Assembly (NCBI GenBank): GCA_045612205.1 | Contig: JAZKYQ010000081.1 | Span: 206 to 64,205, forward strand | Direction of reading: 5' to 3' | Length of the DNA stretch: 64,000 nt | Origin: Acutalibacteraceae bacterium | GTDB lineage: Bacteria; Bacillota; Clostridia; Oscillospirales; Acutalibacteraceae | Part shown: positions 1-64,000 of the stretch, piece after piece | How positions within the stretch are numbered: the first letter of the stretch is position 1 | Layout: the number at the start of each line of letters is the position of its first letter | Position numbers and translations under genes: made by a program | The notes under the pieces: generated by a model | Seen by the model: the letters and a program-made list of their open reading frames with translations, nothing else | Databases searched by the model: none | What the model was told of the DNA's origin: nothing

Positions 1-1313
1 ATTTCAACTCTTACCTTGCCGATTCTTCTTTCTTCAACATTGAGAATGGTAAGCTTGAGGTTTTCGTGAATCACTTCGTTCATTTCGCCGTCCTTGGGAA
101 GGAAGCCGAGCTGGCTGATGATGAAGCCGCCGAGGGTATCATAATCGCCTTCGGGGATGATTTCGCCCACAAGCTCGTTGACTTCTTCGATATATGCCGT
201 GCCGTCAACGGTGAAAACGTTTTCGCTTTCTTCCACGATTTCTTCTTCCTCGTCGTCGTATTCGTCACGGATGTTACCCATAATTTCTTCAACAAGGTCC
301 TCCATTGTAACGATACCTGCCGTGCCGCCGTATTCGTCAACAACAACCGCCATCTGAACTCTTTCTTCGCTCATTTCGCTGAAGAGCTTGCCGCAGTTCT
401 TGCTGAAGGGAACATAGTAAGCAGGACGCATCACATCTGTGGGAGTTTTGTCCTTGGGAAGAGCTTCGGAAACATATTTAAGAAGATCCTTGATATAAAT
501 GACACCGATAATATTGTCCTGATCCTCGTGGAAAACGGGGATTCTTGAATAGCCGTGCTCCATTGAAAGATTGACAACCTCTTCAAGTGAGTCTGTGTCC
601 TCAACAGCAATCATATCAGTTCTGTGAGTCATAACGTCGGAAACATCTGTGTCGTCAAATTCAAATACATTGTTGATCATTTCAGCCTGAAGGTTTTCGA
701 TTACACCCTTTTCCTCACCTACGTCAACCATCATAAGAATTTCTTCTTCGGTGACAACCTCTTCATTGGCGTTGGGGTCAAAGCCTAAAAGACGCACAAC
801 AGCGTTGGTTGAAAAAGAAAGAATTTTTACAAAGGGTGAGCTTATCTTCTTTACAACAAGAAGAACACCTACAACTGAAAAAGCGATTTTTTCAGGCTTC
901 TGCATACCTATTCTCTTGGGAGCAAGCTCACCTAAAACAAGTGAGAAGTAGGACATCACAAGAGTGATGATGACAACTGAAGCTCCGCTGATGATGTCGG
1001 TGAATTTTGCCATTGAGGGACTGATTGAAAGAATAGCATCTGTGAGCATTGCGGCAAAGGTTGTTGAAGCACTCGCTGAGGTAAGGAAGCCTGCGAGGGT
1101 CACACCGATCTGAATTGTGGAAAGGAAGTTACTGGGATTTTCGGTAAGCTTTTTCACCTTCTGAGCCTTTTTGTTGCCTTCCTCTGCCTGCTTGTCAATT
1201 ATATTGTCGTTAAGTGAAATGATTGCAATTTCGCTCATTGCGAAAAAAGCATTGACTAAAATAAGTGCGAACAGTAAAACAATGTTAAAAATTAAACTGC
1301 CGGGGTCATCCAT
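1..1313 (-). CDS. CNNM/TlyC-type 'hemolysin family' membrane protein (DUF21 TM region + CBS pair + CorC_HlyC domain); C-terminus cut by window edge
   Basis: Absent from the ORF track because there is no stop inside the window. My reverse-strand translation from ATG 1313..1311 gives MDDPGSLIFNIVLLFALILVNAFFAMSEIAII... and stays open to base 1 (...ENLKLTILNVEERRIGKVRVE). Track ORFs 66..548(+), 157..357(+) and 80..346(-) are off-frame shadows. Family call is by recognition of domain order. Confidence 0.8.
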   Translation of the reverse strand, partial: MDDPGSLIFNIVLLFALILVNAFFAMSEIAIISLNDNIIDKQAEEGNKKAQKVKKLTENPSNFLSTIQIGVTLAGFLTSASASTTFAAMLTDAILSISPSMAKFTDIISGASVVIITLVMSYFSLVLGELAPKRIGMQKPEKIAFSVVGVLLVVKKISSPFVKILSFSTNAVVRLLGFDPNANEEVVTEEEILMMVDVGEEKGVIENLQAEMINNVFEFDDTDVSDVMTHRTDMIAVEDTDSLEEVVNLSMEHGYSRIPVFHEDQDNIIGVIYIKDLLKYVSEALPKDKTPTDVMRPAYYVPFSKNCGKLFSEMSEERVQMAVVVDEYGGTAGIVTMEDLVEEIMGNIRDEYDDEEEEIVEESENVFTVDGTAYIEEVNELVGEIIPEGDYDTLGGFIISQLGFLPKDGEMNEVIHENLKLTILNVEERRIGKVRVE

Positions 1314-1434
1314 TTTGGATTGATCTCCTTTCAAAATTAAAGAATATTATATATCTTTACGATATAACAATTTATAATTATAGCACATTGTGGGAGAAAA
1401 ATCAAGATGCAGGGGCGGCTGAGGGAGTAATTCC

Positions 1435-2220
1435 TTACTCACCTAACAAAAAATTATAATAGGTCGGGCCCTCGGGCTCGTCGTATTCCTCATATTCGTA
1501 TTCCGGCTCATATGAAATGGGGTGGCCGTACATCAGGGTTTCAATTTTGGACTTGTAGGGCAGAATGTCTGTAAAATAATTACTGTTTTCAAGCGGGTCA
1601 ATGCCGTTTTTGATAATATACTCACCGATAAGCTTTTTTTCAATCCCCTTTTCTTTTACCGTTTCATCAACCTTATCAATTATTATATTCCACAGTCTGT
1701 CATCGCTCGGACCGCCGAAGTCATATTTGTAGCCGTCGGCGAAATTGACAGAGTAAACAAAGTCGACATAAATTTTGGGCAATCTGTGCTTTGAATAGAA
1801 GGTTTCTGCATCAAGGCCTACCGTTACCGATTCTGCATCCTCAATTTGGTAAACCTTTGTAACCTGACCTATAAGGTTATGCTTTGTGATTGTTTCTGCG
1901 GTTATCTCCGTTCTTGAGGGATAAGCGGCATAGGGGAGAATAACAAGAAAGGCAAAGCCGAGGGTGAAATAAGCAATGCCTAGCTTTGTCATAACAAGGT
2001 ACTTGCTGTTTTTAAAAAATACAACAGCACTGATAAAAAAGGGCACGGCGAGGAATAAAACTACAAATGCCATAAAGTCACCCGTGTCAATAATGACATT
2101 TTCCTTGTCAGGAAAAATAATATCATTAACCGTAACGGGGGAGAAATACCACAGGGCAATATAGGCTGCAACAACGGCAAGGAATATGTTCCGGAAGGTG
2201 GTGACCTTCATACTTATCAA
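1435..2220 (-). CDS. hypothetical membrane protein (about 3 N-terminal TM helices, Tyr/Glu-rich C-terminal tail)
   Basis: 261-aa ORF with hydrophobic segments FLAVVAAYIALWYF, FMAFVVLFLAVPFFISAVVFF and IAYFTLGFAFLVILPYAAY. No family recognised. Confidence 0.6.
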   Translation of the reverse strand: MISMKVTTFRNIFLAVVAAYIALWYFSPVTVNDIIFPDKENVIIDTGDFMAFVVLFLAVPFFISAVVFFKNSKYLVMTKLGIAYFTLGFAFLVILPYAAYPSRTEITAETITKHNLIGQVTKVYQIEDAESVTVGLDAETFYSKHRLPKIYVDFVYSVNFADGYKYDFGGPSDDRLWNIIIDKVDETVKEKGIEKKLIGEYIIKNGIDPLENSNYFTDILPYKSKIETLMYGHPISYEPEYEYEEYDEPEGPTYYNFLLGE

Positions 2221-2373
2221 CCTTTCATTTTTGTTTAGTGATTATATTATAATATATATGTTTTTACAACGCAATGTGAAAAATGATACTTTTCAGGTGA
2301 AAAAGTATGAAAATGTATACTTTTTTGTGATGGATTGCGAAATATCCTCTCCGTTTTTCAGCTATGCAAAAAA

Positions 2374-2403
2374 CACTGCCTTGCTAAAAGCAGCAAAGCG
2401 GTG
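2374..2403 (-). terminator. probable intrinsic terminator of mutS2
   Basis: Interrupted 12-bp stem CACTGCcTTGCT / AGCAAaGCGGTG. On the minus strand it is followed by TTTTTTGC. A second perfect 11-bp hairpin (GTTACCTTTCT/AGAAAGGTAAC, 2440..2465) lies just after the mutS2 stop but has no T-run. Confidence 0.55.
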
Positions 2404-2485
2404 CAGGTTGGTTTTCTTTGTGCCCTCGGCGGGCGTGCCGTTACCTTTCTTGAAAGAAAGGTAACCCAAAGAACTTTAACATTTT

Positions 2486-4882
2486 TTACTTAAGAGTTAC
2501 TATAGTAACACCTGTCTCGCCCTCACCGTAAACACCGAGTCGGAAGGATTTGACATAACGGTTCTTACGAAGGTATTCGTGAATACCCTTACGAAGCACA
2601 CCCGTGCCCTTGCCGTGAATGACGGTGATTTCACCAAGACCGAGACGAAGAGCCTGGTCAATGTAGCGGTCAACCTCGATCACACCTTCTTCAACATTCA
2701 TGCCTCTTAAGTCGCAACGGGTCTGTGCCTCTGTGCCGGGGGAGAAGACACGCTCTGTTCTGTTCGGAACATTGCGCGGCTTATTGTTATTTTTGTGCTG
2801 CTTGCCCTTTTCAATGAGCCTTAAGTTGCTTTCGGGGGTGCGCATCTTCATGATGCCTGCCATAACCTCAACATTGCCCTTTCTGTCCTTAAGGGCGGTA
2901 ACTGTCGCGGTTTTACCCATGTCGGCAACAAGCACCTCGTCACCGATTTTAAGCTCACGAGGAAGAGTGTAATTTTCATCCTCGATAACTGCAGCAACAA
3001 CGGGATTTGTGATGTCGTCAAAGTCGGCAAAGCCCTTTTTCATCATCTGCTTTGCACGTCTTAGCATCTCTGCCTTGTCGGCATTTTTTGCACTTTCCTT
3101 CTTGAGCTGTTCAAACTCATTGGTAAGCGCCATAGCACTGCGCTTTGCCTGCTGAACAATTTTGAGTGCCTGACTCTGAGCCTTTTCAAGCTCCTTTTGT
3201 CTGAGCTCCTCAATGCCGTCCTTGAGCTTCTGAGCTTCTGCCTTTTCTCTTTCAGCCTCTGCTTTAAGAGTATCGGCAATTTCCTTCTGCTTTTCAAATT
3301 CCTGACGGCTTGTTTCAAGATTGTGAAGCACATTTTCAAACTGTGTGCTTTCCTTTGAAACAAGGGATTTTGCTCTTTCGATTATCTCATTTTCCATTCC
3401 CAGACGAAGAGAAATAGCAAAAGCGTTTGAGCGTCCCGGTGTACCGATGAGAAGTCTGTAGGTGGGCTTGAGGGACTCAACGTCAAATTCACAGCTGCCG
3501 TTTTCGATTCTCGGAGTTTCAAGAGCGTAAGCCTTGAGCTCTGCATAGTGAGTGGTTGCAGCAATTTTTGCACCTTGTTCGTGGAGCTTTTCAAGAATTG
3601 AAATTGCAAGAGCGGCACCCTCAATGGGGTCTGTACCTGCACCCAATTCGTCGATAAGTACAAGGCTTTTGTCGTCTGCCTTTTCAAGAATATCAATGAT
3701 GTTGACCATATGTGACGAGAAGGTTGAAAGGCTCTGCTCAATGCTCTGCTCGTCGCCGATGTCGGCAAGAATATTTTCAAAAACGGAGATTTCACTCTGA
3801 TCCTTAACGGGAAGCATAAGTCCGCACATAGCCATAAGACTGAGAAGACCTATTGTTTTGATAGAAACGGTTTTACCACCCGTGTTGGGGCCTGTGATAA
3901 CAAGAGTGTCAAAGCTTTTACCAAGAGAAATGTCTGTTGCCACAACCTTTTTCGGATCGATGAGAGGATGTCTCGCACTTTTAAGGTTGATGATTCCCTC
4001 GTCGTTGAGAATGGGCATTGTTGCCTTCATGTCGTAGGCAAGCTTTGCCTTTGCAAAAATAAGGTTAAGCTCAACGGCACATTCATAGGAGCTTTTGATG
4101 CCCTGATAGAAGGAGCCTGCTTCAACGGAAAGCTCGAAGAGGATTCTTTCAATCTCTTCCCTTTCCTTGCCCTGAAGAACCTTAATTTCATTGTTTGCCT
4201 CAACAACTGCGGCAGGCTCAATGAAAACCGTTGCACCACTTGAGGATGTATCGTGAACAAGACCGCTGACCTCTGCTCTGTGCTCGATTTTGACAGGCAC
4301 AACATATCTGCCGTTACGCATTGTTACAATTGAGTCACGAAGATATTTCTGAAAGTGAGCCGAACGGGTCATCTTGTCAAGATGGTCACGGACCTTTGAG
4401 GAGGCAACTCGGATTTTTCTTCTTATATCGTAAAGTGCGGGTGAAGCATTGTCACTCATCTCATCCTCGCTGATGATTGCCGAGGTGATTTTATCCTCAA
4501 GGTACTTGTTGGGCATAAGTGAGTAAAAATATGTATCGATGCTTGTTGTGACACCGCTGTTTCTGTTTTTCCATTCGCTTAATGAGCGGATTACACGAAG
4601 CACCTCTGCAACGTCAAGAAGCTCACGCATATTAAGAACGCTGCCTGCATTGGCACGGCTTAAGCAGTTGTTGATGTTCTTAAGTCCGCCGAAGGAGGGG
4701 GCGCCGAATTTTGCCATGAGCATATATGCGTCATCAGTCTGCTGAAGAAGAACCCTTGCGAGGCTGAGGTTTGTTTCGGGCTTGAGGTTTTCTGCCTCGT
4801 ATCTTGCATCCTCGCAGCTTGTAAGAGCTGAAAGCTTCATAAGAATTTTATCAAGCTCGAGAGCCTTGTAATGCTTGTTCAT
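2486..4882 (-). CDS. mutS2: endonuclease MutS2 (MutS domain V ATPase + coiled-coil + C-terminal Smr domain)
   Basis: 798 aa. Walker A GPNTGGKTV; STFSSHM and LIDELGAGTDP motifs; long Lys/Glu-rich coiled-coil; C-terminal Smr-like ITVIHGKGTGVLRKGIHEYL. Confidence 0.95.
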   Translation of the reverse strand: MNKHYKALELDKILMKLSALTSCEDARYEAENLKPETNLSLARVLLQQTDDAYMLMAKFGAPSFGGLKNINNCLSRANAGSVLNMRELLDVAEVLRVIRSLSEWKNRNSGVTTSIDTYFYSLMPNKYLEDKITSAIISEDEMSDNASPALYDIRRKIRVASSKVRDHLDKMTRSAHFQKYLRDSIVTMRNGRYVVPVKIEHRAEVSGLVHDTSSSGATVFIEPAAVVEANNEIKVLQGKEREEIERILFELSVEAGSFYQGIKSSYECAVELNLIFAKAKLAYDMKATMPILNDEGIINLKSARHPLIDPKKVVATDISLGKSFDTLVITGPNTGGKTVSIKTIGLLSLMAMCGLMLPVKDQSEISVFENILADIGDEQSIEQSLSTFSSHMVNIIDILEKADDKSLVLIDELGAGTDPIEGAALAISILEKLHEQGAKIAATTHYAELKAYALETPRIENGSCEFDVESLKPTYRLLIGTPGRSNAFAISLRLGMENEIIERAKSLVSKESTQFENVLHNLETSRQEFEKQKEIADTLKAEAEREKAEAQKLKDGIEELRQKELEKAQSQALKIVQQAKRSAMALTNEFEQLKKESAKNADKAEMLRRAKQMMKKGFADFDDITNPVVAAVIEDENYTLPRELKIGDEVLVADMGKTATVTALKDRKGNVEVMAGIMKMRTPESNLRLIEKGKQHKNNNKPRNVPNRTERVFSPGTEAQTRCDLRGMNVEEGVIEVDRYIDQALRLGLGEITVIHGKGTGVLRKGIHEYLRKNRYVKSFRLGVYGEGETGVTIVTLK

Positions 4883-4906
4883 TATGGTCGTCTCCTTTCC
4901 GACAGC

Positions 4907-5659
4907 TTAAAATTCTGCCATCTTTTTATAAAAAGCGAGAGTTTTGAATTTTCTGTTTGTTATGTTAAGAAGATATTTTTCTGATATTTCCGAAAGACAG
5001 GCAAGGCTTTCAGAAGGAAGAGTGAAGCTGAAAATTTTAGCGTTGTCGCTAAGACAGATATGTCTCATTGCTCTTACGACACCCGAATTCATTTCGTGAA
5101 CCTTTGAAGCAGGTCGGCAATCGTGACAGAAAAGCTCTCCCGTAAATGAATCAAGATACATTTTTTCAGTTTCAAACTGTCCGCATTTTTTGCAGGCAAC
5201 AAGCTGTGGCATATAGCCGGAGAGGGTGAGCATACGAAGCTCAGCAACGGTTTTGACAAGAACAACATCCTTGCTTTTGGTTGCAATCAGATGCAGACTG
5301 TTGAGCAGCAACGGCAAAAATTCCCCTGCCTCTTCCTCTCTCGGAGCAAGCTCATAGGCAAGCTCGGAAAGATACTGAGCAAGGGAAAGGTCAATAATGT
5401 CCTGCCTGAGAGAAAAGAATACCTTTTTAGGTGTTGCTTCCTTTATGAAATAAACGTCCTTTTTTGTTTTGTCAACGGAAAAGTCTGAATAGCAAAACAA
5501 GCCTGTGGAAGAAACGTTTTTGTTTTTAGGGTTTCTTCCACCGTTTACAAAGGCCTTTATAACGCCCTTTTCTTTTGTGAGAATGGTGACAAGTCTGTCC
5601 TGTTCACCTGTATTCTGTTCACGGATTACTATACCGTCCGTCCTCATCGTCATATTCAT
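4907..5659 (-). CDS. recO: DNA repair protein RecO
   Basis: N-terminal OB-fold-like GIVIREQNTGEQDRLVTILTKEKGVIKAF and a Cys4 zinc motif (CKKCG...CHDC). It sits in the Firmicutes era-yqzL-recO order. The track ORF starts at 5722, but the ATGs at 5659/5653/5647 follow a GGAGAGG Shine-Dalgarno, so the exact start is uncertain within about 12 nt. Confidence 0.9.
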   Translation of the reverse strand: MNMTMRTDGIVIREQNTGEQDRLVTILTKEKGVIKAFVNGGRNPKNKNVSSTGLFCYSDFSVDKTKKDVYFIKEATPKKVFFSLRQDIIDLSLAQYLSELAYELAPREEEAGEFLPLLLNSLHLIATKSKDVVLVKTVAELRMLTLSGYMPQLVACKKCGQFETEKMYLDSFTGELFCHDCRPASKVHEMNSGVVRAMRHICLSDNAKIFSFTLPSESLACLSEISEKYLLNITNRKFKTLAFYKKMAEF

Positions 5660-5816
5660 AATCCTCTCCGTTGGGGCATTCAACGAAAAATTCTTCACTT
5701 GCTTCAAAGTCGGGGGAGTCATCTTCTTCCTCTCTGTTTTCTGCCCTTTGGTAATCCAGATAATCGGAAATCTTCCCCGTCTGAATGAATTTATCCCACA
5801 AATCTCTTTTGTTCAT
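5619..5816 (-). CDS. YqzL-like small acidic protein
   Basis: 65 aa; MNKRDLWDKFIQTGKISDYLDY resembles the YqzL N-terminus. It lies between era and recO as in Bacillus. Its 3' end overlaps the recO start by about 40 nt. Confidence 0.6.
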   Translation of the reverse strand: MNKRDLWDKFIQTGKISDYLDYQRAENREEEDDSPDFEASEEFFVECPNGEDYEYDDEDGRYSNP

Positions 5817-5948
5817 TTCATCACCTCATCTGTTTTTGTATAAAGAATACATCTTCATATCCTTATACTTTGCAGAAAAAGGTCTTAATAAACGGCTTTA
5901 TTTTATTTTTATGATGTTTACAAAAGTGACAGGGGATTTTTGTGCAGT

Positions 5949-6836
5949 TTAATCAAGACCGAAATTGTGGATGAGACCCTCGCGGTTACGCCAGTCCTCC
6001 TTGACCTTGACCCAGCACTGGAGATTTATCTGACAGGAAAAGAACTTTTCCATATCCTGTCTTGCGTAGGTGGAAATTCTCTTGAGGGTTGCACCCTTCT
6101 TGCCGATAATGATACCCTTGTGGCTTTCCTTTTCGCAGTAAATGATCGCTTCAACATCCATAAGCTCACGGTCGCTTCTTTCTCTCATCTTTTCAATGGA
6201 GACGGCAACACCGTGAGGGATTTCCTTGTCAAGAAGACGAAGCATCTTTTCTCTTATAATTTCCCAAGCGAGAACTCTTTCAGGCTGATCTGTGAGAGTA
6301 TCGTCGGGGAAAAAGTGCTCTGAAGGGAAGGCGAGCTTTTCCATTTCGTCAATGAGAAGATCAATGCCGTCATTCTTCACGGCTGAAACGGGAACGATTG
6401 CGGAAAATTCGTGAAGAGCTGAAAGCTCTGCGATTCTTCCCATAAGCTCAGCCTTATCGGAAACAGTGTCAATTTTATTTATTGCAAGAATGGAAGGCAT
6501 TCTGCTTTTTTTGATTTTTTCAAGAAGCTCCTGCTCGCTTTCTGTAAGCTCACCGGAGGGCTCAACAACAAGCAGACAGGCGTCAACACCTGAAATGCTG
6601 TCTCCGACGGCCTTGATCATTTTTTCTCCGAGCTTTGTCTTGGGCTTGTGAAAGCCGGGTGTATCGGTGCAAACAAGCTGGGTTTCACCCTTTGTAAGCA
6701 CACCCATAATTCTTGTGCGGGTGGTCTGAGGCTTGTCCGAAACAATGGCAATCTTTTGTCCGAGAACCTTGTTGAGTATGGATGATTTGCCTACGTTGGG
6801 CTTGCCTACGATGGCAATGAAAGCTGTTTTTGTCAT
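5949..6836 (-). CDS. era: GTPase Era
   Basis: 295 aa with G1 GKPNVGKSS, G3 DTPG, G4 NKID and a C-terminal KH domain (IIGKKGATLKRI). Confidence 0.95.
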   Translation of the reverse strand: MTKTAFIAIVGKPNVGKSSILNKVLGQKIAIVSDKPQTTRTRIMGVLTKGETQLVCTDTPGFHKPKTKLGEKMIKAVGDSISGVDACLLVVEPSGELTESEQELLEKIKKSRMPSILAINKIDTVSDKAELMGRIAELSALHEFSAIVPVSAVKNDGIDLLIDEMEKLAFPSEHFFPDDTLTDQPERVLAWEIIREKMLRLLDKEIPHGVAVSIEKMRERSDRELMDVEAIIYCEKESHKGIIIGKKGATLKRISTYARQDMEKFFSCQINLQCWVKVKEDWRNREGLIHNFGLD

Positions 6837-6848
6837 TGGTTATTCTCC

Positions 6849-8057
6849 TTAATACTCACCTTTTGGGTCGATGATGATATAGCTTGTGTAGCCGTTTTTA
6901 CGGATTGTTCTCATATATTTGCCTGAATGCTCTTCAAGGTCGATGATGGGCATAAAGGTACGGTCAACGAAATTCTGACTGATTGAGCTGAAAAGTCCTA
7001 TCATATCGGCAAAATCCGTTTTCTTATCAAGCTCGCAGTCCTCGGGACGCTCACTTGTGTAAGCTGCAATGCCGTCAAATTCAGCGTTGCTGACTGAGCC
7101 GTAGTAAATTCTTTTATTGCCGTTCAGAGCATCGTTTGCACTCTGAGTGATGATAAGAAAGCTGTCGGAAGTAAGCTGATTTTTAATCTGCTTGATATAA
7201 GAGCGAAGCACGGCATTTTTACTTTTGAAATTCTTTTCACCGGGGAAGGAGGCTCCGCCTGTGTTTCTGCTGTCAGGGAACTGACAGTTTTCAAGGATAA
7301 AGCCCTTGATGTTAAAGGCCTGAAGCTCTGAAATAATATCAAGAAGATAGCCGAGGGTTTCCTTTGAGCAGGGATTGAGCCAGGTTTTTCCGTCTGTGGC
7401 TGTGTCAATCCAGTTGACATCGGTGTCCATGTACTTTACTGCAAGCTCGGGACTTGTCTGAGGAACGGTGTTGTCAAGAAAGCAGAATATTCTTGCTGCA
7501 ACAGTGATATTTTCTTTTCTGAAAAGGTTGAGCGCCTCTCTTACGGTGTTGTTGTCGTAGATTGCACATTTTCCCTTGATAGCATAGTTGTTCAGTGAGC
7601 TGTAACAAAGCTTGCCGGCTTCTGTTTTGAAGTCGATTATTACGCTGTTACAGTCGTATCTTCTTACTTTTTTGATAAGAGATCTGATATAAGAGGTGTC
7701 TCCGAGCTTTTCGTAAGGCATATAAAGTGCCCTGAAGCCCTCCGAAGCAAGAAGAGACTCGGTGTCCTCCTCGGGACTGATGGTGATGTTTTCCGACGCA
7801 TCTGTGTCAGGTGCTTTATGGGAAATGTCAAGAGAAAGCCTTACAAGAAAGAAGGATGTGCACAAAAGAACAATAATCAGTAATGCAGTCACGCTTCTTT
7901 TGGAAAAATCCGACTGAAATTTCAGGTTGATTCTTCTTCTGAAGGGGATGTTACCTGCAGGGTATTCCCTTGAAAAGGTATAGTAGCTCTTTCTTACACG
8001 GGTTTTGTTTGCGTTGTAAGGGCTTTTACTTTTTTTAAAAAAGCTGTTGAGTTTCAT
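6849..8057 (-). CDS. membrane-anchored putative glycoside-hydrolase-like TIM-barrel protein (DUF4015-like)
   Basis: 402 aa with an N-terminal TM helix (ALLIIVLLCTSFFLVRL). Segments NSVIIDFKTEAGKLCYSS, AARIFCFLDN, WLNPCSKETLGYLLDIISEL and KGFILENCQFPD match my memory of DUF4015. Confidence 0.55.
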   Translation of the reverse strand: MKLNSFFKKSKSPYNANKTRVRKSYYTFSREYPAGNIPFRRRINLKFQSDFSKRSVTALLIIVLLCTSFFLVRLSLDISHKAPDTDASENITISPEEDTESLLASEGFRALYMPYEKLGDTSYIRSLIKKVRRYDCNSVIIDFKTEAGKLCYSSLNNYAIKGKCAIYDNNTVREALNLFRKENITVAARIFCFLDNTVPQTSPELAVKYMDTDVNWIDTATDGKTWLNPCSKETLGYLLDIISELQAFNIKGFILENCQFPDSRNTGGASFPGEKNFKSKNAVLRSYIKQIKNQLTSDSFLIITQSANDALNGNKRIYYGSVSNAEFDGIAAYTSERPEDCELDKKTDFADMIGLFSSISQNFVDRTFMPIIDLEEHSGKYMRTIRKNGYTSYIIIDPKGEY

Positions 8058-8070
8058 TTATAGCTTACCT

Positions 8071-8736
8071 TCAGTTAAAATATTTTGCAGCTTTACTGCG
8101 AAGTGCGGAAATTGTTTCCTTGGGATCCTCACTGCCGAAAATTGCAGAGCCTGCAACGAGCACATTTGCGCCTGCCTTTGCTGCAGTTTCAATGGTTGCA
8201 AGGGAAATGCCTCCGTCAACCTGAATATCCATTTCGATGTTTCTTTCGGCACATTCCTTGCGAAGAGCAACAATCTTGTCCATCATATCCTCCTTAAAGG
8301 ACTGGCCGCCGAAGCCGGGCTCAACAGTCATAACAAGCACCATTGAGAGCTTGTCAAGATAGGGGTAAACTGTTTCAATGGGAGTGCCGGGCTTTACTGC
8401 AAGAGCAGCCATTTTACCGCTTTCACGGATAAGGTCGATTGTTTCTTCAACAGGTGAATCACTTTCAATATGGAAGCAGATGAGATCTGCACCTGCGGCA
8501 ATAAAATCGGGAATGTATTTTTTGGGGTCGCTGATCATAAGGTGACAGTCAAAAACAAGGTCGGAGCATTTTCTGAGGCACTTTACAAGGGGAGCGCCGA
8601 GAGTGATGTTGGGAACAAAGTGACCGTCCATTACATCGATGTGAAGCCAGTCTGCGCCGCAACGCTTCATATTTTCAAATTCCTCGCCCATTTTTGAGTA
8701 ATCGCAGGAAAGAATTGACGGTGATATTTTAATCAT
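8071..8736 (-). CDS. rpe: ribulose-phosphate 3-epimerase
   Basis: 221 aa with PSILSCD, HIDVMDGHFVPNIT, MTVEPGFGGQSF and VDGGI motifs. Confidence 0.95.
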   Translation of the reverse strand: MIKISPSILSCDYSKMGEEFENMKRCGADWLHIDVMDGHFVPNITLGAPLVKCLRKCSDLVFDCHLMISDPKKYIPDFIAAGADLICFHIESDSPVEETIDLIRESGKMAALAVKPGTPIETVYPYLDKLSMVLVMTVEPGFGGQSFKEDMMDKIVALRKECAERNIEMDIQVDGGISLATIETAAKAGANVLVAGSAIFGSEDPKETISALRSKAAKYFN

Positions 8737-8988
8737 AATAAATTACCTCACTTATGTATTTTTTACAAATATAATTTTTCATAATATTATACCAATCACC
8801 AATAAAAAAATCAATATAAACATCACCTTTTTAATTGATATAAGAAAAAATGTTAAAATATTTTATATATGTGTAAAAAAATATCGATTTATGTTTACTT
8901 TTGATAATAAAAGTAGTATTATAAGAATGGCTTTAGCTGTCAAGGACAGCATATATATGGATAAAAAGAGAAAAGGAAGTAGAGAATC

Positions 8989-9930
8989 ATGGATTTCAAG
9001 TATTACATGCAAAAAGCGCTTGATATGCCTGAGGACGGAGACAAAATTGAATATTTCAACCTCAAGGCAAGAATTTCGGGCAATGTGCTTGTTAATGCAC
9101 AGAGAAACATCCCCACCCCCACTTACATCTACGAAGCAGATGTGACAAAATTTTATGAGGAGTATAAGAAGCTCAAGGAAAGCTGCGGTTATCCTTTATC
9201 CTTCAACACTCTTATGATGCGCCTTCTTGTTGAAGGACTCAAGGTTGCTCCCAGACTCAATGCTCACATTCAGTATAATCACACTGCATCAGCAGGCAGA
9301 GTTATTGTCAAAAAGCACATCGACGTAGCAATGCCTATTTTTATGGATCAGGGCGTTACCTTCCCTGTTAAGGTGCGTGCTATCGAGGATAAGAGCCTCA
9401 GAGAAATTTCTGATCAGATCTGTGATATTATGAGAAGACTCGAAAAAACAGATGTTGACGGACTTATGTTTGACCTTATTCAGCAGAGAATGATCGGTTG
9501 GGTTCTCAAGGGTAAGCTTTATTCAACCTCTATGCAGATTCTGTCCGGCTTTGTGGGTAAATACAGCGTTACAAGCCTTAAGGATCTTTTCAAGAAGAAG
9601 GTACGTGATCCCGAAAGCCTTGATATGTATGCTTTCAATGAGGGCACAGTATGCTTCACAAACACAGGTACACTCTGCCGTGATCTTACAGGTCATATTT
9701 CATACGGTCCGCTTCTTTATCCTCAGGTGTTCCTTCTCGGTATCAGCAATATCAAGGATGTTGAATATGCCTACAAAAATGAGGACGGTGTGGTAGACAT
9801 CGGCGTGAAGAAGATGCTCCCCATCACACTTGCTTTTGACCACAGACTCGGCGGCTTCGGAGATGTTATTCCGCTTGTAAAGAAGTTCAAGGAAGTTTTT
9901 GAAAATCCTGAAGTTATTCATCAATGGTAA
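8989..9930 (+). CDS. 2-oxoacid dehydrogenase E2-type acyltransferase, catalytic domain only
   Basis: 313 aa. The C-terminal LAFDHRLGGFGD matches the DHRxxDG active-site motif of E2 catalytic domains. No lipoyl or E1/E3-binding domain is present. Confidence 0.6.
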   Translation: MDFKYYMQKALDMPEDGDKIEYFNLKARISGNVLVNAQRNIPTPTYIYEADVTKFYEEYKKLKESCGYPLSFNTLMMRLLVEGLKVAPRLNAHIQYNHTASAGRVIVKKHIDVAMPIFMDQGVTFPVKVRAIEDKSLREISDQICDIMRRLEKTDVDGLMFDLIQQRMIGWVLKGKLYSTSMQILSGFVGKYSVTSLKDLFKKKVRDPESLDMYAFNEGTVCFTNTGTLCRDLTGHISYGPLLYPQVFLLGISNIKDVEYAYKNEDGVVDIGVKKMLPITLAFDHRLGGFGDVIPLVKKFKEVFENPEVIHQW

Positions 9931-9941
9931 TTATAACCGGC

Positions 9942-9980
9942 GGGCGTTTCGGCAAAAGGCTGAAGCGCTCTTTTGTTTTG
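9942..9980 (+). terminator. intrinsic terminator after the E2-like gene
   Basis: Stem GCGTTTCGGC / GCTGAAGCGC (two G-U pairs), 5-nt loop, then TCTTTTGTTTTG. Confidence 0.6.
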
Positions 9981-10024
9981 CGCAGAACCCAGGAGAACAA
10001 TAATCAAGTTTTTTTCAAAAAAAG

Positions 10025-10053
10025 ATTGAAGAAAATGCAAATTTGTAGTATTA
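10025..10053 (+). promoter_or_regulatory. candidate sigma-A promoter
   Basis: TTGAAG (10025..10030), 17-nt spacer, TATTAT (10048..10053); 32 nt upstream of the 10085 start. Confidence 0.45.
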
Positions 10054-10084
10054 TTTTAAAAGACATTTTTTCAGGAGGATAAAA

Positions 10085-10948
10085 ATGAAACTTTTCAAGA
10101 AAAACGAAGACGATTTTTCCACTGAGTCATTCAATGCCTTTGAGGAGCTTCTTCTTGGTAAAAAAGAAAAAAGCAATTCCGTTGTCAAGGGCGGAAGTAT
10201 GGTGTTATATATTATTACAGCAGTTGCGGTTGTTGCCTGTGCACTTATGACAGCGCTTGATTTGTCAGGCAAAACTCCGACAGCTCCGTCTTATTCATCA
10301 GGTGAAAAAATTGAAGTAACCGATCCTGTTGATGTTTCCGCTTACCCTGAAAGCCTTCAGAAGCTTTACAAGGAAAACTTTGAAGCGGCAGATTTTGTTG
10401 TTTCCTACTTCGAGGAAAAGGATAAGCAAAAGGAGATTTCACTCAAGGGCTATAAGAAGGGTGATGCGATGCCTCTTTTCCTTCAGTGGGACAAGCAATG
10501 GGGATATAAAAAGTACGGTGATGATTTTGCAGGCGTAAACGCTGACGGCCCGATGTGTCTTGCAATGGTCGGTTATCATCTTACCGGAAATGAGAAATTT
10601 TTTCCTGACAAGGTAATGGAGTTTGCCGAAGGTAACGGTTATTATAATAAGGGTACCCGTCCTTCTCTTATGACTGATGGTGCAGCTGAGCTGGGACTTG
10701 TTTCCGCGCAGATTACTCCTTCAAGCGAAAATATCATTGCTTCACTTCAGAAGGGAAATCCTCTTATTTGCTATATGGGTCCCGGTAAATTTTCCGCTAC
10801 GGCTCATTATGTAGTTATCCATTCTTTTGAGGAGGGCTACCTTCTTATAAACGATCCCAACAGTAAAATCAATTCAGCAGAGCGCTGGCTCTTTACCGAT
10901 ATCGCTTCGCAGATCAAGGGCATCTGGGAAATAAGTGCGGCTTTATAA
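10085..10948 (+). CDS. membrane-anchored C39-like (papain-fold) peptidase domain protein
   Basis: 287 aa with a TM helix (MVLYIITAVAVVACALMTAL). LFLQWDKQWGYKKYGDDFAGVNADGPMCLAMVGYHL and HYVVIHSFEEGYLLINDPN resemble the Cys/His regions of Peptidase_C39_2/YvpB-like proteins. Confidence 0.55.
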   Translation: MKLFKKNEDDFSTESFNAFEELLLGKKEKSNSVVKGGSMVLYIITAVAVVACALMTALDLSGKTPTAPSYSSGEKIEVTDPVDVSAYPESLQKLYKENFEAADFVVSYFEEKDKQKEISLKGYKKGDAMPLFLQWDKQWGYKKYGDDFAGVNADGPMCLAMVGYHLTGNEKFFPDKVMEFAEGNGYYNKGTRPSLMTDGAAELGLVSAQITPSSENIIASLQKGNPLICYMGPGKFSATAHYVVIHSFEEGYLLINDPNSKINSAERWLFTDIASQIKGIWEISAAL

Positions 10949-10969
10949 TAAAGTTAACGGTTTCTGCTA

Positions 10970-10998
10970 TTGACTTTGAGTCAATATGCTGTTATAAT
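10970..10998 (+). promoter_or_regulatory. sigma-A promoter of the metK leader
   Basis: TTGACT (10970..10975), exactly 17 nt, then TATAAT (10993..10998). Confidence 0.7.
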
Positions 10999-11021
10999 AT
11001 TATGTGCAAAAATGAATATTT

Positions 11022-11116
11022 CCTTATTAAGAGTAGCGGAGGGAACAGGCCCTTAGAAGCTCGGCAACCTGCTTAAGCAAGGTGCTAAATCCTGCGGTAA
11101 GACCGGAAGATGAGGT
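11022..11116 (+). promoter_or_regulatory. SAM-I (S-box) riboswitch aptamer
   Basis: CTTATTAAGAGTAGCGGAGGGAACAGGCCCTTAGAAGCTCGGCAACC...GGTGCTAAATCCTGCGG...GAAGATGAGG matches the conserved S-box core (AGAG..GGAGGGA.UGGCCC, GGCAACC, GUGCUAAAUCC, closing P1 helix). It lies upstream of metK. Confidence 0.9.
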
Positions 11117-11124
11117 TTTCGTCA

Positions 11125-11156
11125 AAGCGGTCATACTGTGACCGCTTATCTTTTTG
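11125..11156 (+). terminator. riboswitch expression-platform terminator
   Basis: Stem AAGCGGTCA / TGACCGCTT, loop TACTG, followed by ATCTTTTTG. Confidence 0.8.
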
Positions 11157-11273
11157 CCATGAAGGGTAAAATGCAAAATGAAGAATGCAGACCTGCATTA
11201 TTGCAATTGTATTTTTTATTCAAAACCCTTATTCAGTTAATAATTCAATTTTAAAATAAAGGAGTTATAAAAA

Positions 11274-12458
11274 ATGAAAAAGTTTCTTTTTACTTCAGAA
11301 TCAGTAACAGAGGGCCATCCCGATAAAATTTGTGACCAGATTTCCGATGCAGTGCTCGATGCTATTTACGCTCAGGATCCCTCTTCAAGAGTTGCTTGCG
11401 AAACAACAGTAACAACCGGTCAGGTTCTTATTATGGGTGAAATCAGCACAGGTGCAAAGATTGACGTTGCAAAGATTGCAAGACAGGTTATCTGTGATAT
11501 CGGTTACGATGACGGCGCAAAGGGCTTTGACGGCAACAGCTGTGCAGTTCTTGTTGCTCTTGATGAGCAGTCAGCAGACATTGCTATGGGTGTTGATAAG
11601 TCCCTTGAGCTTAAGGGCGGCGAAGAGGACGCCTACAACCTTCACGGTGCAGGTGACCAGGGTATGATGTTCGGCTTTGCCTGTGATGAAACTCCCGAGC
11701 TTATGCCTCTTCCCATTTCTCTTGCTCACAAGCTTTCAAAGAAGCTCACAGATGTAAGAAAGGACGGCACCCTCGATTACCTTCGTGCGGACGGTAAGAG
11801 CCAGGTTACCGTTGAATATGTTGACGGTAAGCCCTCAAAGGTAAAGGCAATTGATGTTTCCTCACAGCACAGCGCAGACGTATCTCTTGAAAAAATCAGA
11901 GAAGACGTTGAAAAGTATGTTATCAGACCTGTAATTCCCGAGGAATTCATGGATGCGGACACAAAGATTTTCGTTAACCCCACAGGACGCTTTGTTGTAG
12001 GCGGTCCTCAGGGTGACAGCGGCCTTACAGGCAGAAAGATCATCGTTGACACCTACGGCGGTTACTCACGTCACGGTGGCGGTGCTTTCTCAGGTAAGGA
12101 CCCCACAAAGGTTGACAGAAGTGCTGCTTATGCTGCAAGATACGTTGCAAAGAACATCGTTGCTGCAGGTCTTGCTTCAAAGTGTGAGGTTCAGCTTGCT
12201 TATGCAATCGGTGTTGCAAAGCCTGTTTCAATTCTTGTTGACTGCTTCGGTACTGCTAAGATTGATGAAGATAAGATTTCAGAAATCGTAAATAAGGTGT
12301 TCGACCTTCGTCCTGCAGCTATCATTGATACTCTTAAGCTTCGTGCACCTATTTACCGCCAGCTTGCTGCTTACGGCCATGTGGGCAGAGAAGATCTTGA
12401 TGTTCAGTGGGAAAAGACTGACAAGGTTGACCAGATCAAGGCTCTTGCAGGTATGTAA
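11274..12458 (+). CDS. metK: S-adenosylmethionine synthase
   Basis: 394 aa with [61 protein letters not shown]. Confidence 0.97.
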
Positions 12459-12469
12459 TTAAAAACTGA

Positions 12470-12497
12470 GCTCCATGCGAAAGTATGGGGCTTTTCT
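12470..12497 (+). terminator. metK terminator
   Basis: Stem GCTCCATGC / GTATGGGGC (two G-U pairs) with a GAAA tetraloop, then TTTTCT. Confidence 0.6.
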
Positions 12498-12517
12498 GCT
12501 AATAAGGAGAGATAGCT

Positions 12518-13273
12518 ATGATTTTATATTTCACAGGCACAGGCAACAGTAAATACTGTGCTGACTTTCTTGCCGATAAGCTCGGTGATGAGGTGTACGA
12601 CCTTTCCCTGAGAATAAAGAAGAAGGACTTTTCTTCTCTTGAGAGTGAAAAGCCCTGGATAATCTGCGCTCCTACCTATGCGTGGAGAATTCCTGCCGTT
12701 GTGACGGAATTTCTCTCAAAAGCTGAGCTTAAGGGTAGCTGCAGGATGTATTTTGTTATGACCTGCGGCGGTCAGATAGGTAAGGCTGAAAAGTATAATC
12801 TTGAGCTTTGCAATAAAATTGACAAGTCCTATTGCGGTACCGCAAAGGTAAAAATGGCTGAAAATTACCTTGCAATGTTTGAGGTTACAGCTTTCGAGGA
12901 AGAGGAGCTTCTTATGAAGGATGCTGACAAAATCCTTGAAAAGACGGCTGCTTTAATTAAAAAGGGTGAAAGCCTTCCCACGGTTAAGGAGAGTGTTCTC
13001 GGGGTTGTTTTAAGCGGCAAGGTCAATGAGATGTTCAACACCTATTACCTCAAGGATGATAAGTTCATTGTCAAGGACAGCTGCACCTGCTGTGGTCTTT
13101 GTGAAAAGAAATGCCCCTTGGGCAATGTTGTGATGAAGGATGGAAAGCCTTCCTGGAACGGCAACTGCACACATTGCATGGCATGCATCTGCCATTGTCC
13201 CGTTGAGGCAATTGAATACGGTAAAAAAAGTGCAGGTAAGCGTCGCTACCGTTGCAGAAGCTATGAAGCGTAA
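12518..13273 (+). CDS. flavodoxin-like domain + 2x[4Fe-4S] ferredoxin domain protein (EFR1-family-like)
   Basis: 251 aa. N-terminal ILYFTGTGNSKYCADFLA resembles flavodoxin. The C-terminus carries CTCCGLCEKKCP and CTHCMACICHCP cysteine clusters. Confidence 0.65.
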   Translation: MILYFTGTGNSKYCADFLADKLGDEVYDLSLRIKKKDFSSLESEKPWIICAPTYAWRIPAVVTEFLSKAELKGSCRMYFVMTCGGQIGKAEKYNLELCNKIDKSYCGTAKVKMAENYLAMFEVTAFEEEELLMKDADKILEKTAALIKKGESLPTVKESVLGVVLSGKVNEMFNTYYLKDDKFIVKDSCTCCGLCEKKCPLGNVVMKDGKPSWNGNCTHCMACICHCPVEAIEYGKKSAGKRRYRCRSYEA

Positions 13274-13288
13274 AGGAGAAAAAATATT

Positions 13289-16200
13289 ATGACAAAGAAA
13301 ATTATATCATATTTGCTTATTGTGCTGATGCTTATGACATCAGTGCCTGTGGGAGCTTTTTCGGCTTCTGATGAGGTTATAACAGAAAGCTTTACATTTG
13401 AGATTGTTCCCGATGATACATTGGGCCTGTCATTTTCCGATGGTCCGTCGGTTTCATTGTTCAGCAATGACTCTTCTTATTCAGGCTGCTTCGGAAATCA
13501 GCTTGACGGTCTTGCAAAGGAATTTTACGATGCTGTGACAGAGTATTATGCTAAGGATAAAAACGTCACATATTATAAGCATACTCTGAAGGAAACTTTA
13601 ATTTTTGATTATGATGCTGAATACCAATCAATGCGTGATGAGCTGTATTCTATTGCGCAGGTTGTTTCGGACGCTTTCCTTTATGATCATCCTGAGATCT
13701 TCTGGGTCAGATATATAACTATTACATTTTCGACTCTTATTTCAAAAGACAAAGTAACAGGAAAACGAACAGCAAAAATAAAGGATGTTACTTTCGGAGC
13801 TATGGAAATTTACACTGATGCGAAATCAAAGCAGGAAGACTTTGACAAAGCTGTTGATGAAGCAGTTAAAGAAATCATCGCTTCAGTTTCCGACAAAACA
13901 AACCGCTATGAGCTTCTCAAGGCTGCACATGATTATGTCTGTAACAAGGCATGGTATAATTCTGTCTCAGACATAAGAGTGCATAATGCCGAACCGATTT
14001 TTACCGGTGATGGCGGAGTGGTTTGTGAAGGTTATGCCAAGGCCTTCAAGATTATCTGTGATGAGCTTGATATTCCCTGTGTGCTTGTAGGCGGTTATGC
14101 GGGAGAAAATAAAATATCTCATATGTGGAACTATGCACAGCTTGAGGACGGAAAGTGGTATCTTGTTGATGCTACCTGGGATGATCAGTCAAGCGGAATT
14201 TACGATACATATTTTCTTGCTAATGCAAATTCAGAAGTCTTTTTCGGAGCTATCCTTTCCGAGGAGAGAACGGAAAGAACGGATTTTTCCGGAAAAGGTT
14301 ATAAGAGCTTTATCTATCCAGAGCTTTCAAAGACTGCCCATAATGCTCACTCACATGTATGGGATACAGAATTCACCGTTGATCTTGAGCCTACCTGTAC
14401 AGAAAGCGGATCAAAATCCAATCATTGTTCAGTATCAGGCTGTAATGCAAAGATAAACATTACTTCTGTTCCTGCCACAAACCACAAAAACAGAACCGAA
14501 TACGAACAGCAGAATTCAACCTGTAATGAAACAGGCTATACAGAAGGTGTGTATTGTACTGACTGCGGAACATGGCTTTCAGGTCATGAGGAAATTCCTG
14601 CACTCGGACACGAATTTAAAGCATATGTATCCGATAATAATGCAACCTGTGCCAAGGATGGTACCAAAACAGCCAAGTGTGAGCGTTGTGATGCAACAGA
14701 CTCGGTTGCAGACAGTGGCACAAGGCTTGAGCATACCTGGGGCGGATGGACCGTTGAATCTGCGGCTACCTGTACAGCAGGCGGCTTTGAAAAAAGAAAC
14801 TGTGAAAACTGCAGTGCAAGCGAAGTCAGAAGCACAGAAGCTACAAATCATGCGAATTCTTACCTCACAGATGCAACAGAGCCTTCTTGTGCAGAGGTCG
14901 GCTACGAGGAAGGACTCTACTGTCCCGACTGTAAGATATGGATTTCAGGTCATGAGGAAATTCCTGCGCTCGGACACATTTTCTCAAGCTACACATCCGA
15001 TAACAATGCAAGCTGTACTGCTGACGGAACAAAGACAGCTGTCTGTGAGCGTTGCGGTGAAACCGATACAGTTGCGGATGAGGGCACAAAGCTTGATCAC
15101 GATTGGGGCGAGTGGATAAGCGTATCCGTTCCTTCCTGCACAACAGGCGGTGTTGATAAAAAGAGCTGTAAAAACTGTACTGCAAGCGAAACTAAGAATG
15201 TTGCCCCGACAAATCACGCAAATGCATATATTGTAGCTGCTCAGAGTGAAAACTGTACAGAGACAGGCTTCACCGAAGGCTTGTACTGTCCCGATTGCAC
15301 AATATGGATTTACGGTCGTGAGGAAATTCCGTCACTCGGACATAACTTTGAAAGCTACATTTCAGATAATAATGCAACCTGTACCGCTGACGGCACAAAG
15401 ACAGCAAAGTGTGAGCGCTGTGATGAAACTGATACGGTTACAGATGAGAATACTAAGGTTGCTCATGAGTGGGGAGAATGGGAGACCTACAGCAAGCCCA
15501 CCTGTACAACAGACGGTATTGATACGAGATTTTGCAAAAACTGCACCGAAGGCGAAATCAGAATGATTGATTCAACAAACCACGCAAATGCTTATTCTGT
15601 GGGTGCAGACAGTCCTACTTGTACAGAAAAGGGCTTCAGTGACGGTGTGTACTGTCCTGATTGTATGATCTGGCTTTCCATGCGAAGTGAAATTCCTGCT
15701 CTCGGTCACAGATTCGTTCTTTACACATCAGACAACAACGCAAGCTGTACTGCTGACGGAACAAAAACAGCGCTGTGTGAAAATTGCAACGAAACCGATA
15801 CTGTTACAGACAACGGCACAAGGCTTGAGCACACCTGGGGCGAGTGGTCGGTTGCAAAGGAACCGTCCTGCTTGAATGCCGGTACTGAAGCAAGATACTG
15901 CGGAGTATGTGAAGCTCCCGAAACAAAGACAATTCCTGCTACAAATCATCCCGATGCCTACGGTGTGGACGGAGAAGCGGCAAGCTGTACAGCTACCGGT
16001 TACACAGACGGCAGATATTGTCCTGATTGTGAGGCCTGGGTTTCAGGTCACAGTCTGATTCAGAAATTACCCCATAAGTTTACCGAAAAGATAATTGATG
16101 AAGCTCACCTCATTTCTGCGGCAACAGTAGTTGATTTTGCAGTTTACGGTTATGACTGTGAGGACTGTGATGCAATCAGCAAAACAGAGACCTTCACCTA

Positions 16201-17023
16201 CGGGGAAAGAGTTCCTGTCGGAAAAACAGAAAAGCTTACTGCCACTCAGGACACTTCATCAATAACCCTTAAATGGGACGCAGTTGATTATGCTGTTAAA
16301 TATAAGGTATATCAGAAAACATCGGCGGGCTGGAAGTCTCTCGGTAATGTTACCAAGGCTACTGCGAAAATTAAAAATCTTTCAGCCGGAACAAAGTATA
16401 CCTTTGCGGTTATGGCAGCAGCAGAGATTGACGGAAAAATTGTGTGGTCAAAGGCATATACAACAATCAATACTGCTACTCAGGCACCCTTGCCCACAAC
16501 AATCAAAACCAAGCAGACAAGCTCCGTAATTCAGCTTATCTGGAATGCCTGCCCGGGAGCAACGGGTTACAGAGTATATGTTCTTGAAGGCGCTGAATGG
16601 ATTTACCAGGGACAGTATAAGGGTACAAGGGCGTTTTTCACAAAGCTTGAAGCAGGTGCAAAATATACTTATGCTGTAAGACCCTATATTTCACTTGACG
16701 ACGGCAGTGTTGTCTGGAGCGCTTATAAGACCTATACTGCTGCAACAACTCCTGCAGCTCCTTCTGTAACTGCAAGCTCTGCCTCAAAGGGTAAAATTAC
16801 GCTTAAGTGGAATGCAGTAAGCGGAGCAGAAGCTTATCAGCTCTTTTATAAAACCGGAAACGGAGGCTACAAGCTTTATAAAAATTACACCGGTGCACAG
16901 ACCGTTAATTTCACAAACCTTAAGTCCGGCACAAAGTACACCTTTGCCGTAAGAGCTGCAATAAAAACAAGCGGCGGCTGGATTTTCGGAGCATACAGAC
17001 CTGTGAGAGTTACAGTCAAATAA
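13289..17023 (+). CDS. large secreted protein: transglutaminase-like Cys-protease core + five Cys-rich 122-aa repeats + three FN3-like domains
   Basis: 1244 aa with a signal peptide (LLIVLMLMTSVPVGAFSA). CEGYAKAFKIICDELDIPC...HMWN...VDATWD resembles a transglutaminase-core Cys/His/Asp triad. C-terminal segments (LTATQDTSSITLKWDAV..YKVYQK, IQLIWNACPGATGYRVYV, ITLKWNAVSGAEAYQLFY) look like FN3. Confidence 0.8.
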   Translation: MTKKIISYLLIVLMLMTSVPVGAFSASDEVITESFTFEIVPDDTLGLSFSDGPSVSLFSNDSSYSGCFGNQLDGLAKEFYDAVTEYYAKDKNVTYYKHTLKETLIFDYDAEYQSMRDELYSIAQVVSDAFLYDHPEIFWVRYITITFSTLISKDKVTGKRTAKIKDVTFGAMEIYTDAKSKQEDFDKAVDEAVKEIIASVSDKTNRYELLKAAHDYVCNKAWYNSVSDIRVHNAEPIFTGDGGVVCEGYAKAFKIICDELDIPCVLVGGYAGENKISHMWNYAQLEDGKWYLVDATWDDQSSGIYDTYFLANANSEVFFGAILSEERTERTDFSGKGYKSFIYPELSKTAHNAHSHVWDTEFTVDLEPTCTESGSKSNHCSVSGCNAKINITSVPATNHKNRTEYEQQNSTCNETGYTEGVYCTDCGTWLSGHEEIPALGHEFKAYVSDNNATCAKDGTKTAKCERCDATDSVADSGTRLEHTWGGWTVESAATCTAGGFEKRNCENCSASEVRSTEATNHANSYLTDATEPSCAEVGYEEGLYCPDCKIWISGHEEIPALGHIFSSYTSDNNASCTADGTKTAVCERCGETDTVADEGTKLDHDWGEWISVSVPSCTTGGVDKKSCKNCTASETKNVAPTNHANAYIVAAQSENCTETGFTEGLYCPDCTIWIYGREEIPSLGHNFESYISDNNATCTADGTKTAKCERCDETDTVTDENTKVAHEWGEWETYSKPTCTTDGIDTRFCKNCTEGEIRMIDSTNHANAYSVGADSPTCTEKGFSDGVYCPDCMIWLSMRSEIPALGHRFVLYTSDNNASCTADGTKTALCENCNETDTVTDNGTRLEHTWGEWSVAKEPSCLNAGTEARYCGVCEAPETKTIPATNHPDAYGVDGEAASCTATGYTDGRYCPDCEAWVSGHSLIQKLPHKFTEKIIDEAHLISAATVVDFAVYGYDCEDCDAISKTETFTYGERVPVGKTEKLTATQDTSSITLKWDAVDYAVKYKVYQKTSAGWKSLGNVTKATAKIKNLSAGTKYTFAVMAAAEIDGKIVWSKAYTTINTATQAPLPTTIKTKQTSSVIQLIWNACPGATGYRVYVLEGAEWIYQGQYKGTRAFFTKLEAGAKYTYAVRPYISLDDGSVVWSAYKTYTAATTPAAPSVTASSASKGKITLKWNAVSGAEAYQLFYKTGNGGYKLYKNYTGAQTVNFTNLKSGTKYTFAVRAAIKTSGGWIFGAYRPVRVTVK
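14477..16080 (+). repeat. in-frame tandem repeat, period exactly 366 bp (122 aa), about 4.4 copies
   Basis: T-N-H codon anchors at 14477, 14843, 15209, 15575 and 15941 (each 366 bp apart). Unit consensus: TNHANAY..(x)..C.E.G..EG.YCPDC..W.SGHEEIPALGH.F..Y.SDNNA.CT.DGTKTA.CERC.ETD.V.D.GT.L.H.WGEW..........C....G......C.NC. Confidence 0.9.
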
Positions 17024-17035
17024 GGGGAAACAGAT

Positions 17036-17920
17036 ATGAAATACTTATTCTGTTATTTTATCGGTAACCGTCCCGAAGAGGAGAGGGTCCATTTTGCAGT
17101 TTCCGAAGACGGTTACAACTTTGAAGCTCTTAACGGCAACAAAGAAGTAATATTGCAGACGCTCGGCAGAAGGTGTTGCCGTGATCCTTTCCTTTTCCGT
17201 GATGAGGAAGGAATGTTTCACATCATCGCAACAGATATGCGTTCCGATGACGGCTGGGCGAACAACAATTCAATGGTAGTATGGGACAGTGAAAATCTCA
17301 CCGAATGGAAAAATGAGAGGATTATTGACTTTACCGCCTTTGAAAGCACAAAAAATGCAAACAGGGTATGGGCTCCTCAGGTAATTTTTGATAAGGCAAA
17401 AGGGGAGTATATAATCTACTGGACGCACAACAATTCTGATGATGACTTTGACACAATTCCCTGGTTTACGTACACAAAGGATTTCACCACGCTCACAACT
17501 GAGCCTAAGGTGCTTTACAGACCGTCAAGCGGACTTTGCGCTATTGACGGTGATATGATTGAGAAGGACGGCATGTACTATCTTTTTGTGGCTGACGGAG
17601 AAAAAGACGGCATATGCTATGTTGTTTCAGACAGGCCCTGCGGACCCTTTAATGAGCCTGAAAACAACAAGATTTCTCTTGCAGACACTGCTCTTGAGGG
17701 TAACTGCATTTACCGCAATGCTGAAACGGGCAAGTACATTCTTATTGCTGATCAGTTCAAAAAGGGCGGTTATTTCATGCAGGAAAGTGACGACCTTGTT
17801 CACTTCGAAAGGGTGGAGAAGGATCGCCTTTCAATCGATCATATCAGACCTCGCCACGGATCAATGCTTCTGATTACTGATGAGGAGTACGAGAGAGTGG
17901 TTGAGTTTTACGGGAAATAA
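17036..17920 (+). CDS. glycoside hydrolase family 43-like protein (five-bladed propeller, no signal peptide)
   Basis: 294 aa. CRDPFLFRDEEGMFHIIATD, VWAPQVIFDKAKGEYIIYWT, DGDMIEKDGMYYLFVAD and ALEGNCIY resemble the GH43 Asp/Asp/Glu regions. Confidence 0.6.
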   Translation: MKYLFCYFIGNRPEEERVHFAVSEDGYNFEALNGNKEVILQTLGRRCCRDPFLFRDEEGMFHIIATDMRSDDGWANNNSMVVWDSENLTEWKNERIIDFTAFESTKNANRVWAPQVIFDKAKGEYIIYWTHNNSDDDFDTIPWFTYTKDFTTLTTEPKVLYRPSSGLCAIDGDMIEKDGMYYLFVADGEKDGICYVVSDRPCGPFNEPENNKISLADTALEGNCIYRNAETGKYILIADQFKKGGYFMQESDDLVHFERVEKDRLSIDHIRPRHGSMLLITDEEYERVVEFYGK

Positions 17921-17938
17921 CAAAACAGACGGTGCAGT
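17912..17938. repeat. left copy of a perfect 27-bp direct repeat (GGGAAATAACAAAACAGACGGTGCAGT)
   Basis: Read directly. It covers the last codons and stop of the GH43-like gene plus the 5' arm of a terminator stem. It is identical to 21217..21243. Confidence 0.95.
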
Positions 17939-18007
17939 AAAGAATGCTTACAAGTCTTAACACTAAGACAAAATAATATGAGGAGCGTTAACTGTATCCT
18001 TTAAATC

Positions 18008-18040
18008 AAAAAAAGATGCCTTGCTTAAGGCGTCTTTTTT
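18008..18040 (+). terminator. hairpin/terminator inside the inserted cassette
   Basis: AAAAGATGCC / GGCGTCTTTT stem (one G-U), 8-nt loop, T-run. The flanking A-run makes it potentially bidirectional. Confidence 0.55.
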
Positions 18041-18070
18041 AGTTTTGTTTAAGATGAAAAATTCAAAACA

Positions 18071-18099
18071 TTGACAATCAAATTTTTATAAGATATAAT
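18071..18099 (+). promoter_or_regulatory. consensus sigma-A promoter of the radical SAM cassette
   Basis: TTGACA (18071..18076), 17 nt, TATAAT (18094..18099); 33 nt upstream of ATG 18132. Confidence 0.7.
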
Positions 18100-18131
18100 T
18101 TTGTTGCAATGTTATGTGAGGAGGCAAGAAA

Positions 18132-19604
18132 ATGAAGGTGTTGTTTTTCGATCCGCGAAGGTATAAGTCATTTCGCTCCAGCACTGCCCCTTTGGGGTTG
18201 TTGTCTATAGCAACGTATCTTAATGCTAACGGTCACAAGGCTGCGATTTGCGACAGAAGTCACACTAAAGAGAGCTTGAATCATATTATAAACATTAATA
18301 AGCCTGATATAATCGGTGTTTCTGTTATCACTTATAGTGCTGTAAAAGATGCTTTGAACATAGCAAAATGCGCAAAGTCAAAGGGAATACCTGTGATTTT
18401 CGGCGGTACAATATCTTCAATAATACCTTTTGAATTTCTTAAAAGCAGAAAGGTTGACTACATAAGCATTGGAGAGGGAGAAGAAACCTGGCTTGAATTA
18501 GCTGATGCGTTTGATGCCGGAAGGCCATTTGACGAAATAAAAGGACTTGCTTTTTTGAAAAACGGTGAATATATTCAAACACCGGAAAGAGATTTTACCG
18601 ATTTGTCTGTCTTGCCGATGTTAGATTGGTCGCTGATAAATCCTGCAGATTTTTTACAAAAAGGTTTTGCCGGAAAAAGACAAGCTAATATATATTATTC
18701 AAAGGGTTGTTTTGCTAATTGTCATTTTTGTTATAATAAAAATTTTCATAGGTGTTCACGAAGGCAACGTTCGTTGAAAGTTGTTATTGAAGAAATGGAT
18801 TATCTTATTGAAAATTACGGAGTAGATGGATTTAATTTTACAGACGATCTTATTTTTTATGATGAAAATCAAGTAAATGAATTTGTAGCTGAATTAATGA
18901 AATATGGAGTTCACAAAAGGTGCGGTTGGATAGGTGAAATCCGCATCGATATATTTAAGAATAAGGATATTTTTGCATTGTTATATGAGGCAGGATGTCG
19001 TAATCTTATTTTTGGAGTGGAAACCGTTTCTGATGATATGCAAAAAGTGCTGAACAAAAAGATCGATCCCCAAAAAATAAAATGGATCGTGAATGAATGC
19101 GCAGAGGTGGGTATAACACCACTGCTTACGTTTATGATAGGGCTGCCCGGAGAAACGGAAGAAAATATAAGGGAAACAATAGAATTTGCTAAATCGTTGA
19201 ATAAAGCAATTTGTTGTTTTCAGCTTTACACACCTACTCCCGGGACAAAAATATACAATGACCTGGTTTCAGCAGGAAAACTTAACAAAATGGAAACAGC
19301 TGACGAATACGGCGAAATTGTTTTCAGTGAGAAACTTTTAAAAAATATTTCTGAAATAACAACTAAAGAAATCTATACTATTTACAGATATTTTAAATTA
19401 AAGGAGTTCACCTATAAAGATAAAAATTCGGATGATGAACAAATTTTAAAAGTTATTGTAAATATAGTAAAATCTATGACCGGAAAAGGTATAGTTTACT
19501 TTTTTCTAGCAGGCATTAACAATGCGAAAAACTTGATTGTATTGTTGTCTTTTTTTCTGCATCCGCGCATAAGAAAAAAATATGGTTTGTATTTCACTAA
19601 ATAA
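18132..19604 (+). CDS. B12-binding domain-containing radical SAM protein (paralog 1)
   Basis: 490 aa. N-terminal cobalamin-binding-like region (PLGLLSIATYLNANGHKAAICD, PDIIGVSVI). Radical SAM cluster CFANCHFC (CxxxCxxC). RBS GAGGAGG. C-terminal tail FFLHPRIRKKYGLYFTK. Confidence 0.85.
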   Translation: MKVLFFDPRRYKSFRSSTAPLGLLSIATYLNANGHKAAICDRSHTKESLNHIININKPDIIGVSVITYSAVKDALNIAKCAKSKGIPVIFGGTISSIIPFEFLKSRKVDYISIGEGEETWLELADAFDAGRPFDEIKGLAFLKNGEYIQTPERDFTDLSVLPMLDWSLINPADFLQKGFAGKRQANIYYSKGCFANCHFCYNKNFHRCSRRQRSLKVVIEEMDYLIENYGVDGFNFTDDLIFYDENQVNEFVAELMKYGVHKRCGWIGEIRIDIFKNKDIFALLYEAGCRNLIFGVETVSDDMQKVLNKKIDPQKIKWIVNECAEVGITPLLTFMIGLPGETEENIRETIEFAKSLNKAICCFQLYTPTPGTKIYNDLVSAGKLNKMETADEYGEIVFSEKLLKNISEITTKEIYTIYRYFKLKEFTYKDKNSDDEQILKVIVNIVKSMTGKGIVYFFLAGINNAKNLIVLLSFFLHPRIRKKYGLYFTK

Positions 19605-19688
19605 TCAACATCGAATACTTTTATAGTGTTAATAGTGAAATAAGTTAAAACAGATTTATACTCTACTTTTATTTTAATGGGAGGTTTT

Positions 19689-21155
19689 ATGAAGGTTATA
19701 TTGTTTTATCCCAGAATAGAGGATTCGTTCAGAGCTTCTTATATGCCTTTGGGTTTGCTGTCTATAGCAACAAATCTTAACAAAAACGGTCATAAAGCGA
19801 TTATTTGTGACAGGTTTTTTGAAAATGATGACGTTGAAGACATTTTGAAGGAACATAAGCCTGATATTATCGGTGTTTCAATTATAGCTCATTCATTCTT
19901 AAAGGATGCTATGTTAATATCTAAAATTGCCAAACAACAGAATGTTCCTGTTGTTTGGGGCGGTTCCTTACCTTCGGCTATCGCCTTTGAATGTCTTTCC
20001 AGTGGTGTAGTTGATTATATAAGCTTTAATGAGGGTGAAGTAACCTGGGTAGAAATTGGAAATGCCGTTGATGCATCCGAACCGATAGAACAGGTTAAAG
20101 GTATCGGATATCTAAAAGACGGAAAATTGGTGAATACGGGAGATAGAGACTTTATTGATCTGTCAACTTTGCCGGATCTGGATTGGTCGTTGGTTAATCC
20201 AAACCGTTATTTTCAAAAATCTTACGGTTATGAAAAAATGCTCAATATGTATCTGTCTAAAGGTTGTTACGGGAAATGTGCATATTGCTATAACCCTGAA
20301 TTCCACCGTTCGACAAGACGCTGCAGACCATTGGAGCAAGTAATCAGAGAAATGAAATATCTTTCTGAAAAATATGGCGCAGACGGGTTCGATTTTACAG
20401 ATGATGCGATGTTTGTATCAAGGAAAGAAGTCGTGGATTTTTGCGATGCTTTAAAAGAAAGCGGTATGAATATCTGTTGGAGCGGATATCTTAGTCTGGG
20501 CATTATAAATACTTATGAAGATTATAAAATGATGTATGATGCCGGATGCAGGTCTATGATTTTCGGTATAGAGTCAGGTTCCGACAGAGTACTGAGAAGT
20601 GTTAATAAACATGTAAGGTTAGACAAAGCATCTTCAAATATTGCACTTTGTCATAAGGCGGGAATTGTTCCTATAACAATGTTCATCATAGGGCTTCCGG
20701 GTGAGGATGAAGAGGATCTGAAGGCTTCTGTATCATTGGCTAAACAGCTGAAGGGAACAGCAGTTGCTTGCGGTTATTTTACTCCGCTGCCGGGTTCTAA
20801 ATCTTATCGTGATTTGGTATCTTCCGGAGAAATACCTGAAACGAGGACTTTAGAGGATTTTGCTAAGATAAAGGAAACTGAAAATCTTGTAATTAACGTT
20901 ACGAAAGTAAAAGACATAGATCTTATAACTATCAGAAAATATATTCGTTTAAGGGGAATGTTTACTGAGACAGGGTATTCAACTAAAGAACAGTTAGAAA
21001 AAGTAATTTTACCTACGGTTAAATCCTGGTTTTCGCGTGGCTTCAAGCATTTTTGTCTGAGTAGCTTTAATACTGTTTACAACGTAGTAAGAACTTTCAC
21101 GATATTCTTTCATCCAAAAATTCGCAAGAAATATGGTTTGTATTTTACCAAATAA
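19689..21155 (+). CDS. B12-binding domain-containing radical SAM protein (paralog 2)
   Basis: Track ORF starts at 19677, but ATG 19689 follows GGGAGG by 4 nt. PLGLLSIATNLNKNGHKAIICD; cluster CYGKCAYC; C-terminal tail IFFHPKIRKKYGLYFTK nearly identical to paralog 1. Confidence 0.85.
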   Translation: MKVILFYPRIEDSFRASYMPLGLLSIATNLNKNGHKAIICDRFFENDDVEDILKEHKPDIIGVSIIAHSFLKDAMLISKIAKQQNVPVVWGGSLPSAIAFECLSSGVVDYISFNEGEVTWVEIGNAVDASEPIEQVKGIGYLKDGKLVNTGDRDFIDLSTLPDLDWSLVNPNRYFQKSYGYEKMLNMYLSKGCYGKCAYCYNPEFHRSTRRCRPLEQVIREMKYLSEKYGADGFDFTDDAMFVSRKEVVDFCDALKESGMNICWSGYLSLGIINTYEDYKMMYDAGCRSMIFGIESGSDRVLRSVNKHVRLDKASSNIALCHKAGIVPITMFIIGLPGEDEEDLKASVSLAKQLKGTAVACGYFTPLPGSKSYRDLVSSGEIPETRTLEDFAKIKETENLVINVTKVKDIDLITIRKYIRLRGMFTETGYSTKEQLEKVILPTVKSWFSRGFKHFCLSSFNTVYNVVRTFTIFFHPKIRKKYGLYFTK

Positions 21156-21216
21156 ATCAGTAAGGTTTTTGTTGGCGAATCGTTGAAATCTATAACCTAA
21201 TATTATTTGCTTCATT

Positions 21217-21243
21217 GGGAAATAACAAAACAGACGGTGCAGT
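21217..21243. repeat. right copy of the perfect 27-bp direct repeat
   Basis: Identical to 17912..17938. Here it continues into the complete terminator hairpin. Confidence 0.95.
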
Positions 21244-21270
21244 TAAAAGCTCTGCACCGTCTTTTCGTTT
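21233..21270 (+). terminator. intact intrinsic terminator (the displaced terminator of the GH43-like gene)
   Basis: Perfect 10-bp stem GACGGTGCAG / CTGCACCGTC, 9-nt loop, then TTTTCGTTT. Confidence 0.85.
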
Positions 21271-21370
21271 CATAAAATCTTATTCCTCCTTAGTCCATCA
21301 CGCAAAGCTTATAAATAATCAAACTAATTTTGCTCGTTTCAAGAAGAAAAATACATAGCTTCGGAAAAAG

Positions 21371-21406
21371 TTTGTAATAACTTTGTAAGAGGTTTTGTGA
21401 TATAAT
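21371..21406 (+). promoter_or_regulatory. tandem 11-bp direct-repeat operator + -10 box (site a, upstream of the histidine kinase)
   Basis: TTTGTAATAAC (21371..21381) TTTGTAAGAGG (21382..21392), 8 nt, TATAAT (21401..21406); 30 nt upstream of the start at 21436. Confidence 0.7.
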
Positions 21407-21435
21407 AAAAAAAGAATTTTAAAAGGAGATAGATT

Positions 21436-23280
21436 GTGTTGAAGGAAATGAAGATAAAAAATGAGAAGCAAAAGTTAATAATCGCTTCTTTGGTACTGTT
21501 TCTTGTGCTTTCATGTGCACTGCTTATCGATGCGGTCACGAACAGCTCTCAGGCAGAGTGGGCAATTATTCCTGACATCAGGCTTGTTGGTGAATACAAA
21601 ATCGGAGACGGTGAATGGAAGGAAATTGTTGAGGGTGAGCATATCTCTGCCACAAAAGGCGATGTCAGATTGAAAGGTGTACTTGAAATCTTAGACCCCG
21701 AAACAAACGAAGCTTTCGGACCGGTTGAAAAAGGCTCGCTGATGTTATTTACTTTTAACCACATAAATCTTGCTTTAACCGATAATGATGAGATGATCTA
21801 TGTATGTGATACAGAAAATCCCGAGCTGGGTGAGGATTTCTGCGGTGATACCTGCTTTGTAGTGGAATCTGTCGGTGAAGACGGTTACTTTGAAGCAACA
21901 ATCCGTAACTATCACCGTTTCGGAAATGAAACCGCTGTTGATGAGCTTCTTTCTTCGATGAAGCTTTATGCAAGTGACTATTCTGAAAAAATAGCTCTGC
22001 GTTCAGGACAGAATGACAGAGTGCTTGCAATAATAATCATTATTTCTGCTTTTATTGTTCTGGGTATAACAATTTTCTCAGCTTTGCTTTACAAAGATAT
22101 ATTCAGAAGTGCTTTCTTCGGTGGATTATTGATTCTTTCAGCAGGAATTTTCTTCCTTTTCACCTCAAGAGCGTTTTTCTTCTGGTCTGATAAGGTTATA
22201 GTCAACACAATGACGACCGGACTTTCCGCAATAGCTTATACTTTATTTGCTCTTTTGCATATGAAGAGTTTTATTTCAAAAAACATGCATAAAGCGGCCG
22301 ATATTGTCACATTACTTTACGGCGTTTTTATAAGCGTTCTTGTTTCTGCTTCTCTTTTCAGTGATATATATTTTTATGATGTGCTCGGAATCTGGGCTAT
22401 CGGTGCGATTGCCGTATCGCTTATCTTTATAGTGTTATCTCTTCTTTCACTGAAAAAATCATCCGGCAAACAAAAAATCTTACTGCTTTTTGTGACTGTA
22501 GGTCTTGTGCTGTTTTTAGCCGATACAGCAGCAGTATATTTTGGCTTATGGGGAACAGGATTTTTGTCTAAAATCTTTTTCCTTGTCGGCTTTGTTGCTA
22601 CGGCGGTTGTTTTCCTGCGTATCGTACCTAAAAACATTAAGGCGGCCGAAAAGGCAGAAAAGCTTGAAAAAGAAAAAATCAAGCTTGATGCCGAGCTTGC
22701 CAAAAGTCGTATTTCCACTCTTATGAGTCAGATTCATCCTCATTTTATTTACAATACTCTCGGAAGCATTGAGCAGCTTTGCGAGCTCGACCCACCAAAG
22801 GCGGCAAAGCTTGTTAACGATTTTTCAAGGTATCTCAGGGGTAATTTTGGTGAGATTGATAATCCGAAGCTCATCCGTGTTTCAAAGGAGCTTGAGCATA
22901 CGGAATACTATATCGGCATCGAAAAGGTACGCTTCCCTGATATTGAATTTGTTGCAGAAATGAACTGCAGTGATTTCAGCATCCCTGCGCTTACAATTCA
23001 GCCCTTGGTTGAGAATGCTATCAAGCACGGTATTCTTAAGAGGGACGAAGGCGGAACGGTAAAGGTCAGAATTTATGAAACTGACAGCAGTTACTTTATA
23101 ACTGTAAAGGATAACGGTGTCGGCTTTGATGTAAGTGCAATTGAACAGAAAAATCATATAGGATTAAGAAATATCAAAAGCAGACTTGAAGCAATGTGCG
23201 GCGGTATCCTTCATATTGAAAGCATAATCGGTGTAGGTACCAAGATTACAGTTGAAATTCCGAAGGAGGCAGACTTATGA
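21436..23280 (+). CDS. sensor histidine kinase, LytS/YehU-type catalytic core, with extracytoplasmic domain and multi-TM block
   Basis: 614 aa. H-box HPHFIYNTLGSI; N box LVENAIKHG; DNGVGF and GLRNI boxes. N-terminal TM, about 190-aa outside domain, then 6-7 TM helices. GTG start 7 nt after GGAG. The stop overlaps the response-regulator start (ATGA). Confidence 0.85.
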   Translation: MLKEMKIKNEKQKLIIASLVLFLVLSCALLIDAVTNSSQAEWAIIPDIRLVGEYKIGDGEWKEIVEGEHISATKGDVRLKGVLEILDPETNEAFGPVEKGSLMLFTFNHINLALTDNDEMIYVCDTENPELGEDFCGDTCFVVESVGEDGYFEATIRNYHRFGNETAVDELLSSMKLYASDYSEKIALRSGQNDRVLAIIIIISAFIVLGITIFSALLYKDIFRSAFFGGLLILSAGIFFLFTSRAFFFWSDKVIVNTMTTGLSAIAYTLFALLHMKSFISKNMHKAADIVTLLYGVFISVLVSASLFSDIYFYDVLGIWAIGAIAVSLIFIVLSLLSLKKSSGKQKILLLFVTVGLVLFLADTAAVYFGLWGTGFLSKIFFLVGFVATAVVFLRIVPKNIKAAEKAEKLEKEKIKLDAELAKSRISTLMSQIHPHFIYNTLGSIEQLCELDPPKAAKLVNDFSRYLRGNFGEIDNPKLIRVSKELEHTEYYIGIEKVRFPDIEFVAEMNCSDFSIPALTIQPLVENAIKHGILKRDEGGTVKVRIYETDSSYFITVKDNGVGFDVSAIEQKNHIGLRNIKSRLEAMCGGILHIESIIGVGTKITVEIPKEADL

Positions 23281-24056
23281 TTGCTATAGCAATAGATGAT
23301 GAACAGCTGATGCTTTATGCACTTGAAAAAGCAATAAAGGCATCAGAGGATATAGAAGAAGTTGCAGGCTTTTCAAATTGCGACGAGGCATTGGACTGGC
23401 TTGAAATCAATACTCCTGATGTGGCATTTCTTGATATTAATATGCGTGGCATCAACGGTATCGCATTGGCGGAAAAAATTACATCGATTTATCCCGATTG
23501 CAAAATAGTTTTCTGCACAGGTTATGAGGAATATGCTGTTTCAGCCTTTAAAATTCACGCTTCGGGTTATCTTCTCAAGCCTGTTTCAGCCGAGGATGTG
23601 CAAAAGGAAATTGATGTTATCAAGGGCAGAAAAATAGAAAAAGGCATCCTTAAGGCAAAATGCTTCGGTAATTTTGACGTTTCCTGCGGCGGTGAAAAGC
23701 TTACCTTCAAAAGAACAAAAAGCAAGGAAATGCTTGCTTATCTCATTGACCGTAACGGAGCAGATGTTTCCTCAAAGGAGATAGCCGCTGTGCTCTGGGA
23801 GGACGGCACAAAGGAAAACAACAGAAACTACTTTCATCAGCTTCTTTTAGATGTGCGTCATACTCTTGAAAAAGCAGGTGCAGATGATGTGCTGAAAAAG
23901 AACGGATATCTTTATTCCGTTGATACAAGCAGAATTTCCTGTGACTATTATTCTTACCTTAAAACGGGTCAGCCTGAATTTCAGGGTGAATATATGACAC
24001 AATACAGCTGGGCTGATGAAACCTGTGGCTTGCTCTGGAGTAAAAACAATAAATAA
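23277..24056 (+). CDS. response regulator: REC domain + OmpR/SARP-type winged-helix DNA-binding domain
   Basis: 259 aa. REC with IAIDDE and phospho-acceptor context VAFLDINM. C-terminal CFGNFDVSCGGEKLTFKRTKSKEMLAYLIDRNG..VSSKEIAAVLWED...YFHQLLLDVRHTL resembles SARP/OmpR wHTH. Confidence 0.85.
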   Translation: MIAIAIDDEQLMLYALEKAIKASEDIEEVAGFSNCDEALDWLEINTPDVAFLDINMRGINGIALAEKITSIYPDCKIVFCTGYEEYAVSAFKIHASGYLLKPVSAEDVQKEIDVIKGRKIEKGILKAKCFGNFDVSCGGEKLTFKRTKSKEMLAYLIDRNGADVSSKEIAAVLWEDGTKENNRNYFHQLLLDVRHTLEKAGADDVLKKNGYLYSVDTSRISCDYYSYLKTGQPEFQGEYMTQYSWADETCGLLWSKNNK

Positions 24057-24064
24057 ACTTATAA

Positions 24065-24099
24065 AAAAGATCGAATTTTTTCGGTCTTTTTGTTTTTTT
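24065..24099 (+). terminator. terminator after the two-component operon
   Basis: AAAAGATCGAA / TTCGGTCTTTT stem (one G-U), TTTT loop, long T-run. Confidence 0.7.
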
Positions 24100-24107
24100 A
24101 GAATGAT

Positions 24108-24143
24108 TTTGTAATAAGTTTGTAATACAATCTGTGTTATAAT
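24108..24143 (+). promoter_or_regulatory. tandem 11-bp direct-repeat operator + -10 box (site b, upstream of the 1808-aa surface protein)
   Basis: TTTGTAATAAG (24108..24118) TTTGTAATACA (24119..24129), 8 nt, TATAAT (24138..24143); 31 nt upstream of ATG 24174. Confidence 0.7.
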
Positions 24144-24173
24144 AGGATGTATTTTATTTAGGAGGTAAAACCT

Positions 24174-27100
24174 ATGAAAAAAGTAATAAGTATTTTATTG
24201 ACAATCATTATGCTCTTTACAATGGTTCCTGTAAGCGTTTTTGCTGCAGAGGAAATCACAGTTAATCTTGTGAGCTTTATGCGCGGAGATGTTAATGATC
24301 TTCGTTCAAGTGAGCTTTTAGAGGTACAGGTAGAGGGCTACGACGGAAACCCGAGAGAGCTCACATATAAGTGGACAAGCTCACTCGGTACATACCTTTA
24401 CATTTATAACTCACATAATATGTATGGTATCAACAACACATATGGTGAAATGGAAATCTATAACACCGATAAAAAAATCAGCCGCAACAGCAATGTTGAA
24501 GCAGACAGAGCCGGCGATAAGACTTTATCAAAAGCAGGCTTTATGTGGGCTTCTGTTTATGGTGCTTATGAATATTCCAATGTCAGTGCTTCTACTGCAC
24601 TTAAGGGCACTGTAAAAGTCGAAGTTTATGATAGTAAGGGTACTAAGCTTGGTGAAGATAGTTTCTCAAGCTTCAAGGTACACAATCTTGACGGAGACCT
24701 CGACAATGTTGTTATCGGTCTTTTCGAGGGCGACAGAATGAACGCACTTGATCTTCTCGGTCAGAGTGGTATTGTTCATATCACATGTGAACAGAGTAAA
24801 GTTTCAAGTGCTGAGATTCTTGAAGGCGATGAACACATAAAAATTGAAACTGAGAAAAAGGATAGTAATACTTACAACTACTATATTAAAGGTATAAAAG
24901 CCGGAGATAACAGCACTAATGGTGATGCTCAGCTTGAGATTAATATAAAAAAGACATCCTGTAAGTTCCACTATAACACAAGCGGTACTGCTGAGCCAAT
25001 AGTATATGTTTTCAAAAAGCCCAAGACATCAACCACCACAACAACTCTTACTCTTGTTGATGATATTGACAGCCGCTGTGAATATTTTATCAACGGTAAC
25101 AAGGGTGAAAAGCAGGATGATGGCACAATCATCTTCACAGGTCTTGATCCCAACACCAAATATACAGTAGAAGTTCGTGCCGAATACGAAGATAAGGGCA
25201 CAACCAAGTATGTTTACGGTTATGTAGAAGACACAACAAAGCCTGTTTATAAGGCTACAGTCAAGACATATCTCGACGACACAATTACTGATATCTCATC
25301 AATTCACGGTGAAGAAGTAACTCTTTACATCCGTAAGGATCTCGAGGATGCAGAATATATTGTGCTTACAAAGAACGGCACAGGTACATATGAAGCAATC
25401 GTTGAAAACGGTACATATTATCCCTGGCACTACGAAAACGGCACATACCATCAGGCAAGAAAATATGAGCTCATTATCCAGAATGCTAACGCAGAGCTTT
25501 ACCTTCACCACTACAGTGTGAAATATGACACAAACGGCGGTGCATTCAAGTCAGGCGAAGATGTTGGCACAGAGATTTACTCAAGTATGACAGCAGTAAA
25601 TGCTACTTCAAATGTTCCCGTACGTGAAGGCTATGTATTTGCAGGCTGGGAATATAACGGTAAGGTTATCACTTCAGGCAAGCAGATCACTTCATCAATC
25701 TCCGCTCCCATTACACTCAAGGCAAAATGGGAAAAGGCTGTTAACGTAATAATCAACGTTACTATTGACCACAAAACTGTGGACGGCTTTGATCCTAATC
25801 CTTCAAGAACAGAGCTTGATGTTGATTTCCTTGAAATGACTGCAAACTCACCCGCATTTGTTGAAACAGGCGACAAGCTTTATTTCAGAGAAGATAAGGT
25901 TACCGATGAAAACGGTAGTGCAAAAGCTTATACTTACTCAATTGAAAACAATGTTTCAAAATATACTGCAACAGATTATACTTACACAGGTCTTCTTGAA
26001 TCCTCAACCTTCGGTGTTGCTTTAAGTAAGTCAGGCTATGATGTAGGTACAATTGAAAAGAAACAGGATAAACTCGGTAATTGGGTTATCAATATTCCTC
26101 TTACCTATAATCCCGACGACTTTGATCTTGAATTCAGCGTTGAAATGGATGATGATGTTCCCAAGGAGCTTTATCCTGATGCTGTAATCGTTAAGGTTGC
26201 ATACTGGAATACAGATACAAATGAATGGAAAATCATTTCTCAGCAGGAAAATGCAGGCGCTGTTGTAAAGCCCGGTGTACGTGTTGACATTGATCCTAAA
26301 ACAGGCGAAGGCTCGGGCTCATATCCCGTATGGAGATATGACGGTAAAAACAACCCCTACGGCTACCGTGCAGTTGTTACCGGTTTCATTTATGACGGTT
26401 CAACAATTGTTGTACCCACAGAAAAGGATCATACAAAGGATGACAACACTGTTATCGTTACATATACTGACGGTAACTACACCGCTACAATGAGCGATAT
26501 CGCTGACGGTAAAAAGTTCAGCACATCTCTTAACGGTGCATATTACAATGATAAAACAAATGCTCAGCAGGGTACACTTCACGGTGTAATTTCAGTTGAA
26601 AAGTATGATGTTACCTTTGATGCTCAGGGTGGAACAAACGCTGAGGGCAAGGATGCTGCAAAGCAGGTTTATCGTGTTCCTGAGCTTGACGGATATAAGC
26701 CCACAATGGAAAATCACAATTTCCTTGGCTGGTACAAGGATAAGGAATGCACAATTCCTGCAGTTGAAAATGAACTTCTCACCGAAGATATTACTCTTTA
26801 TGCAAAGTGGGATAAGATTCTCACAGGTAACGTAAGAGTTGCAGGTTCATATGTTCAGAACGGCGAGATAGTAGATGTATGGGCAGTTGACCGTGCTGAC
26901 AGTGCAGTTGTAGTTCTTCAGGAAATCACTGAAACCGGTGTTTATAGCATTGACAGACAGACTGTTAATATTGTATGGCCCATGGCTGAAATGGTTTACG
27001 GTATTTCAGAGGAATATAAGTTTACAGGTCTTGATCCTGCAAAGCAGTACAGAACTGAAGTTTATGTTCTTAACTACGGCACAACCTATCAGAACTCAAC

Positions 27101-29600
27101 AACAGTAGTTGATGACGATGATGAATACGCAGACGATTACAACTCAACAGACTATGAAGCAATCTATCCCGAAAACAGCAAGTTAGAAACATTTGTAAAT
27201 GCTTATCTTTCATTTGAGCCTGCTTCATATTTCCAGCCCGTTGAGGTTGATGCAACCCTCATCGGTGCAAACTTAAGACCCGAGGATACACTCGTTCAGG
27301 TATGGTACAAGGCAACAGGCACAAGCAACGCATACCAGGTAATCAGCCAGCACACAGTTGTTCCCTACGGTATTGAGGTAGGTATGGGTGCTGACGGTAT
27401 GGATGACGGCTACTACGGCTATGTGGTATGGAACAGCTTGTATAACGGTAATCTTTATGACTATCAGGCACATCTTGATAAGATTGAAGGTCAAGCAGTT
27501 TCAGAGTGGCCCGTATCAGTGGTTTACGGTGAACCCTCACGTTACAGTCCTCTTAATAACGCTGCAACAGGTGTGCTTCAGGTTAAGCTTGTTCCTAACC
27601 GTTACGGTATTATCTATAACGAAAATTATGCTCCCGAAGGTGTAGAAGTAGTTTCTTACGGAACTCACATCTGGAGCTATGACACAGTTATTGATTACGT
27701 TCCCGTTCGTGAAGGCTATATCTTCCAGGGTTGGTATGCTAACCCCGAATGCACAGGCGATAAGGTTACAGAGATTGATGAAACTGTTGCTCAGGATACA
27801 AACCTTTACGCTAAATGGGAAGCAGAAACCGGACATGAGCTTACAGTAAACTATGTTGAAAAGTTTACAGATGCAGTGCTTGAAACTGAAATCAAGGATT
27901 ATTCATTTGACGATGTTGTAACTGCAGAAAGCCTTAAGAAGGATTTCAAGGGCTTCACATACGACAGCGCAAGTGCTGAAAGTGTAAAGATCACTAAAGA
28001 CAAAAACGAAATCACTCTTTACTATGTAAGAAACAACTACGGCTATACTGTAAACTATCTTGAGGAAGGCACAAACAAGGTTCTTGCAACTTCAAAAACT
28101 GCAGAAGCACCATTTGCTTCATTTGTAACTGAAACAGCAATCGCAATTAAAGGCTATGTTCTTACAGGTTACACCAGTCAGACAGTTACAATTACTATCG
28201 ATACAGATGCAACAAAGAACGTTATCAACTTCTACTATGCAGTTGACAACCTCGGTGGCGGCGAAGGCGGTAACGAAGGCGACGGCACACCCGACAAGTA
28301 TCAGAAGAAGGTAATCTTCAAGGTTGTCAACGGTATCTGGTCAAACGGTACAACTGAAGACATCATTCAGTATGTAACTCTTGTTAAGGACGGTAAGCTT
28401 GATGCCGAAGGTTCAGCTGAACTTAAGGCTCCCAACGGCATGATTGCAAACACAGGCTACAAGAACGGCTCATGGGATAAGGAAATTCCCTCAACCGTAA
28501 GCGGCACAGAAACACTTACATTCACCTACAGCTTTGTAAGAAGCACAACTCCGGTTGAACCGCTTGATGATGTAAGATATATTGTTGAGCATTACAAAGA
28601 AAATGCTGACGGCACATACAGCCTCGTTGAAGAGGATACAGAAATCCTCGTCGGCAAAATCGGTGAAAAGGTTACTGCAACAGAAAAGGCCTATGATGGC
28701 TACTGCCTGAATGAAAGCAAGTCAGAAGCAACTTCAAGCGGTGTGCTTAAGGCTGTCGGCAACGAAAGTGATATCGTTACACTCAAGCTTTATTATGATA
28801 TTGATAAGCTTGGAGGTGGCGAAAACGGCGACGAAGGCGACGGCACTCCCGACAAGTATCAGAAGAAGGTAATCTTCAAGGTTGTAAACGGCACATGGGC
28901 TGACGGTACAACAGCTGATAAGGTTGTTTACCTTGATCTTATGAAGGACGGCAAGTATGCACTTGACGGTACAGCTGCTCTTACAGCTCCCACAGGTATG
29001 AAGGCAAATGAAGGCTTTGAAGGCGGAGCTTGGGATATCACTCCTCCCTCTGCTGTAAGCGGTACAAACGTAGAGACATACACCTATACCTTTACTGAAA
29101 CAGCTCCGGAAGAACCTGATACTCCCGACAACCCTGACAATCCCGATACTCCTGACGAACCCGATGTTCCTGATACTCCTGTTAATCCCGACAGTCCCGA
29201 GGGAGACGGTGAAGGCGATAACGGTTCAGGTAACCTCGGCTTCAAGAATTATATTCTCTTCGGTAAGACTGACGGTATCGGCTGGTATCAGGTTTCCAAG
29301 GATGGCGGACAGCCCTATGATGTCGTATTCGGTAATTCAACATATGAGGTTGAGCCCGGTACAGAGATTATCGTCAAGGTCGGAGATCTTATGGGCGATG
29401 CATTTACCTTCTATGTAAACGGTGATGCAATTGAGCCTGACGAAAACGGAAATCTCGTTATCACAGTTGACGGATATATGCTCATCGGTGCACTCGGCTA
29501 TAAGGTTAATGTGCCTGATGTTGAAGAATCACTCAACTGGTTCCAGAAGCTTATCAAGGCAATCAAGGATTTCTTTGCAAAGCTTTTCGGTAAAAAATAA
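24174..29600 (+). CDS. giant secreted adhesin-like protein (Listeria-Bacteroides/InlB-B-type repeats, MucBP-like units, Pro/Asp linker, C-terminal amphipathic helix)
   Basis: 1808 aa with a signal peptide (LLTIIMLFTMVPVSVFA). Flg_new-type units: YSVKYDTNGGAF...VREGYVFAGWEY, YDVTFDAQGG...NHNFLGWYKDKEC, YGIIYNENY...VREGYIFQGWYANPEC. MucBP-like units: LTVNYVEKF.., YTVNYLEEG.., VRYIVEHYKEN... No LPXTG motif. Confidence 0.8.
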   Translation: MKKVISILLTIIMLFTMVPVSVFAAEEITVNLVSFMRGDVNDLRSSELLEVQVEGYDGNPRELTYKWTSSLGTYLYIYNSHNMYGINNTYGEMEIYNTDKKISRNSNVEADRAGDKTLSKAGFMWASVYGAYEYSNVSASTALKGTVKVEVYDSKGTKLGEDSFSSFKVHNLDGDLDNVVIGLFEGDRMNALDLLGQSGIVHITCEQSKVSSAEILEGDEHIKIETEKKDSNTYNYYIKGIKAGDNSTNGDAQLEINIKKTSCKFHYNTSGTAEPIVYVFKKPKTSTTTTTLTLVDDIDSRCEYFINGNKGEKQDDGTIIFTGLDPNTKYTVEVRAEYEDKGTTKYVYGYVEDTTKPVYKATVKTYLDDTITDISSIHGEEVTLYIRKDLEDAEYIVLTKNGTGTYEAIVENGTYYPWHYENGTYHQARKYELIIQNANAELYLHHYSVKYDTNGGAFKSGEDVGTEIYSSMTAVNATSNVPVREGYVFAGWEYNGKVITSGKQITSSISAPITLKAKWEKAVNVIINVTIDHKTVDGFDPNPSRTELDVDFLEMTANSPAFVETGDKLYFREDKVTDENGSAKAYTYSIENNVSKYTATDYTYTGLLESSTFGVALSKSGYDVGTIEKKQDKLGNWVINIPLTYNPDDFDLEFSVEMDDDVPKELYPDAVIVKVAYWNTDTNEWKIISQQENAGAVVKPGVRVDIDPKTGEGSGSYPVWRYDGKNNPYGYRAVVTGFIYDGSTIVVPTEKDHTKDDNTVIVTYTDGNYTATMSDIADGKKFSTSLNGAYYNDKTNAQQGTLHGVISVEKYDVTFDAQGGTNAEGKDAAKQVYRVPELDGYKPTMENHNFLGWYKDKECTIPAVENELLTEDITLYAKWDKILTGNVRVAGSYVQNGEIVDVWAVDRADSAVVVLQEITETGVYSIDRQTVNIVWPMAEMVYGISEEYKFTGLDPAKQYRTEVYVLNYGTTYQNSTTVVDDDDEYADDYNSTDYEAIYPENSKLETFVNAYLSFEPASYFQPVEVDATLIGANLRPEDTLVQVWYKATGTSNAYQVISQHTVVPYGIEVGMGADGMDDGYYGYVVWNSLYNGNLYDYQAHLDKIEGQAVSEWPVSVVYGEPSRYSPLNNAATGVLQVKLVPNRYGIIYNENYAPEGVEVVSYGTHIWSYDTVIDYVPVREGYIFQGWYANPECTGDKVTEIDETVAQDTNLYAKWEAETGHELTVNYVEKFTDAVLETEIKDYSFDDVVTAESLKKDFKGFTYDSASAESVKITKDKNEITLYYVRNNYGYTVNYLEEGTNKVLATSKTAEAPFASFVTETAIAIKGYVLTGYTSQTVTITIDTDATKNVINFYYAVDNLGGGEGGNEGDGTPDKYQKKVIFKVVNGIWSNGTTEDIIQYVTLVKDGKLDAEGSAELKAPNGMIANTGYKNGSWDKEIPSTVSGTETLTFTYSFVRSTTPVEPLDDVRYIVEHYKENADGTYSLVEEDTEILVGKIGEKVTATEKAYDGYCLNESKSEATSSGVLKAVGNESDIVTLKLYYDIDKLGGGENGDEGDGTPDKYQKKVIFKVVNGTWADGTTADKVVYLDLMKDGKYALDGTAALTAPTGMKANEGFEGGAWDITPPSAVSGTNVETYTYTFTETAPEEPDTPDNPDNPDTPDEPDVPDTPVNPDSPEGDGEGDNGSGNLGFKNYILFGKTDGIGWYQVSKDGGQPYDVVFGNSTYEVEPGTEIIVKVGDLMGDAFTFYVNGDAIEPDENGNLVITVDGYMLIGALGYKVNVPDVEESLNWFQKLIKAIKDFFAKLFGKK
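28251..29100 (+). repeat. internal duplication (two ~290-bp homologous segments, 558 bp apart)
   Basis: GGCGACGGCAC(A/T)CCCGACAAGTATCAGAAGAAGGTAATCTTCAAGGTTGT occurs at about 28279 and about 28837. Protein level: GDGTPDKYQKKVIFKVVNG(I/T)W..GTT twice. Confidence 0.8.
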
Positions 29601-29608
29601 TTGATCAT

Positions 29609-29644
29609 AAACCATCGGTGTGAACCGGTGGTTTATTGTTTCTT
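29609..29644 (+). terminator. terminator after the adhesin-like gene
   Basis: AAACCATCGG / CCGGTGGTTT stem (one G-U), 6-nt loop, then ATTGTTTCTT. Confidence 0.65.
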
Positions 29645-29695
29645 ATGAGCAAATCAAATGAAAAATCTGAATTTTTATTATATCTGTCAGCTGAA

Positions 29696-29731
29696 TTTGT
29701 AAGAGGTTTGTAAGAGGTAATATGTTAGAAT
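29696..29731 (+). promoter_or_regulatory. tandem 11-bp direct-repeat operator + -10 box (site c, upstream of the partner-switching operon)
   Basis: TTTGTAAGAGG (29696..29706) TTTGTAAGAGG (29707..29717), 8 nt, TAGAAT (29726..29731); 70 nt upstream of ATG 29801. Confidence 0.7.
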
Positions 29732-29800
29732 AATCTTTTTAAAGGAGTATTTTAATTTTTAGCATATTCATAAAGAAATATTTGGAAAGAAGTACTGATA

Positions 29801-30763
29801 ATGAGTAAGAAAAATAAATTTTTTGCCGATGACGGATGGGCAATGTGGGTTGACGGTGACGATGTCAGCACAATCTATCTGAACAACTGGCTCAACCCTA
29901 AGGGAAAAAGCTACGTGGATGTAGCTATACATATAAGAGGAATCAATGAAACCAAGTCACTTAATATATATTTTCCTTTTAATGTTGACAAAAACGAAAT
30001 TGAGGATGTTTCACTCAAATTCAATGATGAGAATCTTTCAAGAGCAATTTTCAGCAGTATGTGTGTGATCGATTACAAGAAAAACAAGGCTACATCGGAA
30101 ATTGCATACAACGGAAAAACCGTGGATATAGTTCATATATCGGCTCTTGAATATACTGTGGAGCCTGTTTCGTCAGGTGCGTTGTTAAAGGTGCCTTTTG
30201 CGGAGCTGTTTGAATATCTCGACAATGACGAGGTTTATTTTATGTTCCGTGTTCCTCACAAATCCATAACAAAGGTTTTCAGACAGCGTAACAAGGTCGG
30301 CAGCTTTTTCAATAAGACCCGTGACCTTCTTATGTCACCGATTATTTCCGAAAGCTACGGATATTCAGTAAGAATCAATGAGGGCAGACTTCTTCCCAGG
30401 GAGGTCAACAGTATCGGCGCCTTCCACAGACAGAAGCTGAAAAAGGCCGTTGTAACAATTTCAGTTGCCGAGGATTATGAAATCAGTGATGTGTCCTGTT
30501 ACCGCATCAGAAGGCTTGAAGAAGAGCTGTATGAGAATTTCCTTCCTGCAGGCTTTGACGGTGAGGACGTGGTTACTTATCAATGGCAGCAAACCCGTGA
30601 AACCAATTTAAGGGGTCACTTTAATTTTTACCTCAGCATATCCCGTAACGCAATCAGCAAGGGAAGTCTTATTATATACCTGATTATCATTGTTTTTCTT
30701 GATGTTGCAGGCGGTATGACATGGGATCTTATACAGCTTCTGTATAAATTGATTTTTGGTTAA
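29801..30763 (+). CDS. hypothetical protein with C-terminal TM tail anchor
   Basis: 320-aa ORF, first gene after operator site c. Only one hydrophobic helix, at the extreme C-terminus (LIIYLIIIVFLDVAGGMTWDLI). No family recognised. Confidence 0.6.
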   Translation: MSKKNKFFADDGWAMWVDGDDVSTIYLNNWLNPKGKSYVDVAIHIRGINETKSLNIYFPFNVDKNEIEDVSLKFNDENLSRAIFSSMCVIDYKKNKATSEIAYNGKTVDIVHISALEYTVEPVSSGALLKVPFAELFEYLDNDEVYFMFRVPHKSITKVFRQRNKVGSFFNKTRDLLMSPIISESYGYSVRINEGRLLPREVNSIGAFHRQKLKKAVVTISVAEDYEISDVSCYRIRRLEEELYENFLPAGFDGEDVVTYQWQQTRETNLRGHFNFYLSISRNAISKGSLIIYLIIIVFLDVAGGMTWDLIQLLYKLIFG

Positions 30764-30775
30764 AGGAGGAAACAG

Positions 30776-33610
30776 ATGAAGCTTTTAGTTCCTGTTTTTT
30801 TAAACTGCATTTTTGTAGTAATGTTTTATCTTCTTGATAAAAAAACAAAGTTCAAGAATCTGAACTTGATATCAAAGCAAATAATGATAGGCCTTGTTTT
30901 CGGCGGCTTGTCCGCCTTTGCATCAGGTTATGGTGTTGAGATTCTCGGTACTGTGGCAAATGTCCGTGATGCCGCACCTCTTTGCGCAGGCCTTATTTTC
31001 GGCGGCCCTGCAGGTGTTATTTCAGGTGTTATAGGCGGCTTGTACCGTTTCTTTTCCGTTTACTGGGGCGGTGGAGAATACACAAGAATTGCCTGTACCC
31101 TTTCAACAATGCTTGCCGGCTTTATTTCAGCGGCACTGAGAAAATATATGTTTGACAATAAAAAGCCCACCTGGAGCTACGGTGTATTTATCACCGTTGT
31201 GTGTGAGGTTCTTCATATGCTGATGATTTTCTTTACAAATATGAGCGATTCATCATATGCATTTGAATTTGTAAAGGGTGCCACAATTCCCATGATTATC
31301 GGCAACTCAGCAGCTGTAGGGATTTCTCTTATTGTTGTTTCACTGCTTAATCACGAGGAAAGAAAGCTCGGCAAAACAAATGAACGCATTTCACAGACCT
31401 TTCAGCGAAAGCTTCTGGTGCTTATTGTTGTAGCCTGTGTAGCTACCAGTACCTATACATATATCCTTCAGAACGGAATGGCTGAAATTGAAACAAAAGA
31501 GATTTTCACATCAGCAATGAACGACGTGATTACTGACGTAAGAGGTAAATCCGATGAGAAGCTGCTGGAAATTACAGAAAAAATACGTGCTGAATATGAA
31601 AAGAATAAAGATGTTTCTTTTGACAGCCTCAAGGAAAAATACAATGTTACGGAAATCAACGTTGTTGCTTCTGACGGCACTATTGTTGCTTCTGCCGATA
31701 AAGAAATTATCGGTAAATTCAATATGAACAGCACCGAACAGTCAAAGGAATTTATGGTGCTGACCGGTGAAAAAAGCGAGTATGTGCAGATGTACAGTCC
31801 CCAGGGCATAGACGGTGTAACAATGAGAAAATATGCAGGGGTCAGCCTTTCTGAAGGCGGATTTATTCAGGTCGGCTACGATGCTGTTCAATTCCATGAT
31901 ATGCTTAACGATTTTGTTGTTGACGTGACAAAAAACCGCCATGTAGGAAGCAATGGCTTTGTTGCTGTCTGTGATGAAAAATTAAATCTTGTAACCCATA
32001 CCGGCAGAAACGGAAAGCATATTTCGACTATAGGTATAACTCCCGTTGAGGAAATGCTTCAGGGAAAATCTGCAAGTCAGCTTTATAAGACAAATATTAT
32101 CAATGATGAAACAGATTTCAGTGAAGAATATATTTATGTTTTCACCTTTGTTGAGGGCTACTGCATAATTGCCGCAATGTCTTCAGCTGAAGCTATGCTG
32201 ATGCGTGATGCATCACTTTATACAAGCATATTTATGCTTGTGCTGATTTTCGCAGCTTTGTTTATTTTTATTTATTTCCTTATCAAAAAGGTAATCATCA
32301 ACAATCTGCAGAAAATCAACGGTACTCTTTCAGAAATTACAGGCGGCAACCTCAATGTGAAGGTCGATGTCCGTTCAAATGCAGAGTTTTCGTCTCTTTC
32401 TGATGACATCAACTCAACCGTATCAACTCTTAAAAGATACATCGGTGAGGCTGCAGCAAGAATTGACAAGGAGCTCGAATATGCAAAGCAGATTCAGCTT
32501 TCGGCTCTTCCCTCGGATTTCCCCGATACAGAAAAGTATTCCATATATGCACAGATGATAGCCGCTAAAGAGGTAGGCGGAGATTTCTATGATTTCTACT
32601 CTCTTGACGATAACACAGTACTTTTCCTTGCCGCTGACGTATCGGGTAAGGGAATTCCTGCCGCTATGTTTATGATGACGGCAAAAACAATTATCCGCGG
32701 TCTTGCTGAAAGAGGACTTTCCGTTGATGAAATTTTCACTCTTGCCAACGAAAAGCTTTGTGAAAATAACGAGTCGGGTATGTTTGTAACCGCTTGGATG
32801 GGTAAGCTTGACCTTCCTACAGGCAAGCTCAGCTTCGCAAATGCAGGACATAATCCTCCGATTATTGTTCATGCAAACGGTGAATGCGAATATCTCAAGA
32901 GCCGTACAGGCTTTGTGCTTGCCGGTATGGAGGGTATGAGATACCGTTCAAATGAAATGACACTCAATAAGGGCGACAGAATTTTCCTTTATACCGACGG
33001 TGTAACAGAAGCCACGGATGAAAATGAGGCTCTTTACGGTGAAGACAGACTTATGTCTTACATCGATAAAAACAAAGAACTGAAGGCTGAAGCATTGCTT
33101 TCGGGTCTTAAAGAGGATATCGACCTTTTTGCAGGTGATGCTCCTCAGTTTGATGATATTACAATGCTTATTTTTGACTACAAAAAGAAAGAAGGTGCTG
33201 CTATGAAAGAAAAAGTCTTTCCTGCCGAAAAAGGCGCTTTGCCCGAGGTAATGGATTTTACAGAGGAATGTCTCCAAAGCTTCGACTGCCCGATGAAAAG
33301 CCTGATGGCAATCTCCATTGCTGTGGAAGAGATCTTCGTCAATATTGCAAGCTATGCCTACGGTGAGGGCACAGGTGAAGCGGCTCTTTCCTTCTGCTTT
33401 GACGAAAGCGAAAGAATGATGACTCTTGTTGTAAGTGATGAAGGCGTACCCTTCAATCCTCTTCAGAGAGAAGAGCCTGATATCACTCTTTCAGCAGCAG
33501 AGAGAGACATCGGCGGTCTTGGTATTTTTATCACAAAGAAAACCATGGACACGGTTTCTTACAGATACGAAAACGGCAGAAACATTCTCACTATGACTAA
33601 AAAAATATAA
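30776..33610 (+). CDS. multidomain sensor: 5TMR-LYT-like membrane domain + extracytoplasmic (Cache-like) domain + HAMP + PP2C/SpoIIE phosphatase + RsbW/SpoIIAB-like HATPase kinase
   Basis: 944 aa. N-terminus NVRDAAPLCAGLIFGGPAGVISGVIGGLYRF (LytS-type 5TM). HAMP-like INNLQKINGTLSEITGGNLNVKVDV. PP2C motifs GGDFYDF, AADVSGKGIPAAMFMM, NAGHNPP, LYTDGVTEA, DDITML. The C-terminal ~135 aa (from internal ATG 33203) is a paralog of the stand-alone kinase at 47446..47853. Confidence 0.85.
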   Translation: MKLLVPVFLNCIFVVMFYLLDKKTKFKNLNLISKQIMIGLVFGGLSAFASGYGVEILGTVANVRDAAPLCAGLIFGGPAGVISGVIGGLYRFFSVYWGGGEYTRIACTLSTMLAGFISAALRKYMFDNKKPTWSYGVFITVVCEVLHMLMIFFTNMSDSSYAFEFVKGATIPMIIGNSAAVGISLIVVSLLNHEERKLGKTNERISQTFQRKLLVLIVVACVATSTYTYILQNGMAEIETKEIFTSAMNDVITDVRGKSDEKLLEITEKIRAEYEKNKDVSFDSLKEKYNVTEINVVASDGTIVASADKEIIGKFNMNSTEQSKEFMVLTGEKSEYVQMYSPQGIDGVTMRKYAGVSLSEGGFIQVGYDAVQFHDMLNDFVVDVTKNRHVGSNGFVAVCDEKLNLVTHTGRNGKHISTIGITPVEEMLQGKSASQLYKTNIINDETDFSEEYIYVFTFVEGYCIIAAMSSAEAMLMRDASLYTSIFMLVLIFAALFIFIYFLIKKVIINNLQKINGTLSEITGGNLNVKVDVRSNAEFSSLSDDINSTVSTLKRYIGEAAARIDKELEYAKQIQLSALPSDFPDTEKYSIYAQMIAAKEVGGDFYDFYSLDDNTVLFLAADVSGKGIPAAMFMMTAKTIIRGLAERGLSVDEIFTLANEKLCENNESGMFVTAWMGKLDLPTGKLSFANAGHNPPIIVHANGECEYLKSRTGFVLAGMEGMRYRSNEMTLNKGDRIFLYTDGVTEATDENEALYGEDRLMSYIDKNKELKAEALLSGLKEDIDLFAGDAPQFDDITMLIFDYKKKEGAAMKEKVFPAEKGALPEVMDFTEECLQSFDCPMKSLMAISIAVEEIFVNIASYAYGEGTGEAALSFCFDESERMMTLVVSDEGVPFNPLQREEPDITLSAAERDIGGLGIFITKKTMDTVSYRYENGRNILTMTKKI

Positions 33611-33622
33611 AGGAGACTTCTT

Positions 33623-33919
33623 ATGAATATCAATATCGAAAAAACAAACGGTGTAACTCTTATGGCTCTTGAAGGCAGACTTGACACAACAACAGCACCC
33701 GAGCTTGAAAAGGCTATCAATGGTGAAGGCGCAGCTCTTAAGAGCTTAGTGCTTGATTTCAAGGGCGTTGACTACATTTCAAGTGCAGGTCTTCGAGTGC
33801 TTCTTACAGCACAGAAAAAGATGAACGCTCAGGGACATATGGAGCTTGTGGGTGTAAGCGAAGCAGTTATGGACATATTCGAAATGACAGGCTTTGCAGA
33901 CATTCTGGAGATTAAATGA
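33623..33919 (+). CDS. STAS-domain anti-sigma-factor antagonist (SpoIIAA/RsbV-like)
   Basis: 98 aa. LEGRLDTTTAPELEKAI and DYISSAGLRVLL (conserved phosphorylatable Ser context); FEMTGF. Confidence 0.85.
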   Translation: MNINIEKTNGVTLMALEGRLDTTTAPELEKAINGEGAALKSLVLDFKGVDYISSAGLRVLLTAQKKMNAQGHMELVGVSEAVMDIFEMTGFADILEIK

Positions 33920-34485
33920 TGGATAAGGTAACAAAAGCAATTGAATTTGCCGCAAAGGCTCACGACGGCATGGAAAGAAAAAAGGATAAAACACCTTATA
34001 TTCTTCATCCTCTTGAAGCAGCAGTAATTGTCGGCTCTATGACTGAGGATAAAGATGTCATCTGTGCAGCAGTGCTTCACGATGTAGTGGAGGATACTCC
34101 GATTACCATTGAAGAAATTGAAGAAAATTTCGGAGCCCGTGTAAGAGCACTTGTTGAATCGGAAACAGAGGACAAGCGTGCTGATTTGCCGCCGGAGGAC
34201 ACCTGGAGAATAAGAAAAGAGGAATCTCTTGAAGAGCTTGCAAACTGTGGCAATACCGATGTTCTTATGCTCTGGATTGGTGACAAGCTGTCCAATATGC
34301 GTTCTTTTTACAGAATATGGAGAGCCGAGGGTGACAGCATGTGGCAGTCCTTTAATCAGAAGGACCCTGCACAGCAGAAATGGTATTACAGCACTATATC
34401 CGAGCTTACTTCCTCACTCAAGGATTTTGCAGCGTGGCAGGAATATAACGAGCTTGTAAAAATTGTTTTCGGAAAGGTTAAATAA
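33916..34485 (+). CDS. HD-domain protein of the RelA/SpoT hydrolase type (small alarmone hydrolase-like)
   Basis: 189 aa. AIEFAAKAHDGMERKKDKTPYILHPLEAAVIV and AAVLHDVVEDTPITIEEIEENFGARVRALVESET match HD_4/(p)ppGpp-hydrolase motifs. The start overlaps the STAS stop (ATGA). Confidence 0.75.
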   Translation: MMDKVTKAIEFAAKAHDGMERKKDKTPYILHPLEAAVIVGSMTEDKDVICAAVLHDVVEDTPITIEEIEENFGARVRALVESETEDKRADLPPEDTWRIRKEESLEELANCGNTDVLMLWIGDKLSNMRSFYRIWRAEGDSMWQSFNQKDPAQQKWYYSTISELTSSLKDFAAWQEYNELVKIVFGKVK

Positions 34486-34486
34486 A

Positions 34487-35653
34487 ATGAATAAAATTGA
34501 ATTCAGAACAGATAAAGATATTTTATATATAAGCCTTGAGGGTAGGATTGATGCCTCAAATGCAGCTGATGTTGAAAGTGAAATCAAGGAAATAAGAAAA
34601 GCGCACCAGGGTATGCATACTGTTCTTGATGCGGACAGACTTGAGTATATTTCCAGTGCAGGTCTTCGTATAATGCTTCGCTTGAGAAAGGAAGAGGCGA
34701 AGCTTGCGATAATCAACGTTTCACCTGAGGTTTACAGCGTTTTTGAAATGACAGGCTTTACTGAAATGATTACCATTGAAAAAACATATCGCAGAATAGA
34801 TGTTTCTGACTGTGAGTTTATTGCAAAGGGTGCTAACGGTGCAGTTTACCTCTATGACGATGAAACTATAGTAAAGCAGTACTTTAACAGAGATGCTCTT
34901 CCTGAAATTATGCAGGAACGTGAAAACTCAAGAAAAGCCTTTGTTCTCGGTGTCAACACAGCAATTCCTTACGGCATTGTCCGTATCGGAGACGGCTACG
35001 GAAGCCTTACAGAGCTTCTCAATGCTACCTCGGTAACAAAGCTCATAAGAGCAAATACTGAGGATTTATCACAGAGCGTTGCTTACTTTATTGACACAAT
35101 CAAAGAGGTGCATGCAATTGAAACCGAGGAGGGGGAACTTCCTGATTTCAAAAAGTGGGTTCTTGAGTGGGTAGATTTTCTTGCAGATTACCTTGATGAA
35201 GCACACGCTCAGAAAATGCGTACACTTATTGAGGGTATTCCTGACAGTAACAACATTATTCACGGTGACTACCATACAAACAATGTAATGGTACAGAACG
35301 GTGAGCCTATCCTTATTGATATGGATACACTTGCGGTAGGTCATCCGATTCTTGAGTTCGGCTCAATGTATAATGCTTATGTAAGCTTTGGTGAGCTTGA
35401 TAAAGCCGGTATCGAGGACTTTTTCGGCTTTGATATTGCTACTGCTAAGCGTTTCTGGCGTCTTTCTCTTGCAAGATACCTCGGCACTGATGATGAAAAT
35501 GCAATTGATGATGCCGAAAACAAAGCAAAAATTATCGGTTATATGCGACTTCTCCGCCGTTGTCTGAGAAGAGATTCTGATCAAGTAACAGTAAATCACT
35601 ATAAATCAAGACTTACAGAAGCTCTTGACAAGGTTGAAACATTGGTGTTCTGA
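34487..35653 (+). CDS. STAS domain fused to an APH/choline-kinase-like phosphotransferase domain
   Basis: Track ORF starts at 34463, but ATG 34487 lies 1 nt after the upstream stop. The N-terminus (LEGRIDASNAADVESEI...EYISSAGLRIML...FEMTGF) is a STAS paralog. The C-terminus has Brenner/APH motifs IIHGDYHTNNVMV and ILIDMDT. Confidence 0.75.
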   Translation: MNKIEFRTDKDILYISLEGRIDASNAADVESEIKEIRKAHQGMHTVLDADRLEYISSAGLRIMLRLRKEEAKLAIINVSPEVYSVFEMTGFTEMITIEKTYRRIDVSDCEFIAKGANGAVYLYDDETIVKQYFNRDALPEIMQERENSRKAFVLGVNTAIPYGIVRIGDGYGSLTELLNATSVTKLIRANTEDLSQSVAYFIDTIKEVHAIETEEGELPDFKKWVLEWVDFLADYLDEAHAQKMRTLIEGIPDSNNIIHGDYHTNNVMVQNGEPILIDMDTLAVGHPILEFGSMYNAYVSFGELDKAGIEDFFGFDIATAKRFWRLSLARYLGTDDENAIDDAENKAKIIGYMRLLRRCLRRDSDQVTVNHYKSRLTEALDKVETLVF

Positions 35654-35654
35654 T

Positions 35655-36221
35655 ATGAAAAATATACTTTTTATAAATGCTTGCTGCAGAGACAGCTCTC
35701 GCACAAATGAATTGGCACAGTGCTTGCTTGACAACCTGAACGGTCAGGTCAAAGCAGTAAATCTCTATGAGGAAAATCTGAAACCCATTGATGCAGAATT
35801 GCTTTTTAAAAGAGACAGTTTACTCAAAGAAGATAAAACAGATGATGAAATGTTTACTTTGGCAAAGCAGTTCTCTTTAGCTGATGCAATAGTTATTGCT
35901 GCACCTTATTGGGATCTTATGTTTCCCTCAATACTCAAGGTTTATCTTGAAAACATAACCGTATGCGGTGTAACCTTCCGTTACTCAGAAAAAGGAATTC
36001 CTCAGTCTCTTTGTAAAGCGGAAAATCTTTATTATGTCACAACATCAGGAGGCTTTATCGGTGAAAACAATTTCGGATTTGATTATGTAAAGGCTCTTGC
36101 TACGGGCTTTTTCGGAATCGGTAATGTAAGCTGCTTTTCAGCCGAAGGACTTGATATTTACGGCGCTGATGTCGGCACAATTATGCAAAAAGCAAAAGAA
36201 AATATTAAAAGAGGGATATGA
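35655..36221 (+). CDS. flavodoxin-fold NAD(P)H-dependent oxidoreductase (FMN reductase/azoreductase-like)
   Basis: Track ORF starts at 35625, but ATG 35655 lies 1 nt after the upstream stop. MKNILFINACCRDSSRT and ADAIVIAAPYWDLMFPSILKVYLENI resemble the Flavodoxin_2/FMN_red families. Confidence 0.6.
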   Translation: MKNILFINACCRDSSRTNELAQCLLDNLNGQVKAVNLYEENLKPIDAELLFKRDSLLKEDKTDDEMFTLAKQFSLADAIVIAAPYWDLMFPSILKVYLENITVCGVTFRYSEKGIPQSLCKAENLYYVTTSGGFIGENNFGFDYVKALATGFFGIGNVSCFSAEGLDIYGADVGTIMQKAKENIKRGI

Positions 36222-36231
36222 ATCCGCTTTA

Positions 36232-36266
36232 TTTGTAAGCGGTATGTAATACCGGATGTGTAAAAT
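36232..36266 (+). promoter_or_regulatory. tandem 11-bp direct-repeat operator + -10 box (site d, degenerate second repeat)
   Basis: TTTGTAAGCGG (36232..36242) TATGTAATACC (36243..36253), 7 nt, TAAAAT (36261..36266); 39 nt upstream of ATG 36305. Confidence 0.55.
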
Positions 36267-36304
36267 ATACCATACAATAATTTATTAAAAAAGGAGAATT
36301 TTTT

Positions 36305-36820
36305 ATGAAAAAGAAATTAGGCTTTATAGGTATCGGCGTCATTGTCGTACTGGTTGCTGCTATTATTTCAGGAGCATTTACAGGTGGTTTTCAGTCTGTT
36401 CCCCAACCTGAAATCAAAGAGGGTGAGTTTGATTTCACACTTACTTATGGGGTAGACGGTGAAATCAAAAAAATTGAAGGTACTTATGTATGTGAATTTG
36501 ACGGCGTGTCAAGAGCAATTGACGGTGTAAGCCGTGACTGGACAGGCTACATAAAGGATCACGATGATTTTACTGATTATGAAATCAAAACAACTGATAA
36601 GGGCGTAATTATGGTAAGTCTTGATATCTGTCCTGAGTTCTTTATGTCTGATCCGAATTATGATAATATAGTGTCCGGCAAGGATAATACCAAGCCTGAG
36701 CCTTATCTTTATATCAAATCAGGAGAGCCTTCAGATGAAGCTTTCTTGGATTATACAGGCGATGATGTGAAAATCATCAGCTTTGAATATGACCAACCGA
36801 TTGAAAATACATACAGATAA
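36305..36820 (+). CDS. hypothetical N-terminally anchored exported protein
   Basis: 171 aa with one N-terminal TM/signal-anchor helix (FIGIGVIVVLVAAIISGAF). No family recognised. Confidence 0.6.
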   Translation: MKKKLGFIGIGVIVVLVAAIISGAFTGGFQSVPQPEIKEGEFDFTLTYGVDGEIKKIEGTYVCEFDGVSRAIDGVSRDWTGYIKDHDDFTDYEIKTTDKGVIMVSLDICPEFFMSDPNYDNIVSGKDNTKPEPYLYIKSGEPSDEAFLDYTGDDVKIISFEYDQPIENTYR

Positions 36821-36832
36821 AGGAAGTTTAAA

Positions 36833-37507
36833 ATGATAAAAAACAGAACGGCACAATTGATTTATCAGACAATTTATTGCACGCTCGGATTTGTGGGTAT
36901 TGTTTCCTGCACAGGAATATTTGATGATATAACCCAATTCCGTTGGGATTTCTATGTGCACTTTACAAATATAAGCAATTTCTTTTGTATCGGAATAATG
37001 CTTGCCGCGCTTATTCAGACAGCAAAGAAAAAAGAGGACAGCTTTGTTAAAACAGCTCCTCTTCTTAAGTTTATCGGTATGCTGGGTATATTGCTCACAT
37101 TCCTTGTGTTCAATATTATGCTTGCCGGCAACCGTGACCCTCAGCTTAACTGGAGAATCGGCAGCCTTACCTTCCATGTAGTTCTTCCTATTATGTATGT
37201 TGCAGATTGGTTCCTTTTTTATGAACGCAGAAAATGTAAGTGGTATTATCCTCTTGCCTCAATTGCTTTTCCGCTTGCATACCTTATCTTTATTTTCATT
37301 CAGGCGGCAATTATGAAGTTCGATACTTCAATACTTATTCCAGGCACCGAGACACCTCTCATTTATCCCTATTTCTTTGTTAACCTTGAAACCCAGGGAG
37401 TAGGCGGTGTAGCAAAGTGGGTTGTTATTCTTCTTGCGGCATTTGTTGTGGTAGGCTTTGTATTTTTCGGACTTGACAAGCTGGGTAAGAAAAAGTCCAT
37501 GAAATGA
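36833..37507 (+). CDS. polytopic integral membrane protein (possibly Pr6Pr-family-like)
   Basis: 224 aa with about 6 hydrophobic helices. FRWDFYVHFTNISNFF resembles my memory of the Pr6Pr family, but this is a weak call. Confidence 0.55.
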   Translation: MIKNRTAQLIYQTIYCTLGFVGIVSCTGIFDDITQFRWDFYVHFTNISNFFCIGIMLAALIQTAKKKEDSFVKTAPLLKFIGMLGILLTFLVFNIMLAGNRDPQLNWRIGSLTFHVVLPIMYVADWFLFYERRKCKWYYPLASIAFPLAYLIFIFIQAAIMKFDTSILIPGTETPLIYPYFFVNLETQGVGGVAKWVVILLAAFVVVGFVFFGLDKLGKKKSMK

Positions 37508-37544
37508 TAAGCTTAACTGTGTCAGCTTCAGGGAGGAAATTAAA

Positions 37545-38768
37545 ATGAATAAAATTGTTAAACGAGCTCTTATTGTAATTGCGGTGATATTTGTGATTAT
37601 TGCGGCTGTGCTTACACTTAAGCTTGCAGTAATTGATTACACGGCGGATAAGCACTCACAAGGTGCTGTTACTGACGCTTCTTCAGACAAGGTTGTATAT
37701 GAGGATGCTGTCACCACAGGCTTTAAGCGTGAGCATGTTATGGCTGACTGGAAAACCCTCAACCAATCATATATACCGAATTATCTTTCGGGTTCTGCGG
37801 TACCTATGGACGGCACAAACGGTAATCCAAATTATCTTGTGCCCGGTCAGACTGAGGATATGATACCTCAAGGCCTGACTTACCTGCCCCAAAAGGATTG
37901 GATTCTTATTTCATCCTACGATAAAAGTGAGAAAAATCCAAGTGTAGTTTTTGCTCTTGACAGAGAAACAGGTAATTTTGTGGCTCAGTTCAATCTTTAC
38001 ACTCCCGACGGTGAGCCCTGGATGTGTCACGCAGGAGGTATAGCAGTTTCGGATTATAACCTCTATGTTACAAGCGACAGCGGTGTTGCTTATTTCCCTC
38101 TTAGTGACCTTGATGTTGAAAAGGGTACAGTTAAGGATATTGCATACAAGGAAACTATTAATTTCGGTCAGTTGGGCATAACCTATTCAGCTTACATCAG
38201 CGCTGCTGACGGTATGCTCTGGGCTGGTAACTTCTATTCAAACTCACCTTTGAGTCCTCCGCTTGCAAAAATGGGCTTTATAGGTAAAGACTGGGTTTGG
38301 AAGCCCAACGATGAATATTTTAACGCCATTTTAGGCTACAAGCTTTCAGGTGACTCATCTGAAGCAGAATGGGAAGCTTTAAAGGCGATCAAGGACAACG
38401 CAAGCAATGTTGTAAACGTGGATAACACAATGGACTGCATTCAGGGCATTTCCTTCAGAAAGCTTGACGACAACACCTATAAAATGTATCTTTCAAGAAC
38501 CGTGGACGGAAGTATCGGTGCCGCAGTTGCAGCTGCAACAGTTGAATTTACTGAAAATATCGTTTATGTAAATGAAAGCAACTTCAAGCTTCACGATAAC
38601 CTTCCCGGCGCAGAGGGTATTGTGTTTATCGGCGATGAATTATATATTCTTTATGAATCAGGTGCATTGAGTAACTTCGATGAAATTGTCAATAAGCTTA
38701 CCTGGAATCAGTACATCAAGGATTGCACAGATGTTATCTGGAAGATAAGTGAAAGCGCTTTGGTGTAA
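37545..38768 (+). CDS. hypothetical N-terminally anchored extracytoplasmic protein
   Basis: 407 aa with an N-terminal TM helix (ALIVIAVIFVIIAAVLTL). The remainder is beta-rich with repeated hydrophobic/Gly patterns. No family recognised. Confidence 0.6.
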   Translation: MNKIVKRALIVIAVIFVIIAAVLTLKLAVIDYTADKHSQGAVTDASSDKVVYEDAVTTGFKREHVMADWKTLNQSYIPNYLSGSAVPMDGTNGNPNYLVPGQTEDMIPQGLTYLPQKDWILISSYDKSEKNPSVVFALDRETGNFVAQFNLYTPDGEPWMCHAGGIAVSDYNLYVTSDSGVAYFPLSDLDVEKGTVKDIAYKETINFGQLGITYSAYISAADGMLWAGNFYSNSPLSPPLAKMGFIGKDWVWKPNDEYFNAILGYKLSGDSSEAEWEALKAIKDNASNVVNVDNTMDCIQGISFRKLDDNTYKMYLSRTVDGSIGAAVAAATVEFTENIVYVNESNFKLHDNLPGAEGIVFIGDELYILYESGALSNFDEIVNKLTWNQYIKDCTDVIWKISESALV

Positions 38769-38894
38769 GCTTCGCAAGAGTTAAAATTACAATATGTAAC
38801 ACAGAGTGAAAAGTTATGTGTTCTGTTTTTTGTTTAAAGAATATTGAGTCGATTATCCTGAATTTTTTTTGAGAAAATTTTTATTTACGCCTTA

Positions 38895-38930
38895 TTTGTA
38901 AGAGGTTTGTAAGAGGTTGCAGAGTATAAT
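38895..38930 (+). promoter_or_regulatory. tandem 11-bp direct-repeat operator + -10 box (site e, upstream of the small membrane protein and the 1263-aa protein)
   Basis: TTTGTAAGAGG (38895..38905) TTTGTAAGAGG (38906..38916), 8 nt, TATAAT (38925..38930). It is identical to site c over 24 bp (ATTTGTAAGAGGTTTGTAAGAGGT). Confidence 0.7.
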
Positions 38931-38978
38931 GGTATTATTGAAACTGTGTTTTTCTTGAACCGTGAAAGGAGAAGTATA

Positions 38979-39227
38979 ATGAGCTGGAAAACTATGTCTG
39001 TATCTCAGAAAATCGCCACGGTCATCGCCGGCCTTGCCGTTGTTGTCTGGCTGATCCCTAAGGTCAAGCCTGACCTGTTACCTGTTGATCCCACCTATCC
39101 TGCTATTGCAGTGTTCACAGTTTGTGAAGCGGTGGTCTGCTGGAAGCAAAACAGAAAATGGGCCTATCTTCTGATTGCCGGTGCAGTCATTTCCCTGGCT
39201 TTCTCAATTCTGGAACTGACACTGTAA
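38979..39227 (+). CDS. small two/three-TM membrane protein
   Basis: Track ORF starts at 38946, but ATG 38979 follows AAAGGAG by 8 nt. 82 aa with hydrophobic segments IATVIAGLAVVVWLI, AIAVFTVCEAVV and YLLIAGAVISLAFSIL. Confidence 0.55.
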   Translation: MSWKTMSVSQKIATVIAGLAVVVWLIPKVKPDLLPVDPTYPAIAVFTVCEAVVCWKQNRKWAYLLIAGAVISLAFSILELTL

Positions 39228-39303
39228 ACTCTTTGCGGGAGACCGCAAACAAGCAGTGTAAGAATAAAATTTTCATAAGAGTAATTATGAAAGGAGCAAT
39301 TTT

Positions 39304-42300
39304 ATGAAAAAAATTTTATCAATCATTCTTGCAATCTTAATGATTGTAACAAGCGTACCCTTTGCCTTTGCGGCAGAAAGTGGCTTTGCAATCACACATC
39401 AGCCTACCGTTGATGAATTTTACGTTGAAACCAACGACGCAAATGCTACATATCAGTGGTACGAGGTAGAAAACAGTAGGGTAATTGACGATACTGTTGG
39501 AACTCCCTTTCCCGGTTCAACTACCTATTATGATGCTGATTCAGGAGCCTGGGTTCCGGCATATATTGAGCATGATTCTCTTTTTGTATGCATATTTTTT
39601 CAGATTCACCTGAAAAAAGGTGAAGCAGTAACCGTTAAACACTCGTCAGATATAATCACTTTTGGTGTTATTAATGAAGACTTAACAGATGAATATATGA
39701 AAGCTCCTGCTGTTGGTAGAACAGGAACATTTAGAGCTGAGGAGGATGCTGTTTATACTTTTACTTCAGTATCAGAAGAAATTGTGCAAGCAACGGCAAC
39801 TGTTTCAGTGCAAACAGCTGTTGAAGGCGAAACATCAGCACAGCTTAAAAATTATGAACCGGGCAAGAGATATGTTTGTCATGTAACCTTCGCTGACGGT
39901 GCTTCAGTATGCTCTGACGAGGTTTATACTCACGAGCATACAGGTACCGAGCTTACCTGTATGGGCTATAAATGTACCATTTGCGACGGATATTTCGGTG
40001 AAGAAACCGTTGACCACTCTTTTACCAGATACATAGTAACAACTGTACCTACCGACACAAAGGCAGGTGTTAAAAAAGCTGCATGTGACTACGGCTGTGG
40101 TACAGTAGACGAACAATCAATTCCTGCAGGGTCAACTGAAATTGATGCAGTTTATGATGAGGACGGAAACAGAACGGGCTTTAATACTATCTTAGCCGGG
40201 GGAAAAGTGTATTACGATATCTTTGACGGCGAGAGTACACTTGACGGTAAAAATCTCACCACCTTCTATAAGTCAGTTGTTGATAAAAAATACAACGGTA
40301 AGGATTCTATTCTGACAACATGGGCAAAGGTTGCCGAAAAAGTGTTCCGAATCGGCGGAAAGCAGTTCGGTTATAACTGGCAGTTCGACGACTTTGATAA
40401 ATGGTACAACACAGACTTGGAAAATACAGACGGTAACGATGAGGAAAATGGCGATATTGTTCTTCGGGATCAGTTCGCAAAGATGACACCATATTCATCA
40501 GGTGCTCCCGGTGAATACAATATGAGAGCTACAGGTCTTCAGTATTACGGCTCACTGAAGGATGTAGAAGAAAGTATGCTTGATGAGATTGCTTACGTTT
40601 GTGCTGAAAAAGAGGTTGTGGATGAATTCAAAGATGTAGTAATTGAGTTCTGCACACCTAACGGTGACGGACTTGAGCTTCTTCAGGACGATAAGGAACA
40701 GCATGTTCTTGCGCAGATCATTACCAATCAGTATGACGGTGAAATAAAACACAGATGGTTCTCATCCTTTGGTATCGCTTACTATGATTTCCAGCTTACA
40801 CCCATTATCGATGAAAACCTTCAGTATATTTCTGCAGCTGAAAATTATGAGTCTGTTAAGGATGCATTTGAAAATAATGCTCCCGGTGTTTACTATACAG
40901 ATAGCGGTGACGGTGAAACAACTATTACATACATTCAGAATCCGACTTCCGCTAACTCATCTGTCAGTGCATCCACCTCAAAATCTACAACCAACTCAGT
41001 ATCAAACAGCTTTACTGAATCTGATAGCCACTCATTTACCGAGTCAGCAGAAGTAAGTGGTGAGTGGACAGCGATTCCTAATGTATGGAAAATGAATTTT
41101 AAGATCGGATTTTCAGCTTCACAGGCTATATCAACCGCTTTTTCAGAAAGCACATCACTTTCTGAAACAATTTCAACATCCAGCTCCGTAAATGTAAATC
41201 TCCCTGCTTATACAGAGCTTGGTATTAAGCAGACTGTAGCCACCACTGAGCAGTCGGTTGAATATGATTGTCCTGTTGCTATCAGCTACAAGGTTGCTAT
41301 CTTCGGCATGAATGCTGAGTATTATCAGGACGGTATCACAGGTTCATGGTCCACTGCCGGATATGATCAGGGAAGCATCTGTGTAGGCTTTGGTACAGAT
41401 TCATCTGTAGGCGGTAAGAATGCAGGCGAAAACCTTTATAAGAGACTCGATGCATCAAACAAGGCTTTTGAGCTTTCCTACGGTAATGTTACCGGTATGT
41501 TCGAAGCACAGGAGGATGGCCGTGATCCTATCTCAATCAGTTATCTTGATTGGGAATCAGTAAATGGCAAGGAAGAGCTTCTTGATCTGGCAGAAGAAGC
41601 AATGAATTACATTCCTATGTCCTCCATGGGCGGTAAGATATCAACAAAAACTGAATCCATCAATACCGAAATCACTTCAATTTATCCCATGTATGACCTT
41701 AAGAGAGTCAAATTTGAAGGCAACGGTGCATATACCCTCGGTATAGGAGGCAAGCTTGACCTCAACACTGTAAATGTAATTGGTCTTAATGATTTTGATA
41801 TGCCATATTACGGCTTCCTTGGTCGTATGGGTGCTTGGCATCTTTGCGATAAAGACGGTAACGATATTCCTGACTTTGAAGCAGGAAAGGGTATTACTAT
41901 TGAGCCTACACCTACAACTCAGACGATTATTGCAAATGAACTCGGTGATTATTATCTGAGATTTGATATCGATGAGGAGTATTATACAAAGGTAGTTGAC
42001 AGAAAGACCTACATCACCAACGATGACCTTGAAATGACTGCTATCATGAAGGTTTCAGTTACAGATACAGGTAACAACCACACCTGCCGTCCCGGTGGCT
42101 GGATAACCTATATTCCTGCTAACTGCGTCGTTGAGGGTGAACGCTACAGAAACTGTCTGACCTGCTCCAAACGCTTGGCTACAGAGGTTATTCCTAAGGC
42201 AGACCACATTCCCGTTGATGTAGTTACTCCTGCAACATGCAATACAGACGGTAGCAAAACAACTACATGTCTTACTTGTAAGGCTATTATTTCAAACGAG

Positions 42301-43095
42301 GTAATCCCCGCAAAGGGTCACGGCAGTACATATTCAGTAACAACCGTAACTCCTACCTGTACACGAGACGGTGAAAAGGCACTTTATTGCTATGATTGTA
42401 ATAAGCTTGTCGGTTCAGAAACAATTGCAAGCACAGGACACGATAACGGTGTATGGAAGGTCGATTTCGAGTCAACACCTGAACACGACGGACAGATGAC
42501 AAAATACTGTTCAAGCTGTAACTATGCTCTTGAAAGCAAAACATTTGCATATCATACTCATTCCTTTAATTCATGGAGAATGAATAATGACGGCACTCAT
42601 TCAAGAAAGTGCTATTTGTGCGGTTATTCAGAGACAGACGATTGTGACTACAATGAAACAGTGGTTCCTGCAACTTGTACAGCCGACGGAACAACAACAT
42701 ATCAGTGTAAGGATTGCAAGCATAAGTATTCTGAAACATCTTCATATGCTCAGGGTCACGCATGGGGTGCCTGGACCGAAAGCGAAGGCGGAAATCATAC
42801 TGCAAGCTGTACTGCATGCGGTGTATCAGAAACTACTGTGCATATCTTTGTGGAATATATTCCCAACAACGATGCAACCAAGGACGCTGACGGTACAAAA
42901 ACAGCTACCTGTGTAGTTTGCTCTGCAACCGATACTGTTGTTGACGAAGGCTCAAAGCTCGTCGATTCTGCTGACGGTTGTGATCACATTTGTCATAATA
43001 CAGGCTTATCAGGCTTCTTCTGGAATATTATACGTATTTTCTGGAAGCTGTTCAGAATGAATCCCGTATGTGAATGCGGTGCAGCTCATTATTGA
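39304..43095 (+). CDS. giant secreted protein with a central aerolysin/ETX-MTX2-like Ser/Thr-rich hairpin segment and C-terminal Cys-rich modules
   Basis: 1263 aa with a signal peptide (ILAILMIVTSVPFAFA). The central segment is described in the findings. The C-terminal ~330 aa contain repeated C-x2-DG-x-K-x3-C-x2-C modules like those of 13289..17023. Hydrophobic Trp/Phe-rich tail GLSGFFWNIIRIFWKLFRM. Confidence 0.8.
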   Translation: MKKILSIILAILMIVTSVPFAFAAESGFAITHQPTVDEFYVETNDANATYQWYEVENSRVIDDTVGTPFPGSTTYYDADSGAWVPAYIEHDSLFVCIFFQIHLKKGEAVTVKHSSDIITFGVINEDLTDEYMKAPAVGRTGTFRAEEDAVYTFTSVSEEIVQATATVSVQTAVEGETSAQLKNYEPGKRYVCHVTFADGASVCSDEVYTHEHTGTELTCMGYKCTICDGYFGEETVDHSFTRYIVTTVPTDTKAGVKKAACDYGCGTVDEQSIPAGSTEIDAVYDEDGNRTGFNTILAGGKVYYDIFDGESTLDGKNLTTFYKSVVDKKYNGKDSILTTWAKVAEKVFRIGGKQFGYNWQFDDFDKWYNTDLENTDGNDEENGDIVLRDQFAKMTPYSSGAPGEYNMRATGLQYYGSLKDVEESMLDEIAYVCAEKEVVDEFKDVVIEFCTPNGDGLELLQDDKEQHVLAQIITNQYDGEIKHRWFSSFGIAYYDFQLTPIIDENLQYISAAENYESVKDAFENNAPGVYYTDSGDGETTITYIQNPTSANSSVSASTSKSTTNSVSNSFTESDSHSFTESAEVSGEWTAIPNVWKMNFKIGFSASQAISTAFSESTSLSETISTSSSVNVNLPAYTELGIKQTVATTEQSVEYDCPVAISYKVAIFGMNAEYYQDGITGSWSTAGYDQGSICVGFGTDSSVGGKNAGENLYKRLDASNKAFELSYGNVTGMFEAQEDGRDPISISYLDWESVNGKEELLDLAEEAMNYIPMSSMGGKISTKTESINTEITSIYPMYDLKRVKFEGNGAYTLGIGGKLDLNTVNVIGLNDFDMPYYGFLGRMGAWHLCDKDGNDIPDFEAGKGITIEPTPTTQTIIANELGDYYLRFDIDEEYYTKVVDRKTYITNDDLEMTAIMKVSVTDTGNNHTCRPGGWITYIPANCVVEGERYRNCLTCSKRLATEVIPKADHIPVDVVTPATCNTDGSKTTTCLTCKAIISNEVIPAKGHGSTYSVTTVTPTCTRDGEKALYCYDCNKLVGSETIASTGHDNGVWKVDFESTPEHDGQMTKYCSSCNYALESKTFAYHTHSFNSWRMNNDGTHSRKCYLCGYSETDDCDYNETVVPATCTADGTTTYQCKDCKHKYSETSSYAQGHAWGAWTESEGGNHTASCTACGVSETTVHIFVEYIPNNDATKDADGTKTATCVVCSATDTVVDEGSKLVDSADGCDHICHNTGLSGFFWNIIRIFWKLFRMNPVCECGAAHY

Positions 43096-43156
43096 TAAAG
43101 CTTAAACAGAACAAGGTACTGTAAAAAAGCGTAGACCGCATAAACTAAAATAAGCA

Positions 43157-43200
43157 AAGGGTTTCTTTGGATTTTAAAAGTCCGAAGAAACCCTTTTAAA
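43157..43200 (+). terminator. terminator after the 1263-aa gene
   Basis: AAGGGTTTCTTTGGA / TCCGAAGAAACCCTT stem (one G-U), 9-nt loop, then TTTAAAT. Confidence 0.7.
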
Positions 43201-43375
43201 TATAAAAAAGCAGAAAGGGTTATAAAAAAATACAGCTTACAGAAGGATTAGCACTTTGTAATAGGTGCTGTGATAATATATAGTTTGGATAAGAGTTGCT
43301 TGATTCTTAGTGCTTAACTATGGTTAATCAAAGCTGAAAATAAACTCGCCGGATCGTTTACAGGAGGTTGTATAA

Positions 43376-43798
43376 ATGACTGTATTGGATGAAATTTGTT
43401 TCTGGGCGGCGGATATTGTACCGCTTCTGGCGTGCCTCGGAACTTTTATATACGGTATTAATAATTTTACTAAAAAAGGAAAGGCATATTATCTGCAGAT
43501 AGTAACTATGGCATTTGGCTGTTATGCAATGGGAAGCTTTTATACAGTTGTAAAATCACTTTACAATGACGAAAAAGTATATATTAAGCCCGGCGATACA
43601 AACGGCTACAGCGGCAAAGAATGGAATGCGATTTACTTTACAAAGAGCTATGAAGCAGGCAAATGTATGACTTCAACAGGCTACTTTATCGATTCAGCTG
43701 ACAACTTCGGCAAGTATACACCTGTAGCTGCCTTCGGTGCAAAGAACTGCTTCGATCCCAACTCATTCAATGACAATGAAAATACCGAAAACGTTTAA
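43376..43798 (+). CDS. hypothetical membrane protein (2 TM + soluble C-terminal part)
   Basis: 140 aa with RBS AGGAGG and TM segments IVPLLACLGTFIYGI and IVTMAFGCYAMGSFYTVV. Confidence 0.55.
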   Translation: MTVLDEICFWAADIVPLLACLGTFIYGINNFTKKGKAYYLQIVTMAFGCYAMGSFYTVVKSLYNDEKVYIKPGDTNGYSGKEWNAIYFTKSYEAGKCMTSTGYFIDSADNFGKYTPVAAFGAKNCFDPNSFNDNENTENV

Positions 43799-43960
43799 AT
43801 GGCTTTCGGTAACTCAAATAACAAGAAATCAGCTGAAACATCAGTTCCAACAGTTGTAGGCAGTATGTTTGCATATGGTGGAATGGCTATCAGCGGTGTT
43901 GCAGGTATGGGCCTTGGTATGTGCATTATGTCACTTATCAAGCGTAAAAAGGAAAGCTGA
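43799..43960 (+). CDS. 53-aa small protein with C-terminal TM helix and basic tail (below the ORF-track cutoff)
   Basis: My own translation: MAFGNSNNKKSAETSVPTVVGSMFAYGGMAISGVAGMGLGMCIMSLIKRKKES. The ATG directly abuts the TAA of the upstream ORF (TAAATG) and is in the same frame. Confidence 0.4.
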   Translation: MAFGNSNNKKSAETSVPTVVGSMFAYGGMAISGVAGMGLGMCIMSLIKRKKES

Positions 43961-44004
43961 TAAATAGTTGAATTTTTCATAAATAAGACCTCATACAATA
44001 AATG

Positions 44005-44037
44005 CATCCGGGTGAAAACTCGGGTGTATTTATTTTT
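44005..44037 (+). terminator. possible plus-strand terminator
   Basis: 8-bp stem CATCCGGG / CTCGGGTG (two G-U), 6-nt loop, then TATTTATTTTT. Confidence 0.4.
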
Positions 44038-44053
44038 GCACCTTCAGGTGTGA

Positions 44054-44086
44054 AAACAAAAAAGAGACAGCTTTCACTGCCTCTTT
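44054..44086 (-). terminator. terminator of the NRPS-like gene (minus strand)
   Basis: On the minus strand: AGAGGCAG-TGAAAG-CTGTCTCT (one G-U) followed by TTTTTTG; about 25 nt after the stop at 44112. Confidence 0.7.
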
Positions 44087-44111
44087 AAGTGGTTCAGAAT
44101 TTGCTTCGAAA

Positions 44112-47105
44112 TTAATTCTTTTTAGCGAATATATTTTTTAACTTTTGTATAAGACCTTTTTTTTCGCAAATATCCTTCTTCAATTGTCCGAAAGAATAAT
44201 CATCAGCGTTGTCATTAACGATTGCAGCAACAACTCGCTTAAACAGATTTTGGAACTCGGACATAGTTTCCTTTTCATAGCGGCTGGCTGCGTAATCAAA
44301 CACATACTGCAAGCCGTTTTCACCGTCAAGTATCTGGATATCCAGAACCGTCTGGGAAGCAGCTTTGTTTTGACGGACTTCAATTTGCTCCACAGACAGT
44401 CCGCCAAAATCACCTACATCACGCAGATCTTTTTGATAAAGAACACCGGTGATGTCTCCATCTACAATCTGAGGATTGCTTTCAACGTAAGGATAGCAAC
44501 TGTGTTTGATTCCGTTCTGTACCTGCTGCTGAACCTCCGCAAAAATATCACGCAAGGTCATTTGGTCACGCAGACGAAGTGCAACAGGAAGATCTCGATA
44601 GAACAGGCCAACACTCGATGAAGTAACAAGATCATCTCGGCCGTTATAGATCCAAGATACCTGTACATCATCCGCATCAGTGCTGATTGCGATAGAGAGT
44701 AGTGTTGCTGCAATATAGAATTCATTGCGTGTCAGCATATATTTCTTTTCAGTCAAAGAAAGTTGAGTCGGAGCCATATCAGCCTCACATGAGATTTCAC
44801 CAAGCTCGTTTTTGCGTGTCACCTCATCAATTTTGGGGCATACAGTCCATTCAACATTTCCGTATTTTTCTTCGAAGTATTTGCAGCTTTCGTTATAGAA
44901 ATCTGTAAGCTTCATCTGTTCTCGATTATGCAGAACAAGATAGTAGTAATCAGTTTCTAACGGTGCGCCCATGTAAGCGTTAATTACGCTGTTGATAAAG
45001 ACTTTAAACGAAGTGCCGTCGAAGATAATATGATGCACATCGAAGAACAGATAAGCTGCATCATCGGTTTCGAACAAACGACATCTGTATAAAGGAGAAT
45101 TTATCATATTAAAAGGCTTTACAAGAGCATCTTTAACTTCCTCGAATTCATTGGTGCTGATTTTTTCAAGAGTTACCGTAACCGGCATCTGAGAATTATA
45201 CTGCTGTATCAGATCTCCGTCTTCGTTAAATTTAAGGACTGTGCATAAAGCGGGATGATTTTTGATTGCCATTTCGATTGACTTTGCCATTCTTTCAAGG
45301 TCAATCCCTTCCTTTTCAATGCGAAGCATTGTAAAAAGATTGTACATGGTAGAGTACGGTGTATAGAGCTGATAATCAAACATATATAACTGTTCAGTAG
45401 TCAGCTTATGTTTTTCAAGTTTAGCAGCTTCGTTCTGAGCATCATCCGAACCGGGATCACGATTTTGGATTTGCTCCACATAAAGCTGTGCAATTTTTGA
45501 AGGGGTACGTCCGCGGAAAATACAGTTTGCATCCAATCCAGCAAGACCGCTCTCAATTAACAGCTCCATGGATGAAAGTGAGTCGCCGCCCATTTCATAA
45601 AAGTCATCATTAATTCCGATTTGATCCATATTAAGAATTTTCTGCATTGCCTCGCAGAGAGCAGCCTCAATTTCATTAGTAGGTTCTGCGTAGGTTCTTT
45701 CGACATGCTTTACTTCCGGCTTTGGCAAAGCATTGCGATCCATTTTTCCGTTCGGCTTTACGGGAATGGTATCAATTTTTGTAAAGTAAGCCGGGATCAT
45801 ATAGTAGGGAAGGCGCTTTTGCAATTCCTCACGAAGACTGTCTGTGTCAACCTTGATATCATCAAGGTAGTATGCACAAATGAAACTGTGTTCGTCGCTG
45901 ACAAATCCTCTTACTGCACACCAATCGATTTTCAGGATAGAACGTATTGTAGCTTCGATTTCTGCAGGCTCGATACGGTTGCCGTTAATTTTGATCATAT
46001 CACTTTTTCTGCCACAGATTGCAATGTTTCCGTCCGGTAAAATTTTCACAAGGTCGGACGTATAATAAAATCCGTCTTTGAATACTTTTGCGGTTTCTTC
46101 TGGTAAATTAATATAGCCTCTGACATATGGGCTTTCAAAAACGAATTCGCCGATTTCGCCGTCAGGTACATCATTTCCGTCATCATCCACAACACGATAC
46201 TTCAAATCAAATTGAGGTTTACCGATAGGGCAGATATCGTATTCCTTGTCAATAACAAACATACTGGTAACAATTCCGCTTTCACTTTGGGCATACATAT
46301 TAAAGTTTGTTACGCCCTTCAAATAAAAGTTGTTAGCAGGCTCACTTCCTACAACCATCTTCTTGAGGAAGGGGCCGGTCTTTCCGGCAAACTTACGAGC
46401 ATAGGTTGGTGTAAGGAAGAATAAGGTAATACGCTTTAAGAGCAGATATTTAATGAGAGCGACAGGATTTTTTATCGTTGAGTAAGAAAGAATATGTGAG
46501 GTGCCGCAACCTCTGTACAAGCCATAAAACAAAACCATTATTGATGCTACAAAGTTAAGAGGAGCAGCAAGTGCAAATCGCTCTCCGGGAGCAAACATCT
46601 CTTCACCCTGATAGTTGGCTGACAGGATACAACGTTCCAAATTGCCGTATTCGTGCAGTACACCCTTAGGATTTCCTGTGGTTCCTGATGTGTACACAGC
46701 ATAGGCGGCATCGTGGGGATCGGTTTCTTCATAACCATCCAAAGGCTCGAAGCGGTTGATTTCTTCCCATACTTCGCTTGTTATGGATATTTTACAGTTG
46801 CAGTCCTTGTAAATATAATCAATTCGTTCGGGAGCAAGAGTATCTTCTACAATTACCAATGCTGCACCTGCGCGCCAAACACCGATCATAGCGATAATGG
46901 GTTGCACGCCACGTGGCAGCTTGACCATTACAAAATCCTCTTTACCTATATTTCGTGCTTTCAAATATGAATATACACGACCGCTTATCTCGCGGAGTTG
47001 TTCGTAGCTGATTCCTTTTGGAGTAGCTTCATCATATAACGGAACAAGATGCTTCGTTTCTGAATCGTTCATCAGTTCCCATAATCGTTCAATATATCGT
47101 TTCAT
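44112..47105 (-). CDS. single-module NRPS-like enzyme, domain order A-T-C
   Basis: 997 aa. A3 YTSGTTGNPKGV; A7/A8 YYTSDLV...GRKSDMIKINGNRIEPAEIE; A10 PNGKMDR; thiolation motif FYEMGGDSLSSMEL; condensation His motif HHIIFDGTS. Confidence 0.85.
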   Translation of the reverse strand: MKRYIERLWELMNDSETKHLVPLYDEATPKGISYEQLREISGRVYSYLKARNIGKEDFVMVKLPRGVQPIIAMIGVWRAGAALVIVEDTLAPERIDYIYKDCNCKISITSEVWEEINRFEPLDGYEETDPHDAAYAVYTSGTTGNPKGVLHEYGNLERCILSANYQGEEMFAPGERFALAAPLNFVASIMVLFYGLYRGCGTSHILSYSTIKNPVALIKYLLLKRITLFFLTPTYARKFAGKTGPFLKKMVVGSEPANNFYLKGVTNFNMYAQSESGIVTSMFVIDKEYDICPIGKPQFDLKYRVVDDDGNDVPDGEIGEFVFESPYVRGYINLPEETAKVFKDGFYYTSDLVKILPDGNIAICGRKSDMIKINGNRIEPAEIEATIRSILKIDWCAVRGFVSDEHSFICAYYLDDIKVDTDSLREELQKRLPYYMIPAYFTKIDTIPVKPNGKMDRNALPKPEVKHVERTYAEPTNEIEAALCEAMQKILNMDQIGINDDFYEMGGDSLSSMELLIESGLAGLDANCIFRGRTPSKIAQLYVEQIQNRDPGSDDAQNEAAKLEKHKLTTEQLYMFDYQLYTPYSTMYNLFTMLRIEKEGIDLERMAKSIEMAIKNHPALCTVLKFNEDGDLIQQYNSQMPVTVTLEKISTNEFEEVKDALVKPFNMINSPLYRCRLFETDDAAYLFFDVHHIIFDGTSFKVFINSVINAYMGAPLETDYYYLVLHNREQMKLTDFYNESCKYFEEKYGNVEWTVCPKIDEVTRKNELGEISCEADMAPTQLSLTEKKYMLTRNEFYIAATLLSIAISTDADDVQVSWIYNGRDDLVTSSSVGLFYRDLPVALRLRDQMTLRDIFAEVQQQVQNGIKHSCYPYVESNPQIVDGDITGVLYQKDLRDVGDFGGLSVEQIEVRQNKAASQTVLDIQILDGENGLQYVFDYAASRYEKETMSEFQNLFKRVVAAIVNDNADDYSFGQLKKDICEKKGLIQKLKNIFAKKN

Positions 47106-47134
47106 AGATTTAACTCCCGGTTGTTTAAATTCAA

Positions 47135-47431
47135 TTATTCTATTGTTAAAATTTCTGAAAAACCGGTCATTTCAAACACATCCATAACCTCTTCTCGAAC
47201 ATTTGTGAGTTTCATAGTGCCGACTTTCTGCATCTTTTTTTGTGCTCCGAGAAGGACACGTAGGCCTGCACTGGAAATATATTCAATTCCTTTGATGTTG
47301 AGAATAAGATTCTTCGTATCGGAGATATCTTCATTTAAGGTTTTGTCCAGCTCGGGTGATGTTGTTGTGTCGAGTCTTCCTGTAAGCTCGATTATGGTTT
47401 CTTCTGCGTTTCTTTTGATTTCAATAGTCAT
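47135..47431 (-). CDS. STAS-domain anti-sigma-factor antagonist (SpoIIAA/RsbV-like), paralog of 33623..33919
   Basis: 98 aa. LTGRLDTTTSPELDKTL, EYISSAGLRVLLGAQKKM, FEMTGFSEILTIE. By eye it is more than half identical to the 33623 protein. Confidence 0.85.
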   Translation of the reverse strand: MTIEIKRNAEETIIELTGRLDTTTSPELDKTLNEDISDTKNLILNIKGIEYISSAGLRVLLGAQKKMQKVGTMKLTNVREEVMDVFEMTGFSEILTIE

Positions 47432-47445
47432 ATCAGTTAACTCCT

Positions 47446-47853
47446 TTAAATTTTCTTGACCATAGTAAGTATATTTTCACCGTTTTCATAGGTATAATTT
47501 ATTTTGTCCATTGTTTTCTTGACAATGAAAATGCCAAGTCCGCCGATCCTTCGCTCCTGTGCTGACAGAGCAATGTCCGGATCAGGATTCTTTAAGGGAT
47601 CAAAGGGTATACCCTTATCAGTTATACGGATGATGATGCTGTGACTTTCTTCGTCGAAGCAAATTCCAAGTGTCACATTTCCCTCACTGTCGCCATAGGC
47701 ATAGCGAGCGATATTGACAAATATTTCTTCCGCAGCGACACAAATTGCTGTTTGAATTTTAGCAGGGCATCCGTAAAGTTCAAGCATATATTCCAGAAAG
47801 CCGAGAACATCTGATAGCACATCAATTTTTGCAGGAAAAGTTTGCTTCTTCAT
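47446..47853 (-). CDS. RsbW/SpoIIAB-like anti-sigma serine kinase (HATPase_c_2)
   Basis: 135 aa. AAEEIFVNIARYAYG (N box), ITDKGIPFDPL, GGLGIFIVKKTMD. Collinear with the C-terminal 135 aa of the 944-aa sensor. Confidence 0.85.
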   Translation of the reverse strand: MKKQTFPAKIDVLSDVLGFLEYMLELYGCPAKIQTAICVAAEEIFVNIARYAYGDSEGNVTLGICFDEESHSIIIRITDKGIPFDPLKNPDPDIALSAQERRIGGLGIFIVKKTMDKINYTYENGENILTMVKKI

Positions 47854-47931
47854 ATATGTGCCTCTCCTTCGTTTTCTGTATTGGTAACTTTAAGTATGAA
47901 CCCAAATAAAAATAGCTTGTCACAAGGATAT

Positions 47932-48819
47932 TTAACCTTCTTCCACGATGACATTGACTACGCAATTATCAAACTGATCGTTAAATTCGTCTTGTATTTG
48001 TTTTTTGAATATTAAGATTTCTTCAAAACTTGTGTTCTTTTCAAAGGAAAGATGCAAATCTATTCTTGTGACGTCTCCGCTTTTACGGGAATTTATTGAA
48101 TGAAACTGTGAATAGCTGCTATAATACTGAGTCAATATATTAAGTATCTTCATCTGCTGTTCTTCGGGAAGGGTTTTGTCAGTTAATTCATTTAACGACT
48201 GCCTTGCACGCTTGAAGCAACCAAATATTAAATATATCGCAATAAAAATGCTGATTACAGGAGAAATATATCCTCCGATTGGATTGTCTCGCAGCAACCA
48301 CATTGCAAGAAGTGAAACCAAGGTGACGCTATCAAACAATAGTGCTGCAAGTGCAGCAGCATAATTGGTTTCGGAAATTGCGCTACGGTGAATCTTTATG
48401 ATTTTACGCTGTTTTACGAAAAATGCGGTGTCGAAGCTGACGTTTATGACTTTCAATCCTACTACGGCAATCACCAAATCGCTTGGCTGTTCAGGATAGA
48501 TAATGGAATAGACTGAAAGAGCAAGTGTTATAATCAAGCCTAAAAATACAATGCCGTCACAAACAAGAGATGCAATCGCTTCGATTTTGCCGACACCGTA
48601 ATTATATTCAAATCGCAAATCCTTTGACAGCTTTTTAGAAAGAATCGTAACCATAGCAGTACGAAGCATGTTTCCGAATGAGTCTAGCAAATCGACGAAA
48701 ACAAGAATTGTTTTTGAGAGAATTGCAGATACCAAAACTGCTACGAAAGACGGCGTTTCCGCTAAAAATTGAGCAAAAGAGAGGTTTTGCTGTTTTTTGT
48801 AACCGAATTTATCACTCAT
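47932..48819 (-). CDS. cation diffusion facilitator (CDF)-like transporter
   Basis: Track ORF starts at 48840, but ATG 48819 follows GGAGAGG by 7 nt. Six TM helices, FEYNYGVGKIEAI (TM3 region) and a C-terminal cytoplasmic alpha/beta domain (FHSINSRKSGDVTRIDLHLSF). The usual TM2/TM5 His/Asp metal-site residues look partly substituted (VDLLDS, LLFDS). Confidence 0.65.
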   Translation of the reverse strand: MSDKFGYKKQQNLSFAQFLAETPSFVAVLVSAILSKTILVFVDLLDSFGNMLRTAMVTILSKKLSKDLRFEYNYGVGKIEAIASLVCDGIVFLGLIITLALSVYSIIYPEQPSDLVIAVVGLKVINVSFDTAFFVKQRKIIKIHRSAISETNYAAALAALLFDSVTLVSLLAMWLLRDNPIGGYISPVISIFIAIYLIFGCFKRARQSLNELTDKTLPEEQQMKILNILTQYYSSYSQFHSINSRKSGDVTRIDLHLSFEKNTSFEEILIFKKQIQDEFNDQFDNCVVNVIVEEG

Positions 48820-49016
48820 GTTTTTGCCTCTCCTATACATTGAAAAATTTCGGAAATTCTGAGTAAAATATACTCATTACTAAGAGTATCAAGCTCAGAC
48901 AATATCACTTATAAGAAATGTTGTTAATCGCAATCAGAGCTTAAATGAGATGAACGTCATAGCAAGTACCATATAATGCGAATCAAGCAATATGCAGAGC
49001 ATAATTTACTATAAAA

Positions 49017-49045
49017 ATTTTATCATAGAGCAATGGTAATGTCAA
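49017..49045 (-). promoter_or_regulatory. candidate sigma-A promoter of the CDF/kinase/STAS/NRPS operon
   Basis: On the minus strand: TTGACA (49045..49040), 17 nt, TAAAAT (49022..49017). This implies a leader of roughly 190 nt. Confidence 0.45.
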
Positions 49046-49124
49046 TTGTATAGGCAAAAAGATTTCTTTTGGTTTTTTAGGTATCTAAAAAGGTTTACGA
49101 TGGATTTAAGCTCAGAGCAATAAC

Positions 49125-49158
49125 AAAAAGCCCGCGGATAATTTTCCGTGGGCTTTTT
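49125..49158 (-). terminator. (bidirectional) terminator downstream of the rubredoxin gene
   Basis: AAGCCCGCGG / CCGTGGGCTT stem (one G-U), 8-nt loop, flanked by an A-run and a T-run. Confidence 0.7.
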
Positions 49159-49170
49159 GATTAACTTATC

Positions 49171-49326
49171 TTATTCTTCCTCAAAAGCATCCTTGCCGAG
49201 TCCGCACCAGGGGCAAACCCAATCCTCGGGAACGTCTTCCCATGCGGTGCCGGGTGCTACACCGTTATCGGGATCACCAAGCTCAGGATCGTAGACATAG
49301 CTACAAGGACAAACATATTTAGCCAT
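49171..49326 (-). CDS. rubredoxin (atypical first metal knuckle)
   Basis: Below the ORF-track cutoff. My own translation: [69 protein letters not shown] before the ATG. Confidence 0.8.
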
Positions 49327-49389
49327 TGTTATTTCCTCCTTAATTTGTTGCTGTCAGTGTTGGCTGACAGGGGTGATATTATGCATTTT

Positions 49390-49418
49390 TATAAAAGGGG
49401 AGAGTGGACCTCTCCCCC
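49390..49418 (-). terminator. terminator after the truncated rubrerythrin-like gene
   Basis: On the minus strand: GGGGAGAG-GTCCA-CTCTCCCC followed by TTTTAT. Confidence 0.6.
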
Positions 49419-49425
49419 AAAAGCC

Positions 49426-49509
49426 TTAACCAAAATATCTGTTAAGAAGACCTTCGAAAGCCTTGCCGTGTCTTGCTTCGTCACAGAAAACCTTTAATTT
49501 ATAAGGGCT
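49426..49509 (-). pseudogene. 3'-terminal remnant of a rubrerythrin/ferritin-like (ExxH di-iron) gene
   Basis: The minus-strand frame reads (stop)SPYKLKVFCDEARHGKAFEGLLNRYFG(stop). There is no start codon, and an in-frame TAA lies at 49510..49512. The DEARH...F.GLL.RYF C-terminus resembles rubrerythrin-family proteins from memory. It lies directly upstream of rubredoxin. Confidence 0.4.
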
Positions 49510-49547
49510 TTAAAGCAATATCCCAAGCAAAATCCCAAGTTGAATAT

Positions 49548-49567
49548 TTTTATATATAAAGAAAATT
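49548..49567. repeat. left copy of the 20-bp direct repeat TTTTATATATAAAGAAAATT
   Basis: Read directly; identical to 54009..54028. Confidence 0.9.
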
Positions 49568-49581
49568 GGAAATTTTGTGGT

Positions 49582-49794
49582 TTATGCAATTACAGCACCA
49601 CGGGATTTAAGGTAAATATCTATATCGTTGTTGATATAATTATGTCCCGTACTGTGTAAAACATCATAGAATTCATAAATATAATCGAATACACCATATT
49701 CCTTGAAAAGTTTGATTACTGCCTTGCCGCTTAAATTACGGTGTGCCTTATAACTTTCAATACAGAATATCAAAAAGTTCGTTTCTTTACTCAT
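49582..49794 (-). CDS. DUF3791-like small protein
   Basis: 70 aa. NFLIFCIESYKAHRNLSGKAVIKLFKEYGVFDYIYEFYDVLHSTG resembles my memory of DUF3791. Confidence 0.6.
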   Translation of the reverse strand: MSKETNFLIFCIESYKAHRNLSGKAVIKLFKEYGVFDYIYEFYDVLHSTGHNYINNDIDIYLKSRGAVIA

Positions 49795-49806
49795 AGTATC
49801 ATCTCC

Positions 49807-50043
49807 TTATATATCGGGGAAAACTATAGTGCCTGTTTCTTCCTCTTGCTTAAGTAAAGCATAAAGCATCTCAGAACTGTAGTGCCATACTTTGGTTTCC
49901 TCATCTTCAAGTAATTCATAAAGTTTAGAGGAATACAGTCTTAATATTGCATCATCATGAGATATATTTTCTTTATCTGCAATCAGTTTTATCAGATCAG
50001 CACTGATGTAGGGGATAAGTGCCTCAAACTGCTCTTTAGACAT
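49807..50043 (-). CDS. DUF3791-like small protein (second copy)
   Basis: Track ORF starts at 50130, but ATG 50043 follows AAGGAGGA by 8 nt. MSKEQFEALIPYISADLIKLIADKENISHDDAILRLYSSKLYELLEDEETKVWHYS. Confidence 0.55.
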   Translation of the reverse strand: MSKEQFEALIPYISADLIKLIADKENISHDDAILRLYSSKLYELLEDEETKVWHYSSEMLYALLKQEEETGTIVFPDI

Positions 50044-50056
50044 AACGTTATCCTCC

Positions 50057-50542
50057 TTATCTGATTTCTTTGGACTCAATAAACTTAAGGTAAGAAAGGG
50101 CTTTTTCACTGTGGAATGCCCATTGGTCATGCAGCACCTCTGTTTTTAATCTGGCTACAGTATATTCCGCATCAATTGCACCTGCTTCAAAAAGTCGGAT
50201 AGTCTGATAAATATTATCGTCTGCTACAGGACCGATATGCATATCAGAAGCAGAATCAATTGAATCTCCACGGCGATTAGCGACAACGAACTGAAGCCAC
50301 TTCTCATCAGCACCGTCAAAGGTTTCTATTGATATAGACTTTTCTGCTTCAGGTAAATTGAATTCATAGACAGAAACATAGCCAACGTCGGCGTTACTTC
50401 TACGCTTTTTAATTCTTGCCCATCTTTCTGCTTGTTCATATGAGGTGGTCGTATAAAAACCTATACCGAAATCCAGAAATACAGAACCTTTTCTGATTTC
50501 AGGATAATCTACTAAATCTGTACTTCCGTGATACAATATCAT
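50057..50542 (-). CDS. DUF3990-like protein (possible ADP-ribosyltransferase-fold)
   Basis: 161 aa. MILYHGSTDLVDYPEI...DFGIGFYTTTSYEQAERWA resembles my memory of the DUF3990 N-terminus. The order YHGS ... GFYTT ... E is reminiscent of an H-Y-E ART triad. Confidence 0.6.
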   Translation of the reverse strand: MILYHGSTDLVDYPEIRKGSVFLDFGIGFYTTTSYEQAERWARIKKRRSNADVGYVSVYEFNLPEAEKSISIETFDGADEKWLQFVVANRRGDSIDSASDMHIGPVADDNIYQTIRLFEAGAIDAEYTVARLKTEVLHDQWAFHSEKALSYLKFIESKEIR

Positions 50543-50785
50543 AATGACACCTCCATATCTGTCTCTGTTATTATATTATCATACTGTGCTTAAAAATTCA
50601 ACTGTATATGCAATAATGACTATTTTATATTGTTTAGAAACATCTCTCTGTTTAAGTGCCGTTGATTTTCAGTTTATTTACTTATCTCATCTTTCATATT
50701 TATATTGACAAGGCAAAGACGCTCCGGAGCAACTTATAAGTCCTTATTAATATAGATACAATAAAACGAAGTAAAGGAGATAAAA

Positions 50786-51343
50786 ATGAAAGATATAAAT
50801 CATGTGGTGATTACGGGGCGGATTGTGAATTTGTATGTAATCAATCACAATCCGGCACGAGTCATAGTAACAATTTATGATGATGGAAATAATCCTAAAA
50901 TTTTTGCGGCTAATAAGACTGCGGAATATATTATCAAAAACTTAAATGTTGGAGATTATGTCACTGCAGAATGTAACCTGCAAAGTTCAACCAAAAACAA
51001 AATCGGTAAAACGGTTACCGTTTTTGTTGATACAATAAAAAAGCATTGCTCACGTGTTGCCTCGGAAAATAATTTTTTCCTTGCAGGAGATATTGTGTCC
51101 GTGCGAACTAACACAAAGTTGAACATTTCTACAATGATAATAGCCACAACGGTAAATGGAAGGAGATCAACTGTAGAAGTAACCTTTTACGACCCTGATC
51201 ACAGGATGTTCGGAATAATCTCTGATAATCCTGATATTTCCATCGGAGGCAGAATACAAACTGTTTCTTATACTGTAAAAAATAAGAAGGTATATAGGCA
51301 GATTTATGTTGCTGATTTTCCAAGAAACAGCTGTAACGAATAA
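50786..51343 (+). CDS. hypothetical protein (weak OB-fold/ssDNA-binding-like N-terminus, internally duplicated)
   Basis: 185 aa with RBS AAAGGAG. NHVVITGRIVNLYV and FFLAGDIVSVRT begin two similar halves, reminiscent of SSB-type OB folds. The functional call is weak. Confidence 0.45.
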   Translation: MKDINHVVITGRIVNLYVINHNPARVIVTIYDDGNNPKIFAANKTAEYIIKNLNVGDYVTAECNLQSSTKNKIGKTVTVFVDTIKKHCSRVASENNFFLAGDIVSVRTNTKLNISTMIIATTVNGRRSTVEVTFYDPDHRMFGIISDNPDISIGGRIQTVSYTVKNKKVYRQIYVADFPRNSCNE

Positions 51344-51372
51344 GGCATAATAAAAAATCTTTCTATTTATGG

Positions 51373-51405
51373 AACACAGAGTTGGACAGCTCTGTGTTTC
51401 GTTTT
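51373..51405 (+). terminator. terminator after 50786..51343
   Basis: AACACAGAG / CTCTGTGTT perfect stem, loop TTGGACAG, then TCGTTTT. Confidence 0.7.
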
Positions 51406-51525
51406 ATAAATTTTTCGATTATCTTCATATTCTATCTTACATACTTATATTAAGTGGTCAAACTCACGATTGGAGAAACTGGTCATAATCTAACTCTCAT
51501 TTTTCTTTTGTTATTAGTTATTCAG

Positions 51526-51566
51526 AAAAAGGGCTCTCACTGCATTGTCAGTTGAGAGCTCTTTTT
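51526..51566. terminator. strong orphan hairpin/terminator (no annotated gene ends here)
   Basis: AAAAAGGGCTCTCACTG / CAGTTGAGAGCTCTTTTT with one bulge; A-run before and T-run after, so it could act in either direction. Confidence 0.55.
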
Positions 51567-51616
51567 CGTTTATCCTATAGGTAGAAATTACATATTTATT
51601 TATAGAGGGATGGATT

Positions 51617-51683
51617 GTTAAGGTGAAACCTTAACGCTCTCGGCAGAGCCCGTTCCAGAAGAGAAACTTCTGGTATAACGGGG
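51617..51683 (+). promoter_or_regulatory. candidate oriT (inverted repeats upstream of the MobV gene)
   Basis: Hairpin GTTAAGGT-GAA-ACCTTAAC (51617..51635), plus nested inverted repeat CCCGTT-CCAGAAG-AGAAA-CTTCTGG-TAT-AACGGG (51649..51682). About 120 nt upstream of mob. Confidence 0.35.
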
Positions 51684-51803
51684 TAGGCCAGATTTGCAGG
51701 CAAAATAAAATTGATTTTTTGTCTGAAGCCCTGTCTGAAATTACTTCTCAGTATCATGTGAATTACTACAAATTTGGCCGTCTGAAAAGGAAGGATGGTT
51801 TAT

Positions 51804-52565
51804 ATGGCTCATTTAAACAAATGGACAAAAACGCAGTGTCCGCAAGTGTTGTATCATGATTATCATTTTATCGGCAGGAACTCAAAGAATAAGAATATTG
51901 ATCCGTTAAGAAGAAAACTGAATTATAATTTAGCACCCCACGATATGTGGTCGTATGATTATTTAAAGCAAAGATTGTCAGAAGTATATTGTATGAACAG
52001 AAAAGATGTAAATGTTATGTGCTCTTGGATTTTTACGGTTCCTGCTGACGTTAAACAGGAAGATGTAGATTTATGTCTTAAGTCTGCTTACGACTTCTTA
52101 GAGGGCAAATATGGCAAAGAAAACGTGGTTTCCGCCTTTGTTCATAAAGATGAAAGCAAAAACGGAAGGCCTCATATTCATTTCAACTTTATACCTGTTG
52201 TATGGGACAAAAAGAAAAACAGATATAAAGTGTCTGCTAAAGAACTTATAACAAGACAGGAACTTTCTGTTTTTCACGGAGAACTGCAGAAAGCCCTTGA
52301 AACTTCGTTAGGTTATTCTTGTTCGGTTATCAGTGGAGAATTGTCAGACAGACCCAATATGTCAATTGAGCACTTCATGAAGTTCAAGGAAGCAGCCAAG
52401 GATAAAGATACGTTGGCTCGTCTGTCTGCTTATGAAAACACATTCGGTTTTCCTATAGATATGACAGCAGATAATCTGTCTATGTACTTAACATCATACA
52501 GAAATGCACTTAAATCACTAGAGAAATCATTTGAGAAAGTTATACATATGGAACTTGAAAAATAA
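51804..52565 (+). CDS. MobV-family (Mob_Pre) relaxase
   Basis: VHKDESKNGRPHIHFNFIPV matches the HxDE...PHxH motif III of MobV relaxases. Track ORF starts at 51795, but ATG 51804 has better spacing from GGAAGGA. Confidence 0.7.
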   Translation: MAHLNKWTKTQCPQVLYHDYHFIGRNSKNKNIDPLRRKLNYNLAPHDMWSYDYLKQRLSEVYCMNRKDVNVMCSWIFTVPADVKQEDVDLCLKSAYDFLEGKYGKENVVSAFVHKDESKNGRPHIHFNFIPVVWDKKKNRYKVSAKELITRQELSVFHGELQKALETSLGYSCSVISGELSDRPNMSIEHFMKFKEAAKDKDTLARLSAYENTFGFPIDMTADNLSMYLTSYRNALKSLEKSFEKVIHMELEK

Positions 52566-52664
52566 CTACATTTAACTTTAAACAAATAAGTGGCAGAATC
52601 TTGATATTGAGGTTCTGCTTTCTTATATCCAGCCTGGCGGCTGTAACGCACATCACACTATACT

Positions 52665-53945
52665 TTAGGAAGCACTTTTTTGCACATTCACATTGGCAGA
52701 ATATCCTCTTACCTTTCCGCTGTTTTTTAACACAGTCTGCACTGTTCTCAAGGATACACCGACTTCTTTGGCAATGTCTGAACGCTTAATATTTTCATCA
52801 GCCATTTTGATTATTCTTGCGTTACGCTCATTTTTGGCCTTGGCGTTGTTTTTCTTCTTTTGCTCTCTTGCATTGATAGTTTTTGATATGCCGATGAGTT
52901 CTGCTTCTTCGTCGGTGATGTTAAGCTTTTCGATTATCCATTCTTTTGTGATTATGTAGTAACCCTTAAAGTCTTTGGTTACATTTGTGTCTATGCCTTT
53001 TATGATGGCTCTTATTTGTGCCTCGCCGAATGATGAGTCACATCTGCCGAAATTATGGCAAAAGGCTTGTGTTTTCTCTACGGCTTCCTGTCGGTCGTAA
53101 ATCTGAACAGCAGAGTTATAGTAGATAAATGCCATATAGTTTCTGTAGCCTTCACAGTTGTCTTTTCGTATCTGCTGAAGCTTTTCGAGTTCATTTATTC
53201 TTGCTTCGTTTAATGCTGTCTTGTTGTTCAGTCTTTTGAATTCTCTTGGAACTTTTATTGTTGATTTATCTTTTGAGGACTTTTTCTTTTTAGTGTAGAA
53301 ATCAGTAAAGACATAATAGTCTTCGTTGATATGAAGGATGTGAGCCTTCTTACCTGTCTTCGTATTTACTGTGCCCGGAAGGCGGACAATTCTCGAAATG
53401 TCATGTACATTAGAATCATACTCCAAAGAGTTTTCTTCAGGCAGAACAGCCTTGATTTTTCCTTCAATGTTCTCTCTGATTTTTTCGTAGGCATACAAGG
53501 CTTTGGAGTTAAGCTCGCTGTTTTTACATCTGTAACTTATAGAATTCTCGAAAAGGTAAATCAGCTGAAGTCCTCTTGTTGTGTCAGTAATAATATTAGC
53601 TTCATAAAGATCGCCTGATGAAAATGCATCAAGGATATATTGAAGACTTCTCTTTTTCATCCATTCCATCTCTGCTTCGGTAACATTGTGATGATAGTCG
53701 AGGTCAAAAACTATACCGTTGATTTGTCTGCACTCTTCCTTTTTGCGATGATGGCCTGCGAAACCGTTGAGGCTTATGTAACAGTCATTTTCTTTTACCT
53801 GTGAAATATCAAATTCCGAAAGGCTTGTCCTAAAAGAATGCATTCTGTCATCCAGATTGCAGATAAAATAATTGCTGTCGTGGTCATCGTGATACAGCAT
53901 AGATATGAAGGTAGTGATTTCTTGTTTGTCTTGTTCAGTGAACAT
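52665..53945 (-). CDS. replication-initiator/primase-like protein with C-terminal resolvase-type HTH
   Basis: 426 aa. N-terminal CYISLNGFAGHHRKKEECRQINGIVFDLDYHH resembles prim-pol/Rep-type cores (weak). The C-terminal RSDIAKEVGVSLRTVQTVLKNSG is a clear HTH. Confidence 0.55.
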   Translation of the reverse strand: MFTEQDKQEITTFISMLYHDDHDSNYFICNLDDRMHSFRTSLSEFDISQVKENDCYISLNGFAGHHRKKEECRQINGIVFDLDYHHNVTEAEMEWMKKRSLQYILDAFSSGDLYEANIITDTTRGLQLIYLFENSISYRCKNSELNSKALYAYEKIRENIEGKIKAVLPEENSLEYDSNVHDISRIVRLPGTVNTKTGKKAHILHINEDYYVFTDFYTKKKKSSKDKSTIKVPREFKRLNNKTALNEARINELEKLQQIRKDNCEGYRNYMAFIYYNSAVQIYDRQEAVEKTQAFCHNFGRCDSSFGEAQIRAIIKGIDTNVTKDFKGYYIITKEWIIEKLNITDEEAELIGISKTINAREQKKKNNAKAKNERNARIIKMADENIKRSDIAKEVGVSLRTVQTVLKNSGKVRGYSANVNVQKSAS

Positions 53946-54008
53946 ATGAACACCTCATCTTTCAAATAGTTTCAGAATTAATATGAAAGATGAGGAAGTG
54001 AAAAACGG

Positions 54009-54028
54009 TTTTATATATAAAGAAAATT
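54009..54028. repeat. right copy of the 20-bp direct repeat TTTTATATATAAAGAAAATT
   Basis: Read directly; 64 nt upstream of the rep start codon (minus strand). Confidence 0.9.
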
Positions 54029-54146
54029 TTTTGTTTTCATTTTTCGATTATTCTGTTTGTAGAAAATACATATTATTTGTAGGTGAAAAATACCACGACA
54101 GGAGTTTTAATTTCTGTCAAAAAAACAAATAAAGGAGCATTAAAAC

Positions 54147-54422
54147 ATGAGGTACGTATCAAAAATTTCTACAGAACAGTTCGAGTTGAATTCAGAAGGT
54201 TTAACCGGAAATGTGAGGCAGCGGCATGAAAAAAACAAGTCAAGACTCGGTGTGTCACTTATGCAAATTAAATGTAACTGTCCGGAATTGCTAATTCATA
54301 GTCAGTTTGCAGATGATGCTATCACAGGAGAACATCTAGCAAAGGCTTATTCTCTTCTTATGGATGTAAAGGGGTGCGAAGAGAAGTGGCAAAACTGGAA
54401 AAATATCAAGGAGGTAAAATAA
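54147..54422 (+). CDS. hypothetical protein
   Basis: 91-aa ORF with RBS AAAGGAG 8 nt upstream. No family recognised. Confidence 0.5.
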   Translation: MRYVSKISTEQFELNSEGLTGNVRQRHEKNKSRLGVSLMQIKCNCPELLIHSQFADDAITGEHLAKAYSLLMDVKGCEEKWQNWKNIKEVK

Positions 54423-54423
54423 A

Positions 54424-54687
54424 ATGAACGTAATTTGTTTCCATCAGGCAACAGTATATGAACTTGATTATACTTTGGATTTTATAGCCATTATTGATAT
54501 ATATGATGACAAACACGGATTAAGAGGAGATGCGATTTTGGAATCAACTAAAAATGATTCACGTTTGATAATCGGAACTTGTATTTCACGTGATGCAGGT
54601 GTCGATGAAATTTCAAAATACTGCGAGAATCTCATCAATAATAGTGATTATTGTCTGAGTATATTTGAAAATGCAACAGAAATTTAA
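54424..54687 (+). CDS. hypothetical protein
   Basis: 87-aa ORF starting 1 nt after the upstream stop (translational coupling; GGAGG lies inside the upstream 3' end). No family recognised. Confidence 0.5.
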   Translation: MNVICFHQATVYELDYTLDFIAIIDIYDDKHGLRGDAILESTKNDSRLIIGTCISRDAGVDEISKYCENLINNSDYCLSIFENATEI

Positions 54688-54696
54688 AGAATGACA

Positions 54697-54750
54697 GAAA
54701 GGAACATCCTTTTGAACACTGCTTTGCTGTTCGAGAGGATGTTCCTTTTG
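54697..54750 (+). terminator. terminator after the two small ORFs
   Basis: AAAGGAACATCCT / AGGATGTTCCTTT 13-bp perfect outer stem with inner GAACA/TGTTC pairs, then TTG. Confidence 0.7.
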
Positions 54751-54888
54751 TTAACTGTTTTTAATTAATGAATTGGTTACTTTTTAAATGTTTTGAAACT
54801 ATATTAGTAGATTAGTTCTAATATAAGCAAATTGGAGGTAAGTATTAGAGCTTGAGAACTAATAATAAAAATAAAGGAGGAAAAACAA

Positions 54889-57800
54889 GTGAAGACAAGT
54901 AAAAAATTTTTATCGGTGTTTATGGCAATATTAATGCTGTTCACAACATTTTCAATGGTAATGCCGGTTTTTGCCGAGTATAAAGCAGAAATTGAATCCG
55001 ATACCAATGTAGAGATAAGTGAAGAGGAAAACAGAACATATATTGTATCAGAAAATATTGATAAACGAACAGAAACTACTAAACAGTTTTTGATGTCAGA
55101 CGGCTCGTTTCTTTTTGCTCAGTACAATTCTTCTGTTCATTATCTTGCGGAAGATAATGAATGGCTTGATGTTGACAATTCATTAAACGAAGCTGTTGCG
55201 ACAACAACTCAGTCTGAGCTTTTTGGCCAAAGTAACATTATTAGAACAAACAATCAGGAAACTAACTTTGTGTTTGCCGAAAAAGCAAATTCAAATACAC
55301 TTGTGCTCTTTGAAGATGAAAAATATCCGATTTCTCTTAATTATCAGAGCATGAAGAATAGTAAAGCAAAAATAAAAGAAAAAGAAGATTCTTTTGATGG
55401 TGATGATGCGTTTCTTAATTTATCAAACCTTACAGATGAAATTATATACGAGAATGTTTATGAAAATGTTGATTTGCAGTATATAGTATCATCTAACGGC
55501 ATCAAGGAAAATATAATTCTTAAAAACGTAGCTGCTCAAAACAGTTTTGTAGTTAATTACAATATTGGTGATCTTACTGCTAGAGTTGTTACTGAAAATG
55601 AAATTCAACTTCTTGACGTGGATGATGTTATTTATGTCATTTCTGCTCCTGTTATGTATGATGCAGAAGGAAATACAAGTTCAGAAATCGAACTTAACAT
55701 CACCAAAAACAAAAACGGAAAGCTTCGATTTGAAATTCTTCCTGATGAAGACTGGCTTTCAACTGCAGTTTATCCCGTGACAATCGATCCTTCAATAATA
55801 GAGGATAAAAACTACTCGATTAGCGGTATCTGTGTAAACGGTACTTCGACAAGCACAGAGAATTTTACACTTTCCTCTCAAGGTTCCTATACACTTCTTG
55901 ATATTCAAAAGATTGATGCCAATGATTTTTTTGACCATGTTGTTTCAGCTAAACTCAATTTACCTGTAGTTTCAGGTTCGGCAACTACCTCGGGCAGAGT
56001 TTATGTAAGAGAAATAACCGGCAATTGGAAAAGTGATGACGGAATCACGAATACGAATCCTTCTGTTGCTACAACAGTTGAAGATTATGTAAACATAACC
56101 TCAACAACAAAAACTCTCTCTTTTGACCTTACAGGCTTGTACAGTAAATGGGAAAACGGCGGAAGCAATAAAGGAATTAAGCTTGAAATGGTAACTTCGG
56201 GAAGCGTCAGCTTTGAAACCGTGTCTGACTCCCCGATATTAACTGTTCAGTATATGAACACATGCGGTCTTGATTCATCAATGCCCTATACGGAGTTTGA
56301 CATGGGTAGTGCAGGTTACGTATATGTTAACAACTACAGTGGAAACCTTGTGCTGACAAGAGACGACGAAATTTCAACAACAGGTGAAGAATATCCTTAT
56401 AATTTTTCAATGACCTATAACAGCTTAGCAACAATTGACGATAGTAATTCTCGTTGGCTTCCGAGCTATATGTCAGGATTTAGTTCATCGGTTGTCTATA
56501 CAGCTCCGGACGGAACACAGCAATTTTTTGTTAAAGGTATAAATGCTGAAAATGAAGATTTTTATGATTTAAAAGAAAACGATTATGGTTGGGAATGTCT
56601 AAAAGCAACTGAACATTGGTCAGTTACTCTTCCGATTGTTGGTATAACTCTTCGTGTGCCTGTTGGTTTTGATGCATGTAAAAACAATTGTACTGAAAAA
56701 TATTCGTTTAATACAAGCGGATTACAGAAAATTACAATCGGTAAAAACCTTTGTTCGGATGAGCCTGCAAATGAAAGGGTTATCTTGTCACGAGAAAAAA
56801 TCGAGGGCTCAAGTGACTTTTACATTGTTGACGGTAGCGGGCATAAACTTCTTGTAAGTGAAACCGATTCAACCTATATCGTAACCCAGTATATTAAAAA
56901 TACAGACGGCACATATACTGAAGGTGAAAGTGTTACCTATGCTTTTGACGAAAACGGCAATGTAACTCAGATTATGCGTGATAATTCTGTAGAAGCAACT
57001 TTTACTTATGAAAATGGCAACATTGCAACAATCACTGATAATGAAAACCACACACTTGAATTTGATTATAACGGTAAGAGAATTGTTAAAGTTGAAGAAG
57101 AAAGAGATGGGGAAAAAGGTTCAACAGTTTCCTTTACACGCACTGCAAATACTGTTACCACCCGTACAGCAGGTGCAAATGGTGAATACGGAGATGATGA
57201 TGACAGCCTTGTAACAAGTCGCTTTGATTCATCACTTAATCCTCTTGGTGAAAGCTACGCTACCGTTTTAGGTGAAAGTCTCGGTGCGGTTTCCTATGAG
57301 CGAGATGATGAAGCTGCAACCTCTTCAGTTTTTGATGGGATTTCACGAGTTGGAGTAATGGGGAAAAATCAGGAGAACCTGCTCAAGAATCACAGCATTG
57401 AAAGTTTATCAGGTTGGTCTGTGGACAGATATCTTGACACAGACTGTAACTATTCGTATTCACTGGACAGTAATGTTGTTCACAGTGGTGAATATTCAGC
57501 TAAAATTACAGTCAACGATGTGACAACAAATGGTGGTGCTTGTGTATTCCAAAGATTTGATTACGCTGACGGTGAGTTTGAGCGTAACAAAGACTATGTT
57601 CTGTCCGCATATGTAAAAACCGATGGTATTACCCGTGATCCTGATGTCGATGATAAGTATTCCTATGGTGCTACCATACTTGTACGTGAGGTAAAATCAA
57701 ACGGAAAAGTCGAGATACATTGCGGTGAAAATTTGATTAAAACTGATTCTTCTGTTGATAACGGTTGGAGCAGAATTTCTTATCGTTTTACTGTTCCTAA

Positions 57801-60800
57801 AGATTGTGATACAGTTTATATAGGCGGTTTTCTTCGCAACGGAACAGGTACAGCGTATTTTGATTCCTTCCAGCTTGAAGAGGGTGAGATCCCAAGTCAG
57901 TACAATCTTTTGGAAAACAACTCATTTGAAAGAGTTGACACGACAAACACTCCCGAAGGCTGGACTCGCTACAGACTTGAAAGCACTGATGTTGCAACTG
58001 ACGGTGAGTTCAAAATCACAGGCAACCCAACATTAAACAAGGGACTTTATCAGGAAGTCGAGCTCAAAAACGCAGCTCAGAGTGATACTTATGTTTTCAG
58101 CGGTTGGTCTCACGGTGAAGGTGTGCCCGTTAAAAGCGGCAGACGTTATTGTCTTTACGGCTTTGTCTTTTACGAGGATGCCGAGGGTAACAGAGTGGAC
58201 GAGAACGGAATTCCTCTTAGCAAAGCTCTGGCGATTACAAACTTTGACAGCAACAGCACTCAGGAGCAGTTCCTTTCAATGTCCTTTGACTTGGCTGTGA
58301 CTGACGAAACCTGGACACCGTATCGCATCCGTGTGGCGGTTTGCTATTATCAAGGCGTTAACGATGTTTACTTTGACGATGTTTCCCTTATCAGGACAAA
58401 TGATGTTATTGATCTGACCGAGACGGAGACTGAGGAAGAAGAAACTACTGACCCTTACACTTATGATGATGAAGGCAACATTCTGACATATACTGATGAA
58501 GAGGGAACAGTTTTTTACTATGATTCAAGTGAAAGAATTACAACTGAGACTTTGTCAGACGGTACGATTTACACCTACACCTACGATGTAAAGGGAAATC
58601 TTGTGTCAAGACTCAAAACTGTAACTGTTGACGGTGTTGAAACACAGGTGGGTGACCGTTACACCTATGTTCTGATTAACGGTGAATATTACATCAAGAC
58701 TGAAACCTACGAGGACGGCACTACCTACACCTATGATTATCGTAATGATGATGAAGATCCGGATAATGACTCAAAGCTTAAAACAGAAACAATAGTCTCA
58801 GACGGCGTCACAGAGGTTTACAACTACGATGAAAATGAGAACTTAGAAAGCTATGTCGTTGACAATGAGATTAAATCAAGTTATACTTATACTGTAGTAA
58901 ATGGTGAAAGCCTTGTTGCATCTGAAACTCATTCTGACGGAAGCTCAACAGCCTATACCTATTATGCTGACGGCTCAACAGAAACTATGACACAGAGTCA
59001 GGGTGAGACAACTCTTAAGTATTATTACGGTACTCACGGAGAAATTACTCAGGTTGACCATAACGGATTCTCATACGTTTATGAGTACGATAACTTTGGT
59101 AACACAATAAATGTCAGTGTTGATGGCAATCCTGATGACAATAACAACGGTCAAAGCCTTATTCAGTACAAGTATCAGACTGACAAATCAAAGCTTGCTT
59201 CAATGACCTACGGTAACGGTGATACCGTTTCGTATGAATATGACAATTACGGAGGTATCAGTAAAAAGAGATTAAGCGATAAAATCAGCGACGGTAGCAC
59301 AAATAACTATTACTACACCTATCTCATTGACGGTGAGGGAAGACCGGTCTACGAAAAAGATACGCTTTCACAGGAAAGAACAACTTATCAGTATGATTTC
59401 AATGGTAATCTCGTTGGTGAAAGGGTATATAACTACGACAGTTATACCTACGCTAATCAGCTTTATGAAATCAACAACAATTTTGACGAAGACGGAAACA
59501 TAATCAAAAATGCCCTTCAGACTCACGTTGGTACGCTGACAACAAACTATGCTTATGATGCTGAATCAGGCTTGCCGACCTTGGTAACTCTTTATGGTGG
59601 AAGGCAGATTGAGTATGATTATGATTCTGAAGGTGTTCTGACAAGAAGAATCCTTTCTACAAACAATAAAGTTAATGAACTGTTTTCGTATGATGAAAGC
59701 GGTCTGATTTCGACTCATAAAATAGGCTTTATCACGGAGTCGGAAAACGCTGAAACAGGCGAAATTGAAGAAAAATTTGTTGGTGACGAGTATACTTATA
59801 CTTACGATGAAAACTACAACATCACTGAAATCAAAAAAGGCGACAGTGTTCAGCAGAGTTATGAATACGATGCATTAAATCAGCTCATAAAAGAAAGTGA
59901 TAGTGAAACAGGAAAAATTGCAACTTACACTTACGACGGTTACGGAAACATCACCTCAAAGACTGAATATGCTTATACCGAAGACGGAACACTCGGTGAG
60001 CCTGTAGATGTAATTAACTACGCTTATGATAGTGTATGGAAGGATAAGCTGAAGTTTTATGATGGTGTTGAAATCCATTATGATGATATAGGTAACCCAA
60101 CAAATTATATGGGTGCAGATATGACCTGGCTTGGTCGTCAGATGATGTCATATAGCATAGAAAACGAAATTGATATTTCATACACTTATGATGCTGACGG
60201 ATTGAGAACATCAAAAACCGTTAACGGAGTAAAACATAACTATTACTATGTTGACGGGCAGCTTCGTTACGAAAGAAACGGTGACAATTACGAGATTTAT
60301 TACACTTACGATGCTGACGGCAGACCTGTACTTGCAACAAAGCGTGACCTTGTTGCAAAGAAAAACTATCAGTATTATCTCATAACAAACACCCGTGGTG
60401 ATGTTATTGAAACAAGAAACGGTAACGGTAATGTCAACGCTAAGTTTGTATATGATGCTTGGGGTAAGCTCGTTTCTGTAACTGATGCTAACGGAAATGC
60501 ACTTTCAACGGATAGTTTTGCTTATCAGATTAGCCTTAAATACCGTGGTTATGTGTATGACAATGAAACCGGTTTGTATTATCTGCAGTCAAGGTATTAC
60601 GACCCGGAGACGGGCAGGTTCCTGAATGCGGATGATGTGGATTTCTTGGGTGCAAGCGGAACTGTTCTTGGGTACAATGCCTTTGCGTATTGTGAGAATA
60701 ATGCGGTGAATGATAGTGATCCAAATGGTTGCGTAGCTTTGAATGCAGTGGTTGGCTTTATTGTTGGTGCGGTTTTTGGTGCCATTGGTTTTTTCCTTGA

Positions 60801-61368
60801 GATTATCATTGAAGATTTGTCTTTATTGAAAAATGCAAAAAGATTTATAAATAAAGTTAAAGATACATTGTCAGAGAAATATGCTTTACTTAAACTAATT
60901 ATTGATACTTTATCTGGAGGTTTAGATGGTGCGGTTTCTAGTGCTCATGTGAATAAAATTATTAAATCAGTTGATGTTATTCTAAAAGGCATAAAAGAAG
61001 CGATAAGTGTTAAAGAGAGTATCAAAAATAAAGACGGAACGTATGTTTTGGAAAAAATAATTGAAACTATAGTTTCGTATTTGCTTTCTAAGGTGTTACC
61101 AATAGATAAAAATTTTCGTGGTTTTAATTCTAAAAAAATGACAAGCAAGGCTACTGCTATTAGTAAAAATATTAAAAAATTATCGAAAGATAAAATAAAT
61201 GATTTGGCAAAAGTGATAAAAAATCAAATCATATATTATATTAAGAGCAATAAAACATTGTATAAACGTTTTTTATCTAGGTATTCATTGACCAAAGTTT
61301 CTGCTTGGCTATCTTTTTTGCCTAATGTTAAAAAAAATAAAAGCAGTAACACAAAGATAACGGTATAG
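54889..61368 (+). CDS. RHS/YD-repeat polymorphic toxin (WapA-like) with variable C-terminal domain
   Basis: 2159 aa. GTG start 8 nt after AAGGAGG; signal peptide FLSVFMAILMLFTTFSMVMPVFA. Many YD repeats (e.g. YTYDDEGNIL, YTYDVKGNLV, YEYDNFGNT, YTYDGYGNIT). RHS core end GLYYLQSRYYDPETGRFLNADD...DPNGC. After that comes a lysine-rich, AT-rich 211-aa C-terminal domain. Confidence 0.9.
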   Translation: MKTSKKFLSVFMAILMLFTTFSMVMPVFAEYKAEIESDTNVEISEEENRTYIVSENIDKRTETTKQFLMSDGSFLFAQYNSSVHYLAEDNEWLDVDNSLNEAVATTTQSELFGQSNIIRTNNQETNFVFAEKANSNTLVLFEDEKYPISLNYQSMKNSKAKIKEKEDSFDGDDAFLNLSNLTDEIIYENVYENVDLQYIVSSNGIKENIILKNVAAQNSFVVNYNIGDLTARVVTENEIQLLDVDDVIYVISAPVMYDAEGNTSSEIELNITKNKNGKLRFEILPDEDWLSTAVYPVTIDPSIIEDKNYSISGICVNGTSTSTENFTLSSQGSYTLLDIQKIDANDFFDHVVSAKLNLPVVSGSATTSGRVYVREITGNWKSDDGITNTNPSVATTVEDYVNITSTTKTLSFDLTGLYSKWENGGSNKGIKLEMVTSGSVSFETVSDSPILTVQYMNTCGLDSSMPYTEFDMGSAGYVYVNNYSGNLVLTRDDEISTTGEEYPYNFSMTYNSLATIDDSNSRWLPSYMSGFSSSVVYTAPDGTQQFFVKGINAENEDFYDLKENDYGWECLKATEHWSVTLPIVGITLRVPVGFDACKNNCTEKYSFNTSGLQKITIGKNLCSDEPANERVILSREKIEGSSDFYIVDGSGHKLLVSETDSTYIVTQYIKNTDGTYTEGESVTYAFDENGNVTQIMRDNSVEATFTYENGNIATITDNENHTLEFDYNGKRIVKVEEERDGEKGSTVSFTRTANTVTTRTAGANGEYGDDDDSLVTSRFDSSLNPLGESYATVLGESLGAVSYERDDEAATSSVFDGISRVGVMGKNQENLLKNHSIESLSGWSVDRYLDTDCNYSYSLDSNVVHSGEYSAKITVNDVTTNGGACVFQRFDYADGEFERNKDYVLSAYVKTDGITRDPDVDDKYSYGATILVREVKSNGKVEIHCGENLIKTDSSVDNGWSRISYRFTVPKDCDTVYIGGFLRNGTGTAYFDSFQLEEGEIPSQYNLLENNSFERVDTTNTPEGWTRYRLESTDVATDGEFKITGNPTLNKGLYQEVELKNAAQSDTYVFSGWSHGEGVPVKSGRRYCLYGFVFYEDAEGNRVDENGIPLSKALAITNFDSNSTQEQFLSMSFDLAVTDETWTPYRIRVAVCYYQGVNDVYFDDVSLIRTNDVIDLTETETEEEETTDPYTYDDEGNILTYTDEEGTVFYYDSSERITTETLSDGTIYTYTYDVKGNLVSRLKTVTVDGVETQVGDRYTYVLINGEYYIKTETYEDGTTYTYDYRNDDEDPDNDSKLKTETIVSDGVTEVYNYDENENLESYVVDNEIKSSYTYTVVNGESLVASETHSDGSSTAYTYYADGSTETMTQSQGETTLKYYYGTHGEITQVDHNGFSYVYEYDNFGNTINVSVDGNPDDNNNGQSLIQYKYQTDKSKLASMTYGNGDTVSYEYDNYGGISKKRLSDKISDGSTNNYYYTYLIDGEGRPVYEKDTLSQERTTYQYDFNGNLVGERVYNYDSYTYANQLYEINNNFDEDGNIIKNALQTHVGTLTTNYAYDAESGLPTLVTLYGGRQIEYDYDSEGVLTRRILSTNNKVNELFSYDESGLISTHKIGFITESENAETGEIEEKFVGDEYTYTYDENYNITEIKKGDSVQQSYEYDALNQLIKESDSETGKIATYTYDGYGNITSKTEYAYTEDGTLGEPVDVINYAYDSVWKDKLKFYDGVEIHYDDIGNPTNYMGADMTWLGRQMMSYSIENEIDISYTYDADGLRTSKTVNGVKHNYYYVDGQLRYERNGDNYEIYYTYDADGRPVLATKRDLVAKKNYQYYLITNTRGDVIETRNGNGNVNAKFVYDAWGKLVSVTDANGNALSTDSFAYQISLKYRGYVYDNETGLYYLQSRYYDPETGRFLNADDVDFLGASGTVLGYNAFAYCENNAVNDSDPNGCVALNAVVGFIVGAVFGAIGFFLEIIIEDLSLLKNAKRFINKVKDTLSEKYALLKLIIDTLSGGLDGAVSSAHVNKIIKSVDVILKGIKEAISVKESIKNKDGTYVLEKIIETIVSYLLSKVLPIDKNFRGFNSKKMTSKATAISKNIKKLSKDKINDLAKVIKNQIIYYIKSNKTLYKRFLSRYSLTKVSAWLSFLPNVKKNKSSNTKITV

Positions 61369-61380
61369 GAGATAGTGTTT

Positions 61381-62058
61381 ATGAGCAAACCTCAAAAAAG
61401 AATATATAAAAAAAAACAAAAATATTGTTGGACAAAAAAAGATAAGATTTTATATTCAATAGTATATTTGCTAGTAGCTTCACCATTAATTTTTCTGTTT
61501 TCATATAAAAATTTAGTAAAGTTTTTCCAATTGTTTCTTATTTCGCAAAAATATTATTTGTTTTATCCGAATTTGACAACTTCGTTAATTTTTATTTCGA
61601 TTGTTGCGATAATTCCTTTAAGATTCATGTTTTATTTGAGTGGTGATAAATGCAGAAAACCATTTAAGGAGTGGATGAGTGAACAAAGGAAATCCTCAAA
61701 AAGCTTTTTTACAGTTATTTTAGTTGTTGTGTGTGTGTTATTGTCTATTTTTTTATGTTTGAAAAATAGTTATTATTTAACAGATGAAGGTTATTATTAT
61801 AAGGATAACAAAATATTTAAACTTGAAGATATTGAAAAAGTGGAAATAAAATCTGACAGCATTATAACACATAGTATTTTTACAGGAGGTGTTATTGGGG
61901 AAAAGTTTCATATTATTGTTTGTGATGTGTATGTAAATGATGAAAAAATAGTTTTAGACTCTTATAGTTTTATTTCTAATGAGAAAATGTACGATTTTTT
62001 TAAAAAAATAAGAGCACAAGGGACGGTTATTAAGACAGTGGACGGTTCTATGTGTTAA
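61381..62058 (+). CDS. putative cognate immunity protein (polytopic membrane protein)
   Basis: Lies directly downstream of the toxin. Track ORF starts at GTG 61375, but ATG 61381 follows GGAG by 9 nt. TM segments ILYSIVYLLVASPLIFLF, LIFISIVAIIPLRFMFYL and FFTVILVVVCVLLSIFLCL. Very AT-rich. Confidence 0.6.
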   Translation: MSKPQKRIYKKKQKYCWTKKDKILYSIVYLLVASPLIFLFSYKNLVKFFQLFLISQKYYLFYPNLTTSLIFISIVAIIPLRFMFYLSGDKCRKPFKEWMSEQRKSSKSFFTVILVVVCVLLSIFLCLKNSYYLTDEGYYYKDNKIFKLEDIEKVEIKSDSIITHSIFTGGVIGEKFHIIVCDVYVNDEKIVLDSYSFISNEKMYDFFKKIRAQGTVIKTVDGSMC

Positions 62059-62089
62059 CAACAATCAGGGGACGGTACTATGTGTTAAC
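62040..62089. repeat. 20-bp imperfect direct repeat (19/20), period 30 bp
   Basis: GGACGGTTCTATGTGTTAAC (62040..62059, including the immunity-gene stop) and GGACGGTACTATGTGTTAAC (62070..62089). Confidence 0.85.
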
Positions 62090-62116
62090 TAAAAATAATT
62101 AACCACGGTGACTTGG

Positions 62117-62221
62117 CCCTCTCCGTCAATGCTTTGCATTGCCACCTCTCCCAATGGGAGAGGCAAGACTCGGCTCTCCCCACGGGAGAGCTGGCAAAAT
62201 CGAAGATTTTGACTGAGAGGG
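62117..62221. repeat. ~105-nt multi-hairpin palindromic element (REP/MITE-like or structured RNA)
   Basis: Outer stem CCCTCTCcGTCA / TGACtGAGAGGG encloses four consecutive perfect hairpins, each with a 3-nt loop: CAATGC-TTT-GCATTG, CCTCTCCC-AAT-GGGAGAGG, GCTCTCCC-CAC-GGGAGAGC, CAAAATC-GAA-GATTTTG. Confidence 0.75.
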
Positions 62222-62224
62222 TCT

Positions 62225-63340
62225 GACGGTTTAAAAACAAGCAAAACAGTCAATGGTGTCAAGCATAACTACTACTACGTTGACGGACAGCTTCGTTATG
62301 AAAGAAACGGCGACAGCTACGAAATCTATTACACCTACGATGCTGACGGCAGACCTGTGCTTGCAACAAAGCGTGATTTGGTTGCGAAGAAGAACTATCA
62401 GTATTATCTCATAACAAACACCCGTGGTGACATTATTGAAACACGCAACGGTGACGGTAATGTTAATGCAAAGTTTGTTTACGATGCATGGGGTAAGCTG
62501 ATTGCAGTTACTAATGCAAGCGGAACACCGCTTTCACAAAACAGTTTTGCTTATCAGATAAGTCTTAAATATCGTGGGTATGTGTATGACAACGAGACAG
62601 GTTTGTATTACCTGCAGAGTCGTTATTATGATCCGGAAACGGGTAGGTTCCTTAATGCGGATGATGTGGAGTATATCGGTGCAAGTGGAACTGTGCTTGG
62701 GCATAATGCGTTTGCTTATTGTGAGAATAATGCGGTGTGTTGTTTAGATACAGTAGGTTTTGTGTATAAGCATATTTTTGCGAAAATTTTTTATAGTGTT
62801 GCAGTTTGTAAAATAGTAATATCTTTTCTTACAAATTACTTAAATGTTAAAGAGGTTTTATCCGTAAAATCTATTAAGTATGACGACAGGACTGGTATGT
62901 ATTCTTGTAAAGCTAAATATTTACATATAGATGAAAATCATTGGATGAACATTCAACTTGGTGATAAAGATGCTTGGAATAAGAGTTGCGATTCAAGCAA
63001 TTTAACAAACACAATTGCAGTAAATACTTTTAATTCGTTAATAGAATTTTCTAGTGGAAATATGAGTGAATTTGGCTACAATCCTCAAGTTATGTATCTT
63101 GAGTTGTTATTATCATATTTTGGGATGATATTAACATATTATACTGCCGATTATAAAGCGGCTATGTCAAAAAAAGTATATAATCGAATTTGGGGACCGT
63201 ATGGATTAGATCCAAATGATACTAATAATTATGTAGGAATCAAAATAAGTGGTGCAGAAAGTGATACAGGTAGAGATACTGTAAATGGATATTATGCTTT
63301 TTGTTATGATAACAATTACGGGGAGGTAATTTCACGATGA
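62225..63340 (+). other. orphan (start-less) rhs core-end + alternative C-terminal toxin cassette
   Basis: The frame is open from just after an in-frame TGA (about 62210). It reads DGLKTSKTVNGVKHNYYYVDGQLRYERNGD...YYLQSRYYDPETGRFLNADD, collinear with 60196..60708 of the main gene. It diverges after TGTGAGAATAATGCGGTG (62720..62737). There is no RBS or ATG at the homology start; the first in-frame start is GTG 62357. Confidence 0.8.
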
Positions 63341-64000
63341 AAAAAACTAGAATAATAGTTGCAATTTCCTTTATTGTGACATTTTTTATTTCTTTGTTGG
63401 ATTTTGTAAAAGCTGTTTTATATGAATTGGATGCTTATGATTTTGGCATTTTTTTCAGATATATACATACGAGCATGGTTTTTTTTGCAACAACTGTAAT
63501 TCTTGTATTAATATTTTTTGTGTTGGCTAAAAATAAAAGTAATGAAGTTAATGTTGAAAAGATATTTACCGCTATTTTTATTGTTGTTGCTTTAGGTTTC
63601 AGTTTAGGATATGTGACAAGTAATTACGGTAATAATGCTTTGTATGGTAAAGTGGCAAATTACGAATCAGAAATAATAAATCCTGAGCAAACTTATGTTT
63701 ATCACGAAAAATACTTGCCTTTTTATGATGAGTACTCTGATGCGGATGAAAAAGGCGTTTACGAGATTTACAGAAGTCAATTGAGAAACACCGTAATTGT
63801 AAGCGTTAATTCTCGCATTATAAATCAGGAAGGCAATATGAATTATGAGCTTGAATACCTGAAAACAAAAAGCAAGCTTTTTTACAATAAATTCGTCTTG
63901 CAGAAAAAAATGTTCGAAGAGACTGTATCTTTGGAAGATGCAGTAAAATCCACATATGCAATCGGTGATAGTGTTTTAGATGTATATAAGGATGGTTACA
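63337..64000 (+). CDS. putative immunity protein of the orphan cassette (membrane protein), 3' end beyond the window
   Basis: Absent from the ORF track (no stop inside the window). ATG 63337 overlaps the orphan stop (ATGA). My own translation, MKKTRIIVAISFIVTFFISLLDFVKAVLYELDAYDFGIFFRYIHTSMVFFATTVILVLIFFVLAK..., stays open to base 64000. Confidence 0.6.
   Translation, partial: MKKTRIIVAISFIVTFFISLLDFVKAVLYELDAYDFGIFFRYIHTSMVFFATTVILVLIFFVLAKNKSNEVNVEKIFTAIFIVVALGFSLGYVTSNYGNNALYGKVANYESEIINPEQTYVYHEKYLPFYDEYSDADEKGVYEIYRSQLRNTVIVSVNSRIINQEGNMNYELEYLKTKSKLFYNKFVLQKKMFEETVSLEDAVKSTYAIGDSVLDVYKDGY

Follow-up and report, generated by a model that had tools for sequence, protein, structure and literature searches.

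Comparison with a related genome showed that, in the 64-kb stretch of Acutalibacteraceae DNA analysed here (the window), a two-gene radical SAM (rSAM) operon was inserted at the 3' end of a GH43-like glycoside hydrolase gene, with duplication of that 3' end. Sequence comparison further showed that the same gene pair recurs at other sites. On balance, we lean towards reading the segment 17939-21216 as a horizontally acquired operon that host machinery integrated on a short shared sequence without a recombinase, the flanking 27-mer being the scar. The route of recombination, the way the genes are now transcribed and the enzyme chemistry discussed below are inferred.

Insertion and duplication at the 3' end of a GH43-like gene

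The perfect 27-mer GGGAAATAACAAAACAGACGGTGCAGT occurs exactly twice in the window, at 17912-17938 and 21217-21243. No third copy was found even when 3 mismatches were allowed, and 0/100 dinucleotide shuffles gave two matches, in agreement with the sequence-only reading, which had held that such a repeat is not expected by chance. The two copies enclose an insert of 3278 bp (17939-21216), and the features of the locus are as follows:

17036..17920, + strand: GH43-like glycoside hydrolase gene, the target, with its 3' end duplicated (Pfam Glyco_hydro_43, E = 8.8e-13; ortholog in the relative L020 87% identical)
17912..17938, + strand: left 27-bp repeat copy, comprising the last two sense codons, stop, spacer, terminator 5' arm and first loop base
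17939..18007, + strand: insert left end, 69 nt, no significant fold
18009..18040, + strand: insert-borne hairpin, terminator-like on either strand (14-pair stem and T run; -17.1 kcal/mol, z = -5.2)
18071..18099, + strand: putative cassette promoter, consensus sigma-70-type TTGACA-17-TATAAT (sequence match)
18132..19604, + strand: rSAM_A, 490 aa, class-B (cobalamin-dependent) radical SAM enzyme by its Pfam B12-binding and Radical_SAM domains, motif CFANCHFC
19689..21155, + strand: rSAM_B, 488 aa, paralog of rSAM_A by its Pfam domains, motif CYGKCAYC (database entry P0035)
21156..21216, + strand: insert right end, 61 nt, unstructured (fold z = +0.9), without its own terminator
21217..21243, + strand: right 27-bp repeat copy, homologous to L020 10877-10903
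21232..21266, + strand: native intrinsic terminator of the GH43-like gene, with an 11-bp stem, 9-nt loop and T run (fold and L020 comparison)

As first read, the left copy spans the final codons of the GH43-like ORF with its stop (GGG AAA TAA), followed by the 5' arm of the stem, GACGGTGCAG. Only the right copy runs on into the complete terminator (stem 21232-21242 / 21252-21262, then TTTT; -19.6 kcal/mol, z = -6.1), so the gene is indeed parted from its terminator by the proposed distance of about 3.28 kb. The hairpin, consensus promoter and two B12-radical SAM paralogs that had been ascribed to the insert were likewise recovered, by the fold, by a 12/12 promoter match (the only one in 17700-21500) and by the Pfam domains. 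The two rSAM genes are its entire gene content. Domain searches found no recombinase or transposase in the insert or elsewhere in the 64-kb window, and the insert has no terminal inverted repeats (its ends match at 13/40 positions), as the earlier description had stated of the insert on all three counts. At the left end (17939..18007), one frame is open for 21 codons, with its stop at 18002-18004 just 5' of the hairpin, and may be what is left of the end of a donor gene. In the loci compared, we found no sequence similar to this left end, nor any elsewhere similar to the right end (21156..21216).

We then compared the window with L020, the nearest relative found, an Acutalibacteraceae MAG with ~83% nucleotide identity. 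L020 has a single copy of the repeat sequence after the GH43-like stop, followed directly by the intact terminator and a rubredoxin gene. Window positions 17035-17941 and 21217-21290 both align to L020 10000-10949, the homology extending past the left repeat copy up to 17941. The proposed comparison with a related genome thus found an empty site, where the sequence is present once and the terminator is unbroken. The two window copies do not differ from one another, and the same 3 differences separate each of them from L020. Because both carry these differences, the duplication is younger than the split between the window and L020 lineages. The rSAM pair was present at 0/23 GH43-like loci from relatives. 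All relatives compared were MAG or metagenome contigs, with L020 the closest and no other strain of the window's species among them. Synteny with L020 is interrupted over ~31 kb, of which the cassette makes up just the first 3.3 kb. The L020 empty site, the timing, the recurrence and the lack of mobility features support the original view of a recently acquired, integrase-less cassette.

The GC content of the two rSAM genes is 0.341 and 0.371, compared with ~0.44 in the upstream syntenic core genes, and they rank 2nd and 4th lowest among 33 long ORFs. The pair is also AT-richer than its flanks in three further contigs (L024, L026 and L108). The impression that the insert is more AT-rich than its flanks is therefore real, but the difference is only moderate in size (z of -1.6 and -0.9 against all window ORFs), and composition backs a foreign origin only moderately.

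The two B12-radical SAM enzymes

Both proteins gave Pfam matches to the N-terminal, Rossmann-type B12-binding domain PF02310 (E = 2.2e-16 and 5.5e-17) and to Radical_SAM (E = 3.8e-21 and 2.9e-20). They are 44% identical, with nearly identical C-terminal tails, in keeping with their first description as two ~490-aa B12-binding radical SAM paralogs with near-identical tails. The CxxxCxxC cysteines (C193, C197, C200) are invariant in 26 family members. We place the start of rSAM_B most likely at ATG 19689 (MKVILF), not at 19677 as the ORF tool gave, because GGGAGG lies 5 nt upstream and the resulting 488 aa agree with P0035, its database entry on the same contig.

The structure model of rSAM_A had a pLDDT of 90.8, and its best fold matches were TsrM, AprD4, MgmA, OxsB, CysS and TokK, the first three being the nearest structures. 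The pair has the same N-terminal Rossmann B12-binding domain, CxxxCxxC barrel and helical C-terminal domain as class B radical SAM enzymes. Relative to solved members the fold TM-score is 0.62-0.68, but identity is only 13-20%, and the C-terminal tail HPxIRKKYGLYF is specific to the cassette's family compared with known class B enzymes. None of the NCBIfam cut-offs of named class-B subfamilies (BchE, HpnJ, ApyD, PhpK, ladderane-lipid rSAM, BzaD, MgmA, HpnR) was reached. The pair scored 95-140 bits against cut-offs of 360-750, the best being BchE (140/481), HpnJ (134/578), ApyD (124/750) and PhpK (105-122/600). Judged by these comparisons, the pair is an uncharacterised class-B radical SAM family. 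It most likely performs B12-dependent radical chemistry, of which methylation is the most frequent kind in class B. AprD4 has a B12-binding domain, yet it is reported to work without cobalamin.

A search for small ORFs gave no plausible precursor peptide in the three gaps of the cassette, as had been noted from the sequence alone. The rSAM proteins have no extra Pfam domain (e.g. for peptide recognition), and no recurrent small partner gene was found beside family members across 10 contexts, where neighbourhoods were uninformative. A ribosomal peptide is probably not what these enzymes act on. The A-type and B-type clades have identical topology, and rSAM_A and rSAM_B appear to be an old, co-evolving paralogous pair that behaves as one unit.

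Recurrence of the pair and other bracketed segments

When the cassette was searched for in other insertion contexts, as had been suggested, the same pair was found at five different sites in five contigs, again without a recombinase. Three of the five pairs (window, L024 and L025) are bracketed by direct repeats, of 27, 28 and 45 bp, which score 25-45 against a shuffle maximum of 13-15. Each repeat is native to its own site, and the three are unrelated in sequence. All three bracketed cassettes point the same way as the gene upstream of them and lie within ~20 nt of a terminator hairpin. We found no end similarity between the cassettes and no terminal inverted repeats in these three (13/40, 8/40 and 17/40 matches between ends). 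The insert ends vary, lying 3 to 61 nt 3' of the stop codon and 73 to 204 nt 5' of the start codon. No close relatives of the pair were found on phages, plasmids or viral contigs.

The L024 site also has an empty counterpart in L122, which is without the pair and keeps synteny with L024 as far as the TIGR04076 gene end. Beyond the 28-mer of L024, the left copy reads ...EGVEG* and the right copy ...EVTEE*, both being family-like, diverged ends of the same gene. Its junction has 7 nt (AATGACG) common to the cassette end and the target. At the L025 junction, TCAxAAxACAA is common at 9/11 positions. The right junction of the window insert shows no microhomology, and the left one no more than AAAG against TAAAAG. 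The L025 repeat has a perfect 45-nt core with diverged edges, and the first insert bases extend the hairpin, a combination that host recombination leaves unaccounted for.

The remainder of the synteny gap in the window holds a second bracketed segment:

21277..21292, + strand: degenerate copy (14/16) of the rubredoxin 3' end and stop, left boundary of a second, older block (alignment with 49168-49183 and L020)
21293..49167, no strand assigned: second block, 27.9 kb, absent from L020 and without a recombinase (domain search, L020 alignment)
49168..49183, + strand: native 16-nt copy at the rubredoxin 3' end (alignment)
49174-49326, minus strand: rubredoxin CDS

The cargo of this block includes a LytS-type kinase and regulator, large surface proteins, SpoIIE/STAS partner-switching genes, an NRPS-like gene and a cation-efflux gene. 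From the alignment, the 27.9-kb block is a second insertion at the window site, flanked by a degenerate 16-nt duplication. The window also contains a rep+mob plasmid-like segment with a perfect 20-mer on both sides and no integrase, and an Rhs gene with an orphan 3' copy (60194-60708 / 62223-62737). The plasmid-like segment and the Rhs orphan array show scars related to that of the rSAM insertion, and together with the 27.9-kb block they were counted in favour of the host-mediated route discussed below. Other bracketed segments number roughly 6 in 440 kb, and in L019 a tRNA-end repeat surrounds a Fic/HTH_17 segment.

Possible routes of insertion and their meaning

In the reading towards which we lean, host recombination or replication machinery would act on a short sequence common to the incoming DNA and the target, through a single crossover of a circularised fragment, homology-facilitated illegitimate recombination (HFIR) or template switching. 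All three routes would yield the same product, in which the shared stretch (27 bp here) is duplicated on both sides of the insert. Because each route duplicates that stretch, the 27-mer would be a recombination scar and not a recognition site. The GH43-like gene would now be terminated at the insert-borne hairpin, and the cassette would be transcribed from its own consensus promoter and end at the old GH43-like terminator. We favoured host-mediated short-homology recombination over a transposase because in L024 the two copies represent divergent 3' ends of one gene and meet at a 7-nt microhomology. The lack of terminal inverted repeats, conserved ends and a recombinase was also counted as pointing to the host-mediated route.

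It has been documented that DNA with one-sided homology integrates mainly via recircularisation and a single crossover, which duplicates the homologous stretch (PMC3240628). As in that system, the element here encodes no recombinase, the flanking duplication corresponds to target sequence, with different tails in L024 that fit one copy having come in with the insert, the illegitimate joint can show short microhomology (7 nt in L024) and the insert ends are unconserved. However, the experiments gave duplications of 109-950 bp, against 16-45 bp here, where the pattern is read from natural genomes, and the right window junction shows no microhomology. Classical HFIR (de Vries and Wackernagel 2002 and Prudhomme et al. 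2002, as cited in PMC3240628) usually deletes recipient DNA, whereas here it is duplicated. At T6SS, Rhs and CDI loci, incoming modules displace old 3' gene ends downstream (PMC5361080), and L024 is alike in that the module is anchored on a conserved upstream gene end and two versions of the gene end are present. Those arrays carry toxin-immunity cargo, whereas the cargo here is a metabolic two-gene operon, the visible anchor is only tens of bases and the upstream genes differ at each site.

Several observations sit uneasily with host recombination. Three of the five pairs carry a scar, although host-mediated illegitimate integration is reported to be very rare, 10^2 to 10^6 times rarer than homologous recombination (PMC3240628). 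A 27-bp duplication is far below the experimental range, and in the window the incoming DNA would already have to carry 27 target bases beside the cassette. For the right window junction, with its lack of microhomology, a staggered cut is the simpler account.

Such cuts would be made if the pair were a non-autonomous mobile cassette whose transposase or integrase is encoded elsewhere and cuts with a wide stagger near 3' ends or terminators, giving 16-45 bp duplications. The crisp window junctions, the shared orientation and hairpin proximity of the three cassettes, and the frequency of site-specific repeats around the pair, far above that of the other bracketed segments, all speak for this account. 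It has a precedent in IS1549 and IS1634, whose direct repeats span 8-514 bp by a mechanism that is not known (PMC2266710). These elements likewise have long flanking repeats of variable length, but they have a DDE transposase and terminal inverted repeats, and the rSAM cassette has neither. An enzyme would find no inverted repeats or conserved ends to recognise, the insert ends vary, no candidate enzyme lies within the 64-kb window and similar scars surround other cargo. Moreover, a fresh target duplication cannot give L024 copies that run into different versions of the gene end. We consider this account unlikely.

The 27-mer could instead be an attachment-site core, and the cassette an integrase-less CIME-type element served in trans by a tyrosine or serine recombinase of a related element. 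Direct repeats that rebuild a gene 3' end are the usual integrase signature and are seen here, the repeat length is within the usual range for attachment cores, and the L019 tRNA-end repeat fits as well. Integrase-less att-flanked islands, CIMEs and islets likewise include short inserts between direct repeats that restore a gene 3' end. However, the three repeats are unrelated in sequence, which a single recombinase specificity cannot accommodate, and the copies have no common attachment sequence. The cassettes are pared to a promoter and two genes, down to 3 nt after the stop, an unlikely outcome if three larger elements had decayed independently. Nothing points to descent from a larger element, and there is neither an integrase in the 64 kb nor a close relative on phages, plasmids or viral contigs. 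Integron gene cassettes are also one- or two-gene units without their own recombinase, with a hairpin-forming site nearby, whereas the rSAM cassette has its own promoter and flanking repeats of target sequence. No attC-like imperfect palindrome was found at the cassette 3' end (21156-21216), nor any integron integrase, attI or tyrosine recombinase within the 64-kb window. An attachment site is thus rather improbable.

It is less probable still that the arrangement is ancestral and that the L020 site is a deletion product. Recombination between the repeats would leave one copy and an intact terminator, as in L020, which is the only close relative for comparison. However, older repeats should have diverged, like the neighbouring 14/16 repeat, whereas the window copies are identical with 3 common differences; the pair is absent from all 23 GH43-like loci of relatives, its site differs in every genome and its GC is below that of the flanks. 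A chimeric join at a short repeat is hardly credible, even though metagenome assemblies are the source of the window and of every locus compared with it. The final k-mer of such assemblies exceeds 27 bp, and the sequence across each junction is unique. Three contigs from different projects and assemblers have the same architecture, and the order of the genes makes sense as an operon (promoter, two genes, terminator).

As a tentative suggestion, which we think doubtful, gut Oscillospirales may have an undescribed mover that places recombinase-less operon cassettes at gene 3' ends or terminators with 16-45 bp duplications, the pair being either a recurrent passenger or even a dedicated non-autonomous element. 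Such a mover might consist of an enzyme that acts in trans and cuts with a wide stagger, or of copy-choice triggered by terminator hairpins.

Most catalogues of horizontal transfer rely on integrases, transposases or conserved ends and so miss inserts like the rSAM cassette. The module occurs at five sites in five genomes, three of them with fresh, site-specific duplications and two with empty sites in relatives. An insert enclosed by two copies of a 3' gene end or terminator is thus a concrete mark that can be counted, which allows a survey of how often gut Clostridia gain operons free of mobile-element machinery. If a dedicated mechanism lies behind these insertions, they would represent a new type of mobile cassette. 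The genes carried belong to a large uncharacterised B12-dependent radical SAM family of gut bacteria, and that they were transferred repeatedly as a pair suggests a self-contained function open to selection.

The radical SAM pair and its empty site

The 27-mer GGGAAATAACAAAACAGACGGTGCAGT occurs twice in the window, around an insert of 3278 bp. No third copy was found in the window with up to three mismatches allowed, and no shuffled window contained two copies, which bears out the perfect 27-bp direct repeat described in the sequence-only reading.

Features of the cassette and its flanks
17036-17920 (+), GH43-like gene
17912-17938, left 27-mer copy: the end of the GH43-like ORF (GGG AAA TAA) and the 5' arm of a stem
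17939-21216, insert (the cassette)
18009-18040, strong hairpin within the insert (z = -5.2)
18071-18099, perfect TTGACA-17-TATAAT, the sole such match in the region
18132-19604, rSAM_A
19689-21155, rSAM_B
21217-21243, right 27-mer copy
21232-21242 / 21252-21262, stem of the full hairpin with T run (z = -6.1)

Only the right copy leads into the full hairpin and T run, confirming that the GH43-like gene is parted from its own terminator. The insert indeed carries its own hairpin, a consensus promoter and two B12-binding/Radical_SAM proteins with 44% mutual identity. Its reported lack of a recombinase, terminal inverted repeats and a precursor ORF also held: domain searches found no recombinase in the insert, its ends showed no terminal inverted repeats and no end motifs common to the cassettes, and no credible precursor-peptide or small ORF lay in the cassette gaps. 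A 13-nt inverted match (17971-17983 / 21196-21208) was rejected as a cassette end, being subterminal and AT-rich, with many chance pairs as good. The Rfam search gave no match to the cassette. The claim that the insert is AT-richer than its flanks held to a moderate degree: with GC values of 0.34 and 0.37, the two rSAM genes are among the AT-richest in the window (2nd and 4th of 33), compared with ~0.44 in the syntenic core genes upstream, but their z-scores against all window ORFs are modest.

The GH43-like protein was scanned against species-representative genomes, yielding 23 loci, all in Acutalibacteraceae/Oscillospiraceae-type MAGs; an exact look-up of the window GH43-like and rSAM_A proteins found neither on record. 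In the closest locus, L020 (87% protein and about 83% nucleotide identity), metK and the flavodoxin/ferredoxin gene are preserved along with the GH43-like gene. There, GACGGTGCAG-8 nt-CTGCACCGTC comes immediately after the GH43-like stop codon, with a convergent rubredoxin gene next. L020 10000-10949 is matched by both window 17035-17941 and window 21217-21290; L020 thus has the 27 bases only once and represents the predicted empty site with an intact terminator. Between themselves the window copies show no difference, and both depart from L020 at the same three positions, which dates the duplication to after the lineage split and counts against an old arrangement lost by L020. Together with the occurrence of the pair elsewhere, these results support, and extend, the reading of the segment as a recently acquired, recombinase-less operon.

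The genes for SAM synthetase and a flavodoxin/ferredoxin fusion (11274-13273) and for rubredoxin (49174-49326) flank the insertion site. The proximity of these potential SAM and reductant sources to a radical SAM pair looks coincidental, because L020 has the same genes without the cassette. A SAM riboswitch (Rfam RF00162, 76.8 bits), the sole non-tRNA Rfam match, lies at 11021-11116, upstream of the S-adenosylmethionine synthetase gene metK (11274-12458).

Both rSAM proteins have a CxxxCxxC motif and an N-terminal B12-binding domain, and we read them as predicted B12-dependent radical SAM enzymes. The conserved family C-terminal tail, HPxIRKKYGLYF, follows hydrophobic helices. A confident AlphaFold model of rSAM_A (pLDDT 90.8) matched TsrM, AprD4, MgmA, OxsB, CysS and TokK with TM 0.62-0.68 and identity of only 13-20%, while NCBIfam matches (BchE, HpnJ, ApyD, PhpK, ladderane-lipid rSAM, BzaD, MgmA) were all far below cut-offs. 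By analogy with their class, the predicted chemistry is most likely methylation. The absence of a precursor peptide near the enzymes was upheld beyond the cassette gaps: ten family contexts contained neither a candidate nor a recurrent partner gene. The substrate is probably non-peptide.

The pair and its flanks at other sites

More than 1000 homologs of rSAM_A, of about 488-495 aa, were found in Clostridia MAGs, none with a specific name. Those at 56-65% identity all lie in two-gene pairs, each pair at a different site. The cassette therefore does recur in other insertion contexts, at four further sites.

Genes before and after the pair
Window: GH43-like gene; LytS-type kinase
L024: TIGR04076 gene; tRNA-Ser (minus strand)
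L025: fumarase gene; 182-aa gene (minus strand)
L108: Trp/Tyr permease (minus strand); MOSC gene (minus strand)
L026: HTH regulator (minus strand); β-mannobiose-phosphorylase-like gene (minus strand)

In a neighbour-joining tree, relatives of rSAM_A (A-type) and of rSAM_B (B-type) formed two clades with the same branching, indicating that the pair stems from a single old duplication event and that its two genes move together; their order is reversed in L026. The B-type gene is split by a frameshift in L108 (6190-7655) and L123 (2801-3414), which suggests that some cassette copies are decaying. More distant single-copy members (48-49% identity) have a conserved neighbourhood and no flanking repeats. 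Scanning JGI metagenomes with a profile of the family returned distant relatives only (≤34% identity), of no use for junctions. The L026 neighbour gene was ruled out as a GH43-like ortholog (E = 0.39), and the idea that TIGR04076 works together with the family was rejected, the small ORF beside another member being YlcI/YnfO-like. In L025, a cluster at 1-5971, 2 kb from the pair, holds three more B12-binding radical SAM genes (492, 494 and 641 aa) and another radical SAM gene.

Flanking repeats were assessed in 600 bp on each side of the unit, with a shuffle maximum of 13-15; L123 (P0006) was left out, since its contig stops within the second gene and has no right junction. The repeat is 27 bp and perfect in the window, 28 bp with one mismatch in L024, and 45 bp and perfect in L025; the L108 and L026 pairs had no flanking repeat above shuffle level. 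The three repeats are unrelated in sequence and each is native to its own site: a gene end plus half a terminator in the window, a stretch inside the final TIGR04076 codons in L024, and a complete terminator hairpin 3' of the fumarase gene in L025. The 8-mer CAGACGGT, common to the window and L025 repeats and missing from L024, was dismissed as a probable chance match. An exhaustive background search of 440 kb of related loci (exact repeats of at least 20 nt, spacing 0.3-20 kb) found only about six other bracketed segments; by this rough count, three repeat-flanked pairs out of five is a strong enrichment.

Duplications were also seen at other related loci. In L019, a tRNA-Met CCA end and terminator are duplicated at 6783-6905 and 9860-9905 (23 nt exact, and a match over about 46 nt in which the loop differs). 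The 3 kb that these copies bracket hold a Fic/HTH_17 gene and two unknown genes but no integrase. A hairpin AAAACCACCTC...GAGGTGGTT with the adjoining motif TTCAAATTCCACTCAATCGGCAGAGGAAAGAGCCGAAC is kept in three MAG species beside Mn-catalase-like genes (L002 1711-1757 and 4686-4732; L014 11447-11533; L022 4120-4200), with no Rfam match to this leader-like element. In L002, two copies of the hairpin enclose 3 kb (metallophosphoesterase, GH5 cellulase, Mn-catalase-like gene) that immediately follow the GH43-like gene.

Other inserts in the window

The rubredoxin gene of L020 resumes in the window only at 49170, and the 27.9 kb in between are missing from L020.

Further inserted or duplicated segments
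21293-49167, second block: LytS-type kinase and regulator; two large surface proteins (1263-1808 aa); SpoIIE phosphatase with STAS and anti-sigma-kinase-like partners; NRPS-like A-T-C protein; cation-efflux protein
49568-54008: DUF3990, OB-fold protein, Mob_Pre relaxase, replication/primase-like protein; no integrase
54922-61365: Rhs-repeat protein of about 2150 aa
61381-62055: very AT-rich small gene (GC 0.25)
62223-62737: copy of the Rhs 3' region

The second block contains no recombinase. It is bracketed at 21277-21292 and 49168-49183 by the 16-nt ATCTTATTC[C/T]TCCT[T/C]A (14/16), which corresponds to the end of the rubredoxin gene, stop codon included, and is single in L020. This convergent intergenic spot so holds two separate inserts, each flanked by a duplicated gene end; the second block's duplication is older and decayed. 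Within the block, the motif ATTTGTAAGAGGTTTGTAAGAGGT is repeated at 29695-29753 and 38894-38952, upstream of two gene blocks, and the related TTTGTAAGAGG lies at about 21370-21405, upstream of the LytS-type kinase gene; the motif is a candidate operator of the LytS-type two-component system.

The perfect 20-mer TTTTATATATAAAGAAAATT (49548-49567 and 54009-54028) brackets 4.44 kb resembling a small, integrase-less mobilisable plasmid that has become part of the chromosome. The corresponding position in L020 is occupied by a related segment of greater length, where the 20-mer is not exact. The 515-bp Rhs 3' region (60194-60708) is copied at 62223-62737 with 83% identity, and the copy, which follows the AT-rich small gene, leads into a 327-aa ORF (62357-63340); the arrangement is an orphan Rhs toxin array. 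The plasmid-like segment and the Rhs copy are scars related to that of the cassette. A further window/L020 indel lies at 13289-17023, where L020 has a ~230-aa membrane protein and the window a transglutaminase-core/fibronectin-III protein of 1244 aa with internal repeats (four of 366 bp, 14510-15810).

Route of insertion

We favour an account in which host-mediated integration took place at a short stretch common to target and incoming DNA. A single crossover, illegitimate joining and template switching could each have done this, and the product would be alike for all three. DNA homologous at only one end was integrated in E. coli mostly via recircularisation and a single crossover, leaving the homologous stretch duplicated, and true homology-facilitated illegitimate recombination used microhomologies of 3-10 bp (PMC3240628). 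At T6SS, Rhs and CDI loci, modules enter via a conserved upstream anchor and shift the old 3' end downstream (PMC5361080).

The L024 junctions bear on this. The closest homolog of the L024 TIGR04076 gene lies on L122, which is syntenic with L024 for 5 kb upstream, to position 7935, and lacks the pair, so that it gives a second empty site. Among the 120 closest homologs, the TIGR04076 C-terminus is overwhelmingly ...FRPVSFY(V/I)E(V/T/A)xE(E/D). After the 28-mer, the live gene ends in ...FYVEGVEG* (DNA GTGTGGAG), resembling the native TTGTGGAG of L122, and the right copy, now non-coding, continues as FRPVNFYVEVTEE*. The L024 copies so run on into different versions of one gene end. A fresh target duplication could not give such versions, which would be expected if incoming DNA with a homologous gene end had recombined within the conserved 28 bases. 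At the other L024 junction, AATGACG is common to the rSAM_B end and the target; L025 shows weaker similarity (TCAxAAxACAA), and the window right junction has no shared sequence of this kind.

Two points count against the host-mediated route: the reported rarity of such events versus three scars in five copies, and the crisp window junctions, free of microhomology. They keep a trans-acting enzyme with widely staggered cuts as a real alternative, and direct repeats of 8-514 bp are possible for IS1549 and IS1634 (PMC2266710). A self-encoded or sequence-specific system is disfavoured, because recombinase, terminal repeats and conserved ends are lacking, phage, plasmid and viral-contig searches found nothing closer than 31% identity and hence no vehicle, and the repeats vary in length and are site-specific in sequence.

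With host-mediated integration favoured, the 27-mer on either side of the insert is, most likely, the scar of a recombination event. Since the gene pair carries scars of this type in other genomes too, at sites with no relation to one another, the phenomenon can be counted and tested.

Follow-up and report, generated by a model that had tools for sequence, protein, structure and literature searches.

The window analysed here, a stretch of 64,000 nucleotides from an uncultured gut bacterium of the Clostridia (family Acutalibacteraceae), contains a gene island of 22 kb, a two-component gene pair followed by four candidate target units, with a pair of direct 11-bp repeats upstream of each of these five units and one lone half-site further along:

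21371..21392, plus strand: candidate operator a, TTTGTAATAAC TTTGTAAGAGG, 8-nt spacer, -10 TATAAT at 21401-21406 with TGn extension
21436..23280, plus strand: sensor histidine kinase, 614 aa (Pfam, hydropathy)
23277..24056, plus strand: response regulator, 259 aa, with a receiver (REC), a DNA-binding winged helix predicted to be SARP-like, and two BTA-like helices
24064..24091, plus strand: intrinsic terminator of the kinase/regulator operon, directly before operator b
24108..24129, plus strand: candidate operator b, TTTGTAATAAG TTTGTAATACA, 8-nt spacer, -10 TATAAT at 24138-24143 (TGn)
24174..29600, plus strand: candidate target 1, secreted surface protein of 1808 aa carrying Listeria-Bacteroides repeats and fn3
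29607-29636: terminator of the target 1 gene
29696..29717, plus strand: candidate operator c, TTTGTAAGAGG TTTGTAAGAGG, 8-nt spacer, -10 TAGAAT at 29726-29731 (TGn)
29801..36221, plus strand: candidate target operon 2, six products (Pfam)
36232..36253, plus strand: candidate operator d, TTTGTAAGCGG TATGTAATACC, 7-nt spacer, -10 TAAAAT at 36261-36266
36305..38768, plus strand: candidate target operon 3, 171-aa exported protein, Pr6Pr-family membrane protein (224 aa) and 407-aa membrane-anchored protein
38895..38916, plus strand: candidate operator e, TTTGTAAGAGG TTTGTAAGAGG, 8-nt spacer, -10 TATAAT at 38925-38930
38946..43095, plus strand: candidate target operon 4, small two-TM membrane protein (38946-39227) and secreted 1263-aa protein (39304-43095)
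43255..43265, plus strand: lone half-site TTTGTAATAGG, then 8 nt and TAATAT, 5' of a 140-aa ORF

Target operon 2 begins with a 320-aa membrane-anchored protein of no assigned family and includes a 944-aa fusion (5TMR-LYT/HAMP/PP2C(SpoIIE)/RsbW-like), the remaining products being a STAS protein, an HD_4 hydrolase, a STAS-APH kinase and a flavodoxin-like protein. The 1263-aa secreted protein of target operon 4 contains an aerolysin/parasporin-2-like segment.

Searching the 64 kb with the pattern TTTGTAAKN3TWTGTAAK, we found exactly five matches (21371, 24108, 29696, 36232 and 38895), all on the plus strand, and none in 100 dinucleotide shuffles. This agrees with the preliminary description, which had proposed five sites of one tandem 11-bp architecture and whose sequences, spacers and -10 hexamers for a-e all proved accurate. 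All five sites are intergenic, lie on the coding strand and have a -10 hexamer 7-8 nt downstream; a stretch of 24 bp is the same in c and e, as first reported, and the likeness among the sites is limited to the 22 bp and the -10, with unrelated flanking sequences. The single 11-mer with at most two mismatches is not enriched in the window (51 found versus 44 expected), and significance is confined to the tandem arrangement. A position weight matrix trained on sites of relatives, with those of the window left out, recovers exactly sites a-e at 24.8-33.9 bits, the next-best match being a shifted copy of site a (13.8 bits) and the shuffle maximum 14.9 bits. The half-site at 43255 is a doubtful sixth member and was kept out of the regulon, being a single half-site that scores below the matrix threshold and has no orthologous support in relatives.

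Counted from the -10 hexamer, the start codons of a-e lie 30, 31, 70, 39 and 16 or 49 nt downstream, and on this count the range of 30-70 nt originally given holds. Promoter prediction found no TTGACA-like -35/-10 pair at any of the five sites (0/5), and the earlier remark that none has a properly spaced -35 can be retained.

The kinase, of the LytS/YesM type, starts with a TM helix at its N-terminus, followed by ~160 aa of extracellular domain and six more TM helices; its catalytic part combines a His_kinase domain of LytS type (PF06580) with HATPase_c. Its stop codon overlaps the start codon of the regulator (ATGA), whose receiver has invariant catalytic residues (D7, D8, D53, T81 and K101) and best matches BtsR and LytR, not OmpR. 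The C-terminal domain was modelled (pLDDT 80.5) on a shallow alignment, comprising 20 sequences; the model has no more than two helices behind the winged helix, and no Pfam match to BTAD (PF03704) was obtained for the protein. Among known folds this model is closest to AfsR as seen in the transcription initiation complex (8hvr_I, with E 2e-6 and TMq 0.71; likewise 8k60) and to EmbR, whereas PhoB and other OmpR-family effector domains match only over an 85-residue core (TMq ~0.5). At the sequence level the likeness to SARPs is marginal, the regulator profile finding EmbR weakly (E 0.25), and the SARP assignment rests on the predicted structure. The architecture that fits the regulator best is thus a LytR-like receiver joined to a SARP-like winged helix with a BTA stub behind it. 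Of the OmpR/PhoB/SARP class with Pho-box-like sites that had been suggested initially, the SARP-like fold is retained; a classical OmpR/PhoB protein is not, given an output-domain score against Trans_reg_C of 16.4 bits (threshold 26.2), and the 8-bp distance and 8+3 conservation pattern are those of SARPs. Close homologues are labelled 'two-component SAPR family response regulator' by JGI, and the protein of the window falls into a short subfamily (~256-259 aa) that has the BTAD stub only and comprises at least 1619 clusters at 90% identity.

For comparison with relatives we assembled 1.08 Mb of sequence, the window plus 80 loci chosen by the sole criterion that they encode a homologue of the regulator. 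This set contains 113 tandem matches, of which 110 are on the strand of the regulator, and of 110 unique sites, 87-96 (the count varies with the way of calling the hexamer) have TAnnnT 8 nt downstream, with a TGn extension in 74 of the 96. The consensus -10 is the canonical TATAAT of sigma-A, extended by TRTGn, none of the 105 related sites used for profiles has a -35, and the conservation profile keeps the first 8 bp of each repeat and leaves the last 3 variable. Regulator homologues have the operator with its -10 beside them in ~80 genomes of gut Oscillospirales, counted at species level. In nearly every related locus the first operator lies just 3' of the regulator's terminator.

Even in loci with altered gene order, operators precede the same target gene families. 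In close relatives (clade A), homologues of the large surface protein have orthologous b sites before them, and those of the 320-aa protein orthologous c sites; the genes of target operon 2 were found with the regulator in 26-41 of the 80 loci. Orthologous d sites, also with the 7-nt spacer, are present in two loci (L009 and L021), and four (L012, L014, L015 and L019) have e sites before homologues of the aerolysin-like protein. Identity of the Pr6Pr protein between clades amounts to 75-80%, and in many clade B loci (~18) its gene is the first one 3' of the operator. The downstream repeat of the distant clade is TTTGTCAYACC instead of TTTGTAAK, implying that the two half-sites are not equivalent there. 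Operator a would be the promoter of the kinase/regulator operon and hence autoregulatory; a site 5' of the kinase gene occurs in 20/20 close relatives and 0/33 distant ones, so the control of its own promoter first ascribed to the regulator is supported for the window's own clade, to which autoregulation appears to be specific, and not beyond it.

We therefore consider it likely, with a probability of about three in four, that the neighbouring two-component system has its operators in the five repeat pairs and through them activates five units. The earlier proposal that the neighbouring regulator controls all five promoters thus gains strong comparative support from the operator unit adjoining homologues in ~80 genomes before the same targets, and from the regulator being the one DNA-binding protein that all these loci share. 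The sites with their statistics, their conservation and their linkage to the regulator, and the domain folds, are results of the analysis; the following model of binding and dimer geometry, of activation and its signal, and of the promoter coordinates is inferred. The 7-TM sensor kinase with its LytS-type core would phosphorylate the 259-aa regulator at D53, and two protomers would sit head-to-tail, one on each 11-bp repeat, each reading the conserved first 8 bp, TTTGTAAK. Assuming a start site ~7 nt past the -10, the repeat pair would cover roughly -20 to -41 of promoters that have a good, usually TGn-extended sigma-A -10 and no -35, and the bound dimer would take the place of the contact between the -35 and sigma region 4 and bring in RNA polymerase, in the manner ('sigma adaptation') shown for the SARP AfsR. 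This would switch on the regulator's own operon (positive feedback), the giant surface protein, the membrane-linked partner-switching module, the Pr6Pr operon of membrane proteins and the aerolysin-like secreted protein.

SARPs are the closest precedent. They follow a rule in which direct repeats have an 11-bp period and 8 bp separate the 3' repeat from the -10, and they contact the first 8 bp of each repeat while leaving the last 3 free (PMC10936776). The afs-box-type promoters of AfsR, ActII-ORF4, DnrI and EmbR share with the window two 11-bp repeats, 8+3 conservation, 8 bp to the -10 and a -35 that is poor or missing, and the DNA-binding fold of AfsR and EmbR is the closest to that of the regulator, including the first BTA helices. 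However, the BTA domain of AfsR makes many RNA polymerase and dimer contacts and most of it is missing here, so the activation surface must differ from that of AfsR, or the protein may activate in another way. SARPs are also gated by expression level, NOD/TPR domains or Ser/Thr phosphorylation, in place of what is presumably a receiver and histidine kinase here, and occur in actinomycetes, in Streptomyces targeting antibiotic clusters, whereas the host here belongs to the gut Clostridia and the candidate targets are envelope, secreted and signalling proteins. The half-sites differ as well, being TCGAG-like in SARPs and TTTGTAAK in the window.

PhoB shares the tandem winged-helix dimer proposed here and direct repeats one helical turn apart beside the -10 in place of a -35, but the Pho box lies 10 bp, not 8, from the -10 and differs in sequence; CiaR and WalR are OmpR-family direct-repeat regulators in Firmicutes. 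LytS/LytR systems resemble the pair in kinase core and receiver, but the output domain is not LytTR, and LytTR sites consist of 9-bp repeats set 12-13 bp apart by a spacer, unlike the 11-bp period found here. A full-length regulator of the COG3947/'SAPR family' (REC-wHTH-BTAD; BTAD E 4.7e-13), 30% identical to that of the window, is encoded at the distant locus L142, where its gene is followed by TTTGTAAGAGG TTTGTAAGAGG, 8 nt and TAAAAT, an identical operator with identical spacing, although the kinase carries HisKA instead of the PF06580-type domain and the neighbouring genes are also different. This family is catalogued but apparently uncharacterised: the literature searched yielded no published operator or regulon for its short or full-length form and no characterised member. 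The result is a solid prediction of a regulon for a family of regulators still unstudied, by a mechanism that is not itself of a new kind.

It is unlikely that the regulator instead acts as a repressor, occupying the -35/spacer region and blocking RNA polymerase until a signal releases it. The site does span the core promoter between the -10 and the expected place of the -35, a classic repressor position, and the BTA activation domain is truncated. However, no recognisable -35 at 16-18 nt exists in any of the five promoters, and none in the 105 related sites, and since such promoters should be weak without an activator, little would be left to repress; moreover, the geometry equals that of SARP-activated promoters, and strict 8-nt phasing to the -10 is typical of polymerase-touching activators and not required of repressors. 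Still less probable is binding by another factor encoded elsewhere, with a coincidental or indirect linkage to the two-component system. Our view is confined to 64 kb of the genome, and binding by the regulator is a prediction, yet loci picked by the regulator gene alone have the site directly 3' of it in nearly all cases, clade A, clade B and L142 have no DNA-binding protein in common but the regulator, and its fold class is the one known to read 11-bp direct repeats at such a position. Least probable is an element read by RNA polymerase itself (alternative sigma or UP-like) or a remnant of a duplicated promoter cassette: the island does hold a partner-switching module, the usual controller of an alternative sigma factor, and c and e do share their 24 bp, but the -10 is that of sigma-A, the ORFs of the window that were scanned include no gene for a sigma factor, the unrelated flanks speak against duplication, and two helical-turn repeats with 8+3 conservation indicate reading by a dimeric winged helix, not by sigma.

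Among arbitrary metagenomic copies of the repeat pair, a -10 at +8 was found in 13 of ~126 (10%, compared to 87% in the regulator-linked set). Only two of the contigs with these copies also encode a homologue of the regulator, and both (2/2) have the -10 at +8.

The pattern TTTGTAAKN3TWTGTAAK matches exactly five positions in the 64-kb window, all on the plus strand, and is absent from 100 dinucleotide shuffles of the window. Since single copies of the 11-mer with up to two mismatches are not enriched (51 matches versus 44 expected in the window), the signal resides in the tandem arrangement. All five repeat pairs are intergenic, each is followed by a -10-like hexamer, and a consensus promoter scan found no -35/-10 pair at any of them. 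The preliminary description of this DNA, which had proposed five plus-strand, intergenic sites of two 11-bp repeats with a hexamer 7-8 nt further on and none at -35 spacing, is therefore borne out at every site. The sites and the predicted target units that they precede are as follows.

21371, plus strand: site a, 8-nt spacer to TATAAT, with TGn extension
21436-24056: unit a, histidine kinase and response regulator, the regulator start overlapping the kinase stop (Pfam/NCBIfam)
24064-24091: terminator 5' of site b (consensus scan)
24108, plus strand: site b, 8-nt spacer to TATAAT, with TGn extension
24174-29600: unit b, 1808-aa secreted protein with Listeria-Bacteroides repeats (Pfam/NCBIfam, hydropathy)
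29607-29636: terminator 5' of site c (consensus scan)
29696, plus strand: site c, 8-nt spacer to TAGAAT, with TGn extension
29801-36221: unit c, six genes (Pfam/NCBIfam, hydropathy), encoding a 320-aa anchored protein of no assigned function, a 944-aa 5TMR-LYT/HAMP/PP2C/RsbW-like fusion, a STAS protein, an HD_4 hydrolase, a STAS-APH kinase and a flavodoxin-like protein
36232, plus strand: site d, 7-nt spacer to TAAAAT
36305-38768: unit d, 171-aa exported protein, Pr6Pr-family membrane protein and 407-aa anchored protein
38895, plus strand: site e, 8-nt spacer to TATAAT
38946-43095: unit e, small membrane protein and 1263-aa secreted protein

A position weight matrix, which had been proposed as a check, was trained on 26 sites from relatives only, with the window sites left out. 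With this matrix the five window sites reach 24.8-33.9 bits, against 13.8 bits for the next match, a one-repeat shift of site a, and the maximum in 20 shuffled windows does not exceed 14.9 bits. A sixth candidate at 43255-43279 was rejected: it has a perfect half-site, TTTGTAATAGG, followed by 8 nt (with TGn) and TAATAT, and has no 5' partner repeat. This half-site scores under the matrix background, the ORF downstream (43376-43798, 140 aa) has no assigned family, and two distant homologues of that ORF lack the site.

Within unit c, the partner-switching module (30776-35653) is built from unusual fusions, with a SpoIIE-type PP2C domain in the 944-aa protein and a RelA/SpoT-type HD domain in the HD_4 protein, beside the STAS and STAS-APH proteins. 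In unit e, part of the 1263-aa protein resembles aerolysin (weakly) and parasporin-2 (2ztb, E 2e-5), and a PDB sequence search with the 320-aa and 407-aa proteins returned no informative match.

A scan for regulator homologues, limited to one genome per species, gave 80 loci: 23 of clade A (approximately 90% identity), from Acutalibacteraceae genomes assembled from animal-gut metagenomes, and 57 of clade B, from more distant Oscillospirales (56-66% identity). In the 1.08 Mb of window and loci, 113 matches to the relaxed pattern TTGT[AC]A-N5-TTGT[AC]A are present, 110 of them on the regulator strand. As to the fixed distance from a -10 box for which a scan of relatives had been suggested, we found TAnnnT exactly 8 nt 3' of 87-96 of the 110 unique sites, a count that varies with hexamer calling, and TGn in 74 of the 96 sites with TAnnnT at this distance. 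In clade A, a site lies upstream of the kinase gene in all 20 of 20 loci, and others lie 5' of homologues of the surface protein, the 320-aa protein, the aerolysin-like protein and the Pr6Pr operon, a pairing of site and target that holds where gene order differs. In clade B, nearly all loci have a single site, TTTGTAAGARG TTTGTCAYACC followed by 8 nt and TATAAT or TATACT, located 3' of the regulator's terminator. It precedes either Pr6Pr (75-80% identical to the window copy) or an operon headed by a protein of about 330 aa with no assigned function. The earlier claim that the regulator has a site in front of its own operon consequently stands for clade A but not for clade B, where none of 33 loci has a site upstream of the kinase gene. 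In 19-41 of the 80 loci, the regulator is accompanied by the partner-switching genes and Pr6Pr. In the one operon of the 330-aa type that was read through (L078, clade B), the genes that follow are Pr6Pr, a 320-aa homologue and the start of a 5TMR-LYT protein.

Several features of individual sites are worth recording. Just 3' of the regulator gene in clade B (L024-L080), the two half-sites are asymmetric, with TTTGTAAGARG upstream and TTTGTCAYACC downstream, while a few loci (L039, L076) have TTTGTAAC and TTTGTGAY in place of the usual half-sites; TTTGT is the only part constant in all variants. Three or more abutting TTTGTAAG-type repeats occur in locus L038 (12443-12475) and in loci L149, L133 and L198, the last with a longer array, and by analogy with SARP (Streptomyces-type activator) sites that carry extra repeats these may serve higher-order binding. 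In several clade A loci (L001-L004), the kinase-operon leader runs approximately 90-120 nt from operator to start codon and contains a second TGnTATAAT-like -10, which may keep up basal expression as a constitutive promoter. The window's kinase operon has no such second -10, with 43 nt from repeats to start codon.

We also scanned metagenomes broadly for TTTGTAAGN3TTTGTAAKA, a search that serves as a background control and not as a regulon census. It returned at least 120 contigs, mostly unrelated environmental ones. These metagenomic copies mostly lack a -10 at +8, TAnnnT being found there in 13 of about 126 matches listed. Among the matches listed, only two contigs also encode a regulator homologue, and both have TAnnnT at +8. 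On one of these two, a 27% GC contig (L142, a distant metagenomic locus and a chance find of this DNA scan), we found a single full-length example of the family, a 375-aa protein with a receiver, a weak Trans_reg_C match and a BTAD (bacterial transcriptional activation domain; E 4.7e-13), 30% identical to the window regulator and accompanied by a kinase of a different class (HisKA). Its gene is followed by TTTGTAAGAGG TTTGTAAGAGG, 8 nt and TAAAAT, upstream of a CheY-like gene.

1103-1122, minus strand: L142 operator
1225-2352, minus strand: L142 regulator

Because this regulator has an identical operator, the predicted element may be shared by REC-SARP regulators as a family. No DNA-binding protein other than the regulator is common to clade A, clade B and L142.

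The kinase has one transmembrane helix, an extracellular domain of approximately 160 aa and six more transmembrane helices by hydropathy, followed by a LytS-type His_kinase domain (PF06580, E 5e-20) and HATPase_c. The regulator begins with a receiver (PF00072, E 1.4e-23) whose residues D7, D8, D53, T81 and K101, including the acidic pocket, are invariant in 16 homologues. Its best NCBIfam matches are BtsR and LytR, and among PDB sequences it comes closest to 6m8o ('DNA-binding response regulator') and MrkE, then to NarL/DesR-type receivers; by neither comparison is it OmpR-type. The output domain matches Trans_reg_C (PF00486) at 16.4 bits (E 0.0095), under the 26.2-bit gathering score, and a precomputed PF00486 match exists in a few homologues. 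The regulator, which the preliminary description had called REC-wHTH, is no standard OmpR/PhoB protein. Pfam found neither the BTAD (PF03704) that a complete SARP would have, nor, despite the PF06580 kinase, the LytTR domain of a LytS/LytTR pair. REC-SARP architectures are catalogued as COG3947; compared with that arrangement of receiver, winged helix and full BTAD, the regulator has the winged helix and a truncated BTAD. Close homologues bear the JGI name 'two-component SAPR family response regulator'.

Sequence searches of the PDB with the full-length regulator or its profile returned receiver domains only, and the C-terminal domain profile gave only a marginal match to EmbR (E 0.25), so a fold search was needed. 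An AlphaFold2 model of residues 118-259 (pLDDT 80.5) consists of a winged helix and two helices, the latter making up the only ~45 residues C-terminal of the winged helix. The top Foldseek matches in the PDB are AfsR in a transcription initiation complex (8hvr_I, E 2e-6, TMq 0.71; also 8k60) and EmbR (2ff4, 2fez); the effector domains of OmpR, PhoB and VanR rank next, over an 85-residue core only (TMq ~0.5). The modelled winged helix accordingly has the SARP fold, with weak support at the sequence level. Taken together, the receiver, the sub-threshold Trans_reg_C match, the lack of a BTAD match and the AfsR/EmbR-like fold of the model point to a protein that joins a LytR-like receiver to a SARP-like DNA-binding domain and has its BTA domain truncated. 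This short, BTA-truncated subfamily comprises at least 1619 clusters at 90% identity, and among the top 120 homologues of the C-terminal profile we found only the same short family and no full-length BTAD proteins.

A Pho box likewise has a pair of 11-bp direct repeats in place of the -35, its CTGTCAT-type half-sites lying some 10 bp away from the -10; the window sites are analogous in architecture but differ in half-site sequence and in distance (8 bp). In their layout the sites follow SARP promoters. SARP targets are direct repeats with an 11- or 22-bp period, the 3' repeat lying 8 bp from the -10, and the afs box has two 11-bp repeats centred at -29.5 that overlap a poor -35 (PMC10936776, AfsR cryo-EM). 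The sites here share the two abutting 11-bp repeats, the lack of a -35 and the 8-nt spacer, the latter at four window sites (7 nt at the fifth) and in the same 87-96 of 110 sites in relatives. AfsR protomers touch the first 8 bp of their repeats and leave the last 3 free of contact (PMC10936776), and in our sites positions 1-8 (TTTGTAAK) are near-invariant and 9-11 variable. One difference is that the BTA domain of AfsR supplies many polymerase contacts, whereas that of the window regulator is largely absent.

In SARP activation ('sigma adaptation'), a side-by-side dimer of winged-helix proteins binds directly to two 11-bp repeats placed 8 bp before the -10, replaces the contact between the -35 and sigma region 4 and recruits RNA polymerase. 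By this model, which probably applies here, the membrane kinase would phosphorylate the regulator on receiving a signal, which is probably extracellular or in the envelope because the kinase combines an extracellular domain with a seven-helix membrane architecture. Two regulator protomers would then bind one repeat pair head-to-tail. With the start site assumed ~7 nt 3' of the -10, they would cover about -20 to -41, make up for the lack of a -35 and bring sigma-A RNA polymerase to an extended -10. In the window's clade, the kinase/regulator operon would thereby come under positive feedback, and four other units, which encode surface, secreted and second-tier signalling proteins, would be induced together with it. 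The same protein could instead repress from these repeats, an improbable arrangement given that no site has a -35 and that the repeats stand at a constant 8 nt from the -10. Binding of the repeats by some other, unlinked protein is less likely still, since the loci were chosen by regulator homologue alone and L142 has the operator beside its own regulator. That the repeats are a sigma-factor element or a duplicated cassette is hardly credible, as the -10 is a canonical sigma-A extended -10, the window ORFs scanned include no sigma factor gene and the site flanks are unrelated.

The furthest-reaching reading, to which we give a tentative probability of about 45%, is that SARP-type activation is not confined to Actinobacteria. 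In gut Clostridia, short 'mini-SARP' response regulators, gated by phosphorylation and nearly devoid of a BTA domain, would form a large family that activates in the SARP manner from a family-wide TTTGTAAG-type operator. In the window's lineage, this control would be set atop a second tier formed by a membrane-linked partner-switching module without a visible sigma factor. A direct-repeat operator beside a -10 under a response regulator is a known kind of system. Searches of a paper library found no operator, regulon or experimental study for the SAPR/COG3947/REC-SARP family, and no characterisation of BTAD response regulators in Firmicutes or of this operator sequence; a paper on C. difficile CD1586/CD1688 makes no mention of SARP, OmpR or direct repeat. 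What is new is the short BTA-truncated subfamily and its pairing with a LytS-type kinase, together with, as predicted from conservation among relatives, a TTTGTAAG-type operator of SARP geometry in gut Clostridia and a regulon centred on Pr6Pr and the partner-switching module.

These predictions give a testable operator and regulon for a family that is catalogued (COG3947/SAPR-like) but apparently unstudied by experiment, and that is abundant in uncultured gut and rumen Oscillospirales. If SARP-type activation by the regulator holds, 'sigma adaptation' reaches Firmicutes-type sigma-A promoters under His-Asp phosphorylation control, and activation by a nearly BTA-less protein would show how much of the BTA domain is needed. 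The 22-bp operator with its -10 would be a compact, portable, signal-dependent promoter module for Clostridia, and the weight matrix can be used for regulon annotation in hundreds of metagenome-assembled genomes. The predicted targets, namely a giant protein resembling adhesins, a secreted aerolysin-like protein and the partner-switching cascade, suggest a switch in surface or host-interaction state, testable in metatranscriptomes.

Outside the predicted units, the window holds several other loci. Upstream of the island, a gene at 13289-17023 encodes a 1244-aa protein with a transglutaminase-like core and fn3 domains, and the matrix scan of the window found no operator 5' of it. Immediately 5' of operator a, at 18132-21155, two paralogous genes in tandem encode B12-binding radical SAM proteins of 490 and 492 aa; GC content there is 33-38%, versus 40% for the whole window. 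On the minus strand, 44112-47853 contains a second RsbW-like kinase (47446-47853) and a STAS protein (47135-47431) directly upstream of a gene for a single-module NRPS-like protein with adenylation, carrier and condensation domains (44112-47105), an odd combination of partner-switching proteins and enzyme. Finally, 50786-63340 is a low-GC, mobile-looking region with a Mob_Pre relaxase (51795-52565), an HTH protein (52665-53945, minus strand), an RHS-repeat protein of 2159 aa (54889-61368) and another RHS fragment (62357-63340), contents that suggest a polymorphic-toxin locus.

Follow-up and report, generated by a model that had tools for sequence, protein, structure and literature searches.

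A partner-switching operon lacking a sigma factor, with an alarmone-hydrolase-like protein and a STAS-fused kinase as candidate outputs

Results and Discussion

Genes and features of the operon

We identified an operon of six closely spaced plus-strand genes (p1 to p6) at positions 29801-36221 of a 64-kb stretch of DNA from an Acutalibacteraceae bacterium, which is referred to below as the window (Table 1). A previous reading of this DNA from sequence only had described six tightly packed open reading frames (ORFs) on this strand, and their coordinates, packing and general domain content are borne out. Gaps of 12 nt separate p1 from p2 and p2 from p3, p3 and p4 overlap by 4 nt (ATGA), and the p4/p5 and p5/p6 junctions are 1-nt gaps when the ATG start codons at 34487 and 35655 are used. 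These starts match the gene calls of a relative that is 89% identical (locus L081); the longest ORFs begin at TTG codons at 34463 and 35625 and overlap with the gene before.

A terminator-like hairpin marks the upstream boundary of the operon. A search of Rfam identified no leader or riboswitch above threshold 5' of p1, and a weak match to FuFi-1 overlies the upstream terminator. None of the six proteins is matched by PADLOC, and a defence system was rejected on this basis. The window also contains a second, paralogous pair of genes encoding an RsbW-like kinase and a STAS protein (47135-47853, minus strand).

Table 1. Features of the six-gene operon and its upstream boundary
Feature	Position	Strand	Basis
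Terminator-like hairpin	29607..29636	+	13-pair stem, then T-rich tail; 3' of the gene for an 1808-aa surface protein
p1, 320 aa, function unassigned	29801..30763	+	ORF; one C-terminal hydrophobic segment, residues 288-306
p2, 944-aa membrane sensor with PP2C phosphatase and RsbW-like serine kinase	30776..33610	+	ORF; Pfam/NCBIfam
LytS-type 5TM receptor (5TM-5TMR_LYT), p2 residues 31-188	30866..31339	+	PF07694, E 3.6e-27; hydrophobic segments
Putative double-Cache-like extracytoplasmic ligand-binding domain, p2 residues ~232-484	31469..32227	+	Structural model and Foldseek
HAMP-like linker, p2 residues 506-553	32291..32434	+	PF00672, E 0.0027, 18.4 bits (below the cutoff of 25)
PP2C/SpoIIE serine phosphatase, p2 residues 611-802	32606..33181	+	PF07228, E 6e-53
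RsbW/SpoIIAB-like GHKL serine kinase, p2 residues 815-942	33218..33601	+	PF13581 (HATPase_c_2), E 3e-25
p3, free STAS protein, 98 aa	33623..33919	+	PF01740, E 2e-19; TIGR00377, 77.9 bits (cutoff 53.45)
p4, hydrolase-only RelA/SpoT-type HD protein (small alarmone hydrolase family), 189 aa	33916..34485	+	PF13328 (HD_4), E 6e-20
p5, STAS domain with APH-fold kinase	34487..35653 (ATG, 388 aa) or from TTG 34463 (396 aa)	+	Pfam, AlphaFold
p6, flavodoxin-fold NAD(P)H-dependent FMN reductase-like	35655..36221	+	PF02525 (Flavodoxin_2), E 4e-22

The first and last genes are not part of the conserved core. p1 had been described as an unknown protein with a C-terminal anchor, and it has no match in Pfam, NCBIfam or PADLOC and a single C-terminal hydrophobic segment. 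No homolog of p1 was found in 80 related loci, its 90% cluster has two members, and a 319-aa gene occupies its place in the close relative L081. p1 is co-transcribed with the rest of the operon, yet it is lineage-specific. The flavodoxin fold previously assigned to p6 agrees with its Pfam match. This gene is found in L081 and, in L010, L085 and L089, upstream of the gene encoding the phosphatase-kinase fusion; other loci are without it, and p6 is a recurrent but occasional accessory.

A membrane sensor joined to a phosphatase and a kinase

The p2 protein was thought to combine a 5TM sensor, a large extracytoplasmic domain, a HAMP domain, a PP2C/SpoIIE phosphatase and an RsbW-like kinase. All of these parts were recovered with the exception of the HAMP domain, which scores only below threshold. 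Hydropathy analysis predicts seven membrane segments, two of which (residues 213-231 and 485-503) flank the extracytoplasmic loop of about 250 residues. The AlphaFold model of this loop (pLDDT 75) was built from an alignment of six sequences, which accounts for its modest confidence. By Foldseek the model matches Tlp3, Mlp24, PctA, DctB and the periplasmic domain of Chlamydia RsbU, with E-values from 1e-8 to 1e-5 and low TM-scores. With moderate confidence, the loop may be assigned as a double-Cache-like ligand-binding domain.

The catalytic residues of both enzymatic domains are well-conserved. In 53 homologs, each of the metal-binding aspartates of the phosphatase (D603, D606, D621, D741, D793 and D794) shows conservation of at least 95%, and the same holds in 77 homologs for the N- and G-box residues of the kinase (E852, N856, D888, G890 and G913-G916). 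The nearest solved relatives of p2 by sequence are Rv1364c (3ke6, E 3e-16), PP2C of the RssB type (3es2/3eq2) and RsbW (6m36). The equivalog models for RsbW and SpoIIAB fall far under their cutoffs (35 vs 145 bits), and the model for SiaA gives a weak match (62 bits, cutoff 700). The fusion of phosphatase and kinase is one arrangement among several across the loci.

A free STAS protein and a small-alarmone-hydrolase-type HD protein

The p3 protein was read as a STAS antagonist carrying the characteristic serine of a YISSAGLR motif, and this assignment stands. It passes TIGR00377, the superfamily model for anti-sigma-factor antagonists, and is far below the cutoff of the SpoIIAA equivalog model. 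Ser54 (codon 33782-33784) within the motif is the predicted phospho-acceptor and presumably aligns with Ser58 of SpoIIAA. Across 67 free STAS proteins of related loci, conservation of both S53 and S54 reaches at least 95%.

The p4 protein has a single HD_4 domain (residues 8-131), falls with its 189 aa in the size range of about 180-210 aa for a small alarmone hydrolase (SAH), and carries no synthetase, TGS or ACT domain, in keeping with its previous description as a hydrolase-only protein of the RelA/SpoT type. The match to TIGR00691 is limited to the N-terminal hydrolase part of that model. The best solved relatives are the stand-alone SAHs 7qoc, 4yf1 and 7qoe, and Mesh1; 7qoc and 4yf1 align over the full length. 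Eight residues, R21, H31, H55, D56, E59, D60, D123 and N127, are each shared by at least 95% of 40 homologs, and we take them to correspond to the catalytic residues of the Rel hydrolase site (Arg, His, His-Asp, Glu-Asp, Asp and Asn). From its homology to characterized SAHs, which is roughly 35% or lower, p4 is predicted to act on (p)ppGpp, and Mn2+-dependent hydrolysis of (pp)pGpp or (p)ppApp would be expected of it. Enzymes of the Mesh1 type hydrolyse NADPH as well.

The SAH class has been defined previously (PMC3153485), and a spirochaete member, Tde-SAH of Treponema denticola, hydrolyses (pp)pGpp and (p)ppApp (PMC10434055). The latter study is silent on neighbouring genes. With the HD protein of a spirochaete locus (L005) as a query, no Treponema name appeared among the top 120 matches listed.

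A STAS domain fused to an APH-fold kinase

The fifth gene encodes a second STAS domain fused to an APH-type domain, as had been proposed. In the numbering from the TTG start, the STAS domain spans residues 12-109 and includes Ser65, and the kinase domain spans residues 117-396. The Pfam APH family (PF01636) matches residues 117-314 (E 4e-17, 63.3 bits vs a cutoff of 23.2). The kinase domain carries the catalytic motifs HGDxHxxN and IDxD, and K138, H267, D269, N274 and D286 of the kinase together with S65 of the STAS domain are invariant in 31 diverse homologs.

The AlphaFold model of p5 is of high confidence (pLDDT 93.9, pTM 0.83), and its best matches by Foldseek are APH(2''), APH(3') and APH(4), with E-values from 4e-10 to 1e-8. 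These enzymes share the fold and both motifs with p5, however the identity is just 10-20%, and no solved structure is a close relative by sequence. Weak matches to the protein-kinase-like families RIO1, Bud32 and Kinase-PolyVal were also observed. The top NCBIfam match of the kinase domain is TIGR02172, with 104.1 bits against a cutoff of 228.2, and p5 is therefore a relative of this family and not a member. In contrast, fusions of an HD domain to an APH domain (HD-APH) from Bacteroidales and Fibrobacter, with 236-250 bits, do belong to the family. TIGR02172 is uncharacterized, and we found no mention of it in the open-access literature.

Conservation, linkage and domain fusions

The module comprising the PP2C phosphatase, RsbW-like kinase, STAS protein, SAH-type HD protein and STAS-fused APH-fold kinase is widespread, and the same parts recur in hundreds of gut and rumen species. 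A scan of genomes returned at least 600 matches, from which 80 loci spanning Bacillota, Spirochaetia and Atopobiaceae were kept. Linkage was counted in 81 loci of different species, including the window, that were anchored on the gene for the STAS-APH protein, with partners sought within 4 kb. Conservation of the gene linkage in related genomes, on which the sequence-only reading depended, is evident. The RsbW-like kinase is found in 64 of the 81 loci, a free STAS protein in 56, and the HD protein and the PP2C phosphatase in 41 each. Unbiased clustering of all neighbouring ORFs revealed no further widely conserved family. All five domain types keep their catalytic residues. In L081 the module is directly flanked by genes for a two-component pair and for metabolism, and 8 kb upstream in this relative lies a Sigma70_r2/HTH_3 pair that may be element-derived.

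The HD gene and the STAS-APH gene are particularly close. The former is immediately 5' of the latter in 39 of 42 pairs, and in 38 of 42 the two are separated by at most 20 nt or overlap. When loci were instead anchored on the HD gene, all eight adjoin partner-switch parts, and two of these eight consist solely of a gene for the PP2C-RsbW fusion followed by the HD gene. No STAS, RsbW-like or APH genes were seen next to approximately 65 HD_4 genes that are more distant and comprise other SAHs and long homologs of RelA/SpoT. Among the nearest metagenomic relatives of the HD protein, 8 of 15 are solitary. Seventeen of the 81 STAS-APH loci, often with a free STAS protein, are without an RsbW-like kinase within 4 kb and seven are without any partner, although some of these loci are truncated by contig ends. 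Thus, neither enzyme is obligatorily bound to the switch.

Several parts of the module also occur as single polypeptides. A STAS-APH-RsbW fusion is present in 24 loci and a PP2C-RsbW fusion in 23 loci, and 115 of 120 protein clusters among the matches listed, named from Bacteroidales and Fibrobacter, are HD_4-APH fusions. These fusions are direct support for a functional link between the parts.

The HD-APH fusions also strengthen the link to alarmones, because they adjoin a gene for a synthetase-only RelA_SpoT protein in all five distinct neighbourhoods (Bacteroidales and Fibrobacter). In three of the five, genes for RsbW, PP2C and STAS proteins share the operon with the synthetase and the HD-APH protein. 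No alarmone synthetase was found in the window or near the loci of the Bacillota type, with the exception of a divergent one in L068.

Search for a linked sigma factor

The window was reported to lack a sigma factor of the sigma-70 family, and our searches agree. Using phmmer with SigF and RpoE against all ORFs of at least 50 aa in the window, we found nothing at E ≤1e-3, and Pfam identified no Sigma70 domain in 38 window ORFs. The same queries detected sigma factors at other loci. Nor does a conserved sigma partner emerge at related loci, an observation that would have spoken for a conventional target of the kinase. None of the 81 STAS-APH loci has a sigma factor within 4 kb of the anchoring gene, and the only two within 10 kb are encoded on the opposite strand, both at a distance of more than 4 kb. 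Nor is a sigma factor adjacent in the 23 closest loci anchored on the HD gene (L082-L104), where the only one nearby is an ECF sigma factor 4.6 kb away in L088. In total, neither phmmer across the window and 168 loci nor clustering of neighbours revealed a sigma factor linked to the module. Elsewhere in its genome the host very likely encodes sigma factors paired with anti-sigma kinases of their own, and cross-talk with such systems outside the window may occur.

Comparison with known systems

The module has the three components of the RsbU/RsbV/RsbW and SpoIIE/SpoIIAA/SpoIIAB systems of Bacillus, namely the PP2C phosphatase, the GHKL serine kinase and the STAS protein with its conserved phospho-serine, and the catalytic residues are intact. 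However, those systems act on a sigma factor, and none is encoded in this operon or within 4 kb at the 81 loci. Additionally, the kinase and phosphatase share one membrane protein here, an enzyme carries the second STAS domain as a fusion, and the equivalog models for RsbW, SpoIIAB and SpoIIAA are all far below their cutoffs.

Partner switches without a sigma factor are as such already known. In SiaABCD and HsbR/HsbA/HsbD of Pseudomonas and SypE/SypA of Vibrio fischeri, a STAS protein is phosphorylated by an RsbW-like kinase and dephosphorylated by a PP2C phosphatase to control an output other than a sigma factor; Sia and Hsb each act on a diguanylate cyclase, and the output of SypA is unassigned (PMC7647112, PMC6482189, PMC8256260). 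SypE carries kinase and phosphatase on one chain, as does p2 (PMC10120452). The module differs from these systems in its putative output, which consists of an HD protein resembling alarmone hydrolases and a kinase of the APH fold instead of a cyclic-di-GMP enzyme or polysaccharide locus. One STAS domain is fused to this output, and p2 is without a receiver domain.

The nearest solved relative of the cytoplasmic part of p2, Rv1364c of Mycobacterium tuberculosis, is likewise a single chain with both a PP2C phosphatase and a kinase of the anti-sigma type. However, Rv1364c is cytoplasmic with a PAS sensor and its own STAS domain, whereas p2 is a membrane protein with 5TM and double-Cache-like domains and has separate STAS partners. 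Rv1364c is linked to the regulation of SigF.

The SAHs (Mesh1, the Lmo0812 type and Tde-SAH) share with p4 the single HD_4 domain, the length and all catalytic residues. Among SAHs described in the open-access literature, we found none encoded with STAS, PP2C or RsbW-like genes or fused to a kinase. The HD-APH proteins also bear comparison with the long bifunctional Rel/SpoT enzymes. In both, an N-terminal HD_4 domain is joined to a second, ATP-using catalytic domain, with opposing activities presumably under one regulatory input, and HD-APH with its adjacent synthetase represents a three-part version of a long Rel/SpoT. However, the second domain of HD-APH is a phosphotransferase of the APH fold and not a synthetase of the nucleotidyltransferase fold, there is no TGS or ACT domain, and regulation appears to come from the partner switch and not from the ribosome.

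Proposed function and alternatives

On balance we think it probable, if only just, that the operon encodes a sigma-independent partner switch whose output is a pair of enzymes acting on alarmone-type nucleotides. The sequence-only reading had inferred that STAS phosphorylation may control the HD protein, the STAS-fused kinase or both, and this interpretation is supported. The 5TM and double-Cache-like sensor of p2 would read a ligand or envelope signal and shift the balance between its phosphatase and kinase, and this balance would set the phosphorylation of Ser54 in p3 and Ser65 in the STAS domain of p5. The unphosphorylated STAS domains might then dislodge a client enzyme from the kinase domain by binding to that domain themselves, following the logic of RsbW, or alternatively bind the enzymes directly, following that of SiaC. 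By either binding mode the activity of the p4 hydrolase and the p5 kinase would be switched, and the net effect would be signal-dependent levels of nucleotides of the (p)ppGpp/(p)ppApp type and not sigma-driven initiation of transcription. We infer the direction of control and the substrate of the kinase, and offer the binding partners and the sign of regulation as guesses.

The best reading of p4 and the kinase of p5 is that they form one functional unit, which in Bacteroidales and Fibrobacter is a single polypeptide encoded beside a small alarmone synthetase. An extension of this idea, which we regard as unlikely, is that the kinase and the hydrolase are the writer and eraser of an undescribed nucleotide messenger, for example an alarmone or precursor with an extra phosphate on a ribose hydroxyl, the amount of which an extracytoplasmic signal would control by way of the STAS, RsbW and PP2C components.

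Among the alternatives, the APH-fold domain could itself be a protein kinase of the YihE/SrkA or CotS type that phosphorylates the STAS domains, the HD protein or the synthetase, giving a cascade of two kinases with no small-molecule step. Its fusion to a phosphorylatable STAS domain, its weak similarity to RIO1, Bud32 and Kinase-PolyVal, and the 17 loci with STAS-APH, often with a free STAS protein, that are without a nearby RsbW-like kinase all point in this direction. However, the top fold matches are all small-molecule aminoglycoside kinases, most loci retain the RsbW-like kinase, and HD-APH fusions without a nearby STAS gene occur (L172 and L173). We consider this alternative rather unlikely.

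A conventional anti-sigma module, in which the RsbW-like kinase sequesters a sigma factor or other transcription regulator encoded elsewhere and the HD, STAS-APH and flavodoxin-like proteins are cargo or members of the regulon, is distinctly improbable. The kinase is a HATPase_c_2 relative of RsbW and SpoIIAB, p3 passes the antagonist superfamily model, our view is limited to 64 kb of the genome, and some known partner switches target distant sigma factors (PMC6482189). Against this, no sigma factor adjoins the 81 STAS-APH or the 23 closest HD-anchored loci, and the scores of the RsbW and SpoIIAB equivalog models are far too low for their cutoffs. Additionally, the fusion of the kinase to STAS-APH in 24 loci and of HD to APH in 115 clusters among the matches listed would be unexpected of passive cargo.

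It is very improbable that the APH-fold protein is a detoxification, resistance or nutrient kinase (of the aminoglycoside, macrolide or choline type) regulated by the STAS and PP2C proteins, with the HD protein unrelated. The Pfam APH match and the structural similarity to APH(2''), APH(3') and APH(4) fit such a role, but identity to those enzymes is low, and it offers no rationale for the tight coupling across phyla to an SAH-type HD protein, including by fusion, and to an alarmone synthetase. No resistance-family NCBIfam model matches p5, and on this result together with the coupling to the HD protein we reject p5 as a resistance gene. Finally, a toxin-antitoxin or anti-phage module in which the HD protein neutralizes a toxic alarmone or tRNA pyrophosphorylation is also very improbable: SAHs do counteract toxic small alarmone synthetases as their antitoxins (bioRxiv 10.1101/575399) and a synthetase-only gene abuts HD-APH in Bacteroidales and Fibrobacter, but PADLOC matches none of the proteins, the window and nearly all Bacillota loci are without a synthetase, the Cache-type extracytoplasmic sensors are typical of environmental signalling, and the one close relative examined (L081) is flanked by signalling and metabolic genes.

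Implications

The preferred reading, an enzyme-directed partner switch, suggests an undescribed way of controlling stress-alarm nucleotides, and we found no description of this wiring in the open-access literature. How SAHs and synthetases are controlled post-translationally, and why bacteria keep several of them, is largely open (bioRxiv 10.1101/575399). The module offers a testable answer for the control of SAHs in many anaerobes of the gut, rumen and mouth, in which a ligand-sensing membrane phosphatase and kinase would work through STAS proteins on an alarmone hydrolase and an uncharacterized kinase family. Minimal versions, either PP2C-RsbW with the HD protein or the synthetase with HD-APH, are easily cloned for biochemistry. 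If the kinase and hydrolase do write and erase a messenger, they would constitute a second, ribosome-independent pathway of the stringent type that is common in gut and rumen anaerobes. The module would also provide the first functional context for kinases of the TIGR02172 type, and it would add signalling of the (p)ppGpp type to the sigma factors and cyclic-di-GMP enzymes on which partner switches act.

Operon organization and domain composition

The six tightly packed ORFs recognized from the sequence alone are present. The gaps at p1/p2 and p2/p3 are 12 nt, p3 and p4 share a 4-nt overlap, and p4/p5 and p5/p6 are each separated by a single nucleotide given ATG starts at 34487 and 35655, the starts used in the gene calls of an 89%-identical relative (locus L081). 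The claimed domains were recovered with Pfam and NCBIfam, with the exception of the HAMP domain of p2, which falls below threshold. The p2 sensor contains 5TM-5TMR_LYT, a SpoIIE/PP2C phosphatase (E 6e-53) and an RsbW-like kinase (HATPase_c_2, E 3e-25). The p3 protein is a STAS domain, p4 matches HD_4 and also RelA/SpoT models in the N-terminal hydrolase part only, p5 combines STAS and APH domains, and p6 matches Flavodoxin_2. The p1 protein has one hydrophobic segment, at its C-terminus, and matches no family in either database.

Two membrane segments of p2 flank a loop of approximately 250 residues. Modelled with moderate confidence (pLDDT 75), the loop resembles the periplasmic domain of Chlamydia RsbU as well as ligand-binding domains of the double-Cache type. 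Homologs of p2 with >83% identity are plentiful in metagenomes, and the few named ones are from Acutalibacteraceae or Clostridia MAGs.

Upstream, a terminator-like hairpin ends a surface protein gene. The genome seems to have gained this gene by insertion, since the two-component pair that precedes it here directly abuts p1 in L081. The three membrane or secreted proteins encoded after p6 have no Pfam match above threshold (p8 has a sub-threshold match to DUF6750 only), and L081 has genes of similar length at these positions. Because only a weak hairpin intervenes, these genes may be co-transcribed with p6.

Positions of features in the window and in related loci from other genomes and metagenomes
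Sequence	Feature	Position	Strand	Details
Window	Operon p1-p6	29801-36221	+	
Window	Terminator-like hairpin	29607-29636		
Window	Surface protein gene	24174-29600		1808 aa
Window	Histidine kinase and response regulator	21436-24056		LytS-type; His_kinase, HATPase_c
L081	Counterpart of this pair	6259-8879		
Window	Membrane/secreted proteins	36305-38768		171, 224, 407 aa
Window	Second RsbW-like kinase and STAS pair	47135-47853	-	135 aa, HATPase_c_2, E 1.5e-23; 98 aa, YISSAGLR
Window	NRPS-like protein	44112-47105	-	997 aa; AMP-binding, PP-binding, Condensation
Window	SAM riboswitch	11021-11116		76.8 bits
Window	S-adenosylmethionine synthetase gene	11274-12458		
Window	B12-binding radical SAM genes	18132-21155		490, 492 aa; GC 0.33-0.38
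Window	Low-GC stretches	~48000-56000, 60000-64000		GC 0.31-0.37
Window	DUF3990	50057-50542		low-GC stretch
Window	Mob_Pre relaxase	51795-52565		low-GC stretch
Window	HTH protein	52665-53945	-	low-GC stretch
Window	2159-aa ORF	54889-61368		low-GC stretch
Window	RHS-repeat ORF	62357-63340		low-GC stretch
L068	RelA_SpoT-domain gene	1189-2655		488 aa; E 3e-12
L082	MscS-like gene	6564-7355		~264 aa; MS_channel_2nd
L083	MscS-like gene	6564-7364		~264 aa; MS_channel_2nd
L089	MscS-like gene	7750-8544		~264 aa; MS_channel_2nd
L095	MscS-like gene	5307-6101		~264 aa; MS_channel_2nd
L085	AIM24-family gene	8379-9059		after module
L088	AIM24-family gene	3956-4636		after module

Other features of the window

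A second switch pair, consisting of a stand-alone RsbW-like kinase (55% identical to the kinase domain of p2) and a STAS protein (56% identical to p3), lies directly upstream of an NRPS-like gene. The pair has neither a phosphatase of its own nor a sigma factor, and it may share the PP2C domain of p2 or control the NRPS-like enzyme. The SAM riboswitch ahead of the S-adenosylmethionine synthetase gene is ordinary. The two B12-binding radical SAM genes are adjacent paralogs, and the low-GC stretches are probably a mobile element with polymorphic-toxin-like cargo.

The STAS-APH family and its genomic context

The STAS-APH architecture of p5 is represented by 619 clusters (50% identity) at E <= 1e-30, most of them approximately 390 aa and matched over their full length. 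S65, the STAS serine, is invariant among 31 diverse members, as are K138, H267, D269, N274 and D286 of the kinase. We scanned one genome per GTDB species and kept the best 80 of at least 600 matches, which derive from Oscillospiraceae, Acutalibacteraceae, Lachnospiraceae, Anaerovoracaceae/Mogibacterium, Erysipelotrichaceae, Spirochaetia and Atopobiaceae.

The gene linkage is conserved in these relatives. In 81 loci (the window and the best 80 of at least 600), the genes located no more than 4 kb from STAS-APH include an RsbW-like kinase in 64, a free STAS protein in 56, and an HD_4 protein and a PP2C phosphatase in 41 each, all of which are lower bounds because contig ends cut many loci. STAS-APH-RsbW triple fusions occur in 24 of the 81 and PP2C-RsbW fusions in 23, likewise as minimum counts. 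Where HD and STAS-APH genes are paired, HD is immediately 5' of STAS-APH in 39/42 cases and the two abut or overlap in 38/42. Label-free clustering of all neighboring ORFs in the same 81 loci revealed no further family common to more than 10. No homolog of p1 was found in any of the best 80 loci, and p6 turns up again in just a few loci of Oscillospirales type, namely L010, L085, L089 and L081, the close relative.

Linkage to a single HD subfamily

In a reciprocal test, loci were chosen through the HD protein, from matches to the HD of a spirochaete locus. Partner-switch parts adjoin HD in all eight contexts. PP2C-RsbW is directly upstream in five, two of which consist of PP2C-RsbW and HD alone; STAS-APH is found in four, and an MscS-like gene lies within the module in three. 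As a specificity control we scanned metagenomes with an HD alignment, and the matches form a similarity gradient. Of the 15 closest relatives (39–52% identity, full length), seven have STAS, RsbW-like or APH genes linked to them and eight are solitary, whereas no such neighbor was found for approximately 65 more distant HD_4 genes, comprising other small alarmone hydrolases (SAHs) and long RelA/SpoT homologs of 700–800 aa. The association with partner-switch parts thus characterizes one HD subfamily, not HD_4 genes as a whole.

The MscS-like gene in four loci has the STAS gene on one side and the HD or STAS-APH gene on the other; L082 and L083 have it in place of STAS-APH. Its product may offer this switch one more alternative output. 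In three metagenome loci from soil or peat (L106, L109, L115) a more distant SAH-like HD (~35% identity) is beside an opposite-strand PP2C-like gene, which could be a separate, weaker association. Two loci have an AIM24-family gene after the module, with a very large NRPS gene beyond it in L085.

HD-APH fusions and alarmone synthetases

In one related locus (L099) HD_4 and APH are fused into a 466-aa protein that has no STAS domain; upstream are STAS and a RelA_SpoT synthetase-only gene, and downstream is Cache-PP2C-RsbW. Another (L102) has the same gene set with HD and APH separate. Both PF13328 and PF01636 are found in 115 of the 120 clusters listed for an HD-APH query (48–99% identity). These clusters, from Fibrobacter and Bacteroidales, are named 'TIGR02172 family protein', and the fusions score above the TIGR02172 cutoff. 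The gene order is RsbW, dCache-HAMP-PP2C, STAS, RelA_SpoT synthetase and HD-APH in Bacteroidales, HD-APH then synthetase in Fibrobacter, and synthetase then HD-APH in a third lineage. A synthetase adjoins HD-APH in 5/5 distinct neighborhoods, and in three of these the operon also includes partner-switch genes. The sole Bacillota locus seen with a synthetase-like neighbor is L068, from a Solobacterium MAG, where the RelA_SpoT-domain gene is just upstream of 5TM-PP2C-RsbW, HD and STAS-APH.

That HD and APH can be fused indicates joint action of the two enzymes. Modules with HD only (L084, L087) and with APH only (of the STAS, STAS-APH-RsbW type) also exist, which suggests that the switch can take either enzyme as its client. 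Together, the STAS-APH, STAS-APH-RsbW, PP2C-RsbW and HD-APH fusions join every component into one network.

Active sites and proposed mechanism

The p4 protein aligns over its full length with the solved stand-alone SAHs 7qoc, 4yf1 and 7qoe (E ~1e-21 to 1e-18) and also with Mesh1. Its residues R21, H31, H55, D56, E59, D60, D123 and N127 are each at least 95% conserved among 40 homologs. The same level of conservation across loci is observed for the free STAS serine, the PP2C aspartates, and residues E852, N856, D888, G890 and G913–G916 of the RsbW-like kinase. Given these conserved active-site residues, all parts of the module look catalytically competent.

On balance we lean towards a partner switch that lacks a sigma factor and gates the HD hydrolase/APH kinase pair, a mechanism we infer from the observed parts, linkage and fusions. 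The p2 sensor would tune how strongly its own kinase acts relative to its phosphatase, and this would set the phosphorylation of p3 Ser54 and p5 Ser65. The STAS phosphorylation state would then gate the enzyme pair, either because the enzymes are displaced from the RsbW-like domain or because STAS contacts them directly, by analogy with SiaC acting on SiaD. The output would be altered (p)ppGpp/(p)ppApp-type nucleotides. SAHs have been defined as a class (PMC3153485), and both guanosine and adenosine alarmones are demonstrated substrates (PMC10434055).

The APH kinase may act on a nucleotide or on a protein, with STAS, HD and the synthetase as candidates. That the domain is a protein kinase is unlikely, and that the kinase and hydrolase write and erase an undescribed nucleotide signal is somewhat less likely still. 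A hidden sigma factor as client of the RsbW-like kinase is decidedly improbable. As the sequence-only reading had claimed, no sigma-70 family protein was detected in the window, either by Pfam among 38 ORFs or by phmmer with SigF and RpoE against every ORF of at least 50 aa, nor do the 4 kb on either side of STAS-APH contain one in any of the 81 loci (the window and the best 80 of at least 600). A resistance or nutrient kinase is very improbable. In the confident AlphaFold model of p5 (pLDDT 93.9, pTM 0.83), the kinase part is matched best in fold by aminoglycoside phosphotransferases (E 4e-10 to 1e-8), at 10–20% identity, and no close solved relative of p5 was found by sequence. SAHs can serve as antitoxins (bioRxiv 10.1101/575399), and we give almost no credence to a toxin-antitoxin or anti-phage defence module.

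Relationship to known partner switches

Some partner switches are known to have outputs other than a sigma factor, among them SypE/SypA, SiaABCD and HsbR/HsbA/HsbD (PMC7647112, PMC6482189, PMC10120452; reviewed with further examples in PMC8256260). As in p2, phosphatase and kinase are fused on one chain in SypE and in Rv1364c, the closest solved relative of p2. In the open-access literature we found no description of a partner switch coupled to alarmone enzymes or of the STAS-APH and HD-APH architectures, and no function for TIGR02172.

The proposal that the switch acts on the HD hydrolase and/or the STAS-fused kinase withstood every computational test run; the finding is real and generalizes far beyond this window. 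Lacking the sigma factor of the classical partner-switching family, the system is best regarded as a partner-switch variant whose output belongs to a new class.
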